A stretch of 64,000 bases of DNA, taken from contig JBGUGD010000015.1 of NCBI GenBank assembly GCA_041697335.1, positions 128,001 through 192,000 on the forward strand, read 5' to 3'. This stretch comes from Vampirovibrionaceae bacterium NZW_1234. GTDB lineage: Bacteria > Cyanobacteriota > Vampirovibrionia > Vampirovibrionales > JAGQHJ01. Position numbers and translations under genes: made by a program. Positions within the stretch are counted from its first letter, which is position 1, and each line of letters starts with the position of its first letter. Positions 1 to 64,000 of the stretch are shown here, piece after piece. Under the pieces are notes generated by a model. That model worked only from the letters and a program-made list of their open reading frames with translations. It did not search any database and was not told where the DNA came from.

Positions 1-1
1 G

Positions 2-784
2 GAACAGGAAAGCATTTACATCATCCGGGAAGCTTACCGCAAAATTAAAAATATTGGGGTTCTCTGGTCCATCGGCAAAGACTCGACAGTGCTCTTGTGG
101 CTGATTCGCAAGGCCTTTTTCGGCCAGGTTCCCATCCCGCTGATTCACATTGATACCACCTATAAAATCCCGGAAATGATTGCCTATCGGGATCGCTTTG
201 TCGCCGAAAACGGCTTAAAGCTCATTGTGGGTAAAAACCAGGCCGAACTCGACAACGGGATGAACCACACTCGGGGGCGCCTGGTCTGTTGTACCGCCTT
301 AAAAACCGATGCCCTTAAATTGACGGTGGAAGCCCATAAGTTTGAGGGCATTATCCTGGGCATTCGTGCCGATGAAGAAGGCAGCCGCGGCAAGGAGCGG
401 ATCTTCAGCCCCCGCAATTACCAGTCCGAATGGGACGTCACGGAGCAGCCGCCGGAGTTTTGGGATGCCTATAAGACCGACTTTCCCAAGGGCGATCACA
501 TTCGCATTCACCCCATGCTCAAATGGACGGAGCTCGATATTTGGCGCTATATTGAGCGGGAAAAGATTCCCGTCATCGATCTGTACTTTGCCAATAACGA
601 TGGCTATCGCTACCGCAGTTTGGGGTGTGCCCCCTGCACGGCCCCCATCCGCTCCAATGCCCGAACGGTCGCCGAAATTATTGAGGAACTCGCCACAACC
701 TCGACCAGCGAAAGGGCTGGACGGGCACAGGATCAAGATGACCTGCATGCCATGGAAAAGTTACGGGTAAAGGGGTACATGTAG
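2..784 (+). CDS. cysD: Sulfate adenylyltransferase subunit 2 (5'-truncated by window edge)
   Basis: Frame is open from position 2 ([11 protein letters not shown]...WSIGKDSTV); PAPS-reductase-family motifs [24 protein letters not shown] and C-terminal [10 protein letters not shown]; directly followed by cysN. Confidence 0.95.
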
Positions 785-786
785 TT

Positions 787-2451
787 ATGCTGAACACCAC
801 CTCCACGAACTTGTCGCCATCTGTGACCCAAACGCCCTCCCTGACGATACCCACCCGAGAGCCCATTAAGCTGGTGGTCGTTGGCCATGTGGATCATGGC
901 AAATCCAGCCTTATTGGTCGCCTGCTGTATGACACCAACAGCTTGAGCGAAGGGCAGTTGGAAAAAGTCCGAGCCATTTGCGAAGAACAAAGCAAGCCCC
1001 TGGAGCTGGCCTTTTTATTGGATGCCCTGGAAGCAGAGCAGCTTCAAGGCATTACCATCGATACCACGCGTATTTTATTTCACCTGAGCAATCGGGATGT
1101 GTGGATTATTGATGCCCCGGGACACAAGGAATTCTTGAAAAATATGGTCTCCGGCGCCGCCCAGGCCGATGCCGCCCTCCTAATTATTGATGCCCTGGAA
1201 GGCATTCAGGAACAATCCAAGCGCCATGGCTATTTGCTCAGCATGTTGGGCATTCGCGACGTGGTCGTCCTGATGAATAAAATGGATTTGGTCGACTACC
1301 GCCAGGCGGTTTTTACTGCGCTGGAGCAGGAGATCACGGACTTTTTGGCCCAGCTGAATATGCACCCCAAGGCCATTCTTCCTGTAAGCGCCCTAACCGG
1401 GGAAAATGTCACCCGAACCTCGGGAGAAATGCCATGGTACTCCGGGCCCACACTGTTGGACATCTTGCAGCATGTTGAGCCTCGACGCCAGAGCCAGAGC
1501 GAGGTCTTACGACTCAGTGTTCAGGATGTCTACAAGTTTGACGAGCGCCGCATTATTGTCGGGCGAGTGGAAAGCGGCTCCCTGCGAGTGGGCGATACCG
1601 TTCAGGTTCTCCCGACAGGGCAGCTCTCCCAAATCAGCGGATTCGAGTCGTGGCCGCCCTCTGACGAACCTCTGACCCAGGTTTTTGCCGGGCAAACCGT
1701 GGGGCTTCAACTGCGTGATCCCTTGTTTGTGGAACGAGGCCACATGCTGGTCCATCCCAACCAAGGCCCCCATCCCACGCGTTACGTTTCGGCCAATATT
1801 TTCTGGATGGCCCCGGCCCCGCTAGCTCCGGGAGTTTCCTACAGACTCAAACTCGGCACACAAGAAGTTCATGCCCGGGTCCATCGCATTGAGCGCGTGC
1901 TCAACGCATCTTCCTTGGCTCTCAACGATGTCCAGGATCAGGTGCCCCAGTTTGAGACGGCGGAAGTCATCTTTCGGACCGAGCAACCCTTGATGGCCGA
2001 TCCGTTTCATTGCCTGCCCACAACAGGGCGCTTTGTTGTGATGCACAACTACGATGTCGCCGGAGGCGGCATTGTGCTGAAGGCTTCCAACGAGCTTGAG
2101 CCGGATCGTTCGGGCGAGCCTGGTGTTTCCCAGAGCCTTCGCGAAATAGCCCATGGCCATAAGGCCCAGGTTGTCCTCCTGGAAAAAGCCTCGCCAGCCG
2201 ATTTACACACATTGGAGCGGTTGTTGTTCCAGGCCGGGATCCATGCCATTGCCCTGGCAGACACACCCAAAGCCGAGCCTGTGCGGATCCTGTGCCAAGG
2301 ATACCTTAAAGCCGGTTTCGTGGTCCTTCTGTCAAAATCCTTGCTGCCGGAGTCCTTTCCCCTGGACGCGTTGGACCCGCTGCTTTCCGTTACGTCCGAT
2401 GTCGACTCATTGCATACCTTAAATCGGATTCAAGAGGCGATCCAGCTCTAG
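787..2451 (+). CDS. cysN: Sulfate adenylyltransferase subunit 1 (EF-Tu-like GTPase) with degenerate APS-kinase-like tail
   Basis: [19 protein letters not shown] and NKMD motifs; TGRFVV...GGGIV; starts 2 nt after the cysD stop. Confidence 0.92.
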
Positions 2452-2798
2452 CTGGTTTCTTTGGGACGCTGTCTCAGGCATGCCGGGCAGAGAAACGCAG
2501 GCTCCCAAGCGGCATCGGCATGCCCATCGGCGGCAAACGCCTCGTTTTGTCTGGCCCACATTAAGACAATCTCCCTTTCCCGGGGATCCTGGAGCAAATC
2601 TTCGTAATACAATATCCGAAGCACTGCGTAGGAAACCTCATAGAATTGGGCCAGCTTGGTCAAATTCGGCGGCGACGGCGCATACATCCCCCGTTCATAG
2701 CGGCTGATCTCAATGCGTTTAATGCCGGTTGCCTTTTCAACCTGTGCCAACGAGCGCGTATTGCGCAATTCCTTCAGTCTTTGCCCTAGGCAGGACAT
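2448..2798 (-). CDS. XRE-family helix-turn-helix regulator
   Basis: LGQRLKELR...[11 protein letters not shown]...ISRYERG...[11 protein letters not shown] is a classic XRE HTH; start at 2798 chosen (track gives 2822). Confidence 0.8.
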
Positions 2799-2830
2799 AA
2801 ACAGCCATAAAGCAACATGCAAACACCCTT

Positions 2831-2857
2831 GTAGGGCGGGTCCCTACAACCCTAACC
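2831..2857. promoter_or_regulatory. Operator-like palindrome GTAGG-N7-CCTAC plus AACCCTAACC, copy 1
   Basis: Same 20 specified bases as the copy at 3088-3114. Confidence 0.5.
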
Positions 2858-3056
2858 ATTACGTTAATATTGTATAGTCAAGAAGCCAGATATCAAGGGT
2901 GTCCTAACAGAATCATCCAACCAGCCGACTCGTGTGCCTTTTGGGGCAGAATTCTCTGCCGTATGGTGGATTTTTGAAATAGATTATTTTTTCTTCTTTT
3001 TAGGACACAGCCTTGGTTTCCGGATTTTAAAAAACACCGCGTTGCAAAACCAAGCG

Positions 3057-3085
3057 TTGACAGCCTGAATTCAAAATGTTAAATT
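3057..3085 (+). promoter_or_regulatory. Sigma70-type promoter upstream of the globin-coupled sensor
   Basis: TTGACA (3057-3062), 17 nt, TAAATT (3080-3085), with TGn extended -10. Confidence 0.7.
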
Positions 3086-3087
3086 CA

Positions 3088-3114
3088 GTAGGATAAACCC
3101 CTACAACCCTAACC
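3088..3114. promoter_or_regulatory. Operator-like palindrome GTAGG-N7-CCTAC plus AACCCTAACC, copy 2 (overlaps predicted +1)
   Basis: Direct repeat of 2831-2857, immediately after the -10 box. Confidence 0.5.
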
Positions 3115-3306
3115 CGTTCATTACCGGAACAAGTGAAAAAGAGAGGCATTCTTTTTCCAGTGTTGAGAGGTATACTGCTCATTCTGTTCTGTCGCTCGTG
3201 TGATTGGAGTTCGCCAGAGCGGAAAAATTAATACGCGTTATTTTTAAGAGCCCTCCAGCGTGTATCAACCGTTTTAGGGGAGGCTACATTTAGGGAGTGA
3301 ATTCAC

Positions 3307-4937
3307 ATGCAACGCATGGTGGAAAAATCAACGATCGATTATGACGAACGCAACCGGCTTGACTTTCTGGACATTGATGACGAAACCCGAGAAGACTTAA
3401 AAACCGTCCGAGACATGATTATTAAGAAGCTCCCGGAGATCATTGACGGGTTTTATGCCCATGTGCTCCATGTCCCGGAACTACGCGCCAAAATGGGCAG
3501 CGACAGCAATATTCAACGCCTCAAACAGGTTCAAGCCCAGCACTGGGCCAACCTGTTTTCAGCCCAATTTGATGGACACTACATGAATAACGTCAACCAA
3601 ATCGGCCAATCCCACGTCAAGATTGGCCTGGAGCCCCGCTGGTACTTGGGGGGGTATTGTTATGCCCTCAACCAAATCGTATGCCAAACAGCCCAAACCT
3701 ATTGGTGGACTCCCAAACGGCTTTGCAAGGTCCTGGCGGCCATCAACAAAGCCGTCTTTCTGGATATAGACCTTGCCATTTCGACCTACATTGATACGAT
3801 TTTAGGTGAAATCCGCAAGAATGCGTCCACCGTGGCTTCTGCCGCCGAAGAGCTTTCGGCCACCTCAACCCAAATGCAAGCCAGCTCCGACGACATGTGC
3901 ACCACCATTCAAGCGACCGCCGAGGATACAGAGGCCATGGATTCCAGCATCCAATCTGTCGCGGCGCCATTGAGCAATCCTCTGCCAATATTCAGGCCGT
4001 GTCCCAAAGCACCACGGAAATCGACACGACTATGTCCACTGTGGGTCAGGCCGCCTCACAGGTTTCTGAAAAAATGCACCGGGTCTCAGGTGTGGCGCAA
4101 GACATGTCGAGCTCCGTCCAAATGGTGGCCGCTGCCATGGAAGAGATGTCTGCCTCGCTGAAGGAAGTCGCTAAAAATGCTGTCCAAGCGGCTAAAGTCT
4201 CATCCAAAGGTGAACAATGCGCTAAGTCCACCCGATCCATTGTGGACAGCCTGGGGAATTCGGCTCGGGAAATCGGACAGGTCATTGAGGTTATCAATAA
4301 TATTGCCGCCCAAACCAACCTGTTGGCCTTGAACGCCACCATCGAAGCGGCCAGTGCTGGTGAAGCCGGCAAGGGCTTTGCCGTGGTTGCAAACGAAGTC
4401 AAAGAGCTGGCCAAGCAATCCGCCTCGGCGACCGAAGACATTCGCATCCGCATCGAATCGATTCAAAGCAACACCCAATCGGTCATCACGGCCATTAACG
4501 AAATCAGCGAGGTGATGGCCGAAATGAACCTGATTAACGAAACCATTGCCAGCGCCGTGGAAGAGCAGACCGTCACGTCCAACGAAATCAGCTTTAATAT
4601 CTCCAATAGCGCAACCCAAGCCCAGACCGTTTCGGAAAACGTGCAAGAGACCCTCGTCATTTCCCAGCACGTCAATCAACTAGCCCAAACCTCTTCTGGA
4701 ACGGTCAAGGACATGAAGGCCCAAACCGACAGTGCTGCCGAAGGCAGCAAGGAGATTGTCACCAGTTCCCAGGAGGCCGCCATGCGAGCCAAAAAAGTGG
4801 CAACCAACGTTCGCCAAGTCTTCGAGTCGGCAAATCAAACCTCTCAAGGCGCCAGTGCGTTAAAAGCCGCAGCTTCAGAACTGAGTCAGTCGGCCGATAA
4901 ACTGAACGCCCTCGTTGCCCAATTCAGCAAGCACTGA
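3307..4937 (+). pseudogene. Globin-coupled sensor / soluble methyl-accepting chemotaxis protein (HemAT-like), frameshifted near 3966 (or sequencing error)
   Basis: Protoglobin domain in frame 3307 (IIDGFYAH, IGQSHVKIGLEPRWYLGGY); MCP signalling domain in frame 3897-4937 ([37 protein letters not shown]); adding one G at GCGGCG^CCATT restores QSVAAAIEQSS. Confidence 0.85.
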
Positions 4938-4991
4938 CGACCCGTCTTTTCTCGCTGTCCGAATCGGGACAGCCTATTGCAACAGGTAACT

Positions 4992-5033
4992 GGCTTACCC
5001 TCATGCTTGACGTTATAGGGTAGGCCTTTTTTT
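4992..5033 (+). terminator. Probable intrinsic terminator
   Basis: GGCTTACCCT...AGGGTAGGCC stem followed by T7. Confidence 0.55.
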
Positions 5034-5220
5034 AGGCAGGAGAACTACTTCGTAGGGCCCTGCCTCTGAAACGGCATGGTGAGAGATTGGCAACCTGTCT
5101 TAGGTCACCTGACAGATCCGACATTGACGGGACTGACATATACTTCAGAACGTTTCAAAAAAGAATCCCCCTCACTTCGTTTCACCCCAAGCCAGAGCAC
5201 AAGACATCAAAGGAGATCCT

Positions 5221-5967
5221 ATGAACACGACAACGGAACCCCCTCGCGTGGCAGTGGTCACCGGTGGCGTCCGCGGCATCGGACGCGCCATTTCGGAAGA
5301 GCTTTGCAAGGAAGGCTATGTGGTCATTGCCACCTACCGTAACCGCCAGGATCAAGCCGAAGCGTTGGAAAAAATGTTTGAAGACCGCATATTCACCCGT
5401 AAAACCGATGTGTCCGATATGGACGAGGTCGATGCCCTGTTTCAGGAGATTCAACACACCTGGGGACGCGTGGATGTGCTGGTCAACAATGCCGGGATCA
5501 ACATCGATCGGACCTTTCATAAAATGGGGGCCAACGAATGGCATCAGGTCATTGATGTGAATTTGAACGGCACGTTTTATTGCTGTAACCGCGCCATTCC
5601 GCTGATGCGGGATCAGGCCTTCGGTCGCATTATTAACATCTCCTCCATTGTGGGGCAGAAAGGCAATTTCGGTCAGGCCAACTATGCCGCCTCCAAGGCC
5701 GGCTTACTGGGGTTAACCAAGACACTGGCCCTGGAAAATGCGGTCAAAGGCATTACGGTCAATGCCATTTGTCCCGGCTTCATTGAAACCGACATGGTCA
5801 ATGCCATTCCTGACGACGTCAAAGAACGCATCCAGGATGAAATTCCGATGAAGCGCTTTGGCACGGCCCGGGAAGTGGCTCGGGTGGTTGGGTTTCTGGC
5901 CTCCCAGGATGCGGGCTATATTACAGGCCAGGAGCTGAACATCAACGGGGGGCTCCTGACCCATTAA
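5221..5967 (+). CDS. phaB: Acetoacetyl-CoA reductase / 3-oxoacyl reductase (PhaB/FabG-type SDR)
   Basis: TGGVRGIG, NNAGI and YAASK motifs; GQKGNFGQANY and ELNINGG are typical of the PhaB subfamily; GGAG RBS. Confidence 0.7.
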   Translation: MNTTTEPPRVAVVTGGVRGIGRAISEELCKEGYVVIATYRNRQDQAEALEKMFEDRIFTRKTDVSDMDEVDALFQEIQHTWGRVDVLVNNAGINIDRTFHKMGANEWHQVIDVNLNGTFYCCNRAIPLMRDQAFGRIINISSIVGQKGNFGQANYAASKAGLLGLTKTLALENAVKGITVNAICPGFIETDMVNAIPDDVKERIQDEIPMKRFGTAREVARVVGFLASQDAGYITGQELNINGGLLTH

Positions 5968-6062
5968 TAACAACCAGCGGGTCAACTCACCTCAGACCGC
6001 ACAGAATACCCGCATAACTGTGTCACCGCTTTTTGCGTGGCCGGCATCCCGGCAACTGCAAA

Positions 6063-6079
6063 TGTAACAATCGCGTAAT
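6063..6079. promoter_or_regulatory. TGTAAC-N5-CGTAAT direct-repeat site
   Basis: Recurs at 7721, 36289 and 56487, each 100-130 nt upstream of a start codon. Confidence 0.45.
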
Positions 6080-6123
6080 ATCGGAACCCAAAGATAGCAA
6101 TTCTGCATACGTAAGATTTTTAT

Positions 6124-6140
6124 TTTATATATAGTTTATC
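6124..6140 (+). promoter_or_regulatory. TTTATAT-N6-TATC element upstream of the Met-rich gene
   Basis: Same element at 7781-7797 and 37832-37848. Confidence 0.45.
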
Positions 6141-6162
6141 TTTAATATGTATAGGGTTACGT

Positions 6163-7419
6163 ATGTCCTCTTTGGGTAAGCTTTTACCGCTGTTTCTCAT
6201 ACAGCAAACACAGGCCGCTCAGCAACCCGCTGCGCAGTACGATGACTATGGCTACGATTCCCCGTTTGACATGGGTCCCGGTGGCATCGATTCCTTTGAG
6301 TCATCCCGCGGCTGGCCGCCCTTGGACATGGCCCCACCTGAGCCCCCCCCGCCAGCAATGGATCCGATGATGCTCATCGTCATGATGCAGATGATGAAGA
6401 AGGACGGCGATTCTGAAGACGGCGGCCTCGACCCTATGATGCTCATGATGATGATGGGCCAAGGCAAGATGGACCCCATGATGATGCTCCTGATGATGAA
6501 GATGGGGGACAAGGACGACAGCACCACAGGCGATTCCAAAGACGGCATTGATCCCATGATGCTTATGATGATGATGGGCGGTGCCGGCGGCGCAGGTGGC
6601 GCCGGGGGTATGGATCCCATGATGATGATCGTCATGATGCAGATGATGGAGAAGGACGGCGATTCTGAAGACGGCGGCCTTAACCCCATGATGCTCATGA
6701 TGATGATGGGCGGCAACATGGACCCCATGATGATGCTCTTGATGATGAAAATGGGGGACAAGGACGACACCACCACAGGCGGTGACAATGATGACGGCAT
6801 CGATATGAAGACCCTGATGATGATGTCCATGATGTCCGGTGCCGGAGGCCCGGGCGGTCCCGGTGGCCCGGGCGGTCCGGGTGGTGGCATGGATCCGATG
6901 ATGATGATCCTGATGATGAAAATGATGGGCGATGACAACGGCTCGGGTGGCATGGACATGAAGACCCTGATGATGATGTCCATGATGTCTGGGGGCGGCA
7001 TGGATCCGATGATGATGCTCCTGATGATGAAAATGGGCGATAACAATAGCCCCCCCGGCAGTGGTAGCGGCCTGGATATGAAAGACATGATGCTGTTCTC
7101 CATGATGTCTGGAGGCGGCGGCGATATGATGGGCATGATGATGATGATGTCCATGATGAACGGCGATATGGACATCAAAGACTTTATGTTGTTCTCCATG
7201 CTCTCCGGTGGCCTGGATCCGGGTGGAATGATGATGATGATGATGCTCAGGGGCGATAGGCCAAGAACGGTCATTCCCAGAGGCAACACCCTGGTGAGCG
7301 GCACAAACATTGCCAATAACTATGGCACCGTGGGCAATATGGTGAACAACCTCAGCAGCTTTTCAACCAACAATTTCTTTGGCGGCAATTTTATGAGAAT
7401 GGGCAGCTTCTGGGGCTAG
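6163..7419 (+). CDS. Methionine-rich low-complexity repeat protein of unknown function
   Basis: 418 aa, about 104 Met by hand count (~25%); repeated (M)DPMMMxxMM blocks in Gly/Asp/Lys linkers; paralogous cassette in the 37918 protein supports this strand. Confidence 0.85.
   Translation: MSSLGKLLPLFLIQQTQAAQQPAAQYDDYGYDSPFDMGPGGIDSFESSRGWPPLDMAPPEPPPPAMDPMMLIVMMQMMKKDGDSEDGGLDPMMLMMMMGQGKMDPMMMLLMMKMGDKDDSTTGDSKDGIDPMMLMMMMGGAGGAGGAGGMDPMMMIVMMQMMEKDGDSEDGGLNPMMLMMMMGGNMDPMMMLLMMKMGDKDDTTTGGDNDDGIDMKTLMMMSMMSGAGGPGGPGGPGGPGGGMDPMMMILMMKMMGDDNGSGGMDMKTLMMMSMMSGGGMDPMMMLLMMKMGDNNSPPGSGSGLDMKDMMLFSMMSGGGGDMMGMMMMMSMMNGDMDIKDFMLFSMLSGGLDPGGMMMMMMLRGDRPRTVIPRGNTLVSGTNIANNYGTVGNMVNNLSSFSTNNFFGGNFMRMGSFWG
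6358..6780 (+). repeat. Intragenic duplication, period 252 nt (84 aa)
   Basis: ATGGATCC.ATGATG...GACGGCGATTCTGAAGACGGCGGCCT starts at 6358 and at 6610. Confidence 0.8.
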
Positions 7420-7720
7420 CCTCCAGCAATGCTTGACCAGCGCCTCACACATATTGGGCGCCCTGGAAAATTTCGAGATGCCCTGCCCTTCTGACGGCCC
7501 CCCTAAAGCGCCGCACGGTTTCACCGTCAAGGGTGACCAACGGGCGTCTTTCTCCCAATACTCTGTTGCTCACCAGGGCTGTATCGTTTCTCTAGACCCA
7601 ATAATTTTCCCCATATTTTACAACTCAAGTCCGCCATCAAAAGCGTCAGAACGTTTTTTGGAGGCAAAAAAGTCTTGGTAAAGCCACGTTCGAGAGGGTT
7701 TTGGCAGCGCCAAAAAAAGT

Positions 7721-7737
7721 TGTAACAAATCCGAAAT
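7721..7737. promoter_or_regulatory. TGTAAC-N5-CGAAAT direct-repeat site
   Basis: Matches the 6063 site; 111 nt upstream of ATG 7832. Confidence 0.45.
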
Positions 7738-7780
7738 ATATCTAAAAAATAAGGCAATTATATAACTAATTAATTTTTTA

Positions 7781-7797
7781 TTTATATACAAGATATC
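7781..7797 (+). promoter_or_regulatory. TTTATAT-N6-TATC element upstream of the Leu-rich gene
   Basis: 60 nt after the TGTAAC site (61 nt at the 6063/6124 locus). Confidence 0.45.
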
Positions 7798-7831
7798 CAT
7801 TATATTAGTTGTCAACATAGAGGAATCAACA

Positions 7832-8362
7832 ATGGGTTTAAGTAATCTCCAATCCCCTGGGTTCGACCCCATATCGGCTTATATGGCTGGTGGTGCCGGT
7901 GGTGCTGGTGGCATCGGTGCTGGTGGTTTCAATCCCCTCGCCATGGGCGGCGGTATTGATCAATTCCAAGCCAGAGCAGCTTGGCCCCCGCGCCCGCCTG
8001 TTCAACCCCCCGCGCCTCAAGGACCGGACCTGTCGTCTTTACTGCCAATCATCCTCTTGACGAGCATGGGCGGCGATGACAATGACAGTAAAGGTGGTAT
8101 CGGCAAGCTGCTTCCGCTCTTACTGCTCTCAGGCGCTGGCGGAGCCGGCGGTGCTGGCGGCGGTATCGGCCAACTCCTGCCCATCCTGCTCTTATCGGGC
8201 GGCCTGGGTGGCGACGACGACGATGACAAAAAAGGCGGCCTGAAAGACCTGTTACCGATTCTGCTCTTAAGTGGCGGTTTAGGTGGCAGTGGCGGCGGTG
8301 CCGGCGGTCTCGGCTCGATTCTGCCCTTGCTGTTGCTGGGTGGTCTTGGCGGCGACGACTAA
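7832..8362 (+). CDS. Gly/Leu-rich repeat protein (five LLP[IL]LLL-type blocks) of unknown function
   Basis: AGAGGA RBS; five repeats separated by Gly or poly-Asp linkers; followed by a terminator. Confidence 0.85.
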   Translation: MGLSNLQSPGFDPISAYMAGGAGGAGGIGAGGFNPLAMGGGIDQFQARAAWPPRPPVQPPAPQGPDLSSLLPIILLTSMGGDDNDSKGGIGKLLPLLLLSGAGGAGGAGGGIGQLLPILLLSGGLGGDDDDDKKGGLKDLLPILLLSGGLGGSGGGAGGLGSILPLLLLGGLGGDD

Positions 8363-8399
8363 GCCAACCCCAAGCATCGAACTCAAAACCAAGTTTTTT

Positions 8400-8436
8400 A
8401 AATTCCCCTGGGCTGGATTCAGCACCAGGGGAATTT
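8400..8436. terminator. Hairpin terminator between convergent genes
   Basis: AAATTCCCCTGG / CCAGGGGAATTT 12-bp inverted repeat. Confidence 0.7.
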
Positions 8437-8458
8437 TGGTTTCAGCCTTCAATGGTGA

Positions 8459-9682
8459 CTAGCCGTCTACCTTGGGCGGATCCTCATGGACCGGAGCCTT
8501 TTGCTTGAAGAGGATTTGCTTGTTCCAGCGCAGATCCACAAATTGCAATTGATCCTGACGTTCCCGAATGGCTGGAATCAGGGGAAACAGTCGCTCCAGC
8601 CGGTCCATCACCAAACTGTCAGCACGCCCCACCCGGACTTTAAACCCGTCAAATTCAGCATAAATATCATAGGGATTGGTCAGATCCAAATACTGCAACT
8701 TGGTCAATCCGGGGCGACTGTTGAGGAACTGGGCTATTTCCCGGTAACGGGTCCAGGCTTGGGAATTCAGCTGTGTCAGTTGGGCCCGTTTAAGCACCAG
8801 GGGAATGGCCGAATCAAAGGACTTTTCGACCTGGGGGGTCAGCTTAAACGCCGCCAAATCGGTCCAGGAGCTGTCCCAATGAACCAGGTACGTGGGTTTG
8901 GGAGGCGTTACCTTCACGGAAGGTGCCTTCTCCAGAGTCTGATCCGGATTAACCGGCGAATCAGCCTTTGCCTCAGAGGCGGGCACTGTAACGTCAGTCT
9001 TGGAAGGCTCCTCCACCGGGGGCGTGGTATACACAATACCCCAGCTCGGTTTTTCGGAAACCACGATTTCTAACCCCACAGGAAATAAATGGCGCCGGAT
9101 ATGGATCTGATCCAACAGGGGCAACTCCTGCTTCATCTGACGTTCCAGAACCTGAGGGTTAATCTTATAAATGGCCTTCTGGTCCAGGGGCTCGATAAAA
9201 CGCAGAATATCCGCCCGAGTGATGAGTTTCGCGCCGGCCAAGGTCATATTCTGATGAGAAAACTGGAAATAAGGCGAGGATAAGAGCAAATACAGGCCTG
9301 CCAGCATCAGCATGCCCGCAAACAGACGGATCAGGCCACAGATCCGGTTGTAAAACACCCGCCGCTTTTTCTTCTCCCGGCGTTTCTGGAGATACACTTC
9401 CTGGCGTTTACGGGCCTTCTCCAACTGGTCTTCGCTTCGAGGCCGGGCGGATTCCATGGAGACGACTTTTTCCATGGGCGGCATCTCAGGTAACTGGGGC
9501 CCTTCCGCCACCGCCGTGGTACTGCTGACAAGCGCCATCTGAGGCAGCTCGACGCTGGCCACAGAGTCATCCGTCCTTGCGTCCAGACCCATGGGGTTTA
9601 GTTCAGACAAGCCCGCAGCATCCGGCTCCAGGTTTGCCCCTGGAGAGGAAAAGGACTGTTGCTGGGGATCATCCGGTGCCAT
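8459..9682 (-). CDS. ftsQ: Cell division protein FtsQ/DivIB
   Basis: Basic patch, single TM, POTRA-like region (IHIRRHLFPVGLEIVVSEK) and C-terminal VDLRW; downstream of ddl. Confidence 0.8.
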   Translation of the reverse strand: MAPDDPQQQSFSSPGANLEPDAAGLSELNPMGLDARTDDSVASVELPQMALVSSTTAVAEGPQLPEMPPMEKVVSMESARPRSEDQLEKARKRQEVYLQKRREKKKRRVFYNRICGLIRLFAGMLMLAGLYLLLSSPYFQFSHQNMTLAGAKLITRADILRFIEPLDQKAIYKINPQVLERQMKQELPLLDQIHIRRHLFPVGLEIVVSEKPSWGIVYTTPPVEEPSKTDVTVPASEAKADSPVNPDQTLEKAPSVKVTPPKPTYLVHWDSSWTDLAAFKLTPQVEKSFDSAIPLVLKRAQLTQLNSQAWTRYREIAQFLNSRPGLTKLQYLDLTNPYDIYAEFDGFKVRVGRADSLVMDRLERLFPLIPAIRERQDQLQFVDLRWNKQILFKQKAPVHEDPPKVDG

Positions 9683-9726
9683 GCCCACCTCTAGTCGTAC
9701 CTCCTATAAACACCCATGCCCTAGCG

Positions 9727-10677
9727 TCATCCGCCAACCATGGCCGTCTGTAATATACATTCTACCAGCTCATCGTAGCCCACCCCCATGCAATTGGCCT
9801 GGGCCGGCAAATCGCTGAGATCCGTCATCCCCGGGATGGTATTGACCTCGAGAATGTAAAATCGGTTCTGGGCGTCGACCACAAAGTCGATACGCGAAAC
9901 CCCATGGCACCCGACCGCCTGGTGGGCTTTCAAGGTGGTTTCCTGGATGGCCTGAGTGACGTCCGGCGGCAATTCGGCGGGTAAGACAAACTCGGTCATG
10001 CCTTGGGTGTATTTGGCTTCCAGATCGTACCACTCGGTCTTGGTCCGTAATTCCAGAATGGGGGTCACCACGGGCTTGCCGTCCTTGTTGAAAACACCCA
10101 CCGTGATGGATTTACCCGGGACAAATTCTTCAACCATAATAATGGGGCTGTGATCGGCGGCCAATTGCAGGGCCGATTCCAGATTCGCCTTTTCGTTGAC
10201 CTTGGACATCCCGATGCTGGAGCCTTCGGTAGCGGGTTTGACCATTACGGGAAAACGCAGCTCTTCGAATCGCTCCAAGGGGAAATGATTCCGGCCGTTA
10301 CGCTTGATGGTAACCGAGGGAATAATGGGCAAGCCTTCGGCCTTCAGGATTTTCTTGGTCGTATCCTTGTCCATGGTAATGGCGCTGGCAGCCACCCGAT
10401 TGCCGGTGTAGGGAATCCCGAGGATTTCCAGCAAGCCCTGGATGCAGCCGTCTTCCCCGTAACGCCCATGAAGCGCCAGGAAGACCACGTCCACCTTTTC
10501 CTTCACCAGGCGCTCAGCCACCTGGCGATCCATATCGATCATGACGCTGTTCTGATAGCCCAGGCGTTGCAGGGCCTCGAAGCAGTTTTTCCCCGAGCGC
10601 AGGGACACGTCCCGTTCTGAGGACAGTCCTCCACAGAGGACGGCAATTTTTGCAGATTTATCAACGCTTCCAGGCAT
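9727..10677 (-). CDS. ddl: D-alanine--D-alanine ligase
   Basis: GGLSSERDVSLRSG, LHGRYGEDG, EGSSIG and LEVNTIPGMT motifs. Confidence 0.97.
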   Translation of the reverse strand: MPGSVDKSAKIAVLCGGLSSERDVSLRSGKNCFEALQRLGYQNSVMIDMDRQVAERLVKEKVDVVFLALHGRYGEDGCIQGLLEILGIPYTGNRVAASAITMDKDTTKKILKAEGLPIIPSVTIKRNGRNHFPLERFEELRFPVMVKPATEGSSIGMSKVNEKANLESALQLAADHSPIIMVEEFVPGKSITVGVFNKDGKPVVTPILELRTKTEWYDLEAKYTQGMTEFVLPAELPPDVTQAIQETTLKAHQAVGCHGVSRIDFVVDAQNRFYILEVNTIPGMTDLSDLPAQANCMGVGYDELVECILQTAMVGG

Positions 10678-11590
10678 GACCGGTCAGTTCCTCCCACAGG
10701 GCTATTTCTTCGGACGTGGCATCGCCAAGAAACCGGTTCTCGGGGTGGGCTTCCAACCCGGTCCGGGCTTCAATGGTCCGTTTCATCCGTAACATCAATT
10801 TTAAAATATCGGTTGAGGTGGCGTGACCCATGTTCACAATGAAGTTGGCATGCTTGGGGCTCACCATGGCCCCGCCTTCGGTCCACCCCTTGGCTCCGGC
10901 CTCGTCCAGAATCTTCCCGGCAGGCTGCTCCTTGCTGGGGTTCTTGAAAACACTCCCGCCATTGGGTTCTTTGGGGTGATGTTGCTGACGAAACACAAGG
11001 CTTTTCTGGATCAATTCGGCAATCTCCGAGGCCGTGCCCGGGCGAAAGGTGAGCTGGGCGCCCAGGACCACATGGGTTGCCGGGTCGACGGCACTTTTGC
11101 GATAGGAAAAGGCCAGTTTCTCTCGAGACCAGGTTTCGACAACGCCGGACACGATGTTGAACAAATACGCTTCATCCAGGATTTCAGCCGTTTCTTGGCC
11201 CATGGCCCCGGCATTCATGGAAATGGCCCCGCCCAAGGTCCCCGGCACCCCAATCATAAACTCGGCCCCGGTCAACTCATGCTCCTGCGCGAGGGTGGCC
11301 ACCCGAGCCAAGGGCATGCCCGCCCCGATTTTAAAGGTGTTGGGGCCCAATTGCTGGGACGACATCAGGCGCTTGCCCAAAAACGTCACACCTCGAATGC
11401 CCTGGCTCGCGATAATGGTATTGGCGCCGCCGCCAATCACGGTGACGGGACACCCTCGGGTGCGAACCTCATTTAAAATGGCCAGTGCCTCTTCCAGGGT
11501 CTTGGGCATGTAGGGTTCATCCAGAATGCCACCCACCCGATAGCTGCAATATTGGGCCCCCATGACCCGCTCCTGGACCGGTTGAATCAT
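10661..11590 (-). CDS. murB: UDP-N-acetylenolpyruvoylglucosamine reductase
   Basis: GVPGTLGGAISMNAGA, FSYRKS, GSVFKNP and KHANFIVN motifs. Confidence 0.96.
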   Translation of the reverse strand: MIQPVQERVMGAQYCSYRVGGILDEPYMPKTLEEALAILNEVRTRGCPVTVIGGGANTIIASQGIRGVTFLGKRLMSSQQLGPNTFKIGAGMPLARVATLAQEHELTGAEFMIGVPGTLGGAISMNAGAMGQETAEILDEAYLFNIVSGVVETWSREKLAFSYRKSAVDPATHVVLGAQLTFRPGTASEIAELIQKSLVFRQQHHPKEPNGGSVFKNPSKEQPAGKILDEAGAKGWTEGGAMVSPKHANFIVNMGHATSTDILKLMLRMKRTIEARTGLEAHPENRFLGDATSEEIALWEELTGHAWKR

Positions 11591-13050
11591 GAATCGGCCG
11601 CCTTTGCCTGGGCCACCAGGGTTCGCCCAACCTGGGTAATGTCACCGGCGCCCATGGTAATGAGCAAATCATCGGGTGTGAGCATGGTTTTCAACCGGGC
11701 CACAACCAGGTTCCAATCCATCGACGGCCAATACTCGGCAGCCGGGTGCTCCATGGCCTGGACAAAGGCCAGGCTGTTAACCCCATCGATGGGGGCTTCA
11801 CCGGCGCTATAGACATCCACAATAATCGCTTCATCGGCATCCTCGAAGGCCTCGGCGAATTCCTGCCACAGGGCCTGAAGCCGTTGATACCGGTGCGGCT
11901 GAAACATCGCAATCACCCGCCCCTTATAGCGATTAAATTCCCGAGCCGCCTTCAATGTGGCCCGCACTTCGGTGGGGTGATGGGCGTAATCATCAATGAT
12001 CCGCGCCCCGTTAACCACCCCGAGCTGCTCAAAGCGGCGGCCCATGCCGGTAAAGTTCTCCAGGGTGCGACGAATGACATCGAAAGGAACACCCAGACGG
12101 TGCCCGATAATGGCGGCATACATAGCGTTGGACAGGTTATGGCGCCCCGGCACCTGAAGCCACAGGGAGCCAAGCCGGTTGTGGCCCTCATACACATCGC
12201 CCTGGTAACCGCCTTCCAGATGCACCAATACGTTGTCGAGCCAATAATCATCGCCGGTGTACTGCTCGGGCGCAGACTCGGTCCAGACCCGAAGGCCCGT
12301 CAGGCGATGCCCGAACTCCTGATACAACTCCCGGGTCACCGGGCAGGACATATTGAAAAGAACCGTCTGCTGGGGGCCCAAGGCGCTTAAATAGGTTTGA
12401 AAAGTTCGGATGACAGCCTGAAGCCCATCCTGATAATGATCCGGGTGATCCAGTTCCAGATTGGCAATCACCGAAATCCCCGGCTGATACTGCACCACCG
12501 TGCCATCGGATTCATCGAGTTCGGCGACGGCATAGCGGGTGTCCTTGCCACATTTGGCATTGGTGCCAAGCTGCGGAATCTTCCCCCCGGCAATAATCGT
12601 CGGATCCAGGCCCCCTTGCTCCAGCACCATCCCAACCATCCCGGTCATGGTGGTTTTTCCGTGGGTGCCGGTCAGGCCAATAGCCACCTCAAAGCGTTTC
12701 AGGATTTCCCGAAGCATGTCGGAACGATGGTACAAGACCAGGCCTTGCTGTTGCGCCGCCTGAACCTCGGGGTTCTGGGTCGAAATGGCCGAAGAGGTGA
12801 CCACAATCGCGCCGGATGGTACATTTTCGGCCTGATGTTGAGCCGAAATGGTGCCGCCCAGATCTCGAAGCGTGGTGAGCATGGGGCTGTCCTTGGCATC
12901 GGAACCGGAGACCGTAAAGCCTTGGCTCAGCAAGACTTTGGCCAAGGCGCTCATGCCAATGCCACCCACCCCGATAAAATGAATGGGCGTGGCTTTATCC
13001 AGATTCAACGGGGCCGGGTTGGGGCGATTCAGCAATTGGGTCTCCGACAT
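11587..13050 (-). CDS. murC: UDP-N-acetylmuramate--L-alanine ligase
   Basis: IHFIGVGGIGMSALA, GTHGKTT, ELDESD, DDYAHHPTE, FQPHRY and MGAGDI motifs. Confidence 0.97.
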   Translation of the reverse strand: MSETQLLNRPNPAPLNLDKATPIHFIGVGGIGMSALAKVLLSQGFTVSGSDAKDSPMLTTLRDLGGTISAQHQAENVPSGAIVVTSSAISTQNPEVQAAQQQGLVLYHRSDMLREILKRFEVAIGLTGTHGKTTMTGMVGMVLEQGGLDPTIIAGGKIPQLGTNAKCGKDTRYAVAELDESDGTVVQYQPGISVIANLELDHPDHYQDGLQAVIRTFQTYLSALGPQQTVLFNMSCPVTRELYQEFGHRLTGLRVWTESAPEQYTGDDYWLDNVLVHLEGGYQGDVYEGHNRLGSLWLQVPGRHNLSNAMYAAIIGHRLGVPFDVIRRTLENFTGMGRRFEQLGVVNGARIIDDYAHHPTEVRATLKAAREFNRYKGRVIAMFQPHRYQRLQALWQEFAEAFEDADEAIIVDVYSAGEAPIDGVNSLAFVQAMEHPAAEYWPSMDWNLVVARLKTMLTPDDLLITMGAGDITQVGRTLVAQAKAADS

Positions 13051-13068
13051 CACAGCATCCTCCCCACG

Positions 13069-14622
13069 CTAACCGGACACGGAACCGGAGGCGGGAAGGC
13101 CCCCATGTTTTTGGCGCATATAGTCCTGCACAACCTCGCGATCGTCAAAGTGAATGGTCCGGTCCGCCAGAATTTGATAATCTTCATGGCCTTTTCCGGC
13201 GACCACCACAATATCCTGGGGCCGGGCCCAGTCGATGGCCTTGTGGATGGCGGCCTTACGATCGGCGTCCACCGCCATGCGGTTGGCATCAAAGTTGGGA
13301 ATCCCGGCCAGGATATCGTCAATAATCTTCTGTGGGTTCTCGGTTCGGGGATTATCGGAGGTCACGACCACCAGATCCGCCAATTCGGCGGCAATAGCCC
13401 CCATTTTTGGACGTTTGGTGGCATCCCGATCGCCACCGCAGCCAAACACCGCAATCAGGCGACCATCCTGGGGGGTGACAATCCGAGCCGCAGCCAGAAT
13501 ATTCTGCAAGCCATCGGGGGTGTGGGCATAATCCACAATCACCGCCGGGGACTGGGCCACCACTTCAAACCGGCCCCGAACCCCTTCGACTTCTTCCAGG
13601 GCCTGTTTAATGGTCTCCAGGGGAATCTTCATCCCGACCGCCGCCGCCACGGCAGCCAGAGCGTTATACACACCAAACTGCCCGGCAATTTTCAGATTCA
13701 AATGGACATCGCCAGCGGGTGTGACACAACGGAAGGAGGCCCCATGGATGGTGTAGTTCACCTCTTCGGCTCGCACCCGGGCTTCCGGGTGTTTCAGGGC
13801 ATAGGTAATCACATCCACGTTGGTGGGGCAGACTTCGATAAATTTCTGGGCATGCTCGTCATCCAGATTGATGACGGCGGTTTTCGGAGTGTCCCAGCGG
13901 GGGCGCAAATCGGAAAAGAGCTTGGTTTTGGCCTTGCGGTAGTTTTCCATGGTGCCATGAAAATCCAGGTGGTCCTGGGTCAGGTTGGTGAACACCGCCA
14001 CATCGAAATCACAGCCATAGACCCGGTATTGCTCCAGCGCATGGGAGCTGACTTCCATCACCAGGGTGTCATGGCCATCCTCGACCAGGGTTTTGAGAAA
14101 TGCCTGAAGCTCAACAGCCATAGGGGTGGTGTGCTTGGTGTCATCGTAAGTGTCCTTGCCCGACGACTTGAAGCCCAAGGTGCCCAGAAGGCCGACTTTT
14201 TTGCCCGAGCGGGCCACGATTTTCTCGATCAGGTGCGTGACCGTGGTTTTGCCATTGGTGCCGGTGACCCCAATGGTTTGAATCCGTTCGCCGGGCTTGC
14301 CGTAATAACGCCCTGCGAGGACGGCCAGGGTTTTGTAGGTGTTTTCGGCTTTCAATACGGGATAGGTATCCAAAAGCCCTTTGGGCACTTTCTTGATGTC
14401 TTGGGCCACGATGGCAATGGCCCCAGCCCGAATGGCGGGCCCGATGTACTCATGCCCGTCGGTATGGGCGCCTTCCAGGCACACAAAGACAAAGCCTTTT
14501 TCCACTTTACGTGAATCAGCCGTAATGCCTTTGACCTGTTTGTCTTCAAAATGCTGAAATACACCCCGCTGAAACGGACGCACATCCTCTTCCAAATACG
14601 CAATCAGCTCTCCCAAGTTCAT
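13069..14622 (-). CDS. murE: UDP-MurNAc-tripeptide synthetase (meso-DAP ligase)
   Basis: GTNGKTT, MEVSSH, NLTQDHLDFH, DYAHTPD, DNPR (DAP specificity) and GKGHE motifs. Confidence 0.97.
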   Translation of the reverse strand: MNLGELIAYLEEDVRPFQRGVFQHFEDKQVKGITADSRKVEKGFVFVCLEGAHTDGHEYIGPAIRAGAIAIVAQDIKKVPKGLLDTYPVLKAENTYKTLAVLAGRYYGKPGERIQTIGVTGTNGKTTVTHLIEKIVARSGKKVGLLGTLGFKSSGKDTYDDTKHTTPMAVELQAFLKTLVEDGHDTLVMEVSSHALEQYRVYGCDFDVAVFTNLTQDHLDFHGTMENYRKAKTKLFSDLRPRWDTPKTAVINLDDEHAQKFIEVCPTNVDVITYALKHPEARVRAEEVNYTIHGASFRCVTPAGDVHLNLKIAGQFGVYNALAAVAAAVGMKIPLETIKQALEEVEGVRGRFEVVAQSPAVIVDYAHTPDGLQNILAAARIVTPQDGRLIAVFGCGGDRDATKRPKMGAIAAELADLVVVTSDNPRTENPQKIIDDILAGIPNFDANRMAVDADRKAAIHKAIDWARPQDIVVVAGKGHEDYQILADRTIHFDDREVVQDYMRQKHGGLPASGSVSG

Positions 14623-14852
14623 GGCGCCAACATCCTTTCCAGAGCAACTTTACACGGAACGGTTCTCTGCATTATTGTAACAGGTTCAGGCGTCAAACGG
14701 CCATATATACCGGCACCCATATCGCTTGGCAACCCTTCGCGCCAACAGAGCAGGCCGAGGCATTCAAGATCCATGACCGATGGTCGAAGACAAAGGAGAG
14801 TTACTGCCTCTTGCGCTCCTCTCTGACGCTTGAAAAGATTACCCCGGAAATA

Positions 14853-15884
14853 ATGGCTATGACCCAAACATCTCTTGATGCAACCTGGAAACAATGGCTT
14901 GCCAGTTGCATGATGCATGGGGCCGATCCGGCCTACCTGAAAGAAGTCCTGTTGAAGCAAGGCATGCCTGCCCATGATGCCGCCCTGGCCGTGGAAGAGG
15001 TTCTAAACCACCCCTATGTGGAAGCCGGGCGCCATGTGGCCCGCATGCAAAAGCAACTGGAATGGTTGTTGAATATCTACCAGCAAGTCCATCGCCTGTC
15101 GCCGCAGTATGGCGAAATTGAGCGCCGCAGCGGGTTGACCCGGGAAACCCTGATTCGGGAGTATGTCTCCGTCAACCGGCCCGTCGTGATTACCGATATG
15201 GCCAAGGACTGGACCATCTCCGAGCGATGGACACCGGACTATCTGAGCGAAAAATTCGGCGACATCGTGATTGAATTTCAACGCTACCGGCATGACGGCT
15301 CTCAATTTGAATTGATTAAGGATCATCTTCCGTTTAAAACCTTTCTGGCCCAACTGGCTTTGATTGAAGAGGCCAATGACTTCTACATTACGGCCTACAA
15401 TACCCATATGCACCAGGCCCTTATGGATGGGCTGATTGCCGATATTGACGGCACGATTCCCGATTATCTGGACATGGCCGACCACCAGAAGAAAGCCTTT
15501 GTCTGGATTGGCCCGGCCGGGACCCTGACCCAGCTTCATTTTGATTTGAACAACGGGCTGCTTCATCAGATCCAGGGTCGGAAACTGGTTCGTATGGTGC
15601 CGTCCTACCAGTTGCCCTATGTCTATGCCGAGCGGGGGACCTTTTCGCCCGTCAACCCCGAAAAGCCCGATTACCAAGCCTATCCGCTCTTTCAGCAGGT
15701 CCATATGACCGAAGTAATTCTGGAACCGGGGGATACGTTATTGATTCCCGTCGGCTGGTGGCATCAGGTCCGGGCATTGGATCGCAGCATTTCCATTACC
15801 TTTGCCAACACGACCTTTGATAACGCCTATTATGGCTTCACCCAGCTCTTTCCCCAACTCTTTGACCAGGGATGCGGGAAATAA
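14853..15884 (+). CDS. JmjC/cupin-like Fe(II)/2-oxoglutarate oxygenase
   Basis: NRPVVI, WIGPAGTLTQLHFD (HxD) and LEPGDTLLIPVGWWHQV; start uncertain (14811 TTG, 14853 or 14859). Confidence 0.85.
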   Translation: MAMTQTSLDATWKQWLASCMMHGADPAYLKEVLLKQGMPAHDAALAVEEVLNHPYVEAGRHVARMQKQLEWLLNIYQQVHRLSPQYGEIERRSGLTRETLIREYVSVNRPVVITDMAKDWTISERWTPDYLSEKFGDIVIEFQRYRHDGSQFELIKDHLPFKTFLAQLALIEEANDFYITAYNTHMHQALMDGLIADIDGTIPDYLDMADHQKKAFVWIGPAGTLTQLHFDLNNGLLHQIQGRKLVRMVPSYQLPYVYAERGTFSPVNPEKPDYQAYPLFQQVHMTEVILEPGDTLLIPVGWWHQVRALDRSISITFANTTFDNAYYGFTQLFPQLFDQGCGK

Positions 15885-15918
15885 ATCCTGTTTCAAAGGC
15901 AAAAACCGAACATTTTAC

Positions 15919-15985
15919 CCGTGCGGACAAATTGTCCGCACGGGGCTCCCCAATTTTTAACCGTGTGGACAAATTGTCCACACGG
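15919..15985. repeat. Palindromic element locus A: two 25-bp palindromes (15919-15943, 15961-15985), 17-nt spacer
   Basis: CCGTGCGGACAAATTGTCCGCACGG and CCGTGTGGACAAATTGTCCACACGG. Confidence 0.9.
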
Positions 15986-16237
15986 GACATGACGCCCCAA
16001 TAAGCGGAAAAACAAATGCTGCGGAATGATTTTTGAAGGAAATTTGACATAAAAACCTCGTCTGATATGGGTTTTTATTTTTGATATACCCAAAAACCCT
16101 TTATTTTAAACGTGTTTATTATTAAGATTTCCTTAAAATCCAACAATAGAGAGTATTTTTGAGTAAAATCACTCAAAATAATCCGATTTCAAACGTTTTT
16201 TCCCGCAAGAAAAGCTGGTTTTATTGAGCCAATTGAT

Positions 16238-17179
16238 TTAGCGGAAGAAATATTGGCGCAACGATGGAATTGAGGTTGGGTAGGTTTGGTAATAGTAGGT
16301 TCTTGAGGGTGTCCAGTCGGTCAGGACGAAATACTCAAAGGAATGCTCCATGCTAAAGTCGTTTTGCGGATAATTTTCAGGAAACGGCTTAAACGGAGAC
16401 GCATAACGAACGGCGGCAAGAGCAGCCTGATCCTGCACTTTGGAACCTGAGGATTTTTTCAGTTTCTGGGACATCAGGGTCCCATCCTTGGCCAGGGTAA
16501 AGGTCACCACGGCTCCGGAATTCTGGCGCTCATCGGCAGGGTTCCAGTGATGGCGAATCCGACGACTGACATCCTTCAAGTAGGGTCCCCAGTTCACACC
16601 GTTGATTTGGTAACGGGGATCATCCACATCAAAAAACATAAAGGAAAAGGGCAGGTTAATGGTGTCCGTGACATAATCGCCGGGCAAGGGACCAAAGGGA
16701 GCCGCATTACGCACTGCCCGCAAGGACATCTCATCCACGTCCCGGTCGCCGGAGGACTTTAACATCCGAGTCGACAACAGGCGCCCATCCCGACTCAGCG
16801 CCAAGAGGACAATGGGGCGAGGGCCCGTGTAGCGGGTCGGCAACTGCCAGTATTTCTCTATCGCATCTTCCAGGTTGGAATAGTAGGGACTGAGCATCAC
16901 CCGCTTCACATCGGAACTCATCACGTTATAAGCTCCACCGGTTCCAACCCCGCCACCAATGTTACTTGGCGCCTGGCGAGCGTTGCTGCCCTTAATTAAC
17001 GGCAGGCGAGTCACGATTTGAGTTTGAGGTGAATTCTTCCGGCTACTGGACCACAGGTTGTCCGACAAGGGCGCAGGCTGGGTGACCTTAGGCTGAACAG
17101 CCCACACGGCCAACGGGGTGGAAACCAACATCAACACCGTCATCAGACGGAGGATAACAGAGGGAGATGCAATGTGCAT
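16238..17179 (-). CDS. Exported protein with two TonB/TolA C-terminal domains
   Basis: Signal-peptide-like N-terminus; two repeats of DG.L....KSSG...D...L.AVR.A.PF.P.P. Confidence 0.85.
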   Translation of the reverse strand: MHIASPSVILRLMTVLMLVSTPLAVWAVQPKVTQPAPLSDNLWSSSRKNSPQTQIVTRLPLIKGSNARQAPSNIGGGVGTGGAYNVMSSDVKRVMLSPYYSNLEDAIEKYWQLPTRYTGPRPIVLLALSRDGRLLSTRMLKSSGDRDVDEMSLRAVRNAAPFGPLPGDYVTDTINLPFSFMFFDVDDPRYQINGVNWGPYLKDVSRRIRHHWNPADERQNSGAVVTFTLAKDGTLMSQKLKKSSGSKVQDQAALAAVRYASPFKPFPENYPQNDFSMEHSFEYFVLTDWTPSRTYYYQTYPTSIPSLRQYFFR

Positions 17180-17270
17180 GGCGGGTACCTACTTCAACTG
17201 CTCAAGCTTCCATGGCTCAGGATTATCTATGATGCTACAAGGAATTGCCTGGCAAGGAAACCCCTTGTAA

Positions 17271-19061
17271 TCAGTCATGACGTTTGGCTGAGGCCGTTTG
17301 TTTCATGGGGGTCTTGGAAACGGTCTTGGCACTGGCCACGGCATGCGGTTTCAGGCCCAGATAACTGGCCGTCTCGGTGGCCAACTGCTTAAAGATTGGG
17401 CCTGCAATGGTGCTTCCCCAAGCATTTCCGACCCCGGGGCTGTCGACCACCACCATGATCAGGACTTCCGGGTTTTCTGCGGGGAAATAGCCCACGAAAG
17501 ACGTAAAGAGTTCGTTGGTATAGCCCCGGCCATTCTCATTGGGCCGACGGGATGTCCCTGTTTTTCCGGCCACATGGTAGCCGTCTAGTCGCACTGTAGA
17601 AGTTTTTGCCGTTTCAATACTTTCGACCAACAGTTCCGTGACGGTCTTTGCCGTTTGTTCCGAGATAACCCGGTGTTTGACCACGTTGGATTGATTCCGC
17701 AAGACATGCGGCGTCACCCAGACACCGTCGTTGGCAATGGCCGCCACAGCAGAGGCCATTTGAATGGGGGTGGAGGCCAACCCGTAGCCAAAACCGATGG
17801 TGGCATGCGTCAGTTGGTCCCAATGCTTGGGTGAGTGAAGAATCCCGCCGGATTCCCCGGGGATATCAATGTGGGTGGGCTGCCCCATGCCAAAGGCTTT
17901 TAACAGGCGATGGTGCTCCACCGGATCCATCATTAATGAGATGAGCAGACTACCAATGTTACTGGAGTGCTGGAAAAGATAGACCAGGTCAATATCCCCC
18001 GGGGCGCCATGCTTGGCATAGTCGTAATTTTTGATGGTAAAGCCGTTCATGTGAATCTGCCCCGTGTCGTGCAAGCGGGAATTGCGGCTGATGACACCGG
18101 ACTCAAGGCCACAGGCGACGGTCAGAATCTTAAAGGTAGACCCGGGCGGATAGACATCGGTAATGGCCCAGTTCTTCAAGGTTTCCGGGGCGGTCTTGGC
18201 ATATTTCTCGGGATCATAGTTGGGCATCACGGCAAAGGCCAGAATTTCACCGTTTCGGGGGTTCATGACCACCGCCGCAGAGCGCTTGGCCTTAAACTCG
18301 GTCATGGCTTTTTCAAGGGCCGCCTCTGCGGCATACTGAATCCGGGCGTCCAACGTCAATTGGACGTCTTCGGCTTTCGGAAGGTTGGTCACCAGGTCCG
18401 AGTTGACGTTCTGGATATTGATAAAATCGCCTCGCCCGTTGTATTCCAAGTCGGGAATATCGGGGGCGGTCCGCAGGATTTTTTCGGCTGTCCGCTCGAC
18501 ACCGGCACTGATGCTGGCATCTTCATTGACATAGCCGATAACATGAGAAGCCAGGTTGCCCTGAGGGTATCGCCGCAACATTTTACGGGGCGTCTCGATG
18601 CCGGGCAGACCCAATTTCTGGATTTCCTGGGCCAGGGGTTTGGGGATGTTCTTTGCCACAGCAATGGTGTCATAGGGGAGCTTCAGGGTTTTCTCCAGCT
18701 TGCTAACAGGCTTTTTCAAAACGGGAGAAAGTTTCTCGGCAATTTCGGCAGGCGTCGTCTTGTAATAGTATCTGGGATGAGCAAAGACATCATACAAGGT
18801 GGTGTCCTGAGCCAGAATCACACCGTTTCGATCCAGGATACGCCCCCGGTTAAAAACGACCAGTGAATGGGATCTCAGGTCTTGGGCCTTCTTATTGTAG
18901 TGATGCAGATCCAAAACCTGAATTTCCAGAAGTTTGAGAACCACCAGCCCAAAGGCCAACAAAAGCAGAAGCCACACAAGCCGGAAACGGGTTAAACGCA
19001 GCCGAAGCATGCGCTGATACAACTCACTTTGGGACATGACGCCTGTGTGCCTAGAACCCAT
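17271..19061 (-). CDS. ftsI: Class B penicillin-binding protein (FtsI/PBP3-like)
   Basis: RGRILDRNG, RRYPQG, PGSTFK (SxxK), SSN and KTGT motifs; AAGGAG RBS before ATG 19061; follows an ftsL-like gene. Confidence 0.9.
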   Translation of the reverse strand: MGSRHTGVMSQSELYQRMLRLRLTRFRLVWLLLLLAFGLVVLKLLEIQVLDLHHYNKKAQDLRSHSLVVFNRGRILDRNGVILAQDTTLYDVFAHPRYYYKTTPAEIAEKLSPVLKKPVSKLEKTLKLPYDTIAVAKNIPKPLAQEIQKLGLPGIETPRKMLRRYPQGNLASHVIGYVNEDASISAGVERTAEKILRTAPDIPDLEYNGRGDFINIQNVNSDLVTNLPKAEDVQLTLDARIQYAAEAALEKAMTEFKAKRSAAVVMNPRNGEILAFAVMPNYDPEKYAKTAPETLKNWAITDVYPPGSTFKILTVACGLESGVISRNSRLHDTGQIHMNGFTIKNYDYAKHGAPGDIDLVYLFQHSSNIGSLLISLMMDPVEHHRLLKAFGMGQPTHIDIPGESGGILHSPKHWDQLTHATIGFGYGLASTPIQMASAVAAIANDGVWVTPHVLRNQSNVVKHRVISEQTAKTVTELLVESIETAKTSTVRLDGYHVAGKTGTSRRPNENGRGYTNELFTSFVGYFPAENPEVLIMVVVDSPGVGNAWGSTIAGPIFKQLATETASYLGLKPHAVASAKTVSKTPMKQTASAKRHD

Positions 19062-19425
19062 AATACTCCTTCGGCGGCCTGGTCTCCGGCGCATCAAGCA
19101 AATGGGACTGATACATCACTTTTGGAATCACGGTCACCGTCTCTTCAGCCATTTTCAGGCCTTTGACAGCCGCAGAGGCGTTAGCCACTTTCTGATAGGA
19201 TTGCACCCGATCCAGGGCAATGTGAAGATCCCGATTTTCTTCGTTCAACGCACGGGTTTCCCTGCCCAGCTTAATGGCCCGGCTTTCCAGAACGATCGAA
19301 ACACCATACAGGACCAACGAGGTGATAAAAAAGAGCGCGGTTAAAATGACCAAAACTCGCCATACCCACGTGGGGACGGACTCAAAGGGCATCTTCTCCA
19401 AAAACGTTTTGGCGTGGGCCAGCAT
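19051..19425 (-). CDS. ftsL: FtsL-like bitopic coiled-coil protein
   Basis: One TM followed by a coiled coil, overlapping the ftsI start; call rests on position and architecture. Confidence 0.55.
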   Translation of the reverse strand: MLAHAKTFLEKMPFESVPTWVWRVLVILTALFFITSLVLYGVSIVLESRAIKLGRETRALNEENRDLHIALDRVQSYQKVANASAAVKGLKMAEETVTVIPKVMYQSHLLDAPETRPPKEYYGF

Positions 19426-19698
19426 CGACTATCTCTATCCACCCGATTCGACTTATCTGCACTATTATACTGCCTAGACAGGCCCTCGGCAAAGTATTGG
19501 ACCATAACCTTGATTGCACGTGAATTCTCCTTGCATGCCCCCCAAAAGCATTCCCAATAGCAATCGACTTACCCAACTCGGATGTCGCCTGACATCGGTT
19601 CAACGGGCTTAAGACCCATCCCAAGAAAGGCCCTCGCATCTCGATGCTCAATTGGCCGGTATAATAACAATCAGGTGATCCCACGATGAGCCACGTCC

Positions 19699-20970
19699 AT
19701 GTCGTTTTTCTCCTGGTTTGCCCAAAATCTTGTGAATCCCGCCTTCTGGTTTCAGCCGATCTTTTATAGTGTGCATGGCTGGTTGGCAACAGAAATGGCC
19801 CTCTGGATGCTGTTTCATCCGTATGAACCGCAATACGTTCCCGGGACTCGGATTCAGCTCCCCTTTACCCCCGGGATTTTCCCTCGGGGACGTCACAAGC
19901 TGTCCATTTCCATTGCCAACACCATTACCGATATCCTGCTGACCCAGGAAGACATCAAAAAACAGGCCGAAAAGCTCATTACCGAAGAAAACATTTACAA
20001 GACCCTGGATCTGCTGTTCGATTCGGTGGGCTCGGAATTGCGCGACATCAGCCATATCCGGCGTCTGTATCGCTATGTGGACAACCTGTTGCCCCCGTTG
20101 CTTCAAAAAATGGCCAATGAGTTTATTCTGGCCATCGACAAAGGGGATGACCAGCATTTTGACCGGGTGATGATGCAGCTCTTAAACCGCATCCTCCCCC
20201 ATATCAGCTTCCGGGAATCCCAGGCCGAGTTCCTGGCCGAAGCCTTCTTCCGCCACGGGCTGACGCCCCCGGTAATCCGGCGGCTCTTAATTGACTTTTT
20301 AACCCCGGAAAACACGGCTCTTCTGGAAAGCGGCATTAAAGACCGCATCGGGGGGATGCAGGGCTTGATTATCCGCTTTATGGATTTTCAAAAAGGCTTT
20401 GGCCAGTTCCGAAGCTTCCTGGAAACCGATGCCGAAGAGGCTGAAGCGCTGCTTGGTGAAATGATGAGCAACATGAACCTGACGGAAAAGCTCAAGCACC
20501 AGATCATGGGCTTTTCGGTTCAGTCCCTGCCGGTGGAGACCCTGGAAGAGTTTAAACTCCACACCATTGCCAATGCCAAAAAGCTCCTCATCCGCTACCG
20601 GGAAGACATTGTGTCCACGCTGCATGACCTGACGGAAGAAGCCACCCAGTCCATCACCACCAGCTTGGTGCATATGGACTTTACCCAGGTGTCCGAAAAC
20701 TGGCTCCCCGGCTTTAAGCGGGATATGGCGGCCTTTATCTATACCTACCTGAACAAGGAACTGGAAAACATGCTGAGTCGGGCCCTGCCTGCCATCAGCC
20801 TGAACACGGTGATTGTGGAAAAGATCGATCAGTTTTCCGCCAAGGAGCTGGAAGAAACCATTCAGCGCATCTGCAGCCGCGAACTGCGCTGGCTTGCGTT
20901 TTTGGGGGCCTTTCTGGGGTTCTGGCTGGGGTTGGTGTCCAACATCATCGGTTACTGGTTCCATCTTTAA
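19699..20970 (+). CDS. DUF445-family membrane protein
   Basis: N-terminal GWLATEMALWMLFHPY...FTPGIFP and C-terminal ELRWLAFLGAFLGFWLG signatures. Confidence 0.85.
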   Translation: MSFFSWFAQNLVNPAFWFQPIFYSVHGWLATEMALWMLFHPYEPQYVPGTRIQLPFTPGIFPRGRHKLSISIANTITDILLTQEDIKKQAEKLITEENIYKTLDLLFDSVGSELRDISHIRRLYRYVDNLLPPLLQKMANEFILAIDKGDDQHFDRVMMQLLNRILPHISFRESQAEFLAEAFFRHGLTPPVIRRLLIDFLTPENTALLESGIKDRIGGMQGLIIRFMDFQKGFGQFRSFLETDAEEAEALLGEMMSNMNLTEKLKHQIMGFSVQSLPVETLEEFKLHTIANAKKLLIRYREDIVSTLHDLTEEATQSITTSLVHMDFTQVSENWLPGFKRDMAAFIYTYLNKELENMLSRALPAISLNTVIVEKIDQFSAKELEETIQRICSRELRWLAFLGAFLGFWLGLVSNIIGYWFHL

Positions 20971-21059
20971 GGACAGTTTGCATTGATCCCTAGCAACGAA
21001 CGCGCTTGAGGGGTGTTTATAGGTCATTGCCCTGATACCGTCTCAAGGATGCAAGGCTG

Positions 21060-22778
21060 ATGATCAAAACCTCCCTGACCCTCCTGCACACTCGACCACC
21101 CCTTACAGCACGCCCAACCCGACCTATGCCTAACCCTGGCCCATTGTTTCAAACTGGGGATCAGGTCTGCTTCGGGGCAGCACGAAAAAAGAGCAACACA
21201 AGCCCCAGTGTCTTCCGAAGCGAAGGGGTTTTAACACCGGACATGATTGCCGAGAAGCAATTGGCCTTCATCCAGCCGGTCACGGCCTCGGATATCCAGG
21301 CCCTGATGGAGGTCGCTTCTCCTGACCCGAAAAACCAGGCCCTCGTGGGACAGGTTTTGGACAGAATGACGCAGTTTGGGAATGAAGCCAGCCTCAACGG
21401 CTTGGTAACCCGGCTGAACAAATGGCTGGAGGCCCCGCTCTTTGTGGATCAGCAAAGCGCCCTGGGCGACTCGCTGTACTATTTGGCTAAGCGTAAAGGG
21501 ACCTTTCAGGATGTGGCTCCCGGGTTTGCGAGAAACATCGAAGACATTCAATCCCACGGAGGCCTGGAGGGGCTGCCCCAATGGGGCGAGACGGAAGGGG
21601 CTTTGCTCCTGGACGACTTGACCCTGACACGCCTTGAGGCAAACCCGGAACTGGTGCGTCATATTGCCAATCATGACTTTACCCTGTTTTATCCGGAAAG
21701 CTGGCTGGATGGGATTACGCTTTTTACGCCGCGTCAACAGATGCTGCCGCGTTTGAAGGCCATGATGGCCAAGGTCCAAGCCCTTCAGGCTGACGGCTTG
21801 CCTCAGGATAAGGCCATTCAAAAGGCCTTGGATAGCACCCTTCAGGAACGCCTTAAAAACATTGCCCTTTCGGCGGGTCTTGCCCCAGAGGCACTTCTGG
21901 AAAAGCTGACCATACTGGAGCACCCCGATAGAAAAGGCAATCCCGCAATAGACCCCGAAGCCTTGGCCCGGCGCCTGGCTCCCAAATACTTGACCAATCA
22001 AACATTGAAAGCCATTATGACCCATACCCACAGCGATGATCGCCCGCCACTGATGGAATTTTTAGACAGGGTCTATCGCCATTACCCGGCGCGAAATCTG
22101 GCTGAAAAATGTCAGGAGCAGCATCAACACATCCGAGAACTGGCCCAGAAGCTTTCGATTTCGCCTGACAAAATCTACTTTTATTTTCCTACCGGCACCC
22201 AAGCCGACGGACTTTTGGATTTTTCCTACAAAAGCAATGGCATGGCCACCATGGTCTACCGGCAAGTCAATCAAATCCCCGCAAAAAACGTCCTGAACCG
22301 AATTCCAGACGAACTGGCACGGGACCCAAGCGCCATGGTGGTTCTGGTCGATGATTTTTCGGGCACGGGTATCCAGATGCTTCAAAGCATGCGCCATTAT
22401 TTTCTCCAAAACGTCAAAGGCCCGGTGGTGTTTGCCCCATTAATTCACTCGGCTGCGGCTCGACGCAATTTTGAGCAAACACAGAAGGGCTATCCCAATC
22501 ACCATTGGGTTTCCACGGAGCAGATTCCAAACTTACAGGAAACGGACTTTTTTAAAACCCTGTCCGAGGCAGACAAGATTCGCCTGTATCAAGCGCTGGG
22601 CAAAGAGCCAGACCCGACAACCGGACAATACAGTCCGGAAGATTTAATCTGCGTCTCCCTATGGAACATGTCCCCGGACAATAACCCGCAGTGCCGGGCT
22701 ATTGATCGGATCCTGAGAGAAGGCGGGCTGCTCAACGAAAAAGGGCATACTAATGCCACAAGCGCCTTCTACGTCTAG
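21060..22778 (+). CDS. Hypothetical protein with C-terminal phosphoribosyltransferase-like domain
   Basis: VVLVDDFSGTG PRPP-loop motif and later PDNN; low-complexity N-terminus ending DQVCFG. Confidence 0.6.
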   Translation: MIKTSLTLLHTRPPLTARPTRPMPNPGPLFQTGDQVCFGAARKKSNTSPSVFRSEGVLTPDMIAEKQLAFIQPVTASDIQALMEVASPDPKNQALVGQVLDRMTQFGNEASLNGLVTRLNKWLEAPLFVDQQSALGDSLYYLAKRKGTFQDVAPGFARNIEDIQSHGGLEGLPQWGETEGALLLDDLTLTRLEANPELVRHIANHDFTLFYPESWLDGITLFTPRQQMLPRLKAMMAKVQALQADGLPQDKAIQKALDSTLQERLKNIALSAGLAPEALLEKLTILEHPDRKGNPAIDPEALARRLAPKYLTNQTLKAIMTHTHSDDRPPLMEFLDRVYRHYPARNLAEKCQEQHQHIRELAQKLSISPDKIYFYFPTGTQADGLLDFSYKSNGMATMVYRQVNQIPAKNVLNRIPDELARDPSAMVVLVDDFSGTGIQMLQSMRHYFLQNVKGPVVFAPLIHSAAARRNFEQTQKGYPNHHWVSTEQIPNLQETDFFKTLSEADKIRLYQALGKEPDPTTGQYSPEDLICVSLWNMSPDNNPQCRAIDRILREGGLLNEKGHTNATSAFYV

Positions 22779-22814
22779 CCCCTACAGCAAAAGAACAATA
22801 GGCTGAAAAACCGG

Positions 22815-23294
22815 TTACGAAGCAGCACAGGCTTGACACAAGCCCACAAACTCCAGGCGATGATCCTCCACCTGAAACCGGGCCTGCTGGGAGACCTGGG
22901 CGAGGATGGCATCCATGCCGTGGCAATGGACTTCTTGGGTCGTGTTGCACTGACGGCAAATCAATAAATGATGACAATGATCGTCTTGAGGTAACTGGCA
23001 GTGATCCTCGTCATCCAGCTGACACTTGCGGACCTTGCCGGTGAGAAGTACCCGGTGGATGAGATGGTTCTCTTCCAGACATTCCAGAATCCGGTAAATG
23101 CTCACAATATCGACCGCTTCATCGGAGGCGGCCAGCAAATCACGGATCTCATAAGCCGATAACGCGGTATTGGCGTCATTTAAAAGCTGCACCACCAACT
23201 TACGAGGCTTGGTGATCCGATAACCTCGCTTCTTGAGAGCAGAAAGCGCATTTTCAGTATAACTGGACATGGGCACATGTTCCGGGTGGGCCAT
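22815..23294 (-). CDS. Fur-family metalloregulator (probably Zur)
   Basis: GYRITKPRKLVV, LSAYEI, SIYRILECL, HCHHLLICRQC and FVGLCQAC; start 23294 or 23270. Confidence 0.9.
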   Translation of the reverse strand: MAHPEHVPMSSYTENALSALKKRGYRITKPRKLVVQLLNDANTALSAYEIRDLLAASDEAVDIVSIYRILECLEENHLIHRVLLTGKVRKCQLDDEDHCQLPQDDHCHHLLICRQCNTTQEVHCHGMDAILAQVSQQARFQVEDHRLEFVGLCQACAAS

Positions 23295-23324
23295 GGTTTT
23301 ATTTTTCAACAGGCGTAACGATTT

Positions 23325-23404
23325 TGCAATCATGCCCCCTTTCACTATTGCAATCATGTTGTATTTATATTGCAATGTAATTGCATTAATGTTGATTGCA
23401 ATCA
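23325..23404. promoter_or_regulatory. Cluster of TGCAAT inverted repeats, candidate Fur/Zur operators
   Basis: TGCAAT-N3-ATTGCA at 23371-23385, TGCAAT-N3-GTTGTA at 23349-23363, TGATTGCAATCA at 23393-23404, half-site at 23325. Confidence 0.65.
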
Positions 23405-23418
23405 GGGTGTCCCACACG

Positions 23419-23766
23419 ATGAGTTTTTCAAATACCACACCAACGGCTGCTGTACTGCCCAAGCGTCTGAACCCGGTTTCTCCGGCCCTGCAACGCTTAA
23501 GCCTGCCGTGGTCTATTCCCAGCGGCGAACTTCGCCTGCATCATCTTAAAACCGCCATCCTCAATCTGCTGATGTTCCCGGTACTGCCCCTGGTTGGCTA
23601 CTTTGGCCTGGATGCCACGGGTGTGACCCAATGGATCATCCATGACAACGACGTGCTGCGCCAGATTTTGGGCGAAGGCTTTGGCCATGCGGGCCTGTGC
23701 TTTGCCCTCCATTACCTGTTGACCAGCGCCAAACATTTCTGGAAAGCCCTCTTTCCTGCCGTGTAG
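23419..23766 (+). CDS. Small two-TM membrane protein with conserved-looking His/Glu residues
   Basis: Two hydrophobic segments (ILNLLMFPVLPLVGYFGL; GEGFGHAGLCFALHYLL); first gene after the operator cluster. Confidence 0.6.
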   Translation: MSFSNTTPTAAVLPKRLNPVSPALQRLSLPWSIPSGELRLHHLKTAILNLLMFPVLPLVGYFGLDATGVTQWIIHDNDVLRQILGEGFGHAGLCFALHYLLTSAKHFWKALFPAV

Positions 23767-23809
23767 CTTTGATTTGTACTTTTTAAAACCCTTCTGGTAA
23801 TTCGGTGTG

Positions 23810-24766
23810 ATGTACGCTCCCTCAGTGGCCTATAGCAATGCCCCCATTCTGTATCCCAGAATGGCCTCCTGGCCGCAGCAACAGTACTGGTATGGTCCCG
23901 GTTACGCCCAGCCGCACCAGCATCTGCATGCGCATCCGGCGCCCCGTTGGGAAGCGGCCTTGGCGCCGACCCCACACCCAAAGCCCGCCGCCAGACAGGA
24001 GCCGGATCCCTCCGTCTTTCTCCGGGAACTGCTGGCCACTTTGCCTCAGACGCCCTCGCACAAGCCAGAGAATTCTGATGCCCATGGGCACTCCCATGAA
24101 CCAGAGCAGCCTGTGAAAAAGCCCATTACCTGGCAACGGGTGGGTACCAAGCTGGCGGCCGCAGCCGGGTTCTTTTTGGTGGCTCGACTGCTGGGGAAAC
24201 TGCCTTCAACCAACAGTACCTTTAAATATCTGACCTCGGACTGGAAAGAGTGGGCCAAAGTGGCGCTGGGGATTGCCTCCATGAACCAGGTCAATGACCT
24301 CTTCGGCTGGAAGCCTCCGGCGTGGCTGATGGCCATTCAGACCACCCTCTTCGTCAATCCGGCCGTGTCGGGCTTTACCAAAAAAATGGCCCTGCAAACC
24401 CTGGTGATGGCCCCGTTGGTTTCTGCCATCGTGGCCACGACCAACTATCTCAACGACACCATTACCCAGCCGGTCCAGGAGAAACTGCATATTCCTCCCG
24501 CCCTGACCCGACTGGCCGTAATGATCAGTATGATGGCGGTCGGCATTAAAACTTACCCTCACCTTTATCGCAAGGTTGCTGAAACCGGGATGATGGGTCA
24601 GGAAGCCAAAGCACAAGCGTCCAAGCTGGTGGTCGGCACCGAAATCGTCACCTGTGCCAAATGCGGAAGTAACCACCTGATCTGCATGAGCGAAATCGGT
24701 GACTACATCGGCAGCATGGGCAACTGGTTTCGCGGTAAGCATCAAGAAACAAAGAGGACCTCATGA
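23810..24766 (+). CDS. Membrane protein with His patches and a C-terminal CxxC..HxxC motif
   Basis: HQHLHAH, HGHSHE, several TM-like segments, CAKCGSNHLIC; ATGA overlap with the next gene. Confidence 0.75.
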   Translation: MYAPSVAYSNAPILYPRMASWPQQQYWYGPGYAQPHQHLHAHPAPRWEAALAPTPHPKPAARQEPDPSVFLRELLATLPQTPSHKPENSDAHGHSHEPEQPVKKPITWQRVGTKLAAAAGFFLVARLLGKLPSTNSTFKYLTSDWKEWAKVALGIASMNQVNDLFGWKPPAWLMAIQTTLFVNPAVSGFTKKMALQTLVMAPLVSAIVATTNYLNDTITQPVQEKLHIPPALTRLAVMISMMAVGIKTYPHLYRKVAETGMMGQEAKAQASKLVVGTEIVTCAKCGSNHLICMSEIGDYIGSMGNWFRGKHQETKRTS

Positions 24767-25800
24767 ACGCCATTCGCTTTAACCCGGTTTACACGCCTGT
24801 AATGCGGCCCCGCTTCGGGCATCAGCCCACGGATCCAACCCCGGATCCGACAGGGGCGGAAACCCATGACGCCTCAGAAGAGCCTGGCCATGTTCATGGG
24901 CCCGGGTGCAACCACACCCACGGTTTAGGTCTTCCGGGGCTGGGAGGTCCCCAAAAAGGCAAAAAACCCCAGTTTACCTGCACTAAGCCGGGCGAAACGC
25001 CTGGCGGTGACAAGGACAAACAGGCCACCGATACCCCTGGGAAATCCCATACGCATGGCCCGGGACATAAATGCACCGGCGCATGCAAGCACGATCATGG
25101 CCATGAGCACCCCCATACAGAGACTCCGGCCACCCAAGGCCCCCGAACAGACGCCACGAACACAGGGGGTGTGACGGGCGGGGCATCGGGTGCCTCTGCC
25201 GGGAGCGAAAAAACGCCTGTGTCGGGTGCCGGTGTCACTGGTGCTGCCAGCACCACAGATGCGGCATCCCAGAAAGCCACCGGACACAGCCATGATCATG
25301 ACCACGGACACACATGTGGCGCCGGGTGCACTCACGATCATCCCCCGAAGAAAGTCGCTCCCGCTTCCGGGAAGGACAAGAAGGCCACCGCCGCCAAAGA
25401 CGGCGGCCACGTTTGCGGTAGAGGCTGCAATCACGACCATGACCACGCCTCCGTTAAGAAACGCAAACCTTCGGCAGGAAAACCCCAAGGCGGTGATCAT
25501 GTCTGTGGCAGTGGTTGTGATCACGATCACGCCCATGATCACAGCGTCAAAAAAGCCTCTCCAGCATCCAAGAAGCCAAAAGCCACACCAAAAGCGCCTC
25601 CGAAACCCAAAACCCTGCTCGGTTGGATCCCCTATGGTGTCAATCGCGTCTTTACGTGGTTTTATGAATTAGTAACGGGTTTTCTCAAGGACCTGAAGGC
25701 GCTGATATCCGGACAACCGAAAGAAGAGTCACACCAGCACGATCATCATCATCACGACCATGATCACGCCCACGATCACCCGCATCCCCATAAACACTGA
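24763..25800 (+). CDS. His/Cys-rich putative metal-binding protein
   Basis: Repeated H-x-C-G-x-G-C-x-H-D-H-type modules and a poly-His C-terminus; GAGG RBS. Confidence 0.85.
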   Translation: MNAIRFNPVYTPVMRPRFGHQPTDPTPDPTGAETHDASEEPGHVHGPGCNHTHGLGLPGLGGPQKGKKPQFTCTKPGETPGGDKDKQATDTPGKSHTHGPGHKCTGACKHDHGHEHPHTETPATQGPRTDATNTGGVTGGASGASAGSEKTPVSGAGVTGAASTTDAASQKATGHSHDHDHGHTCGAGCTHDHPPKKVAPASGKDKKATAAKDGGHVCGRGCNHDHDHASVKKRKPSAGKPQGGDHVCGSGCDHDHAHDHSVKKASPASKKPKATPKAPPKPKTLLGWIPYGVNRVFTWFYELVTGFLKDLKALISGQPKEESHQHDHHHHDHDHAHDHPHPHKH

Positions 25801-25830
25801 TCCCGAAAGTTCACACAAAGGTTAGCACCT

Positions 25831-27021
25831 GTGACACGATCCCCCTCGCCCTCGTTAATTAGTCCGCAGTTCCTGCTGCTGTGTGTCAGCGTGCTCTTTT
25901 TCTTTGCCAGCTATCACCTGCTCTCGCCGGTGTTGCCCTTCTTTTTCAAAGCCAATCAGTTCCAGGGCCAAGCCATCGGCACCCTGATGTCGGCCTTTAT
26001 GGTGGCCTCCCTGGTGACCCGGCCCTGGATTGGCAAGCTGTGCGATGAGCGAAATAAGAAAATGATTCTCCTGGTGGGCGTCATCGGTTTTATGATCTGC
26101 CCGGTCCTGTATCTGCTGACCCATGACCAGACCCTGTTGTTTGGAATTCGTCTTCTTCATGGCATCAGCTTTTCACTGACTTACACCTCAGCCAGCAGCC
26201 TTCTGGCCGATATCGTTCCGCCCGACAGAAAAGCCGAAGGCATCAGCTATTTCAGCAACGCCATTAAAGTCGCCATGGCCTTCAGCCCGGGGTTGGGGTT
26301 GTGGTTGGCGGAGCGCTACCCGCTGGCCTATCCCTTTGTGCTGTCCGCCATTTTCTCCATGCTGGTCTTAGCCTGTGTCAGCCTGATTCCCAGTGCCTCT
26401 GCGGCCCCCAAAGCCGCCTCAAGCACCTCGGCTCGGGGCAAGCTGTTTAACAGGAAGGCCTTTTTCCCGGGCTTCTTGATGGCCACCAACAGCATTGCCT
26501 TCGGCGCCCTCATCCCCTTTGTGCCTCAGCTGGCCCAGGAAAAACACCTGGCGGATGCCGGTCTGTTCTATACCCTCTATGCCCTCTTTCTGATTTTCTC
26601 CCGGACCCTGACGGGTAAGCTCTCGGACAAATATGGCCGGGATTCGGTTCTCATCCCCGGCATGCTGATGGTGGTGATGACGCTTCTGTTTCTGAGCTGG
26701 TCTCCCAGCCTGGCTGTCTTTCTGATTGCCGCCTGCTTATATGGCCTGAGTGCCGGGACCGTACAGCCATCGTTGATGGCCCTGGCCCTGGACAAAGCCG
26801 ACGCCCACGAGCGAGGCTCCACCATGGCCACCTTTACCATGTTTACGGATTTAGGCATCGCCTGCGGCATGTATGTGATGGGCTCGCTGGGGTCCACCCA
26901 AGGTTACAGCGCCTCGTTGTTGTGGATTGTCTTGACGGCGTTTATGGGCTGGATTTTGCTGATGGTATCCCAGTTTCGCCAGAAACGCCTGACGTCAGAG
27001 AAGGTGACCACCCATGCCTAA
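25831..27021 (+). CDS. MFS transporter
   Basis: About 12 TM segments; GKLCDERNKK and GKLSDKYGRD loop motifs; RLLHG. Confidence 0.93.
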   Translation: MTRSPSPSLISPQFLLLCVSVLFFFASYHLLSPVLPFFFKANQFQGQAIGTLMSAFMVASLVTRPWIGKLCDERNKKMILLVGVIGFMICPVLYLLTHDQTLLFGIRLLHGISFSLTYTSASSLLADIVPPDRKAEGISYFSNAIKVAMAFSPGLGLWLAERYPLAYPFVLSAIFSMLVLACVSLIPSASAAPKAASSTSARGKLFNRKAFFPGFLMATNSIAFGALIPFVPQLAQEKHLADAGLFYTLYALFLIFSRTLTGKLSDKYGRDSVLIPGMLMVVMTLLFLSWSPSLAVFLIAACLYGLSAGTVQPSLMALALDKADAHERGSTMATFTMFTDLGIACGMYVMGSLGSTQGYSASLLWIVLTAFMGWILLMVSQFRQKRLTSEKVTTHA

Positions 27022-28063
27022 TCTGTCGCCTTTGGTCCATAGCTTCCTGGAGCGTCAACTGAGTGTGGTGGAAGATTACCATTGCCTTCGCCCGGAAAAG
27101 CCGACGGCCGATCCCCACGCCCTGGCTGTGGCCGTCTATCAGAAAATGACCAATTACCGGTTCTGCCGCCGTCGTCCCCACGATGCCGCCGGGATGATTG
27201 GCACCATTGAAGCGGCAATTCGGGCACAAGAGCCTGTTTCCTGCATTCTTGGCCATGGCCCTCTGAAAAATCGAAATAATTGCCCTTACCCCACGGCAGA
27301 CTGGGCCGAGTGCCTTGCCTATGTTCAACTGATGCGCCTGGCGTCAGCGGTCAAAGCCCTCTATGAGCCGGGTCTGAGCATTACCCTGTACGTGGACGAT
27401 GCCCGCTCACAGTTTGCCAATGCCGTGGATGCCGCCGTTACCCAGCCCTATTTTGACAGCCTGGGCCAACTGGTCCAGACGCTGGGCTTTGATGCGGTGA
27501 TTACCGATATCGTGTCCTTACAAGAGCTATACCCGGCGTTTCAACACGAGTCGTTTTTGCCTCAAGCCACAGCCAAGGTGGCTCAGTGGCGCCAGGATCC
27601 CCTGAATCAGGAGGCCTTGTTTGAGCTTTATGCCCATGCCCATCGAAACCTGGTCTTCCCGGATACCCTTAGCGCTGACGAGCAACACCGCCTGGTGGAT
27701 GAGGCCACGATGCGCTACCAGGTCTGTCACGAAGCCGAAAAGCTTTCGGGCATCTGGAGCCAGCCCAATCGGGTGTATATGCGCTACAGCCCCCATGAAG
27801 GGTTTTATCAGATCTTTACCCTGCGCAAGGGCTCGGTATCTCAACCCTGGCAAGGCCAGGGCGCCCTGCTTCTGACCCCCCAGGGCAAGCTGGATCCCTA
27901 TATCATCACAACCCAGAAGCGCCAGAAGACCGTGCTGGTGGATACCTTTACGACCACCTTCGACCTTCCGGGCCTCAATACGTTACCGGTCTTCCGGGAA
28001 TTGGAAACCCCGACGGAGACTTCCACCCTTTCCGAAACCCAGGCAATGTTTATCTCTCGCTAG
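27014..28063 (+). CDS. Distant isocyanide (isonitrile) synthase-like protein, Dit1/PvcA family
   Basis: ADWAECLAYVQL..LASAVKALYEPGLSITLYVDD, YMRYSPH and QPWQ follow, in order, the PvcA-type PDxAExLAL..L...YxPGAxIxIxSDG, RLSIH and TPWH motifs (recognised by eye). Confidence 0.6.
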   Translation: MPNLSPLVHSFLERQLSVVEDYHCLRPEKPTADPHALAVAVYQKMTNYRFCRRRPHDAAGMIGTIEAAIRAQEPVSCILGHGPLKNRNNCPYPTADWAECLAYVQLMRLASAVKALYEPGLSITLYVDDARSQFANAVDAAVTQPYFDSLGQLVQTLGFDAVITDIVSLQELYPAFQHESFLPQATAKVAQWRQDPLNQEALFELYAHAHRNLVFPDTLSADEQHRLVDEATMRYQVCHEAEKLSGIWSQPNRVYMRYSPHEGFYQIFTLRKGSVSQPWQGQGALLLTPQGKLDPYIITTQKRQKTVLVDTFTTTFDLPGLNTLPVFRELETPTETSTLSETQAMFISR

Positions 28064-28064
28064 G

Positions 28065-28622
28065 CTATTGCCAAAGCTTTCGATGGGCTTGTCGGGCCTC
28101 TCGCTCCAGCTTGTAGAAGCGGGCTTCGTAACGTCGGTTTTGGCCAATAAACAAGACTTTTGCCAACCCTGCCTGAATCAGTGAGGCATTGGCCATGGTC
28201 TGGCCCTTGGGATCCAGATAGACATAGGCCAAGACCCGGTTGTACTTGTCCCGAGGCTTCACATCGGACTCCAAATAGGCCGGGCGATGCAGCAGATTCG
28301 CCTCTACCCATTGTTTGGCTTCCTTGGCAAAGGGCTCGTCACGGCCGCTGGTGTTTTTGCGAGAGTAATGCATTTCGGTGGCATCAATGCCCAGCATCCG
28401 CACATGTTCCTGAGGGGATTCAATGCGCCCGTTACGATTGAGATCGCAGCCAAAGGTATCCCCGTCAAACACCACTTTTACCTGGCATGAGGTTAAGGGT
28501 GCTGTGGGCATCCGAGACAAGGCCGCTTTTTCCTGAGGCGATTCCACCTGAAAACCCAGCACAGAAAGCATGCTAGAGATAAACAGCAGGACCGCAATCA
28601 AGCCCAGAAAATAGCGTGCCAT
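28065..28622 (-). CDS. Thermonuclease (SNase) family protein with N-terminal membrane anchor
   Basis: VFDGDTF, VRMLGIDATE, DKYNRVLAYVY and LIQAGLA motifs. Confidence 0.92.
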   Translation of the reverse strand: MARYFLGLIAVLLFISSMLSVLGFQVESPQEKAALSRMPTAPLTSCQVKVVFDGDTFGCDLNRNGRIESPQEHVRMLGIDATEMHYSRKNTSGRDEPFAKEAKQWVEANLLHRPAYLESDVKPRDKYNRVLAYVYLDPKGQTMANASLIQAGLAKVLFIGQNRRYEARFYKLEREARQAHRKLWQ

Positions 28623-28623
28623 C

Positions 28624-29499
28624 TTAGGTGTAGTCAAAGAAACCCTTGCCGGACTTTTTGCCCAGATATCCGGCGTTGACTTTTTGCACCAGCAACGGAC
28701 ATGGGCGATACTTGGGGTCTTTAAAGCCTTCATAAAGCACATTCAGGATAGCCAGGCAGGTATCCAAGCCGATGAAGTCGGCCAGCTGCAAGGGGCCCAT
28801 CGGATGGTTCATCCCCAGCTTCATCACCGTGTCAATGTCTTCGGCCGAACCCACGCCTTCAAACAAGGCAAAGATGGCTTCGTTGATCATGGGCATCAGG
28901 ATCCGGTTGGAAATAAAGCCCGGATAATCATGACTTAAGACCGTCACTTTCTGAAGCTTTTTGCCCAGCTCATCAACGGTCTGATAGGTGGCATCGGAGG
29001 TTTGAGCGCCTCGGATGATTTCCACCAGCTTCATCAACGGAACCGGGTTCATAAAATGCATCCCGATGACTTGCTCCGGGCGCTGGGTCACGGCGGCAAG
29101 GCGGGTGATAGAGATGCTGGAGGTGTTGGAGGCCAGAATGGCTTCCGGCTTCAGAAGCTGATCCAACTGCCGAAACATCGTTTGCTTCAGGGCTTCGTCT
29201 TCAATGATGGCTTCCACGACGATGTCTGCATCTTTGAGGGCATCAAACCCGGACGCAAAGGTCAAGCGCCCCAGAGCTTCGGTTCGTTCCGCCTCGGTCA
29301 AGATGTCCTTCGTCACGAACTTTGCCAAACTGCCTTCAATGCCGTTCCGGGCCCTGTCCAACTGGGCTTCGGCCACATCATGCAAGACCACTTGATATTG
29401 CCCATAATGGGCCATAACCTGGGCAATTCCGCTACCCATCTGGCCCGCACCAATGACGCCTACGGTCTTGATCTTCTGGGGTATCAGCATTTGAACCAT
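28624..29499 (-). CDS. hbd: 3-hydroxybutyryl-CoA dehydrogenase
   Basis: [29 protein letters not shown] and [17 protein letters not shown] motifs. Confidence 0.93.
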
Positions 29500-29537
29500 C
29501 CTATGTGCACTCCTAAACCAACATGATGAGTCCCATC

Positions 29538-30725
29538 TTATCGGGAAAGATTTTCGATCACCATCGCCGTGGCTTCGCCCCCGCCGATACACAGGCTGGC
29601 TAACCCATAGCGCTGATTGGTCTGCTGCAAGGTGTGCATCAGGGTCACCAGAATCCGGGCGCCAGACGCCCCAATGGGGTGCCCCAGGGAGATGGCACCG
29701 CCCCGGACATTCACCTTGGCTTCATCCAGCTTGAGATCGGTGACAGCGGCCATGGCCACCGCAGCGAAGGCCTCATTGATTTCAAACAGATCAATATCAT
29801 CCATTTTCAAGCCAGCCTTGGCCACAGCCTTCTCCATCGCTCCAATCGGGGCCGTGGTAAACCATGCCGGATCCTGACTATGGGTACAGGCAGCCAGAAC
29901 TCGAGCCATCGGCTTGAACCCATGTTTTTGAACAGCCGTTTCAGAGGCGAGCAGAATCGCTGCTGCCCCATCATTAATCGTGGAGGCATTTCCTGCAGTA
30001 ATGGCCCCGGTTTTTTCAAACGCCGGAGACAGTCCTGCCATTTTGGTGTAGTCGCTTCTGGCCGGTTCTTCGTCTTCCGTAACCCGCAGGGGATCGCCTT
30101 TTCGCTGGGGGATCTCCACAGGAACGATTTCCTGGGCAAATAACCCTTCTTTAATGGCATGCAAGGACCGCTCGTAGCTGCGCATCGCAAAGGCATCCAT
30201 AGCTTCGCGGGTGAATTGGTATTTCTCCACACAACGCTCGGCACAATTGCCCATATGCATATCCCCGTAAGGATCCCACAGCCCATCCATAATCATGGTA
30301 TCCATCAACTGCTGGTGGCCCATTTTAGCACCCTTTCGCATGGTTTTCAGAACATGCGGGGCCTGGCTCATAGACTCCATCCCGCCGGCAATCACCAGAT
30401 CGGCTTCACCGATGAGCACTTCCGCACGACCAATCATAACGGCTTTCATCCCGGAACCACAAACCTTGCCGACCGTGGTCGCTCCGGTAGACGTGGGGAT
30501 ACCGGCGTGGATCATCGCTTGCCGAGCTGGGGCCTGACCCACACCTGCGGTTAACACACAGCCCATATACACTTGATCAATTTGCTCCGGTGCTACCCCG
30601 GAGCGGTCCAAGAGGGCCCGAATTGCAGCAGCCCCCAGCTCCGGGCCTGTTTTTGCAGATAAGCTGCCTAAAAAGCTTCCAATGGGTGTCCGAGCACCGG
30701 TCACCAGATAAATCGGCTCTGCCAT
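29538..30725 (-). CDS. Acetyl-CoA C-acetyltransferase (thiolase)
   Basis: [30 protein letters not shown] and LCIGGGEA motifs. Confidence 0.96.
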
Positions 30726-30932
30726 ACAGCATTACGCTCCTTAAGTACTGCCTTCTATGAATACCCCCAATAGTGTAACGAAAGCACAAAAACGCGTCTA
30801 CTGAGGGGGAGCATACGCTCTGGCGCCAGGTATTCGACACAACCATACGGCCACTGTCATGTAAAAAAGGTTTTCATTTCATCTTGAAGCCGTTTAATAG
30901 GAACACGGGTGAGTGAGTATGGCAAACCGGGG

Positions 30933-32132
30933 ATGACGATTTCAATCAAGAGTCAGCATACTTATACAGTATTTCGAGGCCCCCAGCCCTTACCGTTAAG
31001 GCTGCTCAAGGCGACGCCGGAGTCATCTGGTGCCTTGCGTTTCGCTATGGCCAAAGCTCCTGTGCCCGCCCATCAACGCAGCAAATTTCAGCAATTGCTT
31101 CGCGATATCCGATTCTATGCTCCAATCCATCTGGCCGCCCTCGTGTGTGCCTACGTCCGGAGCCAACGCCTACGCGAGCGCATGGAGCCCATTGCCGTGT
31201 ATCAGCGCGCCCGAAAAGATGTTACTCTTCGCTCACCGGAATTAATACCCCTAGTCCAGCACGTGGCTTTTCCGGCAGGCGCCCAAGGCCCCCTCTTGAA
31301 AGCATGGTATGTTCCTCGGCCTCCTCACTCCGGAAAGCCTACGATTATCTTAGCGCATGGAAATTCCGGCACCCGCAGCGGTCGAGAAGACATTATCTTG
31401 GCCTTCGCCAAACGGGGTTATGGTGTTCTGGCTTTTGACTACCGAGGCTATGGAGACAGTGTTGGCGAGCCCCGAAAACGGTATAGACCCCACGAACAGG
31501 GTCTATATGATGATTTTATGGCGGCTTCTGCCTTCTTACAAACGCACCCCAATCATCCTGTGCCGCTCTCGGAGCAGGTGGCTTTCGGTGAATCCCTGGG
31601 AGGCGGTGTGGCCATTGGGGCGATCCATCGCGAGATTCAGAAGGCCGGTCATCCGCCTCCGTTTAAGGCGCTGATTCTGTGTTCAACGTTCACGTCTCTC
31701 CCGGCCTTTTTAACGCAAATGAAAGCCAAACTCCGGCAAAAGCTCACGGTCAAAGTGCCCTTCAGCCAACGGCGCATCAGCTTGGTGCCCTCAAATTTCC
31801 TCCCTATCGAGCCCCACATGACCCAGCGCTTTGAATCCATTCACAAGATTGATGCCATTCAAATCCCCACCTTCTTTATCCATGGCTTAAAAGACAAAGA
31901 CATCCCGCCGGAGATGTCGGCCCGGCTATTTGAACGATCCGGCGTCGCGCACCCCCATCACAAAGCGATTCACTATATAAAGGAAGGACGTCACAGTGGT
32001 CTCTTTTCTTTAGATCCCACACGCATCCTGGGGCATTTTGAAGAATTTATGGCAAACGTCTATGGCCCAACCTGGGATCAACCCAAAACACCCAAGCCAG
32101 AGCAATCTGTGACGGCAACAACAAGACAGTAA
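30933..32132 (+). CDS. Alpha/beta hydrolase (ABHD12/13-like)
   Basis: AHGNSG, FDYRGYG, GESLGG nucleophile elbow, IHGLKD and EGRH; N-terminal extension. Confidence 0.88.
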   Translation: MTISIKSQHTYTVFRGPQPLPLRLLKATPESSGALRFAMAKAPVPAHQRSKFQQLLRDIRFYAPIHLAALVCAYVRSQRLRERMEPIAVYQRARKDVTLRSPELIPLVQHVAFPAGAQGPLLKAWYVPRPPHSGKPTIILAHGNSGTRSGREDIILAFAKRGYGVLAFDYRGYGDSVGEPRKRYRPHEQGLYDDFMAASAFLQTHPNHPVPLSEQVAFGESLGGGVAIGAIHREIQKAGHPPPFKALILCSTFTSLPAFLTQMKAKLRQKLTVKVPFSQRRISLVPSNFLPIEPHMTQRFESIHKIDAIQIPTFFIHGLKDKDIPPEMSARLFERSGVAHPHHKAIHYIKEGRHSGLFSLDPTRILGHFEEFMANVYGPTWDQPKTPKPEQSVTATTRQ

Positions 32133-32173
32133 TGCAGGTACTGCACTATTATCCAGGCTTCACTTGTCAATAC

Positions 32174-32250
32174 TGGGGCGACTGATGGGATTCGAACCCA
32201 CGATAACCTGAACCACAATCAGGGGCCCTGACCACTAGGCGACAGTCGCC
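32174..32250 (-). tRNA. tRNA-His (GTG)
   Basis: 8-bp acceptor stem GGCGACTG/CAGTCGCC including G-1, anticodon arm CCTGA-TTGTGGT-TCAGG, GTTCGAATC T-loop, encoded CCA. Confidence 0.97.
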
Positions 32251-32505
32251 ATATCGCTTTTCGCCAGTTACGTCCGTTTGGAAACGTAGGGAGCGATGAC
32301 GAGAATGTTATTTTAACAAGGACCCTTTGGGAAGTCTAGAGTCAACCGGGAATCCTTTAGAACTCTTCAAAACCGCCAACCCATGGGCGATTCAATTGTA
32401 ACGAATCAGGACTAACTCGAGCGACTTCACTTAAGCACAGGATTCATCATCCCCCCTTTGCGGGTATAGTGGAAATAGCACCACCGGGAACACACTCAAG
32501 GCCAC

Positions 32506-33747
32506 ATGAAAAAAATTCTACTTCTTAGCAATGCGCAGTCTATTTTGCCCAGCCAGCTTGGCGTTAAGCTGGAAGCGGAAGGCTTTTGCGTAAACCACCC
32601 TGCTCACGAGATGCATGAGTGGCTTTCCGAGATAGATGCCCATCAGCCGGATCTCATTCTGATGGAACTTTTGGAAGACAATATGCTGGAGCTCTGTCGT
32701 CTCTGTCATCGTCTTCGCCAGGAAAGCCACACCGAAAGCATTCCCATTCTTCTGTTAGGCGGCCCCAGTGTCAATGGAAACGGAAACGCATTAAATGCCC
32801 TGCTTGAAGGCTTACAAGCAGGGGCCAACGACTATTTGCAGACGCCCTTCGGTATGCCCGAGCTATTGAGTAAAATCCATACGGCGTTGCGGATGAAGAA
32901 TCTGGTGGAGCGGTCTCAGGTTTTGGCCAACCAGCTGAATTCCGTCAATGAAGAGCTCTACCAGCGCAACATTCAGGTGGAAAAAGAATTGCACATTGCC
33001 CGACAGCTTCAGCAAAGCCTGCTTCCCCCCGCCATTCCACAACCCGAAGATGATTCGGCGCCCATTTTTACGAAAATCCATTACCAGGATGACAAAATCC
33101 GAATCTCCGGGATCTACCTCCCCTGCGATGCGCTAGGTGGCGATCTTTACGACGTGATCAAATTTCCCGATGAGGCCTTGGGAATTTCCATTACCGACGT
33201 GTCCGGCCATGGGGTTCCGGCAGGCTTTATTACGGCTATCTTCAAAACGTCACTATACCGGATTACCCACCAGCAAACCGATCCATCGGTCGTGCTTTAT
33301 CATTTGAACAACGAATTGTTTGACATTGTCAAAACCGGGGATTATGTCACCAGCATCTATCTCAGGATCGATCCCCAGACTATGCAACTGGATTGTGCGG
33401 GAGCAGGGCATCCCTACCCCTTTTATTACTGTGCCAAGGAGCATGCGATTCATCGCCTCAAGAAAAACGGCACGCCACTCGTGTGGGTTCGCGACATTGA
33501 GTATCCCCTGGACAGTATCCAGTTGTCACCCGGTGATAAAGTGTTTTTAATTACCGATGGCATTTCCGAACTGAAAAATCCGGCCGGCGAAATGTATGGC
33601 GAGGACCGCGTGACGAACCATCTGCTGGAAGCCATTGAAGCCGGGGCACCGTATTTGACAGACGAACTTATCGGCAACCTGTCGGACTATACCGAAGGCG
33701 CTCCGCTGGAAGACGACATCAGCATGGTGCTGATTGAAGCGTTATAA
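32506..33747 (+). CDS. Receiver-domain / PP2C (SpoIIE/RsbU-type) phosphatase fusion
   Basis: ARQLQQSLLP, GGDLYD, DVSGHG, TDGISE and EDDIS motifs; atypical N-terminal receiver domain. Confidence 0.92.
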   Translation: MKKILLLSNAQSILPSQLGVKLEAEGFCVNHPAHEMHEWLSEIDAHQPDLILMELLEDNMLELCRLCHRLRQESHTESIPILLLGGPSVNGNGNALNALLEGLQAGANDYLQTPFGMPELLSKIHTALRMKNLVERSQVLANQLNSVNEELYQRNIQVEKELHIARQLQQSLLPPAIPQPEDDSAPIFTKIHYQDDKIRISGIYLPCDALGGDLYDVIKFPDEALGISITDVSGHGVPAGFITAIFKTSLYRITHQQTDPSVVLYHLNNELFDIVKTGDYVTSIYLRIDPQTMQLDCAGAGHPYPFYYCAKEHAIHRLKKNGTPLVWVRDIEYPLDSIQLSPGDKVFLITDGISELKNPAGEMYGEDRVTNHLLEAIEAGAPYLTDELIGNLSDYTEGAPLEDDISMVLIEAL

Positions 33748-33849
33748 TCCCCAAATTACTTGGAAAAGGCTGGGTATGTGCTAAGAACAGGTCTCACAAA
33801 CCCTATGGACTTAACGTTGAGATGGGATTATCGCTTATTAACACATCCT

Positions 33850-33884
33850 GAAACCGAAAAAAGCTTTTCAGGCCGTTCGGTTTC
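33850..33884. terminator. Possible hairpin between convergent genes
   Basis: GAAACCGAA / TTCGGTTTC inverted repeat. Confidence 0.4.
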
Positions 33885-33922
33885 GCTGGTTATTACAAGT
33901 GTTTAATTGTCAAAATGCTTAT

Positions 33923-34453
33923 CTAAATGACGGGACGACCAATAACTGGGGGGGGAGAATCTTCTGCTGGTGGAAAAATTGGCAATATGGTAGCTTTGCC
34001 ACTCCCGTCTATTACAATTTTAACAGGTATTCCATTAGGATCGATCACGTCTCCCTCAGCACCAATTTCAATTTCTTTTCCGTCTGGCCCCACAACAACT
34101 GGTGTTATCGCACTATCAAGGTCAGGAACCGTAATGGTGCCAATTGGTTTACCATCTTTGTCTGTCACGTCATATTTTCCACCACCCGCCGGTGTAACAG
34201 TATACCCTGGACCCCAAATACCCTTAATTCCATCTTTAATTTTGTCTGCCTCAGTTTTTGGAGGTTCCGGATCCGGCTCTATCGCTGTAAACGTACTAAA
34301 ATTAACGCTAATAGTGTCCGTTTTAGTACCACTATTCATGCCAATTGGGTACAAAACCTCTGAACTACTTGAACCGACGGTAGAGGTCGAGGGCAAGCCC
34401 GGTACTAAAGGATTGACACCACCTGGATTTGGGATTCCTGAAGTTGAAGTCAT
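33923..34453 (-). CDS. Pro/Gly/Thr-rich acidic hypothetical protein, lower GC than neighbours
   Basis: 176-aa ORF with GAGG RBS and an upstream sigma28-like promoter. Confidence 0.65.
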   Translation of the reverse strand: MTSTSGIPNPGGVNPLVPGLPSTSTVGSSSSEVLYPIGMNSGTKTDTISVNFSTFTAIEPDPEPPKTEADKIKDGIKGIWGPGYTVTPAGGGKYDVTDKDGKPIGTITVPDLDSAITPVVVGPDGKEIEIGAEGDVIDPNGIPVKIVIDGSGKATILPIFPPAEDSPPPVIGRPVI

Positions 34454-34489
34454 AATATTTCCTCAAGGTTAAGTCATTTGTACCCACAG

Positions 34490-34516
34490 TTATCGAATTA
34501 TTGTGTAGATACTTTA
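34490..34516 (-). promoter_or_regulatory. Sigma28 (FliA)-type promoter
   Basis: TAAA-N15-TTCGATAA on the minus strand versus consensus TAAA-N15-GCCGATAA; 36 nt before the ATG. Confidence 0.6.
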
Positions 34517-34888
34517 GAAGTGGGAGCAAAAATTAACAACATCATGCATACTTTCATGTCTTTGAGCTTGCTTCTCCTCCTCACCTCTATTGACCTATTT
34601 CCCCATGTTTAGGTCATTCGAATACAATCACTCCCCTATCTCTCGCTTCAGAGCTTGCCTCATTTCCTTCGTCATCTGTTTGAACAGCTTTTGATTTTTG
34701 GAGGTCATGCTGTCCAAATCAGGAATAATTGGCCGGAGGCGACTTTAGCATGGGGAGATAGGGTATTGCGATAAAGGCCTGTGGCTCCAGCAGCCTGGAA
34801 TGGATGGGAAAATCAAAAAGGTTATGGCAAACCTCCGATTCCTTGCAAATCGGCCAAAAGCAGGCTATTCCCCTATAAAACTAACCGC

Positions 34889-35143
34889 TTAGTTAAACTT
34901 AAACATGGCCAGCACGGTGAGAATGATGACCAAGGCCATGGCTGCATCGTTAAAGGGCTCCGGCACGACCGTGAGTGCAACCACCCCGAGAAAGAACACC
35001 AGGACCAGGCCTGCCATGACTTTTTCCTGCACGTAGCGTCCCGATCCTTCTTTGGATTCGGTTTTCGCAGGACCTTTCTTGAGAGCCGACTCCACTGCAA
35101 CAGAATCGATCAGTTGAGGCTCAGGGGGAATTACAGAAGTCAT
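34889..35143 (-). CDS. Small membrane protein (two C-terminal TM helices)
   Basis: VMAGLVLVFFLGVVALTVV and AAMALVIILTVLAMF; GGAG RBS; downstream of the TrmB gene. Confidence 0.6.
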   Translation of the reverse strand: MTSVIPPEPQLIDSVAVESALKKGPAKTESKEGSGRYVQEKVMAGLVLVFFLGVVALTVVPEPFNDAAMALVIILTVLAMFKFN

Positions 35144-35193
35144 CGTCAAACACACTCCATATTTTGTTGGGAAAACCGGACCCGGTGGGTACC

Positions 35194-36009
35194 CTAGTGA
35201 GCGCCGATGAGGATTTCCTCACCGAAAATTTTGTTTCTGAGCTTGTGGAAGTGGGTGCCATAGGCTTTTTCCATTGGCTCTTTCAACGTGCGCTCAACGT
35301 CCAGTATAAAAATATCATGAACGATCAATTCTTTCAGAATCAACACAATGGCTGGATTGCGGGTCCACAGGGCATGTGGCTGTGTCGTGCCGACAGGTAC
35401 CGTACTGACCAGGCCCTCAAAGGCATCAACGGCCAGAAACAGCCAGCGTCCACCCAACTGGGTTTCAATGGTATCAGCAAGAGAGTGTTGATAGACCGTA
35501 CAGAAATCGTAGCCAACCGAGTTATAGCCTACAATATAGATATTGACACCTCGCTCAGCCGCATCACGCAAGGGCTTTTCCAACAGGTGCTGGTCATGGC
35601 TCCACAGTTCCATAAAAATGGTTTCTCGGGCCCCTTCAATCATTTCCCGAGCGTGGGCGTAAATCGCATCTTCCCCGCGTAAGTTATGAACCGGCTCGAT
35701 ACTCTCCACCGCATAACTGGGCAGAGCCGCCCGGAGAAAATTAATGGAGCCTTGATATTGCTTTTCAAAACGGTTCAAAATTTCTTCAGGGGACACCGGG
35801 ATGTACTGAACCGGCTTGCCTTCCGTAGCCACCACCATCTTTTGAGATTCCAGCGCCTTTAGTGTGTCGTAGGCCCTGGCCTGAGGGATATTGGCATTCT
35901 TGCTGATTTCATAGCCCGTAGCCGGGTGACTCTTTAAAAGGGCTAGGTAAACTTTCGACTCGTAACTATTGAGCCCTAAGCGTTTGAGCTGTTCAATGAT
36001 AGCATCCAT
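35194..36009 (-). CDS. TrmB-family transcriptional regulator
   Basis: LKRLGLNSYESKVYLALL...TGYEISKNANIPQARAYDTLKAL and LRDAAERGVNI. Confidence 0.92.
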   Translation of the reverse strand: MDAIIEQLKRLGLNSYESKVYLALLKSHPATGYEISKNANIPQARAYDTLKALESQKMVVATEGKPVQYIPVSPEEILNRFEKQYQGSINFLRAALPSYAVESIEPVHNLRGEDAIYAHAREMIEGARETIFMELWSHDQHLLEKPLRDAAERGVNIYIVGYNSVGYDFCTVYQHSLADTIETQLGGRWLFLAVDAFEGLVSTVPVGTTQPHALWTRNPAIVLILKELIVHDIFILDVERTLKEPMEKAYGTHFHKLRNKIFGEEILIGAH

Positions 36010-36288
36010 AATGGCGTCCGAGTTGCGGTTTCCTAAAATACTTACCAAACATGGTAGTATATCCATGCGGTGTCAGAAATTTCAATCCTTGTGCATGGAA
36101 ATGTAACAATCCTGTCTTTCGCTTATCTCTCCCCCTCTTTTATTTCTAGTGCTTCCAAAAGACATCATTCATGACGGCAGCTTCATATCACTGCCCCCAA
36201 TCTGGATATAATTGTGACGTCCTTTTTTTATCTTTTCCCACGCATTACCAGAACTCTTTCTTTTCTTATGTTTTATAGACGAATAAAT

Positions 36289-36305
36289 GTTAACAAAAAC
36301 GTAAT
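36289..36305. promoter_or_regulatory. GTTAAC-N5-CGTAAT direct-repeat site
   Basis: Variant of the 6063/7721/56487 sites; upstream of the four-GntR gene. Confidence 0.4.
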
Positions 36306-36418
36306 ATTTGAATTTTTATTAGCATGTTTTATTTTTTTGTTGTTTTAATATATGTACAGCAGGGTTAAACACTTTATTGGACTAACAAATATTGATGACT
36401 TGGAGGGACTTTAGGCTG

Positions 36419-37717
36419 ATGGTCAAACAAGATAGATTGCAACAAGGTGCCGATCAGCATGCGACCGTCCGTAAAGGCGGGGGCTTACTGAAAAAGCCCC
36501 AAGCACAGGAACAGGCAACCGATTACGAAGTTCTGGAGAACGTTAGCAAGACTTCCTTAACTCGTATTGAAATGAACATGCTTCCCAAGCAAAAGCCGGA
36601 TTTTGACTTGCCGGGTGCAACCAAAGACGGTTTAATTGCCGAGTGGTTGAAAGATTGGATCCGTAACGGGGTCGAAAACGGTGACTTGACGGAAAGTCAC
36701 TTGATGCCGAAAAAAGCTGACATTGCCAAATACTTGGGCGTCAGCGTCGGGACGGTTCAAAACGCCATCCGCTTCATTGAAGACGAAGGCTTCGTTGAAT
36801 CCAAACAACGTATCGGCACCATCATCAGCAACCCGGAGCGTTCCGGCTCCCGTCTGCGCAAGCTGACATCCAAGCGGGATCATGCCGTGATTGCTGTTAA
36901 GAAACTGATTCTGGACCGCAACATCCAGCCAGGCGAAGCATTGCCCTCCGCTCGGGAAATTGCCCGTATCATCGGCAGTGCGCCAAATACCACCCGTCTG
37001 GCACTGGAATTTCTGGCCAGCCAGGGCTGCGTTGAAAATCGTGGCGCTCGTGGCAACAAAGCCAACTGGTTCCTGTACGAGGTACCTACCTTAAGTGACA
37101 GTGAAACCGTTACGGCCATTGCTTCTGACACCCTGATCGACCAAATCGAACGGGACCTCAAGAAGCTCATCGCCGATAACTACAACGTGGGCGACAAGTT
37201 GCCGTCTCACCTGGAGTTGGCTGATACCTTGAAAGTCAGTATTAAAACCGTTCACGACGCAATGTGCCGGGTTACTGAGCAAGGCATTGTGCAGTCCAAG
37301 CGGGGCCGCTATGGCACCTACATTATGCGCAAGCCTGACGCTGACAAGCTCTTCTCGACGGAAGAAGCAGCCAGCATCTTTATGCCGGCGCAAGAGGCCT
37401 TGTTTTACAACTATGAAAAAGTTGAAAAACACCTGAAGGTCTTGATCGCAAAAAAGTTCCAACTCGGTGACAAACTCCCATCGATGAGCCAATTGGCTGA
37501 AGCCTTGGATGTCAGTAGCAATACCATCCGCAAGGCCCTGCAAAACCTGGCTCAGGAAGATGTCGTTCGCTTCGAACGGGGCCGTTACGGCGGGACCTTT
37601 GTGACCAAAGTTCCGGAAATCCAAGAAGAAAAATCCTTCGCCTGGGTGTCCATCAATCCGGAAACCATCAAAAGTTACCGGAAGCAAGGCAGCAACCAGG
37701 AAGTGGTTTCCAACTAG
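36419..37717 (+). CDS. Regulator composed of four tandem GntR-type winged-HTH domains
   Basis: Four LP(S)...LA..L.VS..T...A...L...G units (MPKKADIA, LPSAREIA, LPSHLELA, LPSMSQLA); GGAGG RBS. Confidence 0.88.
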   Translation: MVKQDRLQQGADQHATVRKGGGLLKKPQAQEQATDYEVLENVSKTSLTRIEMNMLPKQKPDFDLPGATKDGLIAEWLKDWIRNGVENGDLTESHLMPKKADIAKYLGVSVGTVQNAIRFIEDEGFVESKQRIGTIISNPERSGSRLRKLTSKRDHAVIAVKKLILDRNIQPGEALPSAREIARIIGSAPNTTRLALEFLASQGCVENRGARGNKANWFLYEVPTLSDSETVTAIASDTLIDQIERDLKKLIADNYNVGDKLPSHLELADTLKVSIKTVHDAMCRVTEQGIVQSKRGRYGTYIMRKPDADKLFSTEEAASIFMPAQEALFYNYEKVEKHLKVLIAKKFQLGDKLPSMSQLAEALDVSSNTIRKALQNLAQEDVVRFERGRYGGTFVTKVPEIQEEKSFAWVSINPETIKSYRKQGSNQEVVSN

Positions 37718-37757
37718 ACAGAGCTTCAAAACATAGCCAATTTACACACACACACAT

Positions 37758-37790
37758 AAAAGCCAGGTGCCCGTCACTTGGCTTTTTTTT
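37758..37790 (+). terminator. Intrinsic terminator
   Basis: AAAAGCCAGGTG / CACTTGGCTTTT stem with T-run. Confidence 0.75.
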
Positions 37791-37831
37791 GCCTATTTTT
37801 ATTGCCTTTTTTCAGTTACAAACCTTCACAT

Positions 37832-37848
37832 TTTATATCTTTTTTATC
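37832..37848 (+). promoter_or_regulatory. TTTATAT-N6-TATC element upstream of the large Met-rich gene
   Basis: Third copy of the element; preceded by GTTACA-N4-TTCACA at 37815-37830. Confidence 0.45.
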
Positions 37849-37917
37849 AATCTTAGATATTGATTTGTTTTTATTTCAGTATCACGTAGTAGCTTTATGG
37901 AAAGTGTGTGTGTCCTT

Positions 37918-40482
37918 ATGGCGTTTTCGTCAGACAGCTTTTTGTCGCCTGGACTGTTCCAGAACATTGGCGGGCTTGGTACCCCAAGCATCCCCAATGG
38001 AACAAATCCATGGTTTCAGGATACATCGGGCTTTAGTCCGGGGTTTCAGCAGTCATCGCCCTTCAGCTTTGGCGGGGTGGACAGCTTTGCCCAAACCGGC
38101 TTCTCCAGCTACAACACCGATGGCTATGGTGGCTATGGTGGCTATGGCGGCTATGACTTCAACGGCTATGGCTCCCCAGGCAGCTATTGGGGAGGGGACT
38201 CCGGCGGCTTTAACAATGGCTTTTCAGGTGGCTTTGATACCGGACAAAGCGGCTTTTTTGACCCCAACAGCTTTAGCAACCAAGGCTATTTCTTTGATGC
38301 CCAAGGCAATCCGCTGAACTTTAACGGCTCTGGCGGCAATGGCTTTGACTCCGGCCAAAGCGGCTTTTTTGATCCCAACGGCTATGGCAGTGGCTTTGAC
38401 GATCAAGGCTATTATTACGATGATCAAGGCTATCCCATTGATCCCAGCCAAGATCCCCGTGCCTTTGGTCCACCCGGCTTTGACCCAGGCTTTGACCCAG
38501 GCTTTGATCCAGGTTTTGATCCGCAGTTTGATCCGGGGTTCGACCCGCGATTTGTCCAAGGCCCACCTCCTCGACCGCCTCAGCCTCGCTCCAACCCGCT
38601 TCTGCCCTTCCTCTTTCTCACCCTTCTGGACAAGGACCAGGGCTCAGGCTCCAGTGGCGGAGGCATCGACTTCAAGACCTTCATGATGATGTCCATGATG
38701 AGCGGGGGCGAGATCAACCCCATGATGATGTTCCTGCTTATGGATGACGAGGACGGCTCGGGCAGTGGCATGGACTTCAAGGACCTCATGCTCTTTTCCA
38801 TGATGAGTGGCGGCGGGGGCGGCGATATGATGGGCATGATGATGATGATGTCCATGATCAACGGGGATATGGACTTTAAGGACTTTATGCTGTTCTCCAT
38901 GATGAGCAGCGGTGATTTCAACCCCATGATGATGCTTCTTCTCATGGATGACGATGTTGGCGGCAATACAGTCGCCGCCGATGGCGAAAATATCGCCAAC
39001 AACTACGGCGAAGCAGGTAACATTGTCAACAACATTACCAAGCATGTCACGAACAACTACTTTGGCGGCGGTGTGATTCCCGGCAACATCTTTGGCGGGG
39101 GCACCTGTGGCATCCCTGTGCCCATTACGCCAGGAGTCTGCGCGCCCCCTTCCCCAGGTCCCGGCGTTTGTTTACCTCCTACTCCACCCCCGGTGCCAGG
39201 CCCCGGCGTCTGCTTACCACCCACACCGGGCCCCACCCATAACGGGCAGCTCGACATTGTCACCCGACTCTTTGATCACACCGGCCAGAATCTTTTGGAC
39301 CAAAATGATCGGGGCTCTGTCACCATTACCCGACAAGACGGTACCGTGGTCTACCAAGGACCCAACAACGGCATCATTCCCAACCTGCCTCGGGAAATCC
39401 TCAACGTTTCGGTCACCTTGCCCGCGGATCCGGCTCGTAACTTCCCGGGCCAAACCGTCCAGCCGCAGCAGGTTGACTTTAGAAACAACCAAAGCAATAC
39501 CCTCACCATTAATGCCTTTGCCACCCAGGTCAACAACCCGCCACCGGGAAATAATGGGCAGCTCGATGTCGTGACCCGGCTGTATGATCACACGGGCCAG
39601 ACCCTGCTTGATCAGAGCGACCGCGGGACTCTGACCATCACCAAACAAGACGGCACCGTGGTCTACCAGGGACCCAACAACGGTATCATCCCCAACCTGC
39701 CTCGGGAGATCCTCAATGTTGCTGTGAACCTTCCTGCCGATCCGGCTCGAAATTTCCCGGGCCAGACCCTCCAACCACAGCAGGTTGATTTCAGAAATAA
39801 CCAAAGCAATACGCTGACCATTAATGCCTTTGCCATACAACCGGTAAACAACACGCAAAACGATGCCTCGGTCCAGGTCAACATCCGACTTACAGACCAA
39901 AACGGCATTGTACGTTACCAAAGTACTGGCACCACCTGCACCATCCGAGATGCCCAGGGCAATATCACTCACCAAGGCGGGACCGACCCAACGCTGACCA
40001 TTGAGGTACGAAACCTCGACGGCACCCTGGTGCGACAGGTCACTGGCAACCGGGGCATCTTAACTGATCTCCCCCGAGGTCAGTATAACGTCACTGTCTC
40101 CTCCACCTTCTTTGGCCAAACCCCCATTAACGTCACCCAGCAGGTCGACACGCGAACCACGCCAGCGGCCACCATCGACATCAACCACACCATGACCTCG
40201 CAAACGCAACAGCAGCAGCAGGGCAATAATATCAGCTTCAAGCATTACTGGACCTCGAATGAATATGTGGGCACGAGCCAATACTACCCGGCACAATATG
40301 TGAACCAATACGGCCAAATCCCCAATGGGTTTGTGCAATTCCACACCATCGGGGATCCCAACTCGGTGCCCTATGACACAGGCTCCATCCTGGTCAATCG
40401 AAAGACCTTCATTAATGGGCAACAGGTTGAACAAAGCGATATTCAAATGTTTGTCCGAGACATCCCCCGATGGTATGCCTAA
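37918..40482 (+). CDS. Large modular protein: G/F/Y/D-rich disordered N-terminus, DPGF repeats, Met-rich cassette, Pro/Cys linker, three beta-rich repeat domains
   Basis: About 855-aa ORF (alternative start 37897); cassette near-identical to the C-terminal part of the 6163 protein. Confidence 0.85.
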   Translation: MAFSSDSFLSPGLFQNIGGLGTPSIPNGTNPWFQDTSGFSPGFQQSSPFSFGGVDSFAQTGFSSYNTDGYGGYGGYGGYDFNGYGSPGSYWGGDSGGFNNGFSGGFDTGQSGFFDPNSFSNQGYFFDAQGNPLNFNGSGGNGFDSGQSGFFDPNGYGSGFDDQGYYYDDQGYPIDPSQDPRAFGPPGFDPGFDPGFDPGFDPQFDPGFDPRFVQGPPPRPPQPRSNPLLPFLFLTLLDKDQGSGSSGGGIDFKTFMMMSMMSGGEINPMMMFLLMDDEDGSGSGMDFKDLMLFSMMSGGGGGDMMGMMMMMSMINGDMDFKDFMLFSMMSSGDFNPMMMLLLMDDDVGGNTVAADGENIANNYGEAGNIVNNITKHVTNNYFGGGVIPGNIFGGGTCGIPVPITPGVCAPPSPGPGVCLPPTPPPVPGPGVCLPPTPGPTHNGQLDIVTRLFDHTGQNLLDQNDRGSVTITRQDGTVVYQGPNNGIIPNLPREILNVSVTLPADPARNFPGQTVQPQQVDFRNNQSNTLTINAFATQVNNPPPGNNGQLDVVTRLYDHTGQTLLDQSDRGTLTITKQDGTVVYQGPNNGIIPNLPREILNVAVNLPADPARNFPGQTLQPQQVDFRNNQSNTLTINAFAIQPVNNTQNDASVQVNIRLTDQNGIVRYQSTGTTCTIRDAQGNITHQGGTDPTLTIEVRNLDGTLVRQVTGNRGILTDLPRGQYNVTVSSTFFGQTPINVTQQVDTRTTPAATIDINHTMTSQTQQQQQGNNISFKHYWTSNEYVGTSQYYPAQYVNQYGQIPNGFVQFHTIGDPNSVPYDTGSILVNRKTFINGQQVEQSDIQMFVRDIPRWYA
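38473..38553 (+). repeat. 12-nt coding tandem repeat (DPGF, about 6 units)
   Basis: GA[CT]CC[AG]GG[CTG]TT[TC] units. Confidence 0.85.
39241..39834 (+). repeat. Intragenic domain duplication, period 312 nt (104 aa)
   Basis: NGQLD.VTRL.DHTGQ...TLTINAFA begins at 39241 and at 39553. Confidence 0.9.
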
Positions 40483-40628
40483 GGCCATCAGTCTGGTTTG
40501 TATGCACAGGTCTTACATGGTGGCCCTATCCGGGTATTCGCGGGTAAAACAGGCAACCTAAGCCACTTGTCGTTCTGATGCGAGTCCATTACAATCACAA
40601 TACATCCAGCGTCTAGACAGGTGTTTCT

Positions 40629-41468
40629 ATGAACCGACCCACAGACCAAGGCCGCTCAGATTCCAATCGTAAACCTGTACCGGCTCCTAAAATCAACCGT
40701 CATGTCGATTTAAACACAGATTTTGGCCAAAGTGCCGACCGTTCTTTTTTTGAAGGCAAAGAGCGTACGCTCCTTCACTTTGTGAGTTCGGTAAACATCC
40801 CATGCTGTGTGCATGACAGTGATCCGCACCAGGTTTTAAAAGACATCGCTACGGCCAAACTCAACAACTGTGCCGTGGGTGCTCACATCGCCTACCCCGA
40901 TCCCAAGCATTACGGCTACCAGCCCATGGACATGGGCATGGACGAACTGGAAGCCTGGATTATTCTCCAACTTGGCGCATTTTCCGCCCTGTGCCGCACC
41001 AATAAAATTGATATGGAACACATCCGCCCTCATGGCGCCTTGTATAACGCCTTTATCAATAACGAAGAGGTTGCCCTTGCCGTTGCCAGAGCAGTCCATC
41101 GGTTTGATCCCTGGGCCATGCTGATTGCCCCCATCAGCCCCTTGATTGATCAGGTGCAGTCAGAGGTTGAACTCCAGATTGTGCAGGAAATTTATCTGGG
41201 CAAGCGGGTGGATGCCAACGGCGTAATTATTCTGGACAGGGCCAGTGAAAACCTTCACCCGCAAGGGGTTATCGAGCAGGTCAAACAGTTCCTGACCGAC
41301 GGCTCGGTGACGACCGAAGACGGCAAAGTCGTCAAGGTGAATTGCAAGACCATGCATTTGAGCCCCAAACTGCAAGGCAATATGATGATTGCGGAACGTG
41401 TGAACGCCATGCTCAATCAGCCAGTGCCTTTGTCCTTGGTCGCCGCCGGGAGTTCAGGATGGTTGTAA
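40629..41468 (+). CDS. LamB/YcsF (PxpA)-family protein, divergent
   Basis: VDLNTDFGQS, VGAHIAYPD and HIRPHGALYN. Confidence 0.8.
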   Translation: MNRPTDQGRSDSNRKPVPAPKINRHVDLNTDFGQSADRSFFEGKERTLLHFVSSVNIPCCVHDSDPHQVLKDIATAKLNNCAVGAHIAYPDPKHYGYQPMDMGMDELEAWIILQLGAFSALCRTNKIDMEHIRPHGALYNAFINNEEVALAVARAVHRFDPWAMLIAPISPLIDQVQSEVELQIVQEIYLGKRVDANGVIILDRASENLHPQGVIEQVKQFLTDGSVTTEDGKVVKVNCKTMHLSPKLQGNMMIAERVNAMLNQPVPLSLVAAGSSGWL

Positions 41469-42364
41469 ACGCTGAAGACTTTCCCTCCTTTATCCTATAT
41501 GGCCCAATTGGGGCTGGCATTTCCACCGCATTAAAGTCCTTTCTGGAATATCGCTATGTCACGGTCGGTGGTGTAACGCCCGCCTCTGTCGACACCATCC
41601 TCACCATGGCCCATCAAGAGCACCGACCCGCCGCCATTGCGCTAGCTTTACCCCCAAACGAAGTGTCCGCCGAGGATGTTACCCGTCAGCTTCAGGCGTT
41701 AAAAGCCACCCATGCCAACCTTAAGTTTCTGTACTTGAGTTGCCCCACCGACGTCTTGATGCAGCGCTTTGCCGCCACCGAAAAGGCTCACCCTTACGAA
41801 AAAGAAGGTGGCATTATGGCGACCCTGGAAGCCGAACAACTGCTATACCGGCCCTTAAAGTCCCTTAGCGACTACCACGTGGACACGAGTTCCACCAGCA
41901 AGCAGGAATTGGAGCTTAAAATCGCCAAGATCCTGAACATTCAGGTCGGTGTTCAGCCTATGACCATTACGCTGACCTCCTTTGGCTTCAAGCATGGGGT
42001 TCCCACCGATGCCGAGATGGTCTTTGATATGCGCTTTCTACCCAATCCCTTCTACGATGAGTCCTTACGCCCCCTAACAGGCCTGGACAAACCGGTGTCG
42101 GATTATGTCTTCCAGTTTCCGGAAACCCATGACTTTCTGACCCACTGGCAAAATCTTCTGACCCAAAGCCTGCCGATGTTTCAGCAGCAAGGCAAAACCC
42201 GTTTAAACATTGCCATTGGATGCACCGGGGGGCAGCATCGCTCTGTTGCTCTCACCATGGCCTTAGCCCAGTACCTTCAAGAGCAGTTCCCGACGTTTAC
42301 CCTTCGGGTTGTTCACAGAGAACAGACTCACTGGCCCAAAAAAACAGCCCTTGGGCAACACTAG
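41459..42364 (+). CDS. rapZ: RNase adapter RapZ/YvcJ-family protein
   Basis: SFGFKHG, FDMRFLPNPF and IAIGCTGGQHRSV; degenerate P-loop. Confidence 0.9.
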   Translation: MVVNAEDFPSFILYGPIGAGISTALKSFLEYRYVTVGGVTPASVDTILTMAHQEHRPAAIALALPPNEVSAEDVTRQLQALKATHANLKFLYLSCPTDVLMQRFAATEKAHPYEKEGGIMATLEAEQLLYRPLKSLSDYHVDTSSTSKQELELKIAKILNIQVGVQPMTITLTSFGFKHGVPTDAEMVFDMRFLPNPFYDESLRPLTGLDKPVSDYVFQFPETHDFLTHWQNLLTQSLPMFQQQGKTRLNIAIGCTGGQHRSVALTMALAQYLQEQFPTFTLRVVHREQTHWPKKTALGQH

Positions 42365-42382
42365 AGGGATATAGGAACCTGC

Positions 42383-43768
42383 ATGGGGAAACCGGACTTA
42401 CATTTAAAACACTGGTCTAAGCAAGCCACCTGGCTGGTTCCCGGCCTCTATATCAAGCGCTGGCTCGGAATTTTGGTCGCCGGCTTTGTCAGCATTGTCA
42501 TTGGCGGCGCCTTGTTGTTGAACCTGCAACCCATTACGGCAGCCATTGATTTCATTAAATCCGTTGCCCCGATGATTCCCTCCTGGGAAAGCGGGACCTT
42601 GCTCCTGCTGTTTGGCCTCCTGATGCTATCCATTGGGCTTCGCAAAGCCACAGACAGCGTGTTTGATGCGCTGGGGGCCAGCCGGGACCCGGACATTCTG
42701 GAAGCCTTGTACCGCCGGAATAAGTTGGATCATGGCCCGGATCTGGTGGCCATTGGGGGTGGCACTGGATTATCCTCCCTGCTTCGCGGCTTAAAAGATT
42801 ACACCAACAACATTACCGCCATTGTCACGGTGGCCGATGACGGTGGCAGCTCGGGTCGCCTACGCCAGGAATTCGGCATCATTCCCCCAGGCGACATCCG
42901 AAACTGTATTGCGGCGCTTGCCGATGAGGAAAAACTCATTACCGAACTGTTCCAATACCGCTTTAAAACCGGCCATGGACTGGAAGGCCACTCGTTCGGC
43001 AACCTGTTTCTCTCGGTGCTATGCGCCATTACCGGGAACATGGTGCAGGCCGTCAAAGAATCTTCCAAGGTTTTAAACATCCGGGGCCGCGTGTTGCCCG
43101 CCTCGCTGGACAACCTGTGCCTTGTCGCTCAGCTCGAAGGCGGTGTGGAGATCCGGGGCGAGTCCCTGATTCCGACGGCCAACAGCAAAATCATGCGGCT
43201 GCGCTGTGAGCCCGAAAATCCGGAACCCTTGCCTGAAGTATTGGATGCCATTGCCCGGGCCCAGCTTATTATTCTGGGGCCTGGCAGTTTGTACACCAGT
43301 GTTCTTCCCAATCTGCTGATCCCATCTGTGGCCGAAGCCATTCATCGATCCAAAGCCGTCAAGATCTATGTCTGCAATGTCATGACCCAGCGGGGTGAAA
43401 CCGACGACTTTACCGTGGGCGATCACATTCAGGTGCTCATGGATCACTGTCCGGGCAAGCGCCTCATCGATGCCGTGGTGGTCAACAACTGGATCCCGGA
43501 GCGTCTGGTGGAAAAGTATCAAGCCTCCGGTTCCATTCCCGTAGAAATCGATCGGGAACGCCTGGCGGAAATGGGCATCAACATTATCGAACGGGTCCTG
43601 GTGGATGAAGGCATGGTGATCCGTCACAACCCTAAAAAGCTTTCCCGGAGCATTATTCACTGGTTTAAAAAAGAGCATCGCCGACAAGCCAAGTTCTTGC
43701 CGCGCTGGGCCGGAAATGACGACGAAACACCGGAAGAAACCCTTGAAAAAGATTTGATTCAGATTTAA
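42383..43768 (+). CDS. yvcK: YvcK/GlmR (UPF0052) protein with N-terminal TM segments
   Basis: IGGGTGLS, VTVADDGGSSGRLR, PPGDIRNC, GHSFGNL and GPGSLYTS motifs. Confidence 0.92.
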   Translation: MGKPDLHLKHWSKQATWLVPGLYIKRWLGILVAGFVSIVIGGALLLNLQPITAAIDFIKSVAPMIPSWESGTLLLLFGLLMLSIGLRKATDSVFDALGASRDPDILEALYRRNKLDHGPDLVAIGGGTGLSSLLRGLKDYTNNITAIVTVADDGGSSGRLRQEFGIIPPGDIRNCIAALADEEKLITELFQYRFKTGHGLEGHSFGNLFLSVLCAITGNMVQAVKESSKVLNIRGRVLPASLDNLCLVAQLEGGVEIRGESLIPTANSKIMRLRCEPENPEPLPEVLDAIARAQLIILGPGSLYTSVLPNLLIPSVAEAIHRSKAVKIYVCNVMTQRGETDDFTVGDHIQVLMDHCPGKRLIDAVVVNNWIPERLVEKYQASGSIPVEIDRERLAEMGINIIERVLVDEGMVIRHNPKKLSRSIIHWFKKEHRRQAKFLPRWAGNDDETPEETLEKDLIQI

Positions 43769-43814
43769 GATGAGACTTGAATTTTCGGAGTGTACGCATC
43801 AGAAGGACTGACCC

Positions 43815-44720
43815 ATGTCTGTGGCTCCCAAATTGCGCCGGATCACCCCGCAACATCTGATCCAAAAAAAGCGGGACGGGGAAAAAATCGTTTCACTCAC
43901 GGCCTATGACTACAGCACAGCCAAGTTGCTGGATCAAACCGGCGTGGTGGACTTCTTGCTGGTGGGTGATTCCTTGGGCATGGTGATTCTCGGGTATCAA
44001 GACACCTTAAGTGTCACCATGGACGATATGTTACACCACGTCAAAGCCGTAACCCGAGGGACACAACGGGCGCTGGTGGTGGCTGATATGCCGTTTATGA
44101 GTGTGCACGTGGACTTTGCCTCCTCGGTTCGCAATGTTGCCCGCATGATTCAAGAGGGTCACGCCAACGCCGTCAAGCTTGAAGGGGCCTCATCATTGAC
44201 CCTGGAGATTGTGAAGCATCTCACCGAGATTGGCATTCCCGTCATGGGGCACCTCGGCTTCACCCCCCAATCCGTCCACACGCTGGGCGGCTACCGGGTT
44301 CAGGCCAAGTCCCTGGAGGCCGTTAAAAAGCTGTACAACGATGCCAAGGCCCTGGAAGCCGCTGGCGCCTTTGCCATTGTCCTGGAAATGGTCCCCACGG
44401 AAGTGGCTGACCTGGTCACCCGGCACCTCAAAGTACCCACCATCGGCATCGGGGCCGGAGCGGCCTGCGATGGTCAGATCCTGGTGGTCGATGACTTTAT
44501 GGGCAAATACCCGGATCTCAAACCGAAATTTGTCCGCTCCTATGGGCATGTTGGCGAGCAATTGCAAGCCGCGGCCAAGCAGTACGCCACCGACATTTAT
44601 TCCGGGGAATTTCCCCACCCCAATACCGAAAGCTTCCCATTTCCGCTGGAAGATATGGATGCGCTCCGGGCCTTTGAACATGAGCTAATCACGGAGACCT
44701 CTGTCCATGCATCTTGTTGA
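43815..44720 (+). CDS. panB: 3-methyl-2-oxobutanoate hydroxymethyltransferase
   Basis: LTAYD, LVGDSLGM, DMPFMS, VKLEG, GHLGFTPQ and PTIGIGAG motifs. Confidence 0.97.
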   Translation: MSVAPKLRRITPQHLIQKKRDGEKIVSLTAYDYSTAKLLDQTGVVDFLLVGDSLGMVILGYQDTLSVTMDDMLHHVKAVTRGTQRALVVADMPFMSVHVDFASSVRNVARMIQEGHANAVKLEGASSLTLEIVKHLTEIGIPVMGHLGFTPQSVHTLGGYRVQAKSLEAVKKLYNDAKALEAAGAFAIVLEMVPTEVADLVTRHLKVPTIGIGAGAACDGQILVVDDFMGKYPDLKPKFVRSYGHVGEQLQAAAKQYATDIYSGEFPHPNTESFPFPLEDMDALRAFEHELITETSVHASC

Positions 44721-45615
44721 AACCATCGCCCAACTGCGTGCCCTTCGTAACGAGTGGCGCCAAGAGACCGTGGCCTTTGTGCCCACGATGGGGGCCCTTC
44801 ATGGCGGCCACCTGTCGCTCATCCAGAAAGCCCGGACGCTGGGCAGCAAGGTCATTGTCAGCATCTATGTCAATCCCCTCCAGTTCGGGCCTCATGAAGA
44901 TTTTGAACGATACCCGCGCACCCGGGAAGCCGACCTGGCCTTGTGTGAAGAGTATGCCGTCGATGCCGTTTTCTACCCCGACGTCCGGGAACTGCACCCG
45001 GAGGGCTATGACGCCATTACCCACGTGGTCCCCCCCTTGGCCCTGGTGAACCAGTTTTGCGGCCTGGCCCGTCCCGGGCATTTTACCGGCGTTGCCACCA
45101 TTGTGTTGAAGCTCTTTGGTCTGGTTGAACCCCATGTGGCCGTATTTGGTCAAAAAGACGCTCAACAACTGGCCGTCATCCAGCATATGGTAAAAGACCT
45201 GAACCTGCCTGTCACCATTATCCCGGCTCCCACACTGCGAGAAGCCGATGGCCTGGCCATGAGTTCCCGCAACCGATACCTGACCCCGGAAACCCGGCGC
45301 CAGGCCCGGTTGTTGTCTCGCCTGCTGATTACCGCCCAGGAACTCTACCGCCAAGGCATGGAAACCACGGAAGAAACGCTCCGTCTGGCCCAAGAGCAGG
45401 TCCTGGATGCGGATCTGTATCCGGACTTCGAGCTGGAATATTTTGGTGCAGTGCATCAGGACAGCTTTAGGCCCACCGAGATTCTGGATGACGATTCCCG
45501 GCTGTTGATTGCAGCGCGTCTGGGCCAGGTCCGCCTTATCGACAATGCCCTGATCTCAGACCCTGTTCGCCTGGAAGCCACCCGCTTCACCCATACTGCC
45601 AGCACCTTGTCCTAG
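44707..45615 (+). CDS. panC: Pantoate--beta-alanine ligase
   Basis: VPTMGALHGGH, VNPLQF, RPGHF, FGQKDAQQ, GLAMSSRN and RLIDN motifs. Confidence 0.97.
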   Translation: MHLVETIAQLRALRNEWRQETVAFVPTMGALHGGHLSLIQKARTLGSKVIVSIYVNPLQFGPHEDFERYPRTREADLALCEEYAVDAVFYPDVRELHPEGYDAITHVVPPLALVNQFCGLARPGHFTGVATIVLKLFGLVEPHVAVFGQKDAQQLAVIQHMVKDLNLPVTIIPAPTLREADGLAMSSRNRYLTPETRRQARLLSRLLITAQELYRQGMETTEETLRLAQEQVLDADLYPDFELEYFGAVHQDSFRPTEILDDDSRLLIAARLGQVRLIDNALISDPVRLEATRFTHTASTLS

Positions 45616-45711
45616 CCCTGAGTTTGGTCCGGTATTGAAACCGCCCTGTCCCGGGAGACCCGACTTCAATCTCGCCCCCAGGGATGCTATGATGCTGCAT
45701 ACGACGATCCC

Positions 45712-46710
45712 ATGCCCTTGATCGGATTCCTCGCCATGGCCACCTCCCCTGAAGTTCCTCCCGCCAAAACCATTGATGCGTCTCGAATGACGTTGGCTCA
45801 GGTCATCTTCCCCCGAGATACCAATGAGCTGGACTTGGCCACAGCCGGCGTTATCCTGAAAACCATTGATATTACGGCCAGCCTGACGGCGGGCAAGCAC
45901 TCGCAACGCAAAATCGTCACGGCCTCTCTGGATCGCATGGACTTTGTCCACCCGGCCAAGGTCTGGGAACTGGTCACCACCCGGGCCTGTTTGACCAAGA
46001 CGTGGCGCAGTTCCATGGAAATTGAAGTCACCGTCGAGGCCCAACATGCCCGAAGCGGCGAAACCCGCATTGTCGCCCAAGGCTACCTGGTCTTTGTGGC
46101 CCTTCAGGACGATGCCCCCCGTTCCGCCCCGGTTCCGCAACTCATCCTCAGCACCCCGGAAGAAGAGCGAAAAGCCCAGGAAGCCGAACTCCGCAGAGCC
46201 TGCCGTTTGGAAGAACTGAAACTTCTGGGCCATCACCACGAAACCGTCATTCAACCCGACGACCCCTCGGAAACCGTGTGGCGCACCATGACCCCGGATG
46301 ACTCCAACATCAACCAGAACGTCTTTGGCGGCATCATTCTGGAGCTGATGCATGATGCCGCCCAGAAAGCCGCCTTTCGCCACGTCAACGGCCCCGTGAT
46401 TTCGGTTCGCCAGGACCGGATGAGCTTTGAACAGCCCGCCTTTATCGGGGAAGAAGTTCGGGCCCAGGCCATCGTCACCCGCACCTGGACAACCTCGCTG
46501 GAAGTCCAGGTGGATGTCATTGCCAAGGATTACAAAACCCTGGAACAACGCCTGGTCGCAACGAGCTACCTGGTGTTTGTGGCCCAGGCCCCGGATGGCT
46601 CGCCAACCAGAGTCCCCCCGTATGCTCCGCAAACCGCCATGCAACACCGGCGCTGGGAGGAAGCCGACCTACGCTACGCCAGTCGTCAGGCCGAGCGTCG
46701 CATGGATTAA
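45712..46710 (+). CDS. Double hot-dog-fold acyl-CoA thioesterase
   Basis: Two repeats: VTASLDRMDF...SSMEIEV and NVFGGIILELMH...TSLEVQV; alternative start 45736. Confidence 0.88.
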   Translation: MPLIGFLAMATSPEVPPAKTIDASRMTLAQVIFPRDTNELDLATAGVILKTIDITASLTAGKHSQRKIVTASLDRMDFVHPAKVWELVTTRACLTKTWRSSMEIEVTVEAQHARSGETRIVAQGYLVFVALQDDAPRSAPVPQLILSTPEEERKAQEAELRRACRLEELKLLGHHHETVIQPDDPSETVWRTMTPDDSNINQNVFGGIILELMHDAAQKAAFRHVNGPVISVRQDRMSFEQPAFIGEEVRAQAIVTRTWTTSLEVQVDVIAKDYKTLEQRLVATSYLVFVAQAPDGSPTRVPPYAPQTAMQHRRWEEADLRYASRQAERRMD

Positions 46711-46810
46711 TTTCATCCTTGGTTTCAGAAGGGGTTTCTGGCATCATGGTGCCTGTCTGATCCGGGTGGTTGCCCCAGAGATTGGGTTGTGTGAGACGCG
46801 AGGTGCCCCA

Positions 46811-48190
46811 ATGCCCTTTTCAACGTATTTGCCCTATCTTCAGCAAGGCATTGCTGCCATTGAAACCTGGCAGGACCAATGGCCTCCTTTTGAGGACGAT
46901 GACAGCACCCAGGTTGCCCCAGAGCGTCTTAAAGCGATTTTTGCAGAGTTTACCGCCCGTCTCAGGGAGAACTACCCGCATTTTCACCCGCTCTATGCCG
47001 GGCAAATGATTAAACCGCCACACCCGGTGTCGGTGCTGGGCTATTTGACGGCCATGCTCATTAACCCCAACAACCATGCCCTGGACAGCTCTGAAGCCAC
47101 CTCCAGGATGGAAAAAGAATGCATCCAGCAGCTAGGCCGCATGTTCGGCTACGCCACACCCTTAGGCCATCTCACCGGCGGAGGAACCGTGGCCAACCTG
47201 GAAGCCTTGTGGGTGGCCCAGCAACTTCACCCGGACAAAGCCATTGCCTTTAGCGATCAGGCCCATTACACCCATCGCCGGATGTGTGACCTCATTGGAG
47301 CCAAAGCCGTGTCCATTCCCAGCCTGCCCACAGGCCAGATAGATTTGGACGCCCTTCGCACGACCCTAGCCACCACCCCCATTGGCACAGTGGTCGCCAC
47401 ATTGGGGTCTACAGCCTTGGGGGCGCTGGATGAACTTGAGGGCTTGCTGCAACTTCAACAGGAATTCAGCTTTCGCATCCATGTAGACACGGCCTATGGC
47501 GGCTTTTATGCCATTCTCGCAGAAACGGACCCCGCGTTTTCGGTGTATGGCCTGATCCGCCACTGCGACAGCGTGGTCATTGACCCGCACAAGCAAGGCC
47601 TTCAACCCTATGGGTGCGGGTGTGTTCTCTTCAAAGACCCCTCTGTCGGCCACCTGTACCGCCATGACTCCCCCTACACCTACTTCACTTCCGATGAGCT
47701 TCACTTGGGCGAAATCAGCCTGGAATGTTCCCGCTCCGGCGCCTCAGCTGCCGCCCTCTGGCTGACCTTGCAGTGTTTTCCCCTGAGCCCGGATACGGGT
47801 TTTGGCCCCATCCTGAAGCAGACCCGCACGGCGGCCCTCACCATGGCACAGGCCCTTCAGGCTTCCTCGGCCTTTGAATTGCACCTGTCGCCCCAACTGG
47901 ACATCGTCACGTATTTTCCTGTCGGCCAAAGCACAGCTGAAATAAGCCAGCGCACCGATGCCATCTTCAAAGCCGCCATGACCTCTGAGACGGCCCCGCT
48001 TTATCTGGCCAAACTCAAGGTGAATGCCCGGACATTTACCACCCAACACCCGCATATTGTAGCCGATAGCGCGGAGGTCACCCTCTTTCGAAGCTGCCTG
48101 CTAAAGCCCGAGCATGCCGCCCACATCGACACCCTGATGACCCACCTGCATCAGCATGCCGCGGCCACCCAAACACCGGTGCCGCTCTAG
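46811..48190 (+). CDS. Group II PLP-dependent amino-acid decarboxylase
   Basis: GGTVANLEALW, IHVDTAYGG and DSVVIDPHK (PLP lysine); GAGGTG RBS before ATG 46811. Confidence 0.88.
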   Translation: MPFSTYLPYLQQGIAAIETWQDQWPPFEDDDSTQVAPERLKAIFAEFTARLRENYPHFHPLYAGQMIKPPHPVSVLGYLTAMLINPNNHALDSSEATSRMEKECIQQLGRMFGYATPLGHLTGGGTVANLEALWVAQQLHPDKAIAFSDQAHYTHRRMCDLIGAKAVSIPSLPTGQIDLDALRTTLATTPIGTVVATLGSTALGALDELEGLLQLQQEFSFRIHVDTAYGGFYAILAETDPAFSVYGLIRHCDSVVIDPHKQGLQPYGCGCVLFKDPSVGHLYRHDSPYTYFTSDELHLGEISLECSRSGASAAALWLTLQCFPLSPDTGFGPILKQTRTAALTMAQALQASSAFELHLSPQLDIVTYFPVGQSTAEISQRTDAIFKAAMTSETAPLYLAKLKVNARTFTTQHPHIVADSAEVTLFRSCLLKPEHAAHIDTLMTHLHQHAAATQTPVPL

Positions 48191-48279
48191 GCTTTAACCA
48201 AGAGACTCCTACAAAAACGCCCTGGCCTCGCGTCTCACATGTCCCCGGGGGGGGATTAAATCCTTCTCCAGCCCGTGGC

Positions 48280-49440
48280 CTAGGAACCGCCGGAGAGGAC
48301 CTCTTTGAACTTGCCCATAAAGCTGGTGTGTTGCGCCTTATGCTCTTTGCCGGAGCGCTCGGACTCCAGTTCCCGGAGCTTTTCCAAAAGCTTTCGCTCT
48401 TCGTGGGACAAACGCTTGGGCACCTCCAGAACGACCTGGACGTGGTAGTTGCCATGCTGCCCGGCACTGTTGAGGATGGGAATCCCCTGGTTTTTCAAGG
48501 TAAAAACCGCCCCACTTTGGGTCCCGGCTGCGATTTTAATCTTATCGGTCCCCTTGAGCAAGGGCACTTCAATGTCATCACCCAAGGCCAACTGGGAATA
48601 GGTCACCGGCACAGAGGCATACAGGTCGTACCCGTCTCGCTGAAAGACCGGGTGCGGCAGGACATGCAAAATGACATACAGATCGCCGGACGGACCGTTC
48701 ATGGGCCCTGCATTGCCTTCACCCCCGACTCGCAAACGGGTGCCGGTATCCACACCGGCAGGCACCGTAATGGACAGGGTCTTGGTTTCCTGCTCCCGGC
48801 CCCGGCCTTCACAGGTGCGACACGGATCCACAATCATGGTGCCCTGGCCCATACAACGGGGGCAGGTGCTGATTTGGGTAAAATGCCCGATAATCGTCTG
48901 TGTGGTCTGGCGAATCTGACCTTGCCCCATACAGGTTTGGCACACGGCTGGCCCGCCCGAGCCCGGGGACGCACCCGAGCCCTCGCAGGAGTGGCAATGC
49001 TTCAGGCGATTGACTTCAATCTCTTTGCTGATGCCAAAAGCCGCGTCCATAAAATCAATTTCAAGATCATAGCGCAGATCTTCACCCCGCATCTGGGTTT
49101 GCCCACGACCATATCCTTCCCCCCCGGGGAAGCCACCACCAAAGAACTGGGCGAACAGATCGTTGAGATCCGGAAACCCTTGCATAAAGTCCCACGTGGG
49201 CTGATACCCACCGCCACGCAAGCCTTCATGGCCATAGGCATCATACACTTGGCGCTTCTGCGGATCACTTAAGACTTCGTACGCTTCTCCCAGCTCTTTG
49301 AAGAGCTCATCGGCGTTGGGGTCCTTGCTCACATCGGGATGGTATTCCCGGGCTTTCTTGCGAAACGATTTCTTGATCTCTTCGGGAGTTGCGTTTCGTG
49401 AGACCTCAAGGATCTCATAATAGTCTCGTTTTCCACTCAT
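48280..49440 (-). CDS. dnaJ: Chaperone DnaJ
   Basis: DYYEIL, HPD, four CxxCxGxG motifs and GDLYV. Confidence 0.97.
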
Positions 49441-49449
49441 AGGGGCGTA

Positions 49450-50079
49450 TTAATGTCCTGTGGTTTGCTGAAAGGGATTGTTCTTGGCAGCGTCGGGAGA
49501 AAACCCACCGGCGCTGGATTCGGTTTCGGCAGCCTCTGCAGGCGTGGCCCCAGCCGGAGCCACCGCGACAACAACCCGAGCCGGACGAATGACGCGATCG
49601 TGCAGAATATACCCATCCTGGTAGACTTCAATAATGCTCTGATCCGGAACATCCCCGTTTTCAACCTGACTGATGGCCTCATGACGCTCAGGGTCAAAGG
49701 GTTCGCCCTTGGGAGACATCTTGGTCAAGCCCATGTCTTTCAGGTTGTCCAACAACTGCTGGGACAGCATTTCAAAACTCTTATACAGCATTTTGGGATC
49801 CGAGGTCTCGGACAAGCTTTGCTGGGCCCGCTCCAGATTATCCAGAACCGGTAACAGGTTTTCTAATGTGGCCTGGGCACCGTACTTAAACAGGTGTTCC
49901 CGTTCCTGGGCCTGGCGCTTGCGAAAATTCTCAAAATCCGCTGCGAGTCGAAGATACCGGTTGTTAAGCTCCTGATACTCGTCAGAGCCCGGTCCGCCGG
50001 TTGCTTCGGCAGCGTGAACATCGCCTTCGGATAACGTGCTTTCCGAGGTTTCGGTCGCCTCTTGTTGTTTGTCCATCAT
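49450..50079 (-). CDS. grpE: Nucleotide exchange factor GrpE
   Basis: RLAADFENFRKR, LLPVLDNLERA, FDPERHEAI and RVIRPARVVV; AAGGA RBS. Confidence 0.96.
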   Translation of the reverse strand: MMDKQQEATETSESTLSEGDVHAAEATGGPGSDEYQELNNRYLRLAADFENFRKRQAQEREHLFKYGAQATLENLLPVLDNLERAQQSLSETSDPKMLYKSFEMLSQQLLDNLKDMGLTKMSPKGEPFDPERHEAISQVENGDVPDQSIIEVYQDGYILHDRVIRPARVVVAVAPAGATPAEAAETESSAGGFSPDAAKNNPFQQTTGH

Positions 50080-50431
50080 GACCAAATTCCTTCGCAGCCA
50101 CTGACTCTGATTCATTATAGAACGCTGATGCCGAAGAAAGGAGATCCTTAAGGATTTCTTAAGCACCTCTCCTCCAGCCTGATGAATTCCATACGAGCGG
50201 CCTGTCCCGAAGAAGCCACGCCTACTCCCAAGCCAAGCGGACCCATGCAACCTAAAAAAGCCTTAAATCCTTACTATTAATAGTTTTTTAAGAAAAAATA
50301 CGTTTAAAACCCTTTCAATATGGGAATATAACCAATAAATAAACCCCAAAACAAGGACAACTGATGATGACCCCCTCTTCTAAAACCCACTTACAACGCT
50401 TTATGGCATCAGTACTGCCCTCCCGGGATTC

Positions 50432-50555
50432 CCGTGTGGACAATTTGTCCACACGGTTACTTGTCCCCCTGAACGCGCCGTACGGCCAATTTGGCCGTAC
50501 GGTGAAACCGCCTCCAAATGGCCTATCTGACCGTGCGGACAATTTGTCCGTACGG
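50432..50555. repeat. Palindromic element locus B: three 25-bp palindromes (50432-50456, 50478-50502, 50531-50555), spacers 21 and 28 nt
   Basis: CCGTGTGGACAATTTGTCCACACGG, CCGTACGGCCAATTTGGCCGTACGG and CCGTGCGGACAATTTGTCCGTACGG. Confidence 0.9.
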
Positions 50556-50729
50556 CGAATCATTGGCCAAAAACCCACACGCCAAACAGGGTGTTCCCCA
50601 AGCAAGACCTTGATCTGGCAGGGGCACTTTGAAAAAGCGGCTCCTTTAGGCCACAATAAAACTAACCTGGGAAGGCCCTGATACAGCCCTCTCCTGGGGT
50701 GGATGTAGCAGCAGTACCGAGGGCGGCCT

Positions 50730-51812
50730 GTGGGTGACGAGGATAAACAGTTTGAGGCCTCGCAACAGAAGCTGAAAAAAGCCAAGGAAGACGGTCAGGT
50801 CATTAAGAGCAAGGATGTCTCCACGGCTGTCTTTTTGATCGTCATGTTCGGCCTTCTTTATGTCCTGGGACCGATGATTTGGAACCAGATGGCCAAGCTC
50901 TTCATCCTTATTTTTGACCAGATCCCCCATAAAAGCGCCGAAGAAGTGGGCCATATGTACCTGTTGACCCTGGTCGTCCTGACCCTGGTCATTACCATCG
51001 GCCCGTTTCTGATTATTGCCGCAATGGTCGCCATTGCCGGGGACTTCTTCCAGGTGGGCCCCCTGGTGTCGATGAAAGCCCTGGAGCCCAAGTTCGACAA
51101 ATTGAACCCGGTCAAGGGCATCAAGAACCTCTTTACCATGCGATCCCTGATTGAGCTGGTGAAAAACATCCTGAAAATTGCCATTCTCGGGTATATCGGC
51201 TGGCTGGTATTTCAGGCCCACATGATGGAGCTGTTTGTGATTGGCCAGGCCGAAAACATCATGGCCATGATGAGCCTTCTGTGCAAGGTCCTCTTCGAGT
51301 TTATGATCAAGACCGGCATCGTCTTTTTGATCATCGGCATGGGCGACTATCTGTTTCAGCGCTGGAAGTTTCTTCAGGATCAAAAGATGTCGTTCAAGGA
51401 ACTGAAGGACGAGTACAAAAACTCGGAAGGCGACCCCCACGTCAAAGCGGCCCTTCGTCAACGCCGGATGCAAATGCTCCAGCGAGGCATGCTGGAAGCC
51501 GTGCCCAATGCCGATGTCATCATCACCAATCCCATCCATATTGCCATTGCGATCCGTTACATGGATGAAGTGATGGAGGCCCCGCATGTGGTGGCTAAAG
51601 GTACGGAACTTTTTGCCGAAAAAATTAAAGACATCGCCAAAGAACACGGTGTGCCCATTGTGGAAAATGCCGCCGTTGCCCGAGCGTTGTTTCAGGCCGT
51701 GGATATTGACCAGGAAATCCCCCCGGAAATGTACCAGGCCGTTGCCGAAATCCTGATGTTTGCATGGCGAATTAAGGGCCAACCGATTCCCGGCAAGCGA
51801 CAGACAGAGTAG
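50730..51812 (+). CDS. flhB: Flagellar export substrate-specificity protein FlhB
   Basis: KAKEDGQV.KSKD, KLNPVKG, EYKNSEGDP and ITNPIH (NPTH-like autocleavage site). Confidence 0.93.
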   Translation: MGDEDKQFEASQQKLKKAKEDGQVIKSKDVSTAVFLIVMFGLLYVLGPMIWNQMAKLFILIFDQIPHKSAEEVGHMYLLTLVVLTLVITIGPFLIIAAMVAIAGDFFQVGPLVSMKALEPKFDKLNPVKGIKNLFTMRSLIELVKNILKIAILGYIGWLVFQAHMMELFVIGQAENIMAMMSLLCKVLFEFMIKTGIVFLIIGMGDYLFQRWKFLQDQKMSFKELKDEYKNSEGDPHVKAALRQRRMQMLQRGMLEAVPNADVIITNPIHIAIAIRYMDEVMEAPHVVAKGTELFAEKIKDIAKEHGVPIVENAAVARALFQAVDIDQEIPPEMYQAVAEILMFAWRIKGQPIPGKRQTE

Positions 51813-51871
51813 GTAGTGTATAATAGTGGTCTCAAGGTACCTGTCAGGCATTAAATCAGCATATCTGCTGT

Positions 51872-52600
51872 ATGTTGATGGAAGGAAACAGTTCAACGGT
51901 GAAGCCAAATCAGCAAATCAACCATAGACTCGAAGAACGCAACCTCGCCAAGTATTTACCCCTGGTCGAACGTGTTGCCAAGGTAGAGTACCGCCGTGTG
52001 CCCTCGCATATGGTGGACTACGAAGAGCTGGTCAGCATTGGCGCCATTGCTGTTCAAAGTATCCTGCGCGGCAAAACCGCCGAACAGATTGAAAATCTCA
52101 ATATCTCCTATATTGCCACAGCCACTCGCTGGGCCATCCGCAATGAACTTCGCACCCGATACAAATGGTATACCCTGAAACATACCCGGACCGCCGAAGA
52201 ATCCGAAAGCAACGGGGCTGACGGGGATGGCGAAAACAGCGAAGGCAAAGACAAAGAGTCGCCCGAATCCATTCGGGAAGCCGTTTACGAGACCATTCTG
52301 TCCATTGACGGGATCTCCGACGGCCAGGACGGCGACTCCAGCTACGACTTTATCAGCGACAACGGCGCCCGCCCCGACGAACACCTGGAAATCGTGGAAC
52401 TGGGGAAAGCCATTAAGAAAGCCATTGAAAACCTGCCGCCCAAAGAGCGCACCATTGTGGAATACCGCTTTTACCGCAACATGCAGGTCAAGGAAATTGC
52501 AAGCCTCGTCGGCCTATCCTCCTCCCGGGTCACTCGCATTGTCCAGGCTTCACTGGATATGGTGCGCGAGTACCTGAAAGAAATGGAGCAAATGGACTAA
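51872..52600 (+). CDS. FliA/WhiG-like RNA polymerase sigma factor
   Basis: YLPLVERVA, WAIRNELR (region 2) and LPPKERTIV...KEIASLVGLSSSRVTRI (region 4); adjacent to flhB. Confidence 0.85.
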   Translation: MLMEGNSSTVKPNQQINHRLEERNLAKYLPLVERVAKVEYRRVPSHMVDYEELVSIGAIAVQSILRGKTAEQIENLNISYIATATRWAIRNELRTRYKWYTLKHTRTAEESESNGADGDGENSEGKDKESPESIREAVYETILSIDGISDGQDGDSSYDFISDNGARPDEHLEIVELGKAIKKAIENLPPKERTIVEYRFYRNMQVKEIASLVGLSSSRVTRIVQASLDMVREYLKEMEQMD

Positions 52601-52669
52601 TCGCCACCATTGTTGGGCGTCGGAAATTCACGAGGCCCATTTTTTGGGGTGTCTTGCCACTGGCCTAAA

Positions 52670-52716
52670 AATGCTTTTCTCCGTACGCGCAAATTGCGCG
52701 TACGGAGAAAAGCATT
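52670..52716. repeat. Palindromic element locus C: single 25-bp core (52681-52705) extended to a 47-bp palindrome
   Basis: AATGCTTTTCT-CCGTACGCGCAAATTGCGCGTACGG-AGAAAAGCATT. Confidence 0.9.
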
Positions 52717-52810
52717 CCCTGACGACACATCCATGGGCCGGCAAGCTGCCTGCCCCATACAGCTGGGGGCATTACGATGGGGACATCAAGATAGAGTGCA
52801 AAGACCAACG

Positions 52811-53581
52811 CTACTTTTTGGTGTTGGTGGTCTGGCGTTCCAGGGCCTTATACAGATTGGGGAAAGCCGTTTTCAGCTCATCGGCAGAAAACATGGGATT
52901 CACCGATTCTCCGCCCCACTCCGGCAGGCATGGCAGCAAATCCGTCACGGCATGGTCGACGCTTTCGCTGTAGGGATACATATCCGAGTAGTCGCCATCT
53001 GAAAGTTTGATGACATCCCGACGCCATTCATGTCTCACATTCCCGCGTTCGGCCAGGCGGCTTTCCTCGACATAGGCCCGAGCCACTTGCGCCCGCAATT
53101 TGAGCGCCGCTAAATCGTTGCTAATCTTGAACCAGGAGGGAACAATCGCATTCCAATAATGCGCCAGCGGGGTTTTCTTCTCGCCAATGTAGATGGTCTT
53201 GCCATGGCGCAGTTCATCCACGTTTCTGGCAGGAATCCCCGGTCCGGTGACCACCCCTTTAATGGTGTTCAATTTGGGAAGCGCTTTGGTGATATCGCTG
53301 GCCAAGACAACCTGAATTCCCTTTGCCGCCAGCAGGTTGCGGGCATAGGCCGGGATGCTGTTGTAGGCCTTGGTCATATCGTTGACAAACTCATCGGAGG
53401 GTTTGGCATTGGGCGCTGACGCCAGGCCTTGCGTACCCGAGGATGAAACAGAATCCTTCTCCGGATCGTTGCCAAAGGGTAACGGATAACGAACAGCAGC
53501 GGCGGCGGCTGCAAAGCGAGGGGAGGCTTGCATCGAACGGCAAGATGCTTGTCTATATTGATTGCAATTCACAGAAACCAC
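52811..53581 (-). CDS. Hypothetical protein, possible degenerate lethal-factor-like (ATLF) metallopeptidase fold
   Basis: SIPAYARNLLAAKGIQVVL, RHEWRR (broken HExxH) and LKTAFPNLY; resemblance by eye only. Confidence 0.5.
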   Translation of the reverse strand: MVSVNCNQYRQASCRSMQASPRFAAAAAAVRYPLPFGNDPEKDSVSSSGTQGLASAPNAKPSDEFVNDMTKAYNSIPAYARNLLAAKGIQVVLASDITKALPKLNTIKGVVTGPGIPARNVDELRHGKTIYIGEKKTPLAHYWNAIVPSWFKISNDLAALKLRAQVARAYVEESRLAERGNVRHEWRRDVIKLSDGDYSDMYPYSESVDHAVTDLLPCLPEWGGESVNPMFSADELKTAFPNLYKALERQTTNTKK

Positions 53582-53728
53582 AGAATTCCACCTTTCCGAA
53601 AAACCTAAGAACCTTCACTGTCAAAAGCACCGATGAGGTGCCTCAAACATACTAAGCCCAAGAATATCGCTTATCACCTTTTTTAAAGACCCTCAATCAA
53701 ATAAATTGCCTGGTTGTTACAGAGTTGA

Positions 53729-53777
53729 TACAAAACAGGTCCGCCGACCCATTGTGGGTCGGCGGACCTGTTTTGTA
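53729..53777 (-). terminator. 23-bp perfect-stem hairpin terminator
   Basis: TACAAAACAGGTCCGCCGACCCA-TTG-TGGGTCGGCGGACCTGTTTTGTA, downstream of the 53824-55185 gene. Confidence 0.8.
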
Positions 53778-53823
53778 AATATGACAACTTGATGTTACAT
53801 CCTGAAACTCCTTGCTGTTCTTG

Positions 53824-55185
53824 TTAGTTCCCGGCCGGTGCGGGTGCTGCCGGCGGGGCCGGAACTGCAGTCTCATTGGCCGTATTGTTTTCAAGGCCTC
53901 GAATACCCTCTTTAAGCCAGTTGGATCTGAGCGTATTTCTGGCAATCCGGGCAAACTGGTGGCTGACATTGGCTCGGGCACCGTGCTCCATATGCTCCAG
54001 CCTGAAGTTATGCCACGCCCGCTCGAAGGCTGATCGTTGACGGGCCTGCGCTTGAGCCACCCGTTGCCCCCGAGCCAGCGTTTCAGGACGGAAGCCATCC
54101 GCTGTACCACGGCGCTGAGCAACCTGATAGGATCGGTGAGCGAGATCCGAACTCTCGGAAACCGGGGCTGTCCGAGGACGGAGCGGTGGTGTGACTCTCA
54201 AGTCAGACCGGGTCCGCAAGCCAACGTTGATGACGCTGCCAAACAGAGCCCCGTACATAATCGACTCACCAATGGGCTTACCATCCCACCATGCTCGAAA
54301 CCCGTTATCGAGGCCACCGAAGATAGCCCCCTCGGTACCACGTCGAGCCGCAATGATCCCGAATTTCTGAAGCCCGGTCTGGCTCGAACGCAGAACAACA
54401 TCCTTCGTGGCATAAATCTGCATGCGTCCCACCAGGGTGCTGGCTTTTGAGGTCCCCAGTGCCAGGACTTTACCACCGCAGGCTCGGCCCACGGCAGTTC
54501 CAACTCCAGCGGCTAACGGGGAAATGAGTGCCACACCGAACCCGACACAGAAGTCTCGTTTCCAATCCTTGAAGGCCTCGCCCCAACTAATGGGGTTGCC
54601 GTTCTCATCGCCATCAAACTTTTTGGCGGCAGCCTGAATCAGCATCTTGGCGCCACCAGCCACTACGGCAGCAGCCGCTAAGCCCAGCGGGCCACCGGCA
54701 GCAAAAGCAGCAACAGAGATAGCGCCAATGGCGACATCACCCAGGACATCGGTCCAGTTCTGGGCTTTTGTCAGGTACTGTGAAAATTTATTGTCGGTTG
54801 CTCCCAAGGCCGTACCCGCGAGACCACCAATCACGGCACCGATGGGGCCACCGACCATAAAGCCTGCCATTACGCCAAGACCCAATCCGGCCCCCCCGGT
54901 ACAAAGGCGGCTAAACCAGGAACGAGGCTTCTGAGGTGCCTGCGGCTGTGCAGGCGCTGGTGCTGGTGCTGGCGTGGGATTGCGCCGAGGCGGCTCCGGT
55001 GCGGCACGCATCACAGGACCTGGTGGCTGTAACGGCCCACGGCCCCATTGGCCTACAGGAATGATATTCAAATTCGGATCGGGCTGTAATCCCGGAATAC
55101 CTCCGGGCCCATTTGGCCCTAGCAATAGTGGTGGTTGAACTCTTCTATCGGCGCCTTGAACGACACCTTGAGGCTGACCTGGCAT
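53824..55185 (-). CDS. Hypothetical protein with Pro-rich N-terminus and glycine-zipper hydrophobic hairpins
   Basis: AAGGGG RBS; GAGLGLGVMAGFMVGGPIGAVIGGLAG and AAFAAGGPLGLAAAAVVAGG. Confidence 0.75.
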   Translation of the reverse strand: MPGQPQGVVQGADRRVQPPLLLGPNGPGGIPGLQPDPNLNIIPVGQWGRGPLQPPGPVMRAAPEPPRRNPTPAPAPAPAQPQAPQKPRSWFSRLCTGGAGLGLGVMAGFMVGGPIGAVIGGLAGTALGATDNKFSQYLTKAQNWTDVLGDVAIGAISVAAFAAGGPLGLAAAAVVAGGAKMLIQAAAKKFDGDENGNPISWGEAFKDWKRDFCVGFGVALISPLAAGVGTAVGRACGGKVLALGTSKASTLVGRMQIYATKDVVLRSSQTGLQKFGIIAARRGTEGAIFGGLDNGFRAWWDGKPIGESIMYGALFGSVINVGLRTRSDLRVTPPLRPRTAPVSESSDLAHRSYQVAQRRGTADGFRPETLARGQRVAQAQARQRSAFERAWHNFRLEHMEHGARANVSHQFARIARNTLRSNWLKEGIRGLENNTANETAVPAPPAAPAPAGN

Positions 55186-55649
55186 AATTCCCCCTTAATA
55201 CTCTTCTCGGTGATCCTAAAAGGCTAATCGAAAGCCTTGTCGGCCTCTCCTTTGCCGACATCCGTTGCTCTGAAACGTCCAATTTCAGCATCAGTGCTTG
55301 GGTGGATTCCAATCGCACCAATGACAATATGGCCTTATGCTCAGGTTAGAATGTGTTTAAAATTTTCATTCAGCGTATCCCCCTCATACATACCCTAGTC
55401 AATCTTCTCAAAAACCGGAGCAGCTGCTCCTACGTTTATATAAAAACGTCCCGATTCCATTTTGGACCAGGTTGTTACAATTTATAACACACAAACCCCG
55501 TCACAGAGCCACTATTAAAACATTTAAAAATAAAAACAGCCATCCTGAAAGCGTTTTCAGACTGCCTCTTATCCCTTGGCCTGGGGAGACATTTAGGCGA
55601 GATGAACGCCTCGTATGGCTTCAGGCAACCATTTTAGACAGGGAAACGA

Positions 55650-56231
55650 TTACTTCCCCCGCCGGTCCAGCTCGGCGATATCCAGAAAAGACGTTGAATT
55701 CAGCCGAGCCAGATCATCAAAGGTGGGCTTGGAGACGCGAAACGTATTGCCCTCGCTGTCTTTGGGCTGGACTGAAATGAGGCCCTCTCTGAGGAGATGA
55801 GTCGTTCCAGCACGCCAGGAATTAATGGCATCCAAGAGTCGGTGCAAGCCCCACAAATCAGATTCTTGCGGGTTTTGCTGCCCTTCGGCAAAGGCTTTGG
55901 CCAGCCGAAGAATTTCAGCCCGATACTTATCGTCCTGCTTTTTGGCATGCCCGGTTAAAACGTAGTGCTTCGGCTTCTGAAGGACGTATATCGGTCCTGG
56001 CTGGTGCATTTGTTTAAAGTTTCGAGTGAAGAAATCCTCACTTGGAACATTTGGACGCGACAACGATATGGTTTTAGCTTCAACACCCGCTTCATTGAGC
56101 TGACGAGCCAATTCTCTGGCCGCCTTAGCTTCTAACTTATCCTTCTTCTGGGGATCTGACACATCCAGAACACCATTGATGGGATAGCTGTTGATCACAT
56201 AGGCCTGGCCAAAGCGAACGGGCATGGTCAT
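55650..56231 (-). CDS. Hypothetical protein (N-terminus MTMPVRFG)
   Basis: AAGGAG RBS, 193-aa ORF. Confidence 0.7.
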   Translation of the reverse strand: MTMPVRFGQAYVINSYPINGVLDVSDPQKKDKLEAKAARELARQLNEAGVEAKTISLSRPNVPSEDFFTRNFKQMHQPGPIYVLQKPKHYVLTGHAKKQDDKYRAEILRLAKAFAEGQQNPQESDLWGLHRLLDAINSWRAGTTHLLREGLISVQPKDSEGNTFRVSKPTFDDLARLNSTSFLDIAELDRRGK

Positions 56232-56486
56232 TGTCAGAGTCTCCTTATTTGATAACAGTGGATTTTAGAGGGGTTTGATTTTTTGCAACTCATATTGCAA
56301 AACCGTATTCCTGTTCTACTACAACCAGGTTAAATTACCAGTCGTCATTTGAAATGACCTGCCGATGCCACGGCACACTGTCTTGCCATGACGGTTTGAC
56401 TGGCGTCATCGGCAGGCAGCTCTGGTTTAAAGAGGATGCCGGAAATCACCACCGGCGTGACCCACGGCAGCCTCATGACCGAGAAT

Positions 56487-56503
56487 TGTAAATTTTTCGT
56501 AAC
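56487..56503. promoter_or_regulatory. TGTAAA-N5-CGTAAC direct-repeat site
   Basis: 116 nt upstream of ATG 56603. Confidence 0.4.
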
Positions 56504-56602
56504 AGAGTAGCGAAACCGATCTTATCGATTGTTTTTATATCTGTACAACATCTCTCTTGTTTCTCGGATTATAGTAGGCTGCAATGTGTGAGGTATGGTT
56601 GT

Positions 56603-57214
56603 ATGGACTTAGGAAAATTGATGTCTCCCAAGGAGACACAGAGATTATTGGGTCAAATGATTAGTGGCGACAGTGCCGGTGTGGTTAAAGACTTAACCAG
56701 TGGCAGTGCACCGGGAGGTTTAACCTCGGCTCCCCCCGCCAGAACAGACTCGCTCAATACCAGTTCGTTTGCCGATTTGGGTAAAGCTCTTGATTTGATT
56801 CAGCGCAGCGGCTCCGGGCCCTCTTTGGGCACCTTGGTCACGGCTATGGAAAACAAGCGGATTCAGGAATTTATCGAAAATACCCTGGATGCACTCCTCG
56901 ATAGCAACAATCTGGATGACACCGGAAAAGCCTTGCTGTTGGCCTTAAAAGTCCTCATTCAGGACAACCCCCGCATGGGCCGAGGGCTGATGAACAGCTT
57001 TCAAGGGTTGGGTAGTCTTGGCAACGGTGTTCAAGATTCGTTCCGCAGTGCCTTCCGTAGCCTTTTTGGGGGCTTATCCGGCGGCATTAACCTAAACGCC
57101 AATAATTCATCCGAACTGTTACAGGCCGCCGCGGAAGAGCTGCTGCGCTACCTGGATAACAGCAATGGCATCTCTCCCTTCAACCGAGGCCTGACCAATA
57201 TCCTGGGCCTCTAA
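56603..57214 (+). CDS. Hypothetical Gly/Leu/Ser-rich helical protein
   Basis: GAGG RBS and own terminator. Confidence 0.7.
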   Translation: MDLGKLMSPKETQRLLGQMISGDSAGVVKDLTSGSAPGGLTSAPPARTDSLNTSSFADLGKALDLIQRSGSGPSLGTLVTAMENKRIQEFIENTLDALLDSNNLDDTGKALLLALKVLIQDNPRMGRGLMNSFQGLGSLGNGVQDSFRSAFRSLFGGLSGGINLNANNSSELLQAAAEELLRYLDNSNGISPFNRGLTNILGL

Positions 57215-57287
57215 GCAAGAGAGCTCTTGCACAACATCAATCCACAAGTTTCCCCTTCGGGATTAAAAGCGCTCACGAACAAAACCT

Positions 57288-57321
57288 AAACCAGAGAGAC
57301 CCTCGGGCCTCTCTGGTTTTT
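57288..57321 (+). terminator. Intrinsic terminator
   Basis: AAACCAGAGAG / CTCTCTGGTTT followed by T-run. Confidence 0.75.
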
Positions 57322-57449
57322 GGGGTTCGTCCATCCCGGACTCGCCTCTTGCCACCATGGCCCGGTGTGGTCTAAAATGCCAGTTCACTGCCTTTGATTC
57401 CCCTCGACCCCAAGCAAATAACGGCCTAAAAGCGCTGTCCGACTTCAGC

Positions 57450-57479
57450 TTGACGTCGGGACCGGGTTTGAACTACAGT
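57450..57479 (+). promoter_or_regulatory. Possible sigma70 promoter of the rplS operon
   Basis: TTGACG-N18-TACAGT. Confidence 0.4.
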
Positions 57480-57544
57480 GTATCAACGAGTGTATTTTGA
57501 GTTGCAACGGCTTTGCAACACGTAAAAAGAAGGAATGAGACCCC

Positions 57545-57985
57545 ATGACCACTGATTTGGTGAAAGAGGTTGAGCAACGTTACCTCAAACAAGACCTCCC
57601 CGACGTGGCCCCCGGCGATACCGTCAAGGTAAAAATCAAGATTAAAGAAGGCAACAAAGAGCGTACCCAGGCCTACGAAGGCGTTGTCATTAAAAAGCGG
57701 GGCTCTGGCATTAACAAAACCATTACCGTTCGTCGTGTATTCCAAGGTGTTGGTGTTGAGCGGGTCTTTCTGCTCCACTCGCCCAAAGTGGAATCCATTC
57801 AAATTATTCGCAAGGGCGACGTTCGTCGGGCCAAGCTGTACTATCTGCGCAAGCTGACGGGTAAAGCGGCTCGGATTCGCGAAAAAGTGGGCGTCATCAG
57901 TGGCGAAGCCAAAAAAGGCAAAGCCCAGCCCCAAGCTCAGGCTCCTGTGGAAAAAGCGGAAGAGCCCCCAGCCGCTGAGGCCTAA
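57545..57985 (+). CDS. rplS: 50S ribosomal protein L19
   Basis: [26 protein letters not shown] and [10 protein letters not shown]. Confidence 0.98.
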
Positions 57986-58860
57986 TGGACGACACCATTA
58001 TTCAATGGTACCCCGGCCATATTGCCAAGCTGGAGCGTGAACTCCAACCTCTGTTAAAACAACTCGACGTTGTCATCGAGGTTTTGGATGCCCGCATTCC
58101 CCAAGCCAGTTGGAATCAACAATTATCCCAAAAGATCCGGCACCAAAAGCCGGTTCTTTTGGTTTTAAACAAGGCTGACCTCGCGGATCCCCATTGGACC
58201 TCCCAGTGGGAAGCCCATTACCGAGAGATTTACCCATCAGTCCTGTCCTTCAGTTGCAGCACAGGCAAAGGCAAGCAGTCCATCATCCAAGCCTTGCAAC
58301 ACTTGGGAGAGCCGGAGCAAGTCAAGCGGGTGGCCAAAGGCTTAAAACGTCGCCCGGTTCGCACCGGTATCGTCGGCATGCCCAATGTGGGAAAATCCAG
58401 CATCCTGAACACCCTGGTGGGGGTCAAAAAAGCCCATACCGGCCACCGGGCCGGGGTCACCCGAACCACCCAGTGGGTCCGGGTGCATCCGCAGGTGGAG
58501 CTTCTGGATACCCCCGGATTGATTCCGCCCAAACTGGAGTCCGCCGAAATGGGCAAACTCCTGGCCAGTGTGTACTCCGTGGGAGACGCCGCCTTTGAGG
58601 AAGAAATGATTTTGCCGGATTTTATGGAACGCATCAACACGCTTTACCCCGGCATGTTGACCCGGGCACTGGACTTGCCTGCGGATACCGAAGCGACGCC
58701 AGAGGCCGTGGCCCGGCGCCGAGGCTATCTTCTGCCCGGAGATGAACTGGACTATCGCCGCACGGCCCAGGCCGTCTTTAAGGATTTTCGTCATGGTCGA
58801 TTGGGAAGAATCACCCTTGAACACCCCCACCAAGGCCCCTCGAAAGAAGCGTCTCTCTAA
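57985..58860 (+). CDS. rbgA: Ribosome biogenesis GTPase RbgA/YlqF
   Basis: IQWYPGH, DARIP, NKAD, GMPNVGKSS and LLDTPG. Confidence 0.95.
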   Translation: MDDTIIQWYPGHIAKLERELQPLLKQLDVVIEVLDARIPQASWNQQLSQKIRHQKPVLLVLNKADLADPHWTSQWEAHYREIYPSVLSFSCSTGKGKQSIIQALQHLGEPEQVKRVAKGLKRRPVRTGIVGMPNVGKSSILNTLVGVKKAHTGHRAGVTRTTQWVRVHPQVELLDTPGLIPPKLESAEMGKLLASVYSVGDAAFEEEMILPDFMERINTLYPGMLTRALDLPADTEATPEAVARRRGYLLPGDELDYRRTAQAVFKDFRHGRLGRITLEHPHQGPSKEASL

Positions 58861-59551
58861 GCTGTCAGCCTTATTGGCCTTTGATCGAAAGCAGCTTGCC
58901 TTGGCGTGCCAGGAACACCACTGTGAATTTACCGGGATTCTTGGTATCGATGAAGTGGGGCGGGGCAGCCTGGTGGGCCCTGTGGTTGCCGCTGCCCTGG
59001 TTTTTCCCAGTCGCCTTAGCCCGGCAGATAAACGCCTGCTGGCGGATCTGGATGATTCCAAGGCAGCCCATCTCAATCATGCCAAGCGCCTGGCCATGGC
59101 CAGCCATTTGCAAACCATTGGGCACTGGGGTATTGGCGAAGCCTCGCTGGAAGATATCGAGCGTTACAACATCTTTCATGCGTCCTTCCTGGCCGGTCGT
59201 CGGGCCATTGCCGCCGTGGCCGAAACGCTTGGCACCGAGATGCAAGCAGAGCTGGAACGTTACATTGTGATAGTGGATGGCAAACACCGGATTTCAGAGT
59301 TAACGCTGATTCAGTACCCTCATGTCAAAGCCGATGGTAAATCGGCTGCCGTGGCCGGAGCCTCCATTATTGCCAAGGCCTACCGGGACAACTTGTTGAT
59401 GCGCTATGCCGAAGAATATCCGGGCTATGGTTGGGAAAAAAATGCCGGCTACGGGACCCCGAGCCATCAAGAGGCCATGCAAACCCTGGGCCTGACCCCC
59501 TTGCATCGCAAGTCCTTCAAGCTGGTCCAACAGCAGCTCACGTTGTTTTAA
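58817..59551 (+). CDS. rnhB: Ribonuclease HII
   Basis: GIDEVGRGSLVGPV, DDSK, VDG, ASIIAK, GYGT and HRKSF; start uncertain (58793 ATG or 58817 TTG). Confidence 0.95.
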   Translation: MNTPTKAPRKKRLSKLSALLAFDRKQLALACQEHHCEFTGILGIDEVGRGSLVGPVVAAALVFPSRLSPADKRLLADLDDSKAAHLNHAKRLAMASHLQTIGHWGIGEASLEDIERYNIFHASFLAGRRAIAAVAETLGTEMQAELERYIVIVDGKHRISELTLIQYPHVKADGKSAAVAGASIIAKAYRDNLLMRYAEEYPGYGWEKNAGYGTPSHQEAMQTLGLTPLHRKSFKLVQQQLTLF

Positions 59552-60262
59552 TTACCGGTGCAACAGGGCGCCTGCCGCAAGCGCGTTATTGATAAGATGC
59601 CCGATCATCCCGGGCAATAACGCCCGGGTACGGTCACGAAAGACGCCCAGGATGGTTGCCGTGACCAGCACATACACCATCGCCAGCCAGTTGCCCAGAT
59701 ACAGGGTGTGAAACAGGGTAAAAACCGCAACGGTTACTCCCACGGCGGCCCAACGGGGCATATAGCGATAGAGGGTGGATTGCAGCAGGCCCCGGAAAAT
59801 AAGTTCCTCCATGAGGGGTGCCAGCACAATGGCCAGGACCACCAACCATTCCAGCTTCCATGGAGGCACAGCCTGGTAGGGCTGAGTCACCTCCCAGCGA
59901 TAGACCTGGGCCAGAAAGCCCAAGATGGTTCCAAATACCAGAATACAGGTTCCGCAGAACACCCCCAGGCCAATCTGGTTTCGCCAGCTCTCCTGAGAAG
60001 ATCGCAGCCCAACCCCGGTCCAAAACGCGCTCCCATAGCGGCGAAGAAAAACAAGAAAACCCACGAGCCATGCTCCGTTACTGGCCAGATACAGGGCCAG
60101 CATGACCTGCTCTTTCGGCCAGACAACAAGGGACTTTAGCCCCCAGGTCAGTACGAGGGGAATCAGCACAACGGCAACCAGAAACAGATCGAGGACGGTG
60201 CGTAAGCCCCAAGGTGGAACATCCGGAGCGGACGGTATGCTAGAATGAGGTGTCAGGTTCAA
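59552..60262 (-). CDS. CPBP (CAAX/Abi) intramembrane metalloprotease
   Basis: APLMEELIFRG, FTLFH and HLINN; start uncertain (TTG 60262 or 60283). Confidence 0.88.
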   Translation of the reverse strand: MNLTPHSSIPSAPDVPPWGLRTVLDLFLVAVVLIPLVLTWGLKSLVVWPKEQVMLALYLASNGAWLVGFLVFLRRYGSAFWTGVGLRSSQESWRNQIGLGVFCGTCILVFGTILGFLAQVYRWEVTQPYQAVPPWKLEWLVVLAIVLAPLMEELIFRGLLQSTLYRYMPRWAAVGVTVAVFTLFHTLYLGNWLAMVYVLVTATILGVFRDRTRALLPGMIGHLINNALAAGALLHR

Positions 60263-60282
60263 ACGAGAGACTCTCTGGGCCA

Positions 60283-61314
60283 ATGGGTGTGCGCATTACA
60301 TTATTGGGCATTATATCAGAGGTGGTGCTCTGGACCGCGATTCTGGTCGTGGGATCCGTTCTGTTTGGCCGCTATATTCTGCCTCATACCCCGTGGGGCA
60401 ATAAAATCAACCAGGAGTTTACCTGGACCTTTAATGACGTCAGCCAACTGAGTGTGGGTTCCCCCGTAAACTTCATGGGCATTGACGTAGGGTCCGTCAA
60501 GCGCTTGACCCCGGGCTCCAACCACGTAAAAGTTCATGTGGAAACCTACCCGACCGCCCCCAAAATTCCGACCGGATCGAATATTACCGTGGAATTTAAT
60601 GGCCTGGCCGGTGCCAAGACCCTGGAGATCCTGCCTCCGGAAGAACTGGTAGATGCACCGGAGAATTTTATTGTGGAAGATCCCATCCGATTGTCGGATG
60701 TGACCCACACCCAAAGCGAAATGTCCATTGCCTTGAATAAAGCAGCCCAGAATCTGGCCAAAAGCCTTCGTGACTACCCAGATGACCATAGCCTGATTCT
60801 GGCGCTTCAACCTCTGGATCTGGCTCTTGATAAAAGTGGATCCAGTTTAAGCACCATGCTGAGGGTTTTAACTACCTTAAGCCCGAAAATCCAAACGGGC
60901 TTGCGTAAAACAAACACCTCAATTGGCCATTTCAATGCGATGGCCATTCGCCTCGCCGAAATTACCCGACCGGCTGATCTGCAAAGGAGGCTTGTCCACC
61001 AGTTTGAATCGTTTCACACCACCCGGCATCGTCTTCAGAACCACTTGAACTCTTGTCAAACAGCGTACCTGCACGACCGCCTTTCGATTATCGCGTCAGA
61101 ACTGTCTCAAGCCACCCAGTCGCTCAATTCCACCTTGCCCAACACGCTCCAGGGATGGACGACCTTCAACCAGCGCATGTGTCAGGTCCACAACACCCTG
61201 TGTCGCATTGATAACAGCATTGATCCGGCTACATTGAGACAACGGCTTCACAACTTCAGCGAGCAGCTTCAACACTGGCTTGTGCCGTTGAAAACCCTGG
61301 AATCGAAGTTTTAA
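60283..61314 (+). CDS. MlaD/MCE-family protein
   Basis: N-terminal TM, FNDVSQLSVGSPVNFMGIDVGSV and GLAGAKTLEI, helical tail. Confidence 0.85.
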   Translation: MGVRITLLGIISEVVLWTAILVVGSVLFGRYILPHTPWGNKINQEFTWTFNDVSQLSVGSPVNFMGIDVGSVKRLTPGSNHVKVHVETYPTAPKIPTGSNITVEFNGLAGAKTLEILPPEELVDAPENFIVEDPIRLSDVTHTQSEMSIALNKAAQNLAKSLRDYPDDHSLILALQPLDLALDKSGSSLSTMLRVLTTLSPKIQTGLRKTNTSIGHFNAMAIRLAEITRPADLQRRLVHQFESFHTTRHRLQNHLNSCQTAYLHDRLSIIASELSQATQSLNSTLPNTLQGWTTFNQRMCQVHNTLCRIDNSIDPATLRQRLHNFSEQLQHWLVPLKTLESKF

Positions 61315-61317
61315 AAC

Positions 61318-62898
61318 CTAAACGGTGGCCAATGAAGGCCCGGAAGCCACCAGCCTGTCCAGGCTCCGATACTGGAAGGCTTGGGCCAAGTGAACGGTCT
61401 CAATGGTATCCGCCCCGGCCAGATCGGCAATGGTGCGGGTCAGTTTGAGAATCCGATCAAAAGAACGGCCACTGAGATTGAGCTTCTGGATGGCTTGGGC
61501 CATAAAGGCCTCCGTATCCGGGGTTAAGGCGCAGAATTGTTTGATATGGGAGGGCAGCATCTCGCTATTGGTGCGAATCCCAAGGCCCTCAAACCGTGTC
61601 TTTTGTCGTTGACGAGCCTGAACAATGCGCTCCTGCACCTGAGCACTGGATTCCGGCGCACTGAGAGAGGTATCATTGCCTAACAACTCGGCTTGGGACA
61701 GGCGGGGCACTTCAATATGCAAATCGATCCGATCCAGGAGGGGGCCGGAGATTTTTCCCAGATAGCGCTGAATTTGCGAGGGGGAGCAGACACAGGACTT
61801 GAGGGAATCGCCATAATAGCCGCAAGGGCAGGGGTTCATGGCAGCCAGAAGAATGAATTTGGCGGGAAAGGTCATCGACTGCTGGGCCCGACTCACCGTG
61901 ACCACGCCGTCTTCCAGAGGCTGCCGCAGGACTTCCAGAACGTTTCGGGGAAACTCGGTGAACTCATCGAGGAAGAGGACGCCCCGATGAGAGAGCGTGA
62001 TTTCCCCCGGTTTGGGGTGAGCACCACCACCGATGATTCCGGCGGGGGAGGCCGAGTGATGGGGCGAACGAAACGGGCGACGATAAATCAGGTTGGGGCT
62101 ATCCGGCAAGAGACCGGCCACACTGTAAATGCGGCTGACTTCCAGCATTTCCTCAAAATCCATGGGGGGTAAAATTCCGGCAAAGGCCTTGGCAAGCATG
62201 GATTTTCCGCTGCCCGGGGGGCCGAACATGGCGATGTTGTGCCCGCCTGCGGCTGCAATTTCTAAGGCCCGCTTGGCATGAGTCTGGCCTTTGATTTCCG
62301 CAAAATCCACCAGAAAACGTTCGCTCCGGTTCATGACCTCTTGAAACAAAGTCTCAGGCTTCAACGCCGATCGGAAGGCCTCCGGATCATCCAGCAGTTG
62401 GGGAACCTGGGATAGGTGTTCCAGGCCATACACGGCAATGCCTTCGACCAGCGAGGCCTCGGCCATGTTTTCCTTGGCCACCACCAGGGCATTGATATTG
62501 CGTGCCCGGGCCATCAGTGCAAGGGACAAGACACCCCGAACCGGACGCACGGATCCATCCAGGGACAACTCTCCCACAAAGCATGCTTCGCTTAACAAGC
62601 GGCTTTCCGGGAAATACTCGGAGCTGTGTAAAATCCCCACCGCCATGGGCAGGTCGAAACCGGATCCGGCTTTGCGAACATCGGCCGGGGCCAGGTTGAC
62701 CACCACTTTTTTTAACGGAAACACGAATCCGGCATTCTTAATGGCAGATTTTATCCGCTCCTTCGCTTCGTTCACCGTGGTATCCGGTAGTCCGACAATG
62801 TTGAAGGCAGGCACCCCGGCAGCCGTATCCACCTCGGCAAACACCACCTCGCCATCAATGCCATTAATGGTCCCGGTCATAATCTGGGCAACCGTCAC
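61318..62898 (-). CDS. comM: YifB/ComM Mg-chelatase-like AAA+ ATPase
   Basis: IVGLPD, NLAPAD.RK.GS.FDLP, GPPGSGKS, PFRSPHH, LFLDE, AMNPCPCG and SGPLLDRID; AGGAGG RBS before GTG 62898. Confidence 0.93.
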   Translation of the reverse strand: MTVAQIMTGTINGIDGEVVFAEVDTAAGVPAFNIVGLPDTTVNEAKERIKSAIKNAGFVFPLKKVVVNLAPADVRKAGSGFDLPMAVGILHSSEYFPESRLLSEACFVGELSLDGSVRPVRGVLSLALMARARNINALVVAKENMAEASLVEGIAVYGLEHLSQVPQLLDDPEAFRSALKPETLFQEVMNRSERFLVDFAEIKGQTHAKRALEIAAAGGHNIAMFGPPGSGKSMLAKAFAGILPPMDFEEMLEVSRIYSVAGLLPDSPNLIYRRPFRSPHHSASPAGIIGGGAHPKPGEITLSHRGVLFLDEFTEFPRNVLEVLRQPLEDGVVTVSRAQQSMTFPAKFILLAAMNPCPCGYYGDSLKSCVCSPSQIQRYLGKISGPLLDRIDLHIEVPRLSQAELLGNDTSLSAPESSAQVQERIVQARQRQKTRFEGLGIRTNSEMLPSHIKQFCALTPDTEAFMAQAIQKLNLSGRSFDRILKLTRTIADLAGADTIETVHLAQAFQYRSLDRLVASGPSLATV

Positions 62899-63097
62899 GT
62901 TTTGGGCCTCCTGTCCTCGCCCCGGCATCGGGGTTCAAGCTCACTATTCATCTCATCAAATCGAAATAGCCCGGGAAACTCAAGACATGCTGCACAGATT
63001 GTTACAGACGGATGGCTATCCCCAGATACGCAATTTTGGCGTACAATAGGGGCGTGTAGAGTCGTCCGCATCGAAATGATGGACCAGGGGGTCTTTC

Positions 63098-64000
63098 TTG
63101 AACGCCAACGTGTCGAATCAAAAATTTATTGCCCTAACGCTAATCTCTTTCTGCGTGCTTGCCCTGATTTTGGGCGTGGTACAACTGTCCAAAGCTCCCA
63201 GCAATATTAAAGCCGTCGGATCCAAAGAGTCGATCTCAGGAACATTCATGGGCGGCACCGGCGATCGCCTGGCCTTTATCTCCCTGGAAGGCATGATCAG
63301 CGAGGATTTAAGCGACTCCTCTGTTTTTCAGCGTGAATCGACTGCCATGAAGGCCCGTCGGCTGCTGTATTATGCGGCCAAAGACACCAATGTCAAGGGA
63401 GTCCTCCTGCGCATTAATTCCCCGGGAGGCACCGTGGGCATGAGCCAGGAATTGTATGATGCGGTCTCCGAAGTTCGCAAACACAAACCCATTGTGGTTT
63501 CCATGGGCGATGTTGCTGCCAGTGGCGGCTACTACACGGCAGCAGCAGCCGACCGGATTCTCGCCAACCCGGGAACATTGACGGCCAGTATCGGCGTGAT
63601 TCTGCAGACCATCAATGCTGAAAAACTCTTGACGGACAAACTGGGCATTAAAGCCGTAACGGTGAAAAGCGGCAAGTTTAAAGATATTCTTTCGCCCTAC
63701 CGCCCGGCAACCGAAGCCGAGTTGTCCTTGTTGCAAGATATTATCGACTCTTCCTATCACCAATTTCTGGAGGCCGTCCTGAATGGGCGCACCCGGGACA
63801 TTAAAGACCCTGAGGTTCGTAATAATCGGATACGAGCGATCACCGCCATTGCCGACGGTCGTGTGGTGCTGGGCTCTCAGGCCGTTGAAATCGGCCTCGT
63901 CGATCAAACCGGAGGCTTGGAAGATGCCAAGCGAGTGCTGCAAAATCTGGCTGGCGAGCGGTTTAACATTAGCCGCCCCGATCGCCTGACGTTGCAGGAA
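63098..64000 (+). CDS. sppA: Signal peptide peptidase SppA (3'-truncated; absent from the ORF track)
   Basis: Read manually from TTG 63098: N-terminal TM, LLRINSPGG, SMGDVAASGGYY, TASIGVI, KSGKFKD, ADGRV and GLVD. Confidence 0.92.
   Translation, partial: MNANVSNQKFIALTLISFCVLALILGVVQLSKAPSNIKAVGSKESISGTFMGGTGDRLAFISLEGMISEDLSDSSVFQRESTAMKARRLLYYAAKDTNVKGVLLRINSPGGTVGMSQELYDAVSEVRKHKPIVVSMGDVAASGGYYTAAAADRILANPGTLTASIGVILQTINAEKLLTDKLGIKAVTVKSGKFKDILSPYRPATEAELSLLQDIIDSSYHQFLEAVLNGRTRDIKDPEVRNNRIRAITAIADGRVVLGSQAVEIGLVDQTGGLEDAKRVLQNLAGERFNISRPDRLTLQE

Follow-up and report, generated by a model that had tools for sequence, protein, structure and literature searches.

Hydrophobic-block proteins of an uncultured Vampirovibrio relative share a promoter motif and may be substrates of a second flagellar-type export system

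Three proteins (P1, P2 and P3) encoded in the window, the analysed stretch of 64,000 nucleotides, are encoded by members of a set of about 80 genes, defined by a common promoter motif, that are mostly orphans without a signal peptide. The genes, the promoter-like motif, a sigma factor pair and a duplicate export gate are present in the genome and co-occur across the class. The best explanation, held with somewhat less than even confidence, is that P1 to P3 might be late substrates of the second export system, which would associate with one another outside the cell, P3 presenting adhesin-like domains.

Results

The source organism is an uncultured bacterium related to the alga-eating Vampirovibrio. 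The following features of the three genes, all of which are gene-like according to the hexamer model of the genome, are treated here.

6163..7419, + strand: P1, 418 aa; 25% Met, 17.5% Gly, no Cys, pI 4.05, 16 blocks
6358-6825, + strand: internal 252-nt duplication of P1
6952..7386, + strand: part of P1 homologous to P3, with Met blocks, cassette (7057-7203) and Asn module (7297-7386)
7832..8362, + strand: P2, 176 aa; 28% Gly (27.8%), 19% Leu, no Cys, pI 4.14
37918..40482, + strand: P3, 854 aa; 861 aa with the alternative start at 37897
38980-39069, + strand: Asn module of P3
39238..39837, + strand: two tandem P3 domains of ~97 aa (84/96 residues identical), predicted CnaB/transthyretin-like sandwich

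The original prediction had described hydrophobic blocks of 8-10 aa separated by linkers. This design is common to P1, P2 and P3, but the blocks (16, 5 and 7, respectively) are 7-11 residues long. They are wholly hydrophobic and not amphipathic. As predicted, they are too short for a bilayer: the best 19-residue hydropathy is only 1.2-1.4 in P1-P3, so that a membrane span, and with it a transmembrane role, is ruled out. No Sec signal peptide was found by sequence analysis either, again in line with the prediction. The five LLP-type blocks of P2, which contains 2% Met, are predicted to form short helices within a disordered chain (mean pLDDT 49), the structure predictions of P2 and of the P3 domains being single-sequence folds of low confidence. 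P3 consists of an aromatic/Gly/Asp low-complexity head, the blocks, the Asn module, a Cys/Pro linker and the beta-sandwich domains; its first 390 aa are Cys-free, and Cys makes up 0.6% overall.

The GG[IV]D[SQ]F motif is found in exactly 3 of the 3057 called genes, namely P1, P2 and P3, starting at residue 40 in P1 and P2 and at residue 52 in P3; the motif was picked post hoc, and 30 shuffles gave 0-2 occurrences per genome (four in total). Its presence in all three was as described; P3 has no WPP at this site, and its Pro-rich stretch lies ~130 residues downstream. The cassette reported for P1 and P3 was confirmed, with identity in 118 of 141 aligned DNA columns, and the protein homology exceeds the earlier claim, with 59% over 148 aa (E 1e-21). 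The Asn-rich module, C-terminal in P1, is also present in P3 and in three paralogous genes elsewhere in the genome. P2 could not be aligned significantly with P1 (E 0.1). P1 and P3 are paralogues, and P2 has just the design and the short motif in common with them. The proposed "three-gene family" was therefore abandoned: P2 is unalignable to P1, the design spans 34 genes, and P1/P3 have three further paralogues. The Asn-rich module, these paralogues and the genome-wide reach of design and promoter had been missed, as had the regulon, the sigma factors and the second export system.

P1-P3 appear to be lineage-specific and were not found as such in other genomes of the order. No family scored above the cut-off for them in Pfam, PHROGs or NCBIfam (for P1 and P2, no Pfam family at E 0.01). 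Homologue searches yielded 18 matches for P1 and 8 for P2, all of them block look-alikes, and none for the P3 tail; P1 had no usable match in the ESM atlas and none among plasmids with the low-complexity filter on. In relatives, P1 gave a weak match in 1 of 40 other genomes, while neither the P3 tail nor an Asn-module alignment was found in any of 48. A search of 1.84 billion representatives with the Asn module retrieved P4 and, apart from it, just a single repeat protein that is unrelated. By eye, this module resembles a beta-arch. Curlin repeats (Pfam) and a Sec signal, as expected for a curli-type amyloid, were not found in P1-P3.

Fold comparison of the P3 domain gave a Z of 7.0 (rmsd 2.8, 88 aligned) on a low-confidence single-sequence model of pLDDT 40. 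Foldseek E-values stayed above 6e-3, atlas family matches were 0.87-0.89, and no CnaB/SpaA or other Pfam hit over the cut-off was obtained for the tail. The sandwich match on this model and the atlas neighbours lend weak support to the predicted display of folded domains by P3. Parts of the surface-protein type (beta-sandwich, EF-hand, Cys/Pro stalk) are present in P3 and in members of the cohort.

Each of the three genes is preceded by the promoter-like motif RGCAAT-N14-GTTTTTAT and an upstream box.

6063..6069, + strand: TGTAACA activator-like box of P1, 33 nt before the -35 element
6096..6124, + strand: promoter-like motif of P1, AGCAATT-N14-ATTTTTAT (16.4 bits, weakest of the three)
7721..7781, + strand: activator box (7721-7727) and promoter-like motif (7753-7781, 28.1 bits) of P2
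37815..37874, + strand: activator box (GTTACA, 37815-37820) and promoter-like motif (37846-37874, 21.2 bits) of P3

The shared promoters of the original prediction were thus recovered as one motif and one activator box, and because both precede all three genes, the sequence supports a co-regulation of P1, P2 and P3. The TGTAACA box accompanies 29 of 82 promoters compared to 112 of 1404 background sequences and clusters at 11, 22, 31-33 and 42-44 nt. With a spacer of 14, the exact motif occurs at 28 sites, with any other spacer from 8 to 23 at 0-2 each, and in reversed controls at none. PWM sites of at least 17 bits number 82 in the genome and 1 in the control; this in-genome enrichment is partly circular, because the motif was first seen ahead of cohort genes. 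When 34 genes were chosen solely for the design of their proteins, the -10 element was present in 24 of them, compared to 194 of 3023 others (p 6e-21), and the full motif of at least 16 bits in 12, compared to 58 of 3023. Across the order, the motif occurs in 49 of 49 genomes (controls 0-2).

The motif-led genes mostly encode orphan, signal-peptide-less, low-complexity products. A Sec-like signal is present in 2 of 61 motif-led proteins compared to 389 of 2996 others, and the Gly/Ser/Asn/Pro/Gln/Thr fraction of the first 50 residues is 0.47 versus 0.35. The block itself is found in only 12 of the 61, and regulators and enzymes are also among them. A link to the RFG-leader gene set was rejected (motif of at least 16 bits in 2 of 182 such genes versus 56 of 2841).

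Two genes further downstream in the window may connect this promoter to an export system.

50730..51812, + strand: second flhB, export-gate switch protein (TIGR00328 355.6 bits, cut-off 349.25)
51872..52600, + strand: sigX2, divergent FliA/WhiG-like sigma factor (FliA_WhiG 74.8 bits, far below the cut-off of 189.6)

The sigX pair scores 73.6 and 74.8 bits with the FliA_WhiG model, and a closer FliA-like gene exists separately at C10:99755. sigX is present in all of the order's 49 genomes, and flhB-2 directly precedes sigX2 in 16 of 18 loci. The motif lies upstream of sigX1 in 18 of 26 scored loci, including three named V. chlorellavorus records, and on the opposite strand in none; twelve sigX loci of more distant class members, several of them named gut Melainabacteria, have no upstream motif of at least 17 bits. 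The reader of the motif is likely the divergent FliA-like sigma pair, sigX2 being one of two candidates.

The second system comprises fliP, fliQ, fliR, flhB, flhA, fliF, fliI, fliH, fliE, flgBC and rod genes, and the genome holds a complete second flagellar-type export gate. For both FlhA-family genes the FlhA model beats the SctV model; the second-system gate reaches 678.2 bits with FlhA (cut-off 772.1) and 585.9 with SctV (cut-off 692.25). A linked secretin and SctV-type gate of an injectisome were not found for this system: the two secretins are encoded on contigs C19 and C2, outside the cluster, the rod genes of which are flagellar-type. No needle, pilus, translocon or filament subunit was identified among the cluster genes, three of which are without a Pfam match, and a second FliG was not found.

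In family f7, which has only the second-type FliI (35/35) and no flagellin (5/5 tested), sigX and motif are kept; a block protein is encoded at 0 of 28 motif-led loci. Family f5 is devoid of second-type FliI, sigX and motif alike. Families f6, f8 and f9 retain the second-type FliI and one distant sigX, and the motif is near background only. The links of sigma factor to promoter and of substrates to machine are correlations drawn from related genomes, which do not count as independent.

The arrangement resembles a FliA regulon in having a FliA/WhiG-like sigma gene behind flhB, scattered promoters before signal-less proteins, and a duplicate export gate with rod genes. The sigma-28 (FliA) consensus is TAAA-N15-GCCGATAA, from which the promoter-like motif described here differs. 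Further differences are the sigX score far under the FliA cut-off, the targets, which are orphan low-complexity proteins instead of flagellins, and the persistence of the system without flagellin.

The second-system structural operons have no promoter motif, and sigX also gives weak scores with WhiG and SigF/G sporulation models. Both observations would suit a coat or sheath of developmental function, as in a cyst, a resting cell or a biofilm, that is made under a stage-specific sigma factor and leaves the cell by a different path (motility flagellum, type I, vesicles, lysis), the sigX2-flhB2 linkage being merely historical; so would the beta-arch-like appearance of the Asn module and the use of the same blocks by signal-peptide proteins of Oikopleura. 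This reading is nevertheless improbable, as many Sec-less proteins whose folded tails are of extracellular type would need an export path, and the second gate shows both conservation and a joint distribution with sigX.

P1 and P2 have a harpin-type composition (Gly-rich, acidic, Cys-free). The likeness to harpins (HrpN, HrpZ, HrpW and Hpa1 groups; PF04877) extends to the missing Sec signal and to short Leu/Met helices set in a flexible chain. P3 recalls the plan of HrpW, a low-complexity head with a folded tail; a figure legend names a pectate lyase domain. The 9-residue Met motif of P1 was found at 80 metagenome loci, of which a single one falls within an ORF of at least 120 aa, namely a harpin beside hrpV (L284). 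Harpins are described as acidic, Gly-rich and Cys-free (PMC6945534), and HrpZ forms oligomers and fibrils via Leu-rich segments (PMC4264689). Homology of P1 to harpins was rejected, as P1 gave no alignment to the L284 harpin; the Harpin Pfam model did not match. Unlike harpins, P1-P3 have up to 16 wholly hydrophobic blocks and lie outside any hrp cluster, P1/P3 carry an Asn module not found outside the source genome, and there is no plant-pathogen injectisome; no hrp/hrc linkage was found, the neighbours of the FlhA-family genes being flagellar-type genes.

After export by the second system, P1-P3 could also act as true harpins, oligomerising on the envelope of prey or host to form pores or let substrates cross, with P3 as an HrpW-like protein with a wall-binding tail. 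This is unlikely, even though it accords with the composition of P1/P2, the Met nonamer common to P1 and a real harpin, amphipathic Leu/Met/Gln helices seen by eye in motif-led proteins of genomes G024 and G004 (L184, L189, L196, L204), the promotion of effector translocation by harpins described in PMC10425158 and the dense spikes that the V. chlorellavorus pad is described as sending into the alga (PMC4451040). Apart from the missing homology, blocks of 7-11 residues are too short for a bilayer and non-amphipathic, and the 16 blocks in P1 suit a cross-linker better.

P1 adjoins a gene of polyhydroxyalkanoate (PHA) metabolism.

5221..5967, + strand: phaB-like reductase, P1 neighbour only, outside the proposed system

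Some 7-10 kb upstream of P1 there is also a class III pha cluster. With this neighbourhood, the Met content of P1, phage proteins bearing the same Met blocks as tails and no export signal demonstrated for P1-P3, an intracellular role as condensate scaffold, methionine/oxidant sink or PHA-granule coat might be considered, yet it is very improbable. In two same-family genomes (G003, G004) that possess phaC and phaB, phaB is followed immediately by ftsQ and P1/P2 are missing from the site, and the pha genes score below 0 bits for the promoter motif; on these grounds the granule surface originally suggested for P1 and P2 was rejected as unlikely. The pha cluster has its own phasin-like gene (by eye), and no phasin family was matched by P1/P2 in Pfam. 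Moreover, P2 is poor in Met, and the sandwich, EF-hand and Cys/Pro stalk parts of P3 and the cohort are typical of surface proteins.

The block grammar recurs elsewhere. Block-linker proteins of Oikopleura dioica (P0043 and look-alikes) have the same LLPLLLL and DP[LM]MMMLL blocks with Gly/Asp/Ser linkers, but come from an animal and carry signal peptides as well as inserts that contain Cys. The likeness is probably convergence, because the match is limited to the blocks (~10% of the query). Identity of these look-alikes with oikosins found no support (motifs in 0 of 11 supplement files, a count that sequences given as pictures escape). Phage tails (phrog_3520 members and others) have the same repeated DPMM[ML]MM blocks with Gly/Asp/Lys linkers; they differ in sitting on unrelated folded phage proteins, with no shared promoter or module. 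Because phage proteins use it, the grammar does not imply export.

Discussion

If P1-P3 are late substrates of the second export system, a sigX paralogue together with an activator at the TGTAACA box would turn on the whole set at once, as FliA does with late flagellar substrates. The polar, Ser/Gly/Pro/Asn-rich, unfolded N-termini would serve as type III export signals. Outside the cell, the blocks might form short helices packing between chains, with the acidic Gly/Asp linkers as spacers. The multi-block proteins P1 and P2 would be cross-linkers; P3 and single-block proteins would be anchored via blocks and Asn module and show adhesin-like or Ca-binding domains on Pro-rich stalks. The predicted end product is an attachment pad or a layer on the cell surface. 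Analogy makes self-assembly plausible, as harpins oligomerise and the same block grammar occurs in Oikopleura signal-peptide proteins. Evidence against this reading comes from the motif-less export operons, the distant sigX loci and the families f6, f8 and f9 with the motif absent or near background, the block-free motif-led loci of f7, the small share of motif-led proteins with a block, the missing alignment of P1 to a harpin, and the non-amphipathic blocks whose grammar also occurs in phage tails.

V. chlorellavorus, of the same order and with the motif upstream of sigX1, forms an attachment pad of unknown composition (PMC4451040). In that paper, pad and spike are ascribed to a plasmid-borne type IV system and type III is mentioned nowhere; this assignment, and the lack of matches to P1-P3 in other genomes of the order, set the pad apart from the proteins described here. 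The proposed type IV system was not found in the source genome, nor was VirB4. Searches of the open-access literature brought up no work on the promoter, the sigma pair, the second export system or P1-P3.

A broader reading, which is possible but rather doubtful, is that Vampirovibrionia possess an unrecognised, independently evolved flagellum-derived type III system with a FliA-derived sigma regulon. In Vampirovibrionales it would export dozens of fast-evolving proteins that co-assemble via Met/Leu stickers of 7-11 residues into an attachment pad, P1-P3 being cross-linkers and display subunits, and harpins, phage tails and secreted proteins of larvaceans would each have acquired the same sticker grammar on their own. 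Gut Melainabacteria that are not flagellated retain flagellar genes, interpreted as genome reduction in PMC3787301; the present data suggest that these leftovers are a conserved secretion machine. With the promoter motif, candidates for secretion can be listed directly for every genome of the order, that of the algal-pond pest V. chlorellavorus among them, and a sticker grammar to be found alike in bacteria, phages and an animal would provide a simple model of protein self-assembly.

Block-bearing proteins

The genome of Vampirovibrionaceae bacterium NZW_1234 (3.70 Mb, 94.75% complete; window at G000:C29:128001-192000) yielded 3057 gene calls, which, like the start codons, were obtained with an analysis-specific hexamer model plus heuristics. 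P1 (6163-7419), P2 (7832-8362) and P3 (37918-40482) have the reading frames and blocks of the original prediction. The hydrophobic blocks, numbering 16, 5 and 7, are 7-11 residues long, and the hydropathy check revealed no membrane-length segment in any of them. As claimed, they share GG[IV]D[SQ]F, which occurs in exactly these three of the 3057 genes, compared to 4 matches over 30 shuffled genomes. P1 and P3 are homologous (59% across 148 residues, E 1e-21). Selection on the protein fits the codon differences between them, 24 synonymous and 24 non-synonymous in four codon-aligned blocks and 10 versus 4 at the cassette start. P2 did not align significantly with P1 (E 0.1), with which it has in common GG[IV]D[SQ]F at the same residue position and an LLP block. 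The proposed three-gene family therefore holds for P1 and P3 and not for P2, and it extends beyond three genes.

An Asn-rich module closes the block region of both P1 and P3. A profile built from four of five genes retrieved P1, P3, C2:83587-86523, C34:84904-87591 and C28:12049-13371, the fifth with E 6e-6, while reversed controls reached E 1.8 at best and the next real match E 2.9. Searches of the 48 other Vampirovibrionales genomes did not retrieve the module, and a search of 1.84 billion database representatives retrieved only one of the five known genes and a repeat protein that is unrelated. More loosely defined, the design (a low-complexity polar head with at least one block) applies to 34 genes of the genome. 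In many of them a Pro or Cys/Pro stalk follows, with tails that include EF-hands (below the Pfam cut-off), WGDPH repeats or thioredoxin-like domains (the last two read by eye). The two 97-residue repeats of P3 weakly resemble a CnaB/transthyretin-like sandwich (pLDDT 40 model; Z 7.0, rmsd 2.8, 88 aligned), in agreement with their atlas neighbours, a lead rather than proof. The products of C28:12049-13371 and C30:129873-130406, both motif-led, consist of [KT]x(Y/A)PSD(Q/D)E units in tandem; in one of the two, the Asn module forms the C-terminus. Several genes of the set share a GGA(A/G)TGTGTGTG-type leader immediately 5' of their start codons (P3, 37900-37917; C2:86523; C34:87591; C14:20539; C20:10989).

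The hydrophobic block itself is a widespread grammar and no family mark. The database matches of P1 (18) and P2 (8) aligned mainly via blocks; among them are phage-protein tails and proteins with a signal peptide, one of which is labelled Oikopleura dioica. The Met-block DNA pattern was found at 14 viral loci, 11 of them inside ORFs of at least 84 aa. One phage protein family on viral contigs (L007, L008, L011, L013-L015, L018) combines a conserved beta-rich head with a Met/Leu-block tail; P0006, the one similar protein that was scanned, matched no PHROG. At least 119 metagenome stretches contain the 9-residue Met motif of the P1/P3 cassette. Among the 80 examined, one lies in an ORF of at least 120 aa, a harpin (PF04877, E 1e-54) adjoining hrpV; this harpin gave no BLAST alignment with P1.

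Promoter-like motif and putative activator box

The promoter-like motif RGCAAT-N14-second element, with GTTTTTAT as its -10 element, was first detected upstream of 22 block-bearing genes. Exact matches number 28 at spacer 14; the other spacers between 8 and 23 give 0-2 apiece, and reversed controls 0. With a weight matrix, 82 sites reached at least 17 bits, compared to 1 in the control; almost all of them are intergenic and oriented into a gene. P1, P2 and P3 score 16.4, 28.1 and 21.2 bits; a fourth site in the window, at 36319 with 16.5 bits, matches poorly in its -35 part. This weak match precedes a gene directly upstream of P3 (36392-37717, plus strand) encoding four GntR-type helix-turn-helix domains in one protein. 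A TGT[AT]ACA box is located upstream of P1, P2 and P3, and overall of 29/82 motif sites versus 112/1404 background regions, at helically phased distances.

The -10 element was found in 24/34 design-picked genes versus 194/3023 others, and the full motif in 12/34 versus 58/3023, an enrichment that is partly circular because genes of this kind were the ones that first revealed the motif. As an independent check, the motif is present in every one of the 49 Vampirovibrionales genomes, compared to 0-2 in controls. In the same-family genome G003 the proteins that it precedes are genus-specific and follow this design; the sole weak match of P1 is one of them. Motif-led proteins have polar, aliphatic-poor N-termini, and a Sec-like signal in 2/61 cases versus 389/2996 others. 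The -10 element has two flavours, each with different -35 words, which may reflect two sigma factors.

Two regulators are motif-led themselves: an OmpR-like response regulator (C9:130272-130982), which is a candidate for binding at the TGTAACA box, and a small CopG-like protein (C20:35093-35431), also motif-led in G003 (L036); both were classed by eye. In gut-type relatives of family f7 (L151, L171), the motif precedes block-free proteins, among them an M16-like peptidase (by eye) whose N-terminal leader is polar.

PHA neighbourhood

The following cluster lies just before the window, 7-10 kb upstream of P1:
G000:C29:123585-127145: class III PHA cluster (phasin-like, phaR, phaE, phaC over cut-off, MaoC-like)

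Given this proximity, the idea that P1 and P2 act at a granule surface was a fair one. phaC is present in both same-family genomes, G003 and G004, and in none of three other genomes tested. In G003 and G004 the phaB orthologue ends 65-80 bases from ftsQ with no gene between, so that P1 and P2, which have promoters of their own, are insertions specific to the lineage. The motif is absent from the pha genes, and the granule option is considered unlikely. An intracellular role of whatever kind is rated quite improbable. At 3307-4937 (plus strand), a globin-coupled chemoreceptor (protoglobin and MCP parts) is split into two overlapping frames, by a frameshift or assembly error.

Sigma factors sigX1 and sigX2

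The likely reader of the motif is sigX, a divergent FliA/WhiG-like sigma factor found in 49/49 genomes of the order, with at least two copies in 45. sigX1 (C16:18950) scores under all equivalog cut-offs and has a motif site upstream. Of 30 sigX1 loci fetched, 4 were not located by the anchor; among the 26 scored, G000 included, 18 have the motif upstream, never on the opposite strand. It is found upstream of sigX1 in three named V. chlorellavorus records and in 0/12 more distant sigX loci. The closest named relatives of the G000 sigma factor are from Vampirovibrionales genomes (84-88% identity; V. chlorellavorus records 66-71%). Between promoter and sigX1 lies an ORF of 58-61 aa (C16:18681-19630; L075:3182-4131) without family match, possibly a regulator.

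The paralogue is encoded in the window:
50730-52600, plus strand: second flhB and sigX2, a pair with conserved linkage across the class
51872-52600, plus strand: sigX2, 60 bases 3' of the second flhB

This linkage holds at 16/18 loci of sigX2 or single-copy type (20 fetched, 2 set aside as sigX1). Across the class Vampirovibrionia, sigX is present in 112/151 genomes, and motif enrichment is seen in the families that carry two copies. In f5 (sigX in 0/33), as in f6, f8 and f9 with a single distant copy each, the motif is near background.

Second flagellar-type export system

Besides a full motility flagellum, G000 encodes a second flagellar-type set:
C8:66046-68536: fliPQR, export parts (flhB in the window)
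C32:8784-20950 (L025, L026): basal-body/export cluster (two flgF/G-like genes, flgB, flgC, transglycosylase, fliE, fliF, fliH, flhA, fliI)

No second FliG was found in the genome. At the expected fliG place in C32 lies a 385-aa gene of no known family, and two small paralogous genes, likewise of no known family, follow fliI. At least two FlhA matches, a few of them split fragments, were obtained in 46/49 genomes of the order. In f7 the second-type FliI is the sole FliI in 35/35 genomes and flagellin was found in 0/5 tested, so that this FliI does not serve swimming there. Families f5 and f10 have neither second FliI nor sigX. An earlier study (PMC3787301) lists shared flagellar genes and attributes the loss of filament parts from one gut genome to reduction; the gene order listed there equals that of C32, from which we infer that the clusters are the same.

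The second system is the likely exit route of the motif-led proteins. Counting against this link, its export operons lack the motif, none of 28 motif-bearing loci in f7 encodes a block protein, and f6, f8 and f9 have the second-type ATPase without motif enrichment. A developmental coat released by another route is considered unlikely. The V. chlorellavorus pad, of unknown composition, was assigned to type IV secretion in PMC4451040; VirB4 was not found in G000.

Proposed mechanism

Harpins are the closest working model, being Gly-rich, Cys-free and acidic (PMC6945534) and forming oligomers and fibrils (PMC4264689). P1-P3 were rejected as members, since neither harpin homology nor an hrp cluster was found, and a membrane-active, harpin-type role seems improbable. 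In the literature covered, mostly outside subscription journals, nothing was found on the motif, the sigma pair, the second system or P1-P3. Type III export, an alternative sigma regulon and harpin-like substrates are each of a known kind, but they appear not to have been described together in this class.

The leading, tentative reading is a sigX-driven late set exported by the second system, with blocks packing between chains. sigX and an activator would switch on the late genes, and the unfolded heads of their products would leave via the second system. After export the blocks, predicted short helices in a disordered chain, would pack against those of neighbouring chains; P1 and P2, with their several blocks, would act as cross-linkers, and P3-type proteins would display binding domains.

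Follow-up and report, generated by a model that had tools for sequence, protein, structure and literature searches.

Dispersed 25-bp palindromes as probable loading sites for two stand-alone ParB-like proteins with the site in their own genes

The window (the whole 64-kb stretch of DNA that was analysed) contains six copies of a 25-bp palindrome, which raises the question of what these palindromes are and how they came to be dispersed. An earlier note on this DNA had placed copies at 15919, 15961, 50432, 50478, 50531 and 52681, and all six were found there, at three intergenic loci (features listed without strand). The first locus, between a JmjC/cupin gene (+) and a convergent TonB-family gene (-), contained a pair of copies at 15919..15943 and, 42 bp past it, 15961..15985. 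The second locus, between the divergent genes grpE (-) and flhB (+), contained three copies: 50432..50456; 50478..50502, 46 bp past the copy at 50432; and 50531..50555, 53 bp past the copy at 50478. The third locus, between a sigma70_r4 gene (+) and a convergent unnamed ORF (-), contained a solo copy at 52681..52705, whose site-specific extension to a 47-bp palindrome (52670..52716) is terminator-like on the minus strand. This extension had been described correctly, as had the identity of 15958-15987 to the reverse complement of 50430-50459 across 30 bp. Five copies were perfect (12 + 1 + 12); the copy at 50531 had a single G-T pair, and its two half-sites, different from each other, were both valid. 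At up to two mismatches the window gave six matches against 0.21 expected (largest value 1 in 100 shuffles), and its copy density exceeded the genome average. Rfam at the gathering score matched one tRNA in the window and none of the palindromes.

The guess that many copies would exist genome-wide was correct. A motif search of the 3.70-Mb genome returned 36 strict matches and, under relaxed matching, 45 copies at 29 loci on 16 contigs. These formed two subfamilies: GG[A/C]C, with 31 copies including those at 15919, 15961, 50432 and 50478, and GCGC, with 14 copies including that at 52681. Arms were perfect in 32 of the 45 copies, against a mean of 5.7 and a maximum of 14 when arms were randomly re-paired (n = 5000); the reported co-variation of the arms therefore extends to the whole genome. 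The pattern matched 41 times in the studied genome and at most twice in any of 400 others of its class. The 45-copy family was absent from three contigs of more than 200 kb each (C10, C26 and C34), the contig order being unplaced and GC skew on 41 contigs not placing the origin and terminus. A sister palindrome family had 17 copies in the same genome. The HIP1 motif was not abundant (57 copies).

ParB_N (Pfam PF02195, over cut-off) was found in exactly the two ORFs holding a palindrome copy. Of these two ParB-like genes, one (G000:C2:169960-170904) matches the GG[A/C]C subfamily, as represented by the copy at 15919..15943, and the other (G000:C13:203654-204610) matches the GCGC subfamily, its in-frame copy being identical to the copy at 52681..52705. 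The palindrome variant of each gene defines one dispersed subfamily. The genes encode two intact ParB_N and HTH proteins of 318 and 314 aa that are 44% identical. Both genes stand alone among housekeeping or unnamed genes with no adjoining parA, and the ParA-binding motif is absent from both protein sequences. In each gene one palindrome lies in frame at the same place, the linker just before the HTH. There it encodes residues 148-155, overlapping a stretch with pLDDT < 50 (143-154) in the predicted structure, and HTH helices are predicted at 160-168 and 172-187. The closest solved relatives were Noc and ParB by sequence, and the predicted fold matched Noc, ParB and KorB. The GxxR P motif is present (G74 and R77 invariant) and Box III is altered. 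A survey of ParB-CTPase-fold proteins, from which the GxxR definition was taken, describes their nucleotide choice as unpredictable from sequence (PMC12704722). The two proteins scored 45.5 and 35.3 bits with TIGR00180, below the cut-off of 58.45, and 44.7 and 41.2 bits with TIGR04285 (Noc), far below the cut-off of 315. A Noc-type N-terminal amphipathic helix was not evident by eye in an N-terminus with pLDDT < 50. No canonical ParB scored over cut-off in 49 genomes of the order.

A palindrome ahead of the HTH recurs across the wider family. All seven close homologues, from five genomes of the order, carried a differing palindrome, full or partial, at the same spot, and three of the seven head prophage portal-capsid modules. 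A palindrome with a score of at least 8 was present at this position in 48 of 80 unique genes, while control windows taken within those ORFs gave 5 of 560, and it occurred in all three reading frames (26/19/4). The wider family is largely phage-borne; it has the ParB-CTPase fold without parA and is often found in prophages. Relatives at E <= 1e-10 comprised 2212 representatives of mixed subfamily membership. Viral contigs contained no member of the close subfamily, and a metagenome scan for it gave one locus. No gene's own palindrome had dispersed to other places in 48 genomes of the order, where each gene had a single copy (two in G004), or in five cyanobacterial genomes or G313, and 83 of 85 parsed loci likewise had a single copy; repeats can drop out of fragmented assemblies.

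Bases of the in-gene palindrome co-vary with recognition-helix residues. Among 44 representatives less than 60% identical (204 columns, 300 permutations), G at base -6 was associated with R/K at HTH16 (two-by-two counts 17, 1 and 1, 23; p = 1e-9) and C at base -3 with R at HTH17 (26, 2 and 1, 14; p = 2e-8). C at base -4 was associated with S at HTH11 (p = 7e-5) and G at base -5 with R/K at HTH13 (p = 5e-4). The -6, -4 and -3 links ranked top of the 204 columns and above all 300 permutations, while the -5/HTH13 link fell below the family-wise threshold (z 4.5 vs 4.8). Independent tree pairs changed in the same direction in 6.9 of 8 cases for HTH16 and 5.8 of 6 for HTH17, with none in the opposite direction; -5/HTH13 and -4/HTH11 missed significance (p 0.125). 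Base -4 changes with HTH residues 11 and 13, and base -5 with residue 13, less firmly than -6 and -3 change with theirs. All four R16/R17 combinations were found, each with the base pairs expected for it; HTH16 carried no information on -3, nor did HTH17 on -6, and this speaks against inheritance as a block. Of 22 held-out genes 14 were parsed, 10 of them from one cyanobacterial clade. Predictions for these genes were right at -5 in 13 of 13 and at -3 in 13 of 14. At -4 only 2 of 12 were right, and at -6 the exact base was right in only 2 of 12, with T where C was predicted and never G. The resident proteins fit their subfamilies: A13/R16/R17 goes with G-C-G-C, and G11/R13/R16/R17 with G-G-[A/C]-C.

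Because palindrome bases co-vary with recognition-helix residues, it is likely that ParB-like proteins load on the palindromes as their cognate sites. Our main reading, to which we give a probability of roughly 0.68, is that they serve the two stand-alone ParB-like proteins and were probably copied from the genes into intergenic spots. The earlier suggestion of a binding site for a dimeric protein is supported and gains two candidate proteins, whose genes have in-frame palindromes, together with the residue-base co-variation seen across the family. One HTH dimer would read its own palindrome, each subunit taking one arm. The protein, with GxxR kept, would bind nucleotide and slide or bridge like ParB, Noc and KorB. 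In phages the single in-gene site may tie each protein to its own specificity. The genes would later have settled in the chromosome, and successive site alleles would have been copied to new places. Each protein would form a dimeric clamp when loading at dispersed sites in tolerated intergenic spots. The copying may have gone through repair or template switching rather than a transposase, and the site array might now organise the chromosome in a lineage where canonical ParB was not found. The dispersed copies probably spread out of the ParB-like genes in the manner of selfish repeats. Since the variants correspond to alleles found inside genes of the protein family, paired mutations within each copy are probably not their origin; of the compensatory substitutions proposed earlier, the arm symmetry stands and the paired mutations probably do not.

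Some observations weigh against this main reading. No gene matching the 17-copy sister family was found in the assembly, which is 94.75% complete, and a broader profile gave no third gene; this absence counts against it. Among decayed copies the read positions were not spared (-5 hit twice and -3 once in 62 half-sites), which gives no sign of selection for binding at the dispersed copies. The weaker -4 and -5 links and the missed -6 and -4 predictions in the held-out genes also count against it, as does, for the copying step, the lack of any bridged empty site.

The match of the variants to in-gene alleles of other family members would also be expected if each copy were all that is left of a ParB-like gene or prophage that has decayed, and the two to three bases flanking the copies do resemble the flanks of the in-gene copy. 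Against such fossils, a profile search run unfiltered on every six-frame piece found no gene remnant at any dispersed copy, 32 of the 45 copies are perfect, and clustered copies lie 42-54 bp apart with unrelated spacers. This origin is largely refuted by the six-frame search and we regard it as extremely improbable.

The placement of the copies bears on two further explanations. With neighbours and orientations taken from a dicodon gene caller, 26 of the 29 loci of the 45-copy family were intergenic. Convergent gene pairs flanked 20 of 41 intergenic loci against 11-13% expected (p = 6e-8), and divergent promoter regions were depleted, with 7 of 41 loci against 35% of intergenic length (p = 0.009). 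The convergent excess would suit hairpins kept at gene ends as terminators or mRNA stabilisers, as would terminator-like scores for two copies, the 47-bp one on the minus strand and the one at 50432 on the plus strand. However, such scores appeared in just two of four copies of the scanned region, the 5' flanks of most copies are rich in T, opposite to what a terminator has, and the HTH co-variation and the in-gene position in three frames are left unexplained; a role at the RNA level is quite improbable. If the two proteins instead acted at promoter operators and regulated neighbouring genes, like KorB or VirB, this would agree with likely sequence-specific HTH recognition, with the fold match to KorB and with the three window copies between divergent grpE and flhB. 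The depletion of divergent regions and the lack of any function common to the neighbours make a classical regulon of this kind very improbable.

Spacings within clusters were in phase with 10.5 bp (p = 0.004 for 16 spacings; p = 0.006 for the 13 left after repeats were removed), although this phasing may simply derive from a shared 42-44-bp ancestor.

The earlier note had also proposed a REP-like or mobile hairpin element. The layout agrees: the family is lineage-restricted, clustered and enriched between convergent genes. The machinery was not found. Y1_Tnp (PF01797, RAYT) had no match in the 94.75% complete genome (positive control: 6 of 14 genomes), no transposase was present among 135 ORFs in the window and beside 20 loci, and the transposase, HUH or integrase gene that the copies might have flanked was absent from the scanned neighbours. 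No consistent flanking direct repeat marked a target duplication, as expected of a MITE or insertion element, across 62 copies, and no empty site in related strains was bridged by contigs from 5 of 11 runs (two stretches). In the diverged run X10 a single low-depth contig connected 52602 with 52677 through different letters, which hints, too thinly for use, that the solo copy was kept while its flank differs. Sister-family copies lie in frame in radA and one other linker; both linkers are variable, without a clean insertion boundary, and despite its 25-bp copy radA exceeds the length seen in three family-level relatives by only 2 aa. For a third in-frame ORF no relative was found with the query used.

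These data bear on a selfish REP-like hairpin, in which a neutral repeat arising from the in-gene site was moved single-stranded, either by host repair or by an enzyme that is unrelated or has been lost, and any binding of the ParB-like proteins is incidental and without role. Spread limited to one lineage, the preference for convergent over divergent (that is, safe) sites, strong hairpins (z -7.5 to -11.7), arms extended site-specifically by at least 5 bp (GCGC subfamily, 4 of 14 copies, p = 0.0006; GG subfamily, 3 of 31, p = 0.03), the in-frame sister copies in radA and another linker, and decay that does not spare read positions all speak for it. The absent Y1_Tnp, transposase and target duplication speak against it, as do two matching genes that are intact with HTH residues fitting their subfamilies, and we hold it to be unlikely. 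Its origin step is common to the loading-site reading; the function differs.

A more far-reaching form of the loading-site reading is doubtful but can be stated in three parts. Two (once three) genes might encode domesticated phage ParB clamps whose sites were propagated by the bound protein, marking the birth of a Noc-like organiser. About 60 chromosomal positions in helically phased arrays could, with similar doubt, represent a REP-like family in which a ParB-fold partner replaces the transposase. Equally tentatively, the clamp family might write its own loading site into the gene linker in a readable residue-to-base code.

If the loading-site reading is right, an anonymous repeat becomes a testable protein-DNA pair. 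Since the gene supplies its own site, the genes of thousands of orphan ParB-like proteins could reveal where these proteins bind. The HTH16 and HTH17 rules offer a ready hypothesis for how ParB-family specificity diversifies, and natural orthogonal protein-site pairs would serve as DNA labels. A REP-like family that lacks RAYT would gain a concrete origin, which is an open point for several palindrome families, and an order whose 49 genomes gave no canonical ParB over cut-off would gain a candidate chromosome organiser.

Several known systems resemble parts of this one. The SDR elements of cyanobacteria, a related phylum, are very short dispersed repeats with no known transposase; the likeness lies in these general features. 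In Bacillus subtilis a parS site lies inside the spo0J gene. ParB-parS shares ParB_N with GxxR, an HTH and a palindromic site, as outlined in the sources (PMC7383237, PMC7022226); HTH positions 11 and 17 align, weakly, with the parS-contacting S172 and N178, and the 42-44-bp spacing resembles the 43-bp sopC repeat of F-plasmid SopB-sopC (PMC3177203). In contrast, the genes here have no parA, no ParA-binding motif, scores below TIGR00180 and an altered Box III, and their sites lie on 16 contigs. Noc, the top match of the resident proteins by sequence and fold, is likewise described as an orphan ParB-fold protein with palindromic sites scattered over the B. subtilis chromosome (PMC8429893, PMC7383237). 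Noc sites avoid the terminus. The system here differs in having two proteins with different sites, a site inside the gene, phage-borne relatives, scores far under the Noc cut-off and no N-terminal amphipathic helix evident by eye. The conserved length of 25 bp, longer than the 16 bp of NBS and parS, was counted against the main reading.

Orphan ParB-like proteins of mobile elements such as KorB share the stand-alone ParB-CTPase fold, the lack of parA and the frequent prophage setting, and neither "palindrom" nor "inverted repeat" occurs in the main text of the survey that describes them (PMC12704722). Titles and abstract openings in the literature contained no case that combines an in-gene site, a residue-base code and spread over the chromosome. 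REP/REPIN-RAYT elements, as characterised in the sources, are also 20-40-bp extragenic palindromes, lineage-specific, found singly and in clusters, with sequence flavours that pair one-to-one with a single-copy gene (PMC3116915, PMC3733652). Their definition includes a GTAG/CGTC terminal tag (PMC3733652), whereas the flanks of all 45 copies here are TCA/TCT-type, in keeping with the earlier note, no Y1_Tnp is present and the palindromes are perfect with a one-base centre. Unlike a RAYT gene, the matched gene here encodes a predicted ParB-fold DNA binder and has the repeat within it rather than at its flanks.

The window held six copies of the 25-bp palindrome (15919, 15961; 50432, 50478, 50531; 52681), against 0.21 expected by chance. 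All six, with the single G-T pair in one of them, lay exactly where the earlier note had placed them, and two further features that it described were found again: the 30-bp inverted identity between copies (15958-15987 and 50430-50459) and the extension of the solo copy (52681) to 47 bp. An Rfam search of the window matched one tRNA and none of the palindromes. The window (contig C29, 128001-192000) encodes an FlhB whose nearest match, at 79%, was in a Vampirovibrionales MAG, so the host probably belongs to the non-photosynthetic kin of cyanobacteria. An ORF of 441 aa (36392-37717, + strand) had four tandem GntR-type HTH matches.

Across the assembly of the source bacterium (3.70 Mb, 41 contigs, 94.75% complete), the genome-wide search proposed with the strict pattern returned 36 matches. 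A relaxed pattern gave 45 copies at 29 loci, leaving out one non-palindromic match. These copies, family A, fell by core sequence into GG[A/C]C (31 copies) and GCGC (14 copies). Arms were perfect in 32 of the 45 copies, compared with 5.7 expected when arms were re-paired at random, which bears out the earlier statement that symmetry is kept while sequence varies. The dispersed palindrome family is real. GCGC copies were singles and GG copies were grouped in clusters, whose 16 spacings (42-54 and 87-99 bp) were phased to 10.5 bp (p = 0.004). A five-copy array on contig C19 (4426-4622 of excerpted locus L008; spacing 42-44 bp) contained a partly repeated 129-bp higher-order unit, and some of its spacers carried a CCCCAT-like word common to clusters on contig C2 and in the window. 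The pattern was not found in the 40 relatives searched. A looser pattern gave 41 matches in this genome and at most two in any of 400 other genomes of the class, approximately the reversed-control level.

An unbiased palindrome scan of the genome also revealed a sister family of 17 palindromes, likewise 25 bp long, with a GG[A/C]A core (e.g., L001:4333, L002:3212, L005:3488, L019:2829). Pooling both families and using our own dicodon gene caller, 41 of 46 loci were intergenic. Convergent gene pairs flanked 20 of these 41 (background 11-13%; p = 6e-8) and divergent pairs only seven (background 35%; p = 0.009); the sister family was convergent at nine of 15 intergenic loci. The mobile-element reading offered earlier looked to a transposase, HUH or integrase gene beside the copies; Pfam found none among 56 window ORFs and 79 ORFs beside 20 loci. 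No RAYT (REP-associated transposase) gene was found in the 94.75% complete assembly, copies had no consistent target duplication, and no empty site was bridged by contigs from five of 11 public runs.

Three family A copies lay in coding sequence, two of them within ParB_N genes. The first gene (C13:203654-204610; 318 aa) carried the GCGC form, with exactly the sequence of window copy 52681, and the second (C2:169960-170904; 314 aa) a GGCC variant. The two proteins were 44% identical, with the palindrome in frame at the equivalent place. Both genes were neighbored by housekeeping or unnamed genes; no parA or phage genes were recognized nearby. The predicted structure (mean pLDDT 77.9) comprised a ParB N-domain, a disordered stretch (residues 143-154) overlapping the palindrome-coded residues 148-155, and an HTH. 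Noc, ParB and KorB were matched by fold and by sequence, and the GxxR motif was invariant in the ParB-like proteins compared. None of 49 genomes of the order had a protein above the TIGR00180 cut-off for canonical ParB, and the canonical parS motif had one near-match in the source genome. Separately, a phage remnant on contig C26 (~33.7-39.6 kb; L166:8700-14635) contained a terminase large subunit, integrase pieces, a ParB_N protein without a palindromic linker and a 376-aa ORF resembling, by eye, a D12-type methyltransferase.

Five genomes of the order encoded seven close homologues, and every homologue had its own distinct full or partial palindrome at the equivalent spot; three of the seven headed prophage portal-protease-capsid modules. 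Most of the more distant cyanobacterial members had a linker palindrome. So had two viral contigs picked up by the DNA pattern; in one of them all 25 bases matched those of the C2 gene. With 80 viral loci of the wider family added, 95 loci were examined, and leaving out 10 that were not parsed and five duplicates gave 80 genes. Linker palindromes scored at least 8 in 48 of these 80 genes and in five of 560 control windows. All three reading frames were used (26/19/4), so it is the DNA, rather than the encoded peptide, that is constrained. The site was single within 2-21 kb in 83 of 85 parsed loci; whole genomes tested had one site per gene, except genome G004, where the gene's own site occurred once more upstream of it (L109:1768). 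In genome G022 the upstream palindrome (L108:1089) was a different one of 31 bp. Linker palindromes were weak or absent (scores 2-4.5) in one viral clade (L186, L191, L197, L215, L216, L220, L234-L236). In-gene palindromes of distantly related viral genes (contigs L214, L218, L219, L207 and L132) were identical or nearly so over 25 bp to dispersed variants of the source genome, which may reflect horizontal site exchange or tight joint constraint.

In the 66 of 80 genes with an in-register palindrome, every half-site base was compared against all 204 protein columns; HTH numbering places the turn glycine at 9. Among 44 representatives below 60% identity, the top columns were HTH16 for base -6 (z 17.1), HTH11/13 for -4 (z 8.0/7.4) and HTH17 for -3 (z 9.0), all exceeding 300 of 300 permutations; base -5 with HTH13 (z 4.5) fell below the 95% bound. 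Over all rows, R16 occurred with G (26/29), Q16 and E16 with C (28/28) and A16 with T (4/4); R17 with C (40/41), L17 with A (10/10) and E17 with G (4/4); and R13 with G (50/54). Phylogenetically independent pairs, taken from a tree that excluded the linker and the recognition helix, changed in the same direction for HTH16 (6.9 of 8, none opposite; p = 0.016) and HTH17 (5.8 of 6, none opposite; p = 0.031), with only p = 0.125 for HTH13 and HTH11; reading-frame controls were null. Block co-inheritance does not explain these associations, since each of the four R16/R17 combinations was present and had the bases expected for it, and little co-variation signal came from the residues that separate the palindrome from the helix. 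Base -8 tracked a residue in the K-H-G motif ahead of the linker (p = 0.03). In a held-out set (14 of 22 genes parsed, 10 from one cyanobacterial clade), prediction was right for -5 every time (13/13, the majority state there) and for -3 all but once (13/14); it failed for -4 (2/12) and for the exact -6 base (2/12; T for C, never G). Caulobacter ParB residues S172 and N178, which contact parS (PMC7383237), aligned weakly with HTH11 and HTH17.

Both source proteins fit their subfamilies: N11, A13, R16 and R17 of the 318-aa protein correspond to G-C-G-C at -6 to -3, and G11, R13, R16 and R17 of the 314-aa protein to G-G-C-C, where G11 would plausibly tolerate the A/C mix at -4 of its dispersed copies. 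The palindromes are very probably cognate sites of the ParB-like proteins. The sister-family G-G-[A/C]-A would predict a further protein that has R13 and R16 but a residue other than R at 17. No third ParB-like gene matching it was found in the 94.75% complete assembly; in the outer part of their arms, the sister-family palindromes are similar to the one inside the homologue from genome G020.

Dispersed copies vary at half-site positions -9 to -7, and these variants recur as in-gene alleles elsewhere in the ParB-like family. This suggests that successive alleles of the in-gene site are preserved among the copies. No gene remnants were found around dispersed copies. Site-specific arm extensions of 5-11 bases occurred in seven of 45 copies, above chance, and several copies combined two different valid half-sites. 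Sister copies lay in frame in variable host-protein linkers: in radA (L005:3488; C7:142487), which was only 2 aa longer than in three family-level relatives, and at L006:3564 (C9:125563). The extensions, the mixed half-sites and the small length difference in radA would fit copying through repair or template switching better than cut-and-paste. The read positions were not spared in decayed copies. Altogether, cognate sites copied out of the genes constitute the best explanation, to which we give about two chances in three.

The arrangement was not found described in the literature covered, which included few subscription journals and main texts rather than supplements. Cyanobacteria have small dispersed repeats (SDR), which are likewise very short and not known to have a transposase, and a parS site lies inside spo0J of B. 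subtilis. F-plasmid SopB-sopC (PMC3177203) was compared under ParB-parS. REP-RAYT systems (PMC3116915, PMC3733652) have a similar layout, with one flavour per single-copy gene, but their tag and transposase are missing from these palindromes. The ParB-like proteins fall outside canonical ParABS (PMC7383237, PMC7022226) and outside Noc. In their predicted working they are nevertheless closest to Noc-NBS and KorB-OB (PMC8429893, PMC7383237, PMC12704722), which likewise combine scattered palindromic sites with a protein of the ParB fold.

Follow-up and report, generated by a model that had tools for sequence, protein, structure and literature searches.

A predicted Zur-operator cluster in a Vampirovibrionaceae bacterium: candidate zinc-capture proteins next to an MFS transporter and a PvcA/IsnA-fold enzyme

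We describe a gene cluster of Vampirovibrionaceae bacterium NZW_1234, a member of a little-studied group of non-photosynthetic cyanobacterial relatives, that is likely a mosaic of two modules: a Zur-type regulator with the proteins orfA, orfB and orfC, and an MFS transporter with a PvcA/IsnA-fold enzyme. We give an even chance to the reading in which the Zur operator marks a zinc-starvation operon, with orfA, orfB and orfC capturing and importing zinc and the MFS-enzyme module added to it. The initial annotation had the operon make and export a small chelator and capture or store the metal with unusual proteins; such a coherent zincophore system is not supported, because the modules are separate in relatives and the box preceding the MFS gene there is iron-like.

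Layout of the cluster

The cluster occupies positions 22815..28063 of the window (the whole 64,000-nucleotide stretch of contig JBGUGD010000015.1 that was analysed) and consists of the following features:

22815..23294, minus strand: Zur-type regulator of the Fur family (Pfam FUR, two CxxC motifs, site-B ligands)
23322..23404, no strand: predicted operator array in the divergent spacer, palindromic consensus TGCAAY-N3-RTTGCA
23419..23766, plus strand: orfA, 115 aa, small hydrophobic protein (6 His/1 Cys)
23810..24766, plus strand: orfB, 318 aa, all-helical, candidate metal permease (13 His/3 Cys)
24653..24685, plus strand: Cys cluster of orfB (C282, C285, H289, C292)
24763..25800, plus strand: orfC, 345 aa, with HxHxH/CxHxH low-complexity repeats (43 His/10 Cys)
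25594-25719, plus strand: conserved C-terminal amphipathic helix of orfC
25831..27021, plus strand: MFS transporter, 396 aa (Pfam MFS_1)
27014..28063, plus strand: PvcA/IsnA-fold enzyme of a divergent clade, 349 aa (GPxKN, DD, RYSPH and QPWQG motifs)
28065..28742, minus strand: convergent thermonuclease-like gene, the right boundary, outside the system

All six reading frames (the Fur-family gene and the five co-oriented genes) are present in the window, and the divergent, tightly packed arrangement that had been described was reproduced exactly: taking the ATGs at 23419 and 23810 as starts, the five genes are separated successively by a gap of 43 nt, an overlap of 4, a gap of 30 and an overlap of 8. 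The residue counts listed above likewise agree with the three metal-ligand-rich genes claimed, and a Pfam scan confirmed that the cluster lacks ZnuABC, COG0523 and TonB-receptor genes. The region 22700-28300 yielded no Rfam match at E 0.5. Among the relatives examined, the five-gene arrangement was seen in the NZW_1234 genome only.

Zinc-type regulator, operator and predicted regulons

The regulator ends at 22815 and starts at either 23294 or 23270 (a longer TTG frame, reaching 23462, crosses the spacer). It matches Pfam FUR with 65.7 bits and keeps both CxxC motifs, and thus the Cys4 structural site of the family. Counted from the ATG at 23270, its H72, C83, H98 and E113 align with His77, Cys88, His96 and Glu111 of E. 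coli Zur, which figure as site-B ligands in the part of PMC4219657 consulted; 15 of the 17 proteins of its clade retain the site-B His and Cys. The protein scores far below the NCBIfam Zur equivalog NF008646 (65.8 bits, cut-off 167), and its best PDB match is labelled Fur (9ire, E 3.4e-13; Zur 4mtd, E 4.3e-12). Judged by its residues, it is likely a Zur-type regulator, i.e. a predicted zinc sensor, although it is not assigned to NF008646; the zinc-type side of the Fur/Zur label given earlier is supported by the E. coli site-B ligands together with a predicted zinc-limitation regulon. With E. coli Zur (PDB 4MTD) and M. tuberculosis FurB (2O03) it shares the Fur fold, the two CxxC motifs and the His/Cys/His/Glu site, and with Zur systems the divergent autoregulated layout and, in relatives of NZW_1234, COG0523 genes within the predicted regulon; it departs from known Zur proteins in its operator, in a regulon devoid of znuABC and in falling short of the NCBIfam cut-off. 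The operator presumably resembles the Burkholderiales Zur box.

The spacer between the regulator and orfA (124 nt, 37% GC) had been called operator-rich, and indeed holds four copies of TTGCAAY, against 0.19 per kb across the window. Its best predicted sites are 23368-23388, at 22.1 bits, and 23346-23366, at 18.5 bits; further half sites occur at 23322 and 23393. The matrix was trained on relatives' sites only, and the score of 22.1 bits was reached in none of 3000 dinucleotide shuffles; the spacer is the likely operator of the Zur-type regulator. Zinc-loaded Zur would very probably bind here and repress both its own gene and orfA-B-C, repression being lifted by zinc shortage.

Three operator matrices were built, two Zur-like and one iron-Fur-like. 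The Zur-box matrix, trained on 14 orfB promoters only, scored 15 bits or more upstream of 16 of 28 COG0523 genes (seven genera, nine of the 16 belonging to one genus) versus one of 2631 NZW_1234 ORFs, and at 12 bits it found no feoB gene out of 30; neither Zur-like box preceded 11 of the 28 COG0523 genes, and this Zur box lay directly upstream of none of the six ZnuA-family genes. One of the two Fur-family boxes was present at 27 of 35 orfB loci (24 training sites, three held out), 14 of which 35 also contain a Fur-family gene. The metal control proposed for the His/Cys-rich genes is supported, insofar as they fall within this predicted zinc-limitation regulon.

The Zur box is missing at the other eight orfB loci, five of which have in common a G/C-tract palindrome that gave no control matches in five genomes and could be a hairpin; we take it to resemble the CsoR-like operator consensus. 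A CsoR/RcnR gene lies near one box-less locus (L044). The orfC copies differ accordingly: they are His-rich (7-24 His) at all 14 Zur-box loci examined, and His-poor with Cys-Cys pairs at all seven loci examined that lack the box. The Cys-Cys orfC and the G/C-tract site at box-less loci point to a response to metal excess, not shortage.

The MFS transporter and the PvcA/IsnA-fold enzyme

The 27014 protein had been described as isocyanide-synthase-like, with an unrelated fold named as grounds for refutation; this refutation did not occur, because the protein has the PvcA/IsnA fold. Its PF05141 match, which covers just positions 1-126 of the 273 in the profile, exceeds the gathering threshold (31.5 vs 26.4 bits), hhalign to PvcA/IsnA gave 98.7%, and PvcA was matched at a Foldseek E of 2.2e-11 and at Z 21.6 (rmsd 3.5, 277 aligned residues). 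The next match had Z 9.9, and descent from a CDPS or a tRNA synthetase was rejected (Z at most 9.9). The fold over 277 residues is common to PvcA, IsnA and PIsnA (PF05141; PDB 3E59, 9DH4, 9DHM), from which the enzyme differs in its 16-17% identity and in three replaced signature motifs. Nine canonical sequences share 17 invariant residues, of which the enzyme keeps 10 and replaces three (Phe by Gly82, Gly by Asp129, His by Gln280), while four lie in poorly aligned stretches. Of the canonical motifs FPxKS, DG, RLSxH and TPWH, the first, second and fourth are replaced; Lys, Asp, Glu, Asp, Arg-x-Ser and Pro-Trp remain. The enzyme is a member of the PvcA/IsnA superfamily and not a canonical synthase.

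Its clade stands apart from the canonical enzymes (131 sequences, FastTree support 1.0), and distant members are standalone or fused with epimerase or radical SAM domains. A tailoring gene is present in all characterised isonitrile clusters, according to the portion of PMC10153163 available to us; by comparison, no PvcB/IsnB dioxygenase or other tailoring gene accompanies this enzyme, no TauD/PvcB partner was found beside it here or in five relatives, and TauD was not found in the genome. The close enzyme alignment picked up 137 stretches in metagenomes, and two enzyme subfamilies were used for viral scans; no hit was confirmed in either. We found no characterised member of the clade, and literature on it did not surface. 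By analogy with PvcA/IsnA, the enzyme would somewhat probably condense an amino acid with a sugar phosphate; that the product is an isonitrile is a tentative suggestion, and that it is a metal ligand a shade more doubtful. Together, the MFS transporter and the enzyme probably produce and transport a small metabolite derived from an amino acid.

Of the 49 genomes of the order, 22 have an orthologue of the MFS transporter, usually unaccompanied by the enzyme, and an iron-Fur-like box precedes the gene at 10 of 18 loci, but not in NZW_1234, within whose cluster no iron box was found (best 6.3 bits). A matrix built from MFS promoters recovers 17 of 30 feoB promoters against a background of 13 in 2618; the MFS box of relatives is thus the feoB box, which, as a promoter motif, points to iron control. 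In one genome (G164) the site had passed for a second Zur-type box (22.1 bits) and was moved to the iron type because the iron-type matrix scores higher (25.3) and finds feoB; as a single site it is ambiguous. No box of any type was seen at two of the four other MFS-enzyme loci (one genus).

That all five genes form one zincophore system, with an isonitrile chelator made by the enzyme, exported by the MFS transporter and its metal complex recovered by orfA, orfB and orfC, would account for the tight packing behind a predicted Zur operator and for the PvcA fold. It would also suit the MFS neighbour seen in many fungal isonitrile clusters (about 60% of fungal isocyanide clusters, in the section of PMC10153163 seen) and the weak likeness of the transporter to CntE (88.8 bits, cut-off 235, with other MFS models scoring higher). 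Against this stands synteny: the MFS or enzyme gene was found at none of 35 orfB loci, and orfA, orfB, orfC or the regulator at none of five enzyme loci; the enzyme is missing from 38 of the 40 orfB-bearing genomes, and in four of five relatives MFS and enzyme are adjacent with no gene of the first module nearby. The altered motifs, the feoB-type box, the missing TauD/PvcB partner and the fact that no chelator (TonB) receptor was found likewise speak against the single system, as do 80 loci (624 kb) of a distant enzyme subfamily that contain no Fur, ZnuA or COG0523 gene. The enzyme does occur in four of five orfB-less genomes of one family, as if the two were alternatives; this anti-correlation (Fisher p 0.006 by genus) was not relied on, because the genomes are non-independent kin and two carry both. 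The staphylopine/pseudopaline (Cnt) operons have in common with the cluster a metal-regulated operon, a small-molecule enzyme and an exporter-like gene; the cluster differs in having no nicotianamine-synthase-like or opine dehydrogenase gene, ABC importer or TonB receptor, in an MFS far below the CntE cut-off and in genes that are not co-conserved. We thus consider the single system improbable. The pair might otherwise be a passenger with a weak promoter of its own or an iron- or stress-related role, running non-isonitrile chemistry. The replacement of FPxKS, DG and TPWH by GPxKN, DD and QPWQ, the separate clade, its standalone or fused distant members and the many MFS genes found apart from the enzyme agree with this. 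The 8-nt MFS-enzyme overlap and the adjacency in relatives, no terminator-like site being found between orfC and the MFS gene, no iron box in the cluster and the residues kept in the enzyme weigh against it, and we regard it as rather unlikely. In the preferred reading, an added module on a zinc-starvation operon, MFS and enzyme would quite probably have lost their own iron box and be co-transcribed behind orfC, read through from the Zur-controlled promoter, as the 30-nt gap and the 8-nt overlap suggest.

Candidate zinc capture by orfA, orfB and orfC

No ZnuA, ZIP, Nramp, COG0523 or TonB-receptor gene was found in the NZW_1234 genome, which is 94.75% complete, so that a known importer could be unassembled; ZnuA is present in six of 49 genomes of the order, and 43 show none. 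With neither a known importer nor a TonB receptor found in NZW_1234, orfB-orfC becomes a candidate new zinc importer. OrfB occurs in 40 of the 49 Vampirovibrionales genomes and in none of 213 other genomes of the class (a single-sequence search gave just three proteins, and genome searches were required). It is likely a membrane protein, of moderate hydropathy (four peaks, 1.2-1.5), with a variable, His-containing N-terminus and a three-Cys cluster in all 27 aligned members. Profiles of ZnuB, ZIP, Nramp, NiCoT and DUF318 type found none of these 27 (one member gave a weak Asp-Al_Ex match, E 0.025), and no Pfam family matched orfA, orfB or orfC. The orfB model (pLDDT 83) retrieved common helical matches only (Z no higher than 7.6 over 54 residues, Foldseek E no lower than 0.77, residues beyond 85 barely covered), and the best ESM Atlas value, 0.79, is attainable by chance. 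Kinship with an iron-box membrane family at locus L058 was tried and failed (E 0.048, negative score).

OrfA adjoins a Fur-family gene in relatives and has an invariant GEGFGHxGxC..H motif, and orfC, which carries an N-terminal RFG motif, is translationally coupled to orfB, as it is in most relatives. At about even chance, orfC would gather Zn2+ on its His/Cys repeats while held to the membrane by its conserved helix, and hand it to the Cys cluster of orfB, with orfA adding a further His/Cys site, the trio replacing ZnuABC/ZIP. A predicted complex of orfB with the orfC helix (score 0.18, mark 0.32) is evidence in neither direction. The idea that unusual proteins capture or store the metal was the stronger half of what had been proposed, and stands as predicted capture, though not as part of one chelator system. 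With ZnuABC, ZIP/ZupT and COG0523 zinc systems the trio has in common predicted zinc-limitation control, a His-rich capture region and a Cys/His membrane partner, and orfC-type proteins are presumably comparable to Helicobacter Hpn, a His-rich sink. They differ from known importers and sinks in having no Pfam family, no solved fold matching orfB at a convincing score, a distribution restricted to one order and paralogues under a CsoR-like site.

Those paralogues keep a second reading in play, since the box-less copies combine Cys-Cys-rich orfC with a CsoR-like site: orfB-orfC might be a membrane-anchored metal buffer or efflux aid with orfC as a sink that holds zinc where Zur is in control and copper, nickel or cobalt where the repressor is of CsoR/RcnR type. 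The seven Cys-Cys loci, the five G/C-tract sites, the CsoR/RcnR gene at L044 and the few strongly hydrophobic helices of orfB favour it; CsoR/RcnR regulate efflux (PMC11672702, in the part seen), and Zur is also able to induce an exporter (PMC5472717, likewise in part). We nonetheless hold it unlikely: in several relatives inspection by eye places the box over, or immediately behind, a TTGAC-spaced -10 region (a repression geometry), COG0523 genes are preceded by the same box as orfB, and the known importers were not found in the genome. Less probable still, indeed very improbable, is export of orfC by way of its RFG signal, perhaps into prey, as a protein zincophore for which orfB would be receptor or chaperone. 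In most orfC members a low-complexity leader precedes an RFG-type motif; RFG is also over-represented, about five-fold, near the start (first 40 residues) of NZW_1234 ORFs, and the order has as its type species a predator equipped with a type IV secretion system (according to a passage of PMC4451040). A literature search surfaced nothing on the motif, however, and the conserved amphipathic helix suggests membrane attachment.

The boldest extension of the zinc-capture reading, in our view rather unlikely, makes orfB-orfC (with orfA) a novel type of metal transporter that occurs in Vampirovibrionales alone. It would have taken the place of ZnuABC/ZIP across most of this order and diverged into two versions, a His-rich one for zinc controlled by Zur and a Cys-Cys one controlled by CsoR; in NZW_1234 it would also have recruited a PvcA-fold enzyme, a founding member of a large uncharacterised clade, which, with no tailoring enzyme, makes a new small molecule that binds metal. 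Our literature search, which covered mostly open-access main texts, surfaced nothing on zinc uptake in the order and no map of its metal regulons such as the three matrices provide. Within the isonitrile-synthase fold (947 representatives at E up to 0.001, among them the canonical ones), the enzyme stands for a wide, divergent branch of apparently undescribed chemistry. For an order mostly without ZnuA, orfA, orfB and orfC offer a testable candidate for zinc acquisition, possibly with a new transporter fold, and the paired His-rich and Cys-Cys versions of orfC constitute a natural test of metal selectivity.

Architecture of the cluster and its predicted zinc regulator

The tight packing of the five co-oriented genes described in the initial annotation was recovered in full: every reading frame was found, and the successive spacings are a gap of 43, an overlap of 4, a gap of 30 and an overlap of 8 nt. 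The spacer from which the regulator gene diverges was rightly called operator-rich (it carries four copies of TTGCAAY). GC content is even across the cluster (0.55-0.57), in a genome of 3.70 Mb (94.75% complete). Pfam families could be assigned to the regulator (FUR), the transporter (MFS) and the last gene (DIT1_PvcA, 31.5 bits vs a cut-off of 26.4), and none scored above cut-off for orfA, orfB or orfC. The features are:

Regulator gene, minus strand, Fur family
orfA, plus strand, 115 aa
orfB, plus strand, 318 aa, helical
orfC, plus strand, 345 aa, His/Cys-rich
25831..27021, plus strand, MFS transporter
27014..28063, plus strand, PvcA/IsnA-fold enzyme
Nuclease gene, convergent to the cluster, which it closes at the enzyme end

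A 572-aa gene (21060-22778) converges on the regulator gene; its PRTase-CE match is weak (24.8 bits, below cut-off).

The regulator, encoded by one of three Fur-family genes in this genome, has His, Cys, His and Glu residues that align with His77, Cys88, His96 and Glu111 of E. coli Zur, described as its site-B ligands, of which Cys88 shows the highest conservation across Zur proteins (PMC4219657). The site-B His and Cys are retained in 15 of the 17 proteins of the regulator's clade, and the main Fur lacks this Cys. Two observations count against a Zur identity: the top PDB match is labelled Fur (narrowly above Zur), and the protein falls below the cut-off of all NCBIfam equivalogs.

The operator was scored with two matrices. 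With the one built from five relatives' sites, the spacer and one other site ranked first genome-wide (24.4 bits; next 17.5), while with the one from 14 orfB promoters the spacer sites (box I, TGCAAY-N3-RTTGCA) reached 22.1 and 18.5 bits, values matched or exceeded in 0 and 5 of 3000 shuffles, respectively. As an independent test of the orfB-promoter matrix we used the 400 bases upstream of COG0523 genes, a subset of which is described as Zur-controlled (PMC2770081). Box I was found at >=15 bits before 16 of 28 (7 genera, although 9 of the 16 come from one genus), against a background of 1/2631 ORFs in the window's genome; one further gene had the second box and 11 had neither. The matrix stayed below 12 bits before all 30 feoB genes examined (of 49 found). 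Box I also lies upstream of the regulator gene itself, of orfA and, in several genomes, of a small ORF followed by an RRM gene. The cluster is real and is a predicted Zur-type operon.

Such a small unannotated ORF and RRM protein stand behind the second strong Zur-type box in this genome (L056:7332-8090); the pair is found likewise behind the box in four relatives (L131, L137, L139, L160), often followed by the regulator gene. The order (Vampirovibrionales) has six ZnuA-family genes (L163-L168), none of them with box I or the other Zur-like box directly upstream; they may be manganese binders or operon-internal. In other genomes, a second Fur-family clade diverges from orfB and has its own box (TGAAAAT-N-ATTTTCA, box II), the metal of which is less certain.

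The orfB-orfC module and its possible role in zinc import

The orfB profile was positive in 40 of the 49 genomes of the order and in 0 of 213 sampled genomes from other families of the class. The protein is modelled as all-helical (pLDDT 83), with no convincing fold match; its averaged hydropathy has four moderate peaks, and a three-Cys cluster is present in 27/27 aligned members. One family carries an insert of 500-650 residues, often His-rich, between the helices and the Cys tail (in L079, L080, L081, L085, L086 and L088 orfB has 785-903 aa, and up to ~50 His in the insert). Among 35 orfB loci fetched with flanks, box I occurred in 16 and box II in 11, leaving 8 with neither; of the 27 boxed loci, 24 had served as matrix training sites. 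A Fur-family gene was present in 14 of the 35 and orfA in 7. At most loci orfB is followed by a small gene whose product combines an RFG-type leader with a central part rich in metal ligands and a conserved amphipathic helix; orfC of the window is one of the long representatives of this family. For orfA, 77 homologues share an invariant GEGFGH..C motif, and none has a Pfam domain. As judged from a same-family genome in which regulator and orfA diverge around the same box (L128:5185-6245) and orfB-orfC are kept elsewhere, the window joins three pieces.

Low-complexity N-terminal leaders ending in RFG (e.g., 24811-24819) recur in the window's genome, where RFG is approximately five-fold enriched within the first 40 residues of ORFs and occurs at residues 5-70 in 183 of 3075. 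The leader is apparently a signal of the order, so far undescribed, for targeting or secretion.

ZnuA is present in only 6/49 genomes of the order, and no ZnuA, COG0523 (E 1e-20), ZIP, Nramp or TonB receptor was found in the window's genome. We infer that regulator, orfA, orfB and orfC do the missing importer's job.

The eight orfB loci lacking a Zur box offer a comparison. Five share a rare G/C-tract palindrome (0 control matches in five genomes), and these hold orfB-orfC paralogues with a Cys-Cys-rich orfC (L039, L044, L047, L048, L049). The site presumably resembles CsoR/RcnR operators, and one locus, L044, holds a CsoR/RcnR gene. CsoR/RcnR proteins are described in efflux control (PMC11672702). 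Without a Zur box, the His count of orfC is 0-5, with Cys-Cys pairs in 7/7; under Zur boxes it is 7-24, with Cys-Cys in 1/14. Thus the family tracks the likely metal of its regulator, which supports a metal role, whether in import or in efflux. In two genomes (L345, L352) the gene behind the G/C-tract site encodes a predicted exported protein.

The transporter-enzyme pair and the metallophore proposal

The enzyme model (pLDDT 93.4) matched PvcA and PIsnA (Foldseek E 2e-11 to 1e-9) and superposed on PvcA with Z 21.6 (rmsd 3.5 over 277 residues; next match Z 9.9). Compared with nine canonical sequences (hhalign 98.7%), it retains 10 of 17 invariant residues, among them Lys85, Asp96, Glu99, Asp128, Arg257, Ser259, Pro278 and Trp279; Gly82, Asp129 and Gln280 replace the canonical Phe, Gly and His, and four invariants are unaligned. 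A FastTree phylogeny of 145 sequences (full-length matches only, >=270 aa) separated a clade of 131, the enzyme among them, from the canonical group with support 1.0.

A profile search returned 947 representatives, some of which carry a fused epimerase or radical SAM domain; such fusions in divergent-clade members (NAD-dependent epimerase or radical SAM; P0034, P0035, P0039, P0064) are a clue to the chemistry of that clade. Within 80 of 285 loci from one distant subfamily (624 kb) no Fur, ZnuA or COG0523 gene was found; among the recurring neighbours, a TrmB-type regulator was seen at 6 loci and an EamA transporter at 5. Canonical-type PvcA homologues lacking an adjacent PvcB also occur in the class (L063:1198-2502, whose long leader contains an RFG motif; L064:1240-2508; L075; L076).

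Characterised synthases are described as forming isonitriles from the amino groups of aromatic amino acids, some fungal ones being copper-responsive (PMC5974471), and tailoring enzymes are reported in all characterised synthase clusters (PMC10153163). The window's cluster has none, and TauD was not found in the genome. The enzyme is likely active with related chemistry; an isonitrile chelator as its product is possible, though not the reading we favour.

The pair is patchily distributed. The enzyme has 21 close homologues. Of 401 genomes of the class, 5 others gave a strong match; MFS lies directly upstream in four of these, and the exception (L009:9453-11749, with no box found) has the enzyme after an alpha/beta hydrolase and a carbonic anhydrase piece. 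MFS itself occurs in 22/49 genomes of the order, mostly without the enzyme. A third box (TGAGAAT-N-ATTCTCA), found in the window's genome near a ferritin-like gene, precedes MFS at >=20 bits in 10 of 18 loci examined (22 found; background 7/2631 at 15 bits), including 2 of the 4 MFS-enzyme loci. A matrix from these 10 sites matches 17/30 feoB promoters (background 13/2618, one being this genome's own feoB), and we read the box as an iron-Fur box. In the window's cluster it scores 6.3 at best. The pair thus appears iron-linked in some relatives and is placed here behind the predicted zinc operator; the orfC-MFS junction has no terminator-like site.

Another family of membrane proteins, unannotated and ~465 aa long, was noted at L058:5675-7066, L331, L335, L337, L151 and L155. 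Its genes stand behind iron-type boxes, three of them in the window's genome, upstream of a ferritin-like gene; look-alikes in two relatives stand behind Zur-type boxes. The family is a candidate second metal transporter.

The initial annotation had proposed the five genes as a candidate metallophore system. This is possible in this genome, but they form no conserved unit: MFS or enzyme occurs in 0/35 orfB loci, and no gene of the regulator-orfC module was found within 9-20 kb of the five relatives' enzyme genes. The operon is an order-wide, undescribed metal module joined to a patchy transporter-enzyme pair; the lead of greatest value is orfB-orfC, a candidate for a new zinc importer.
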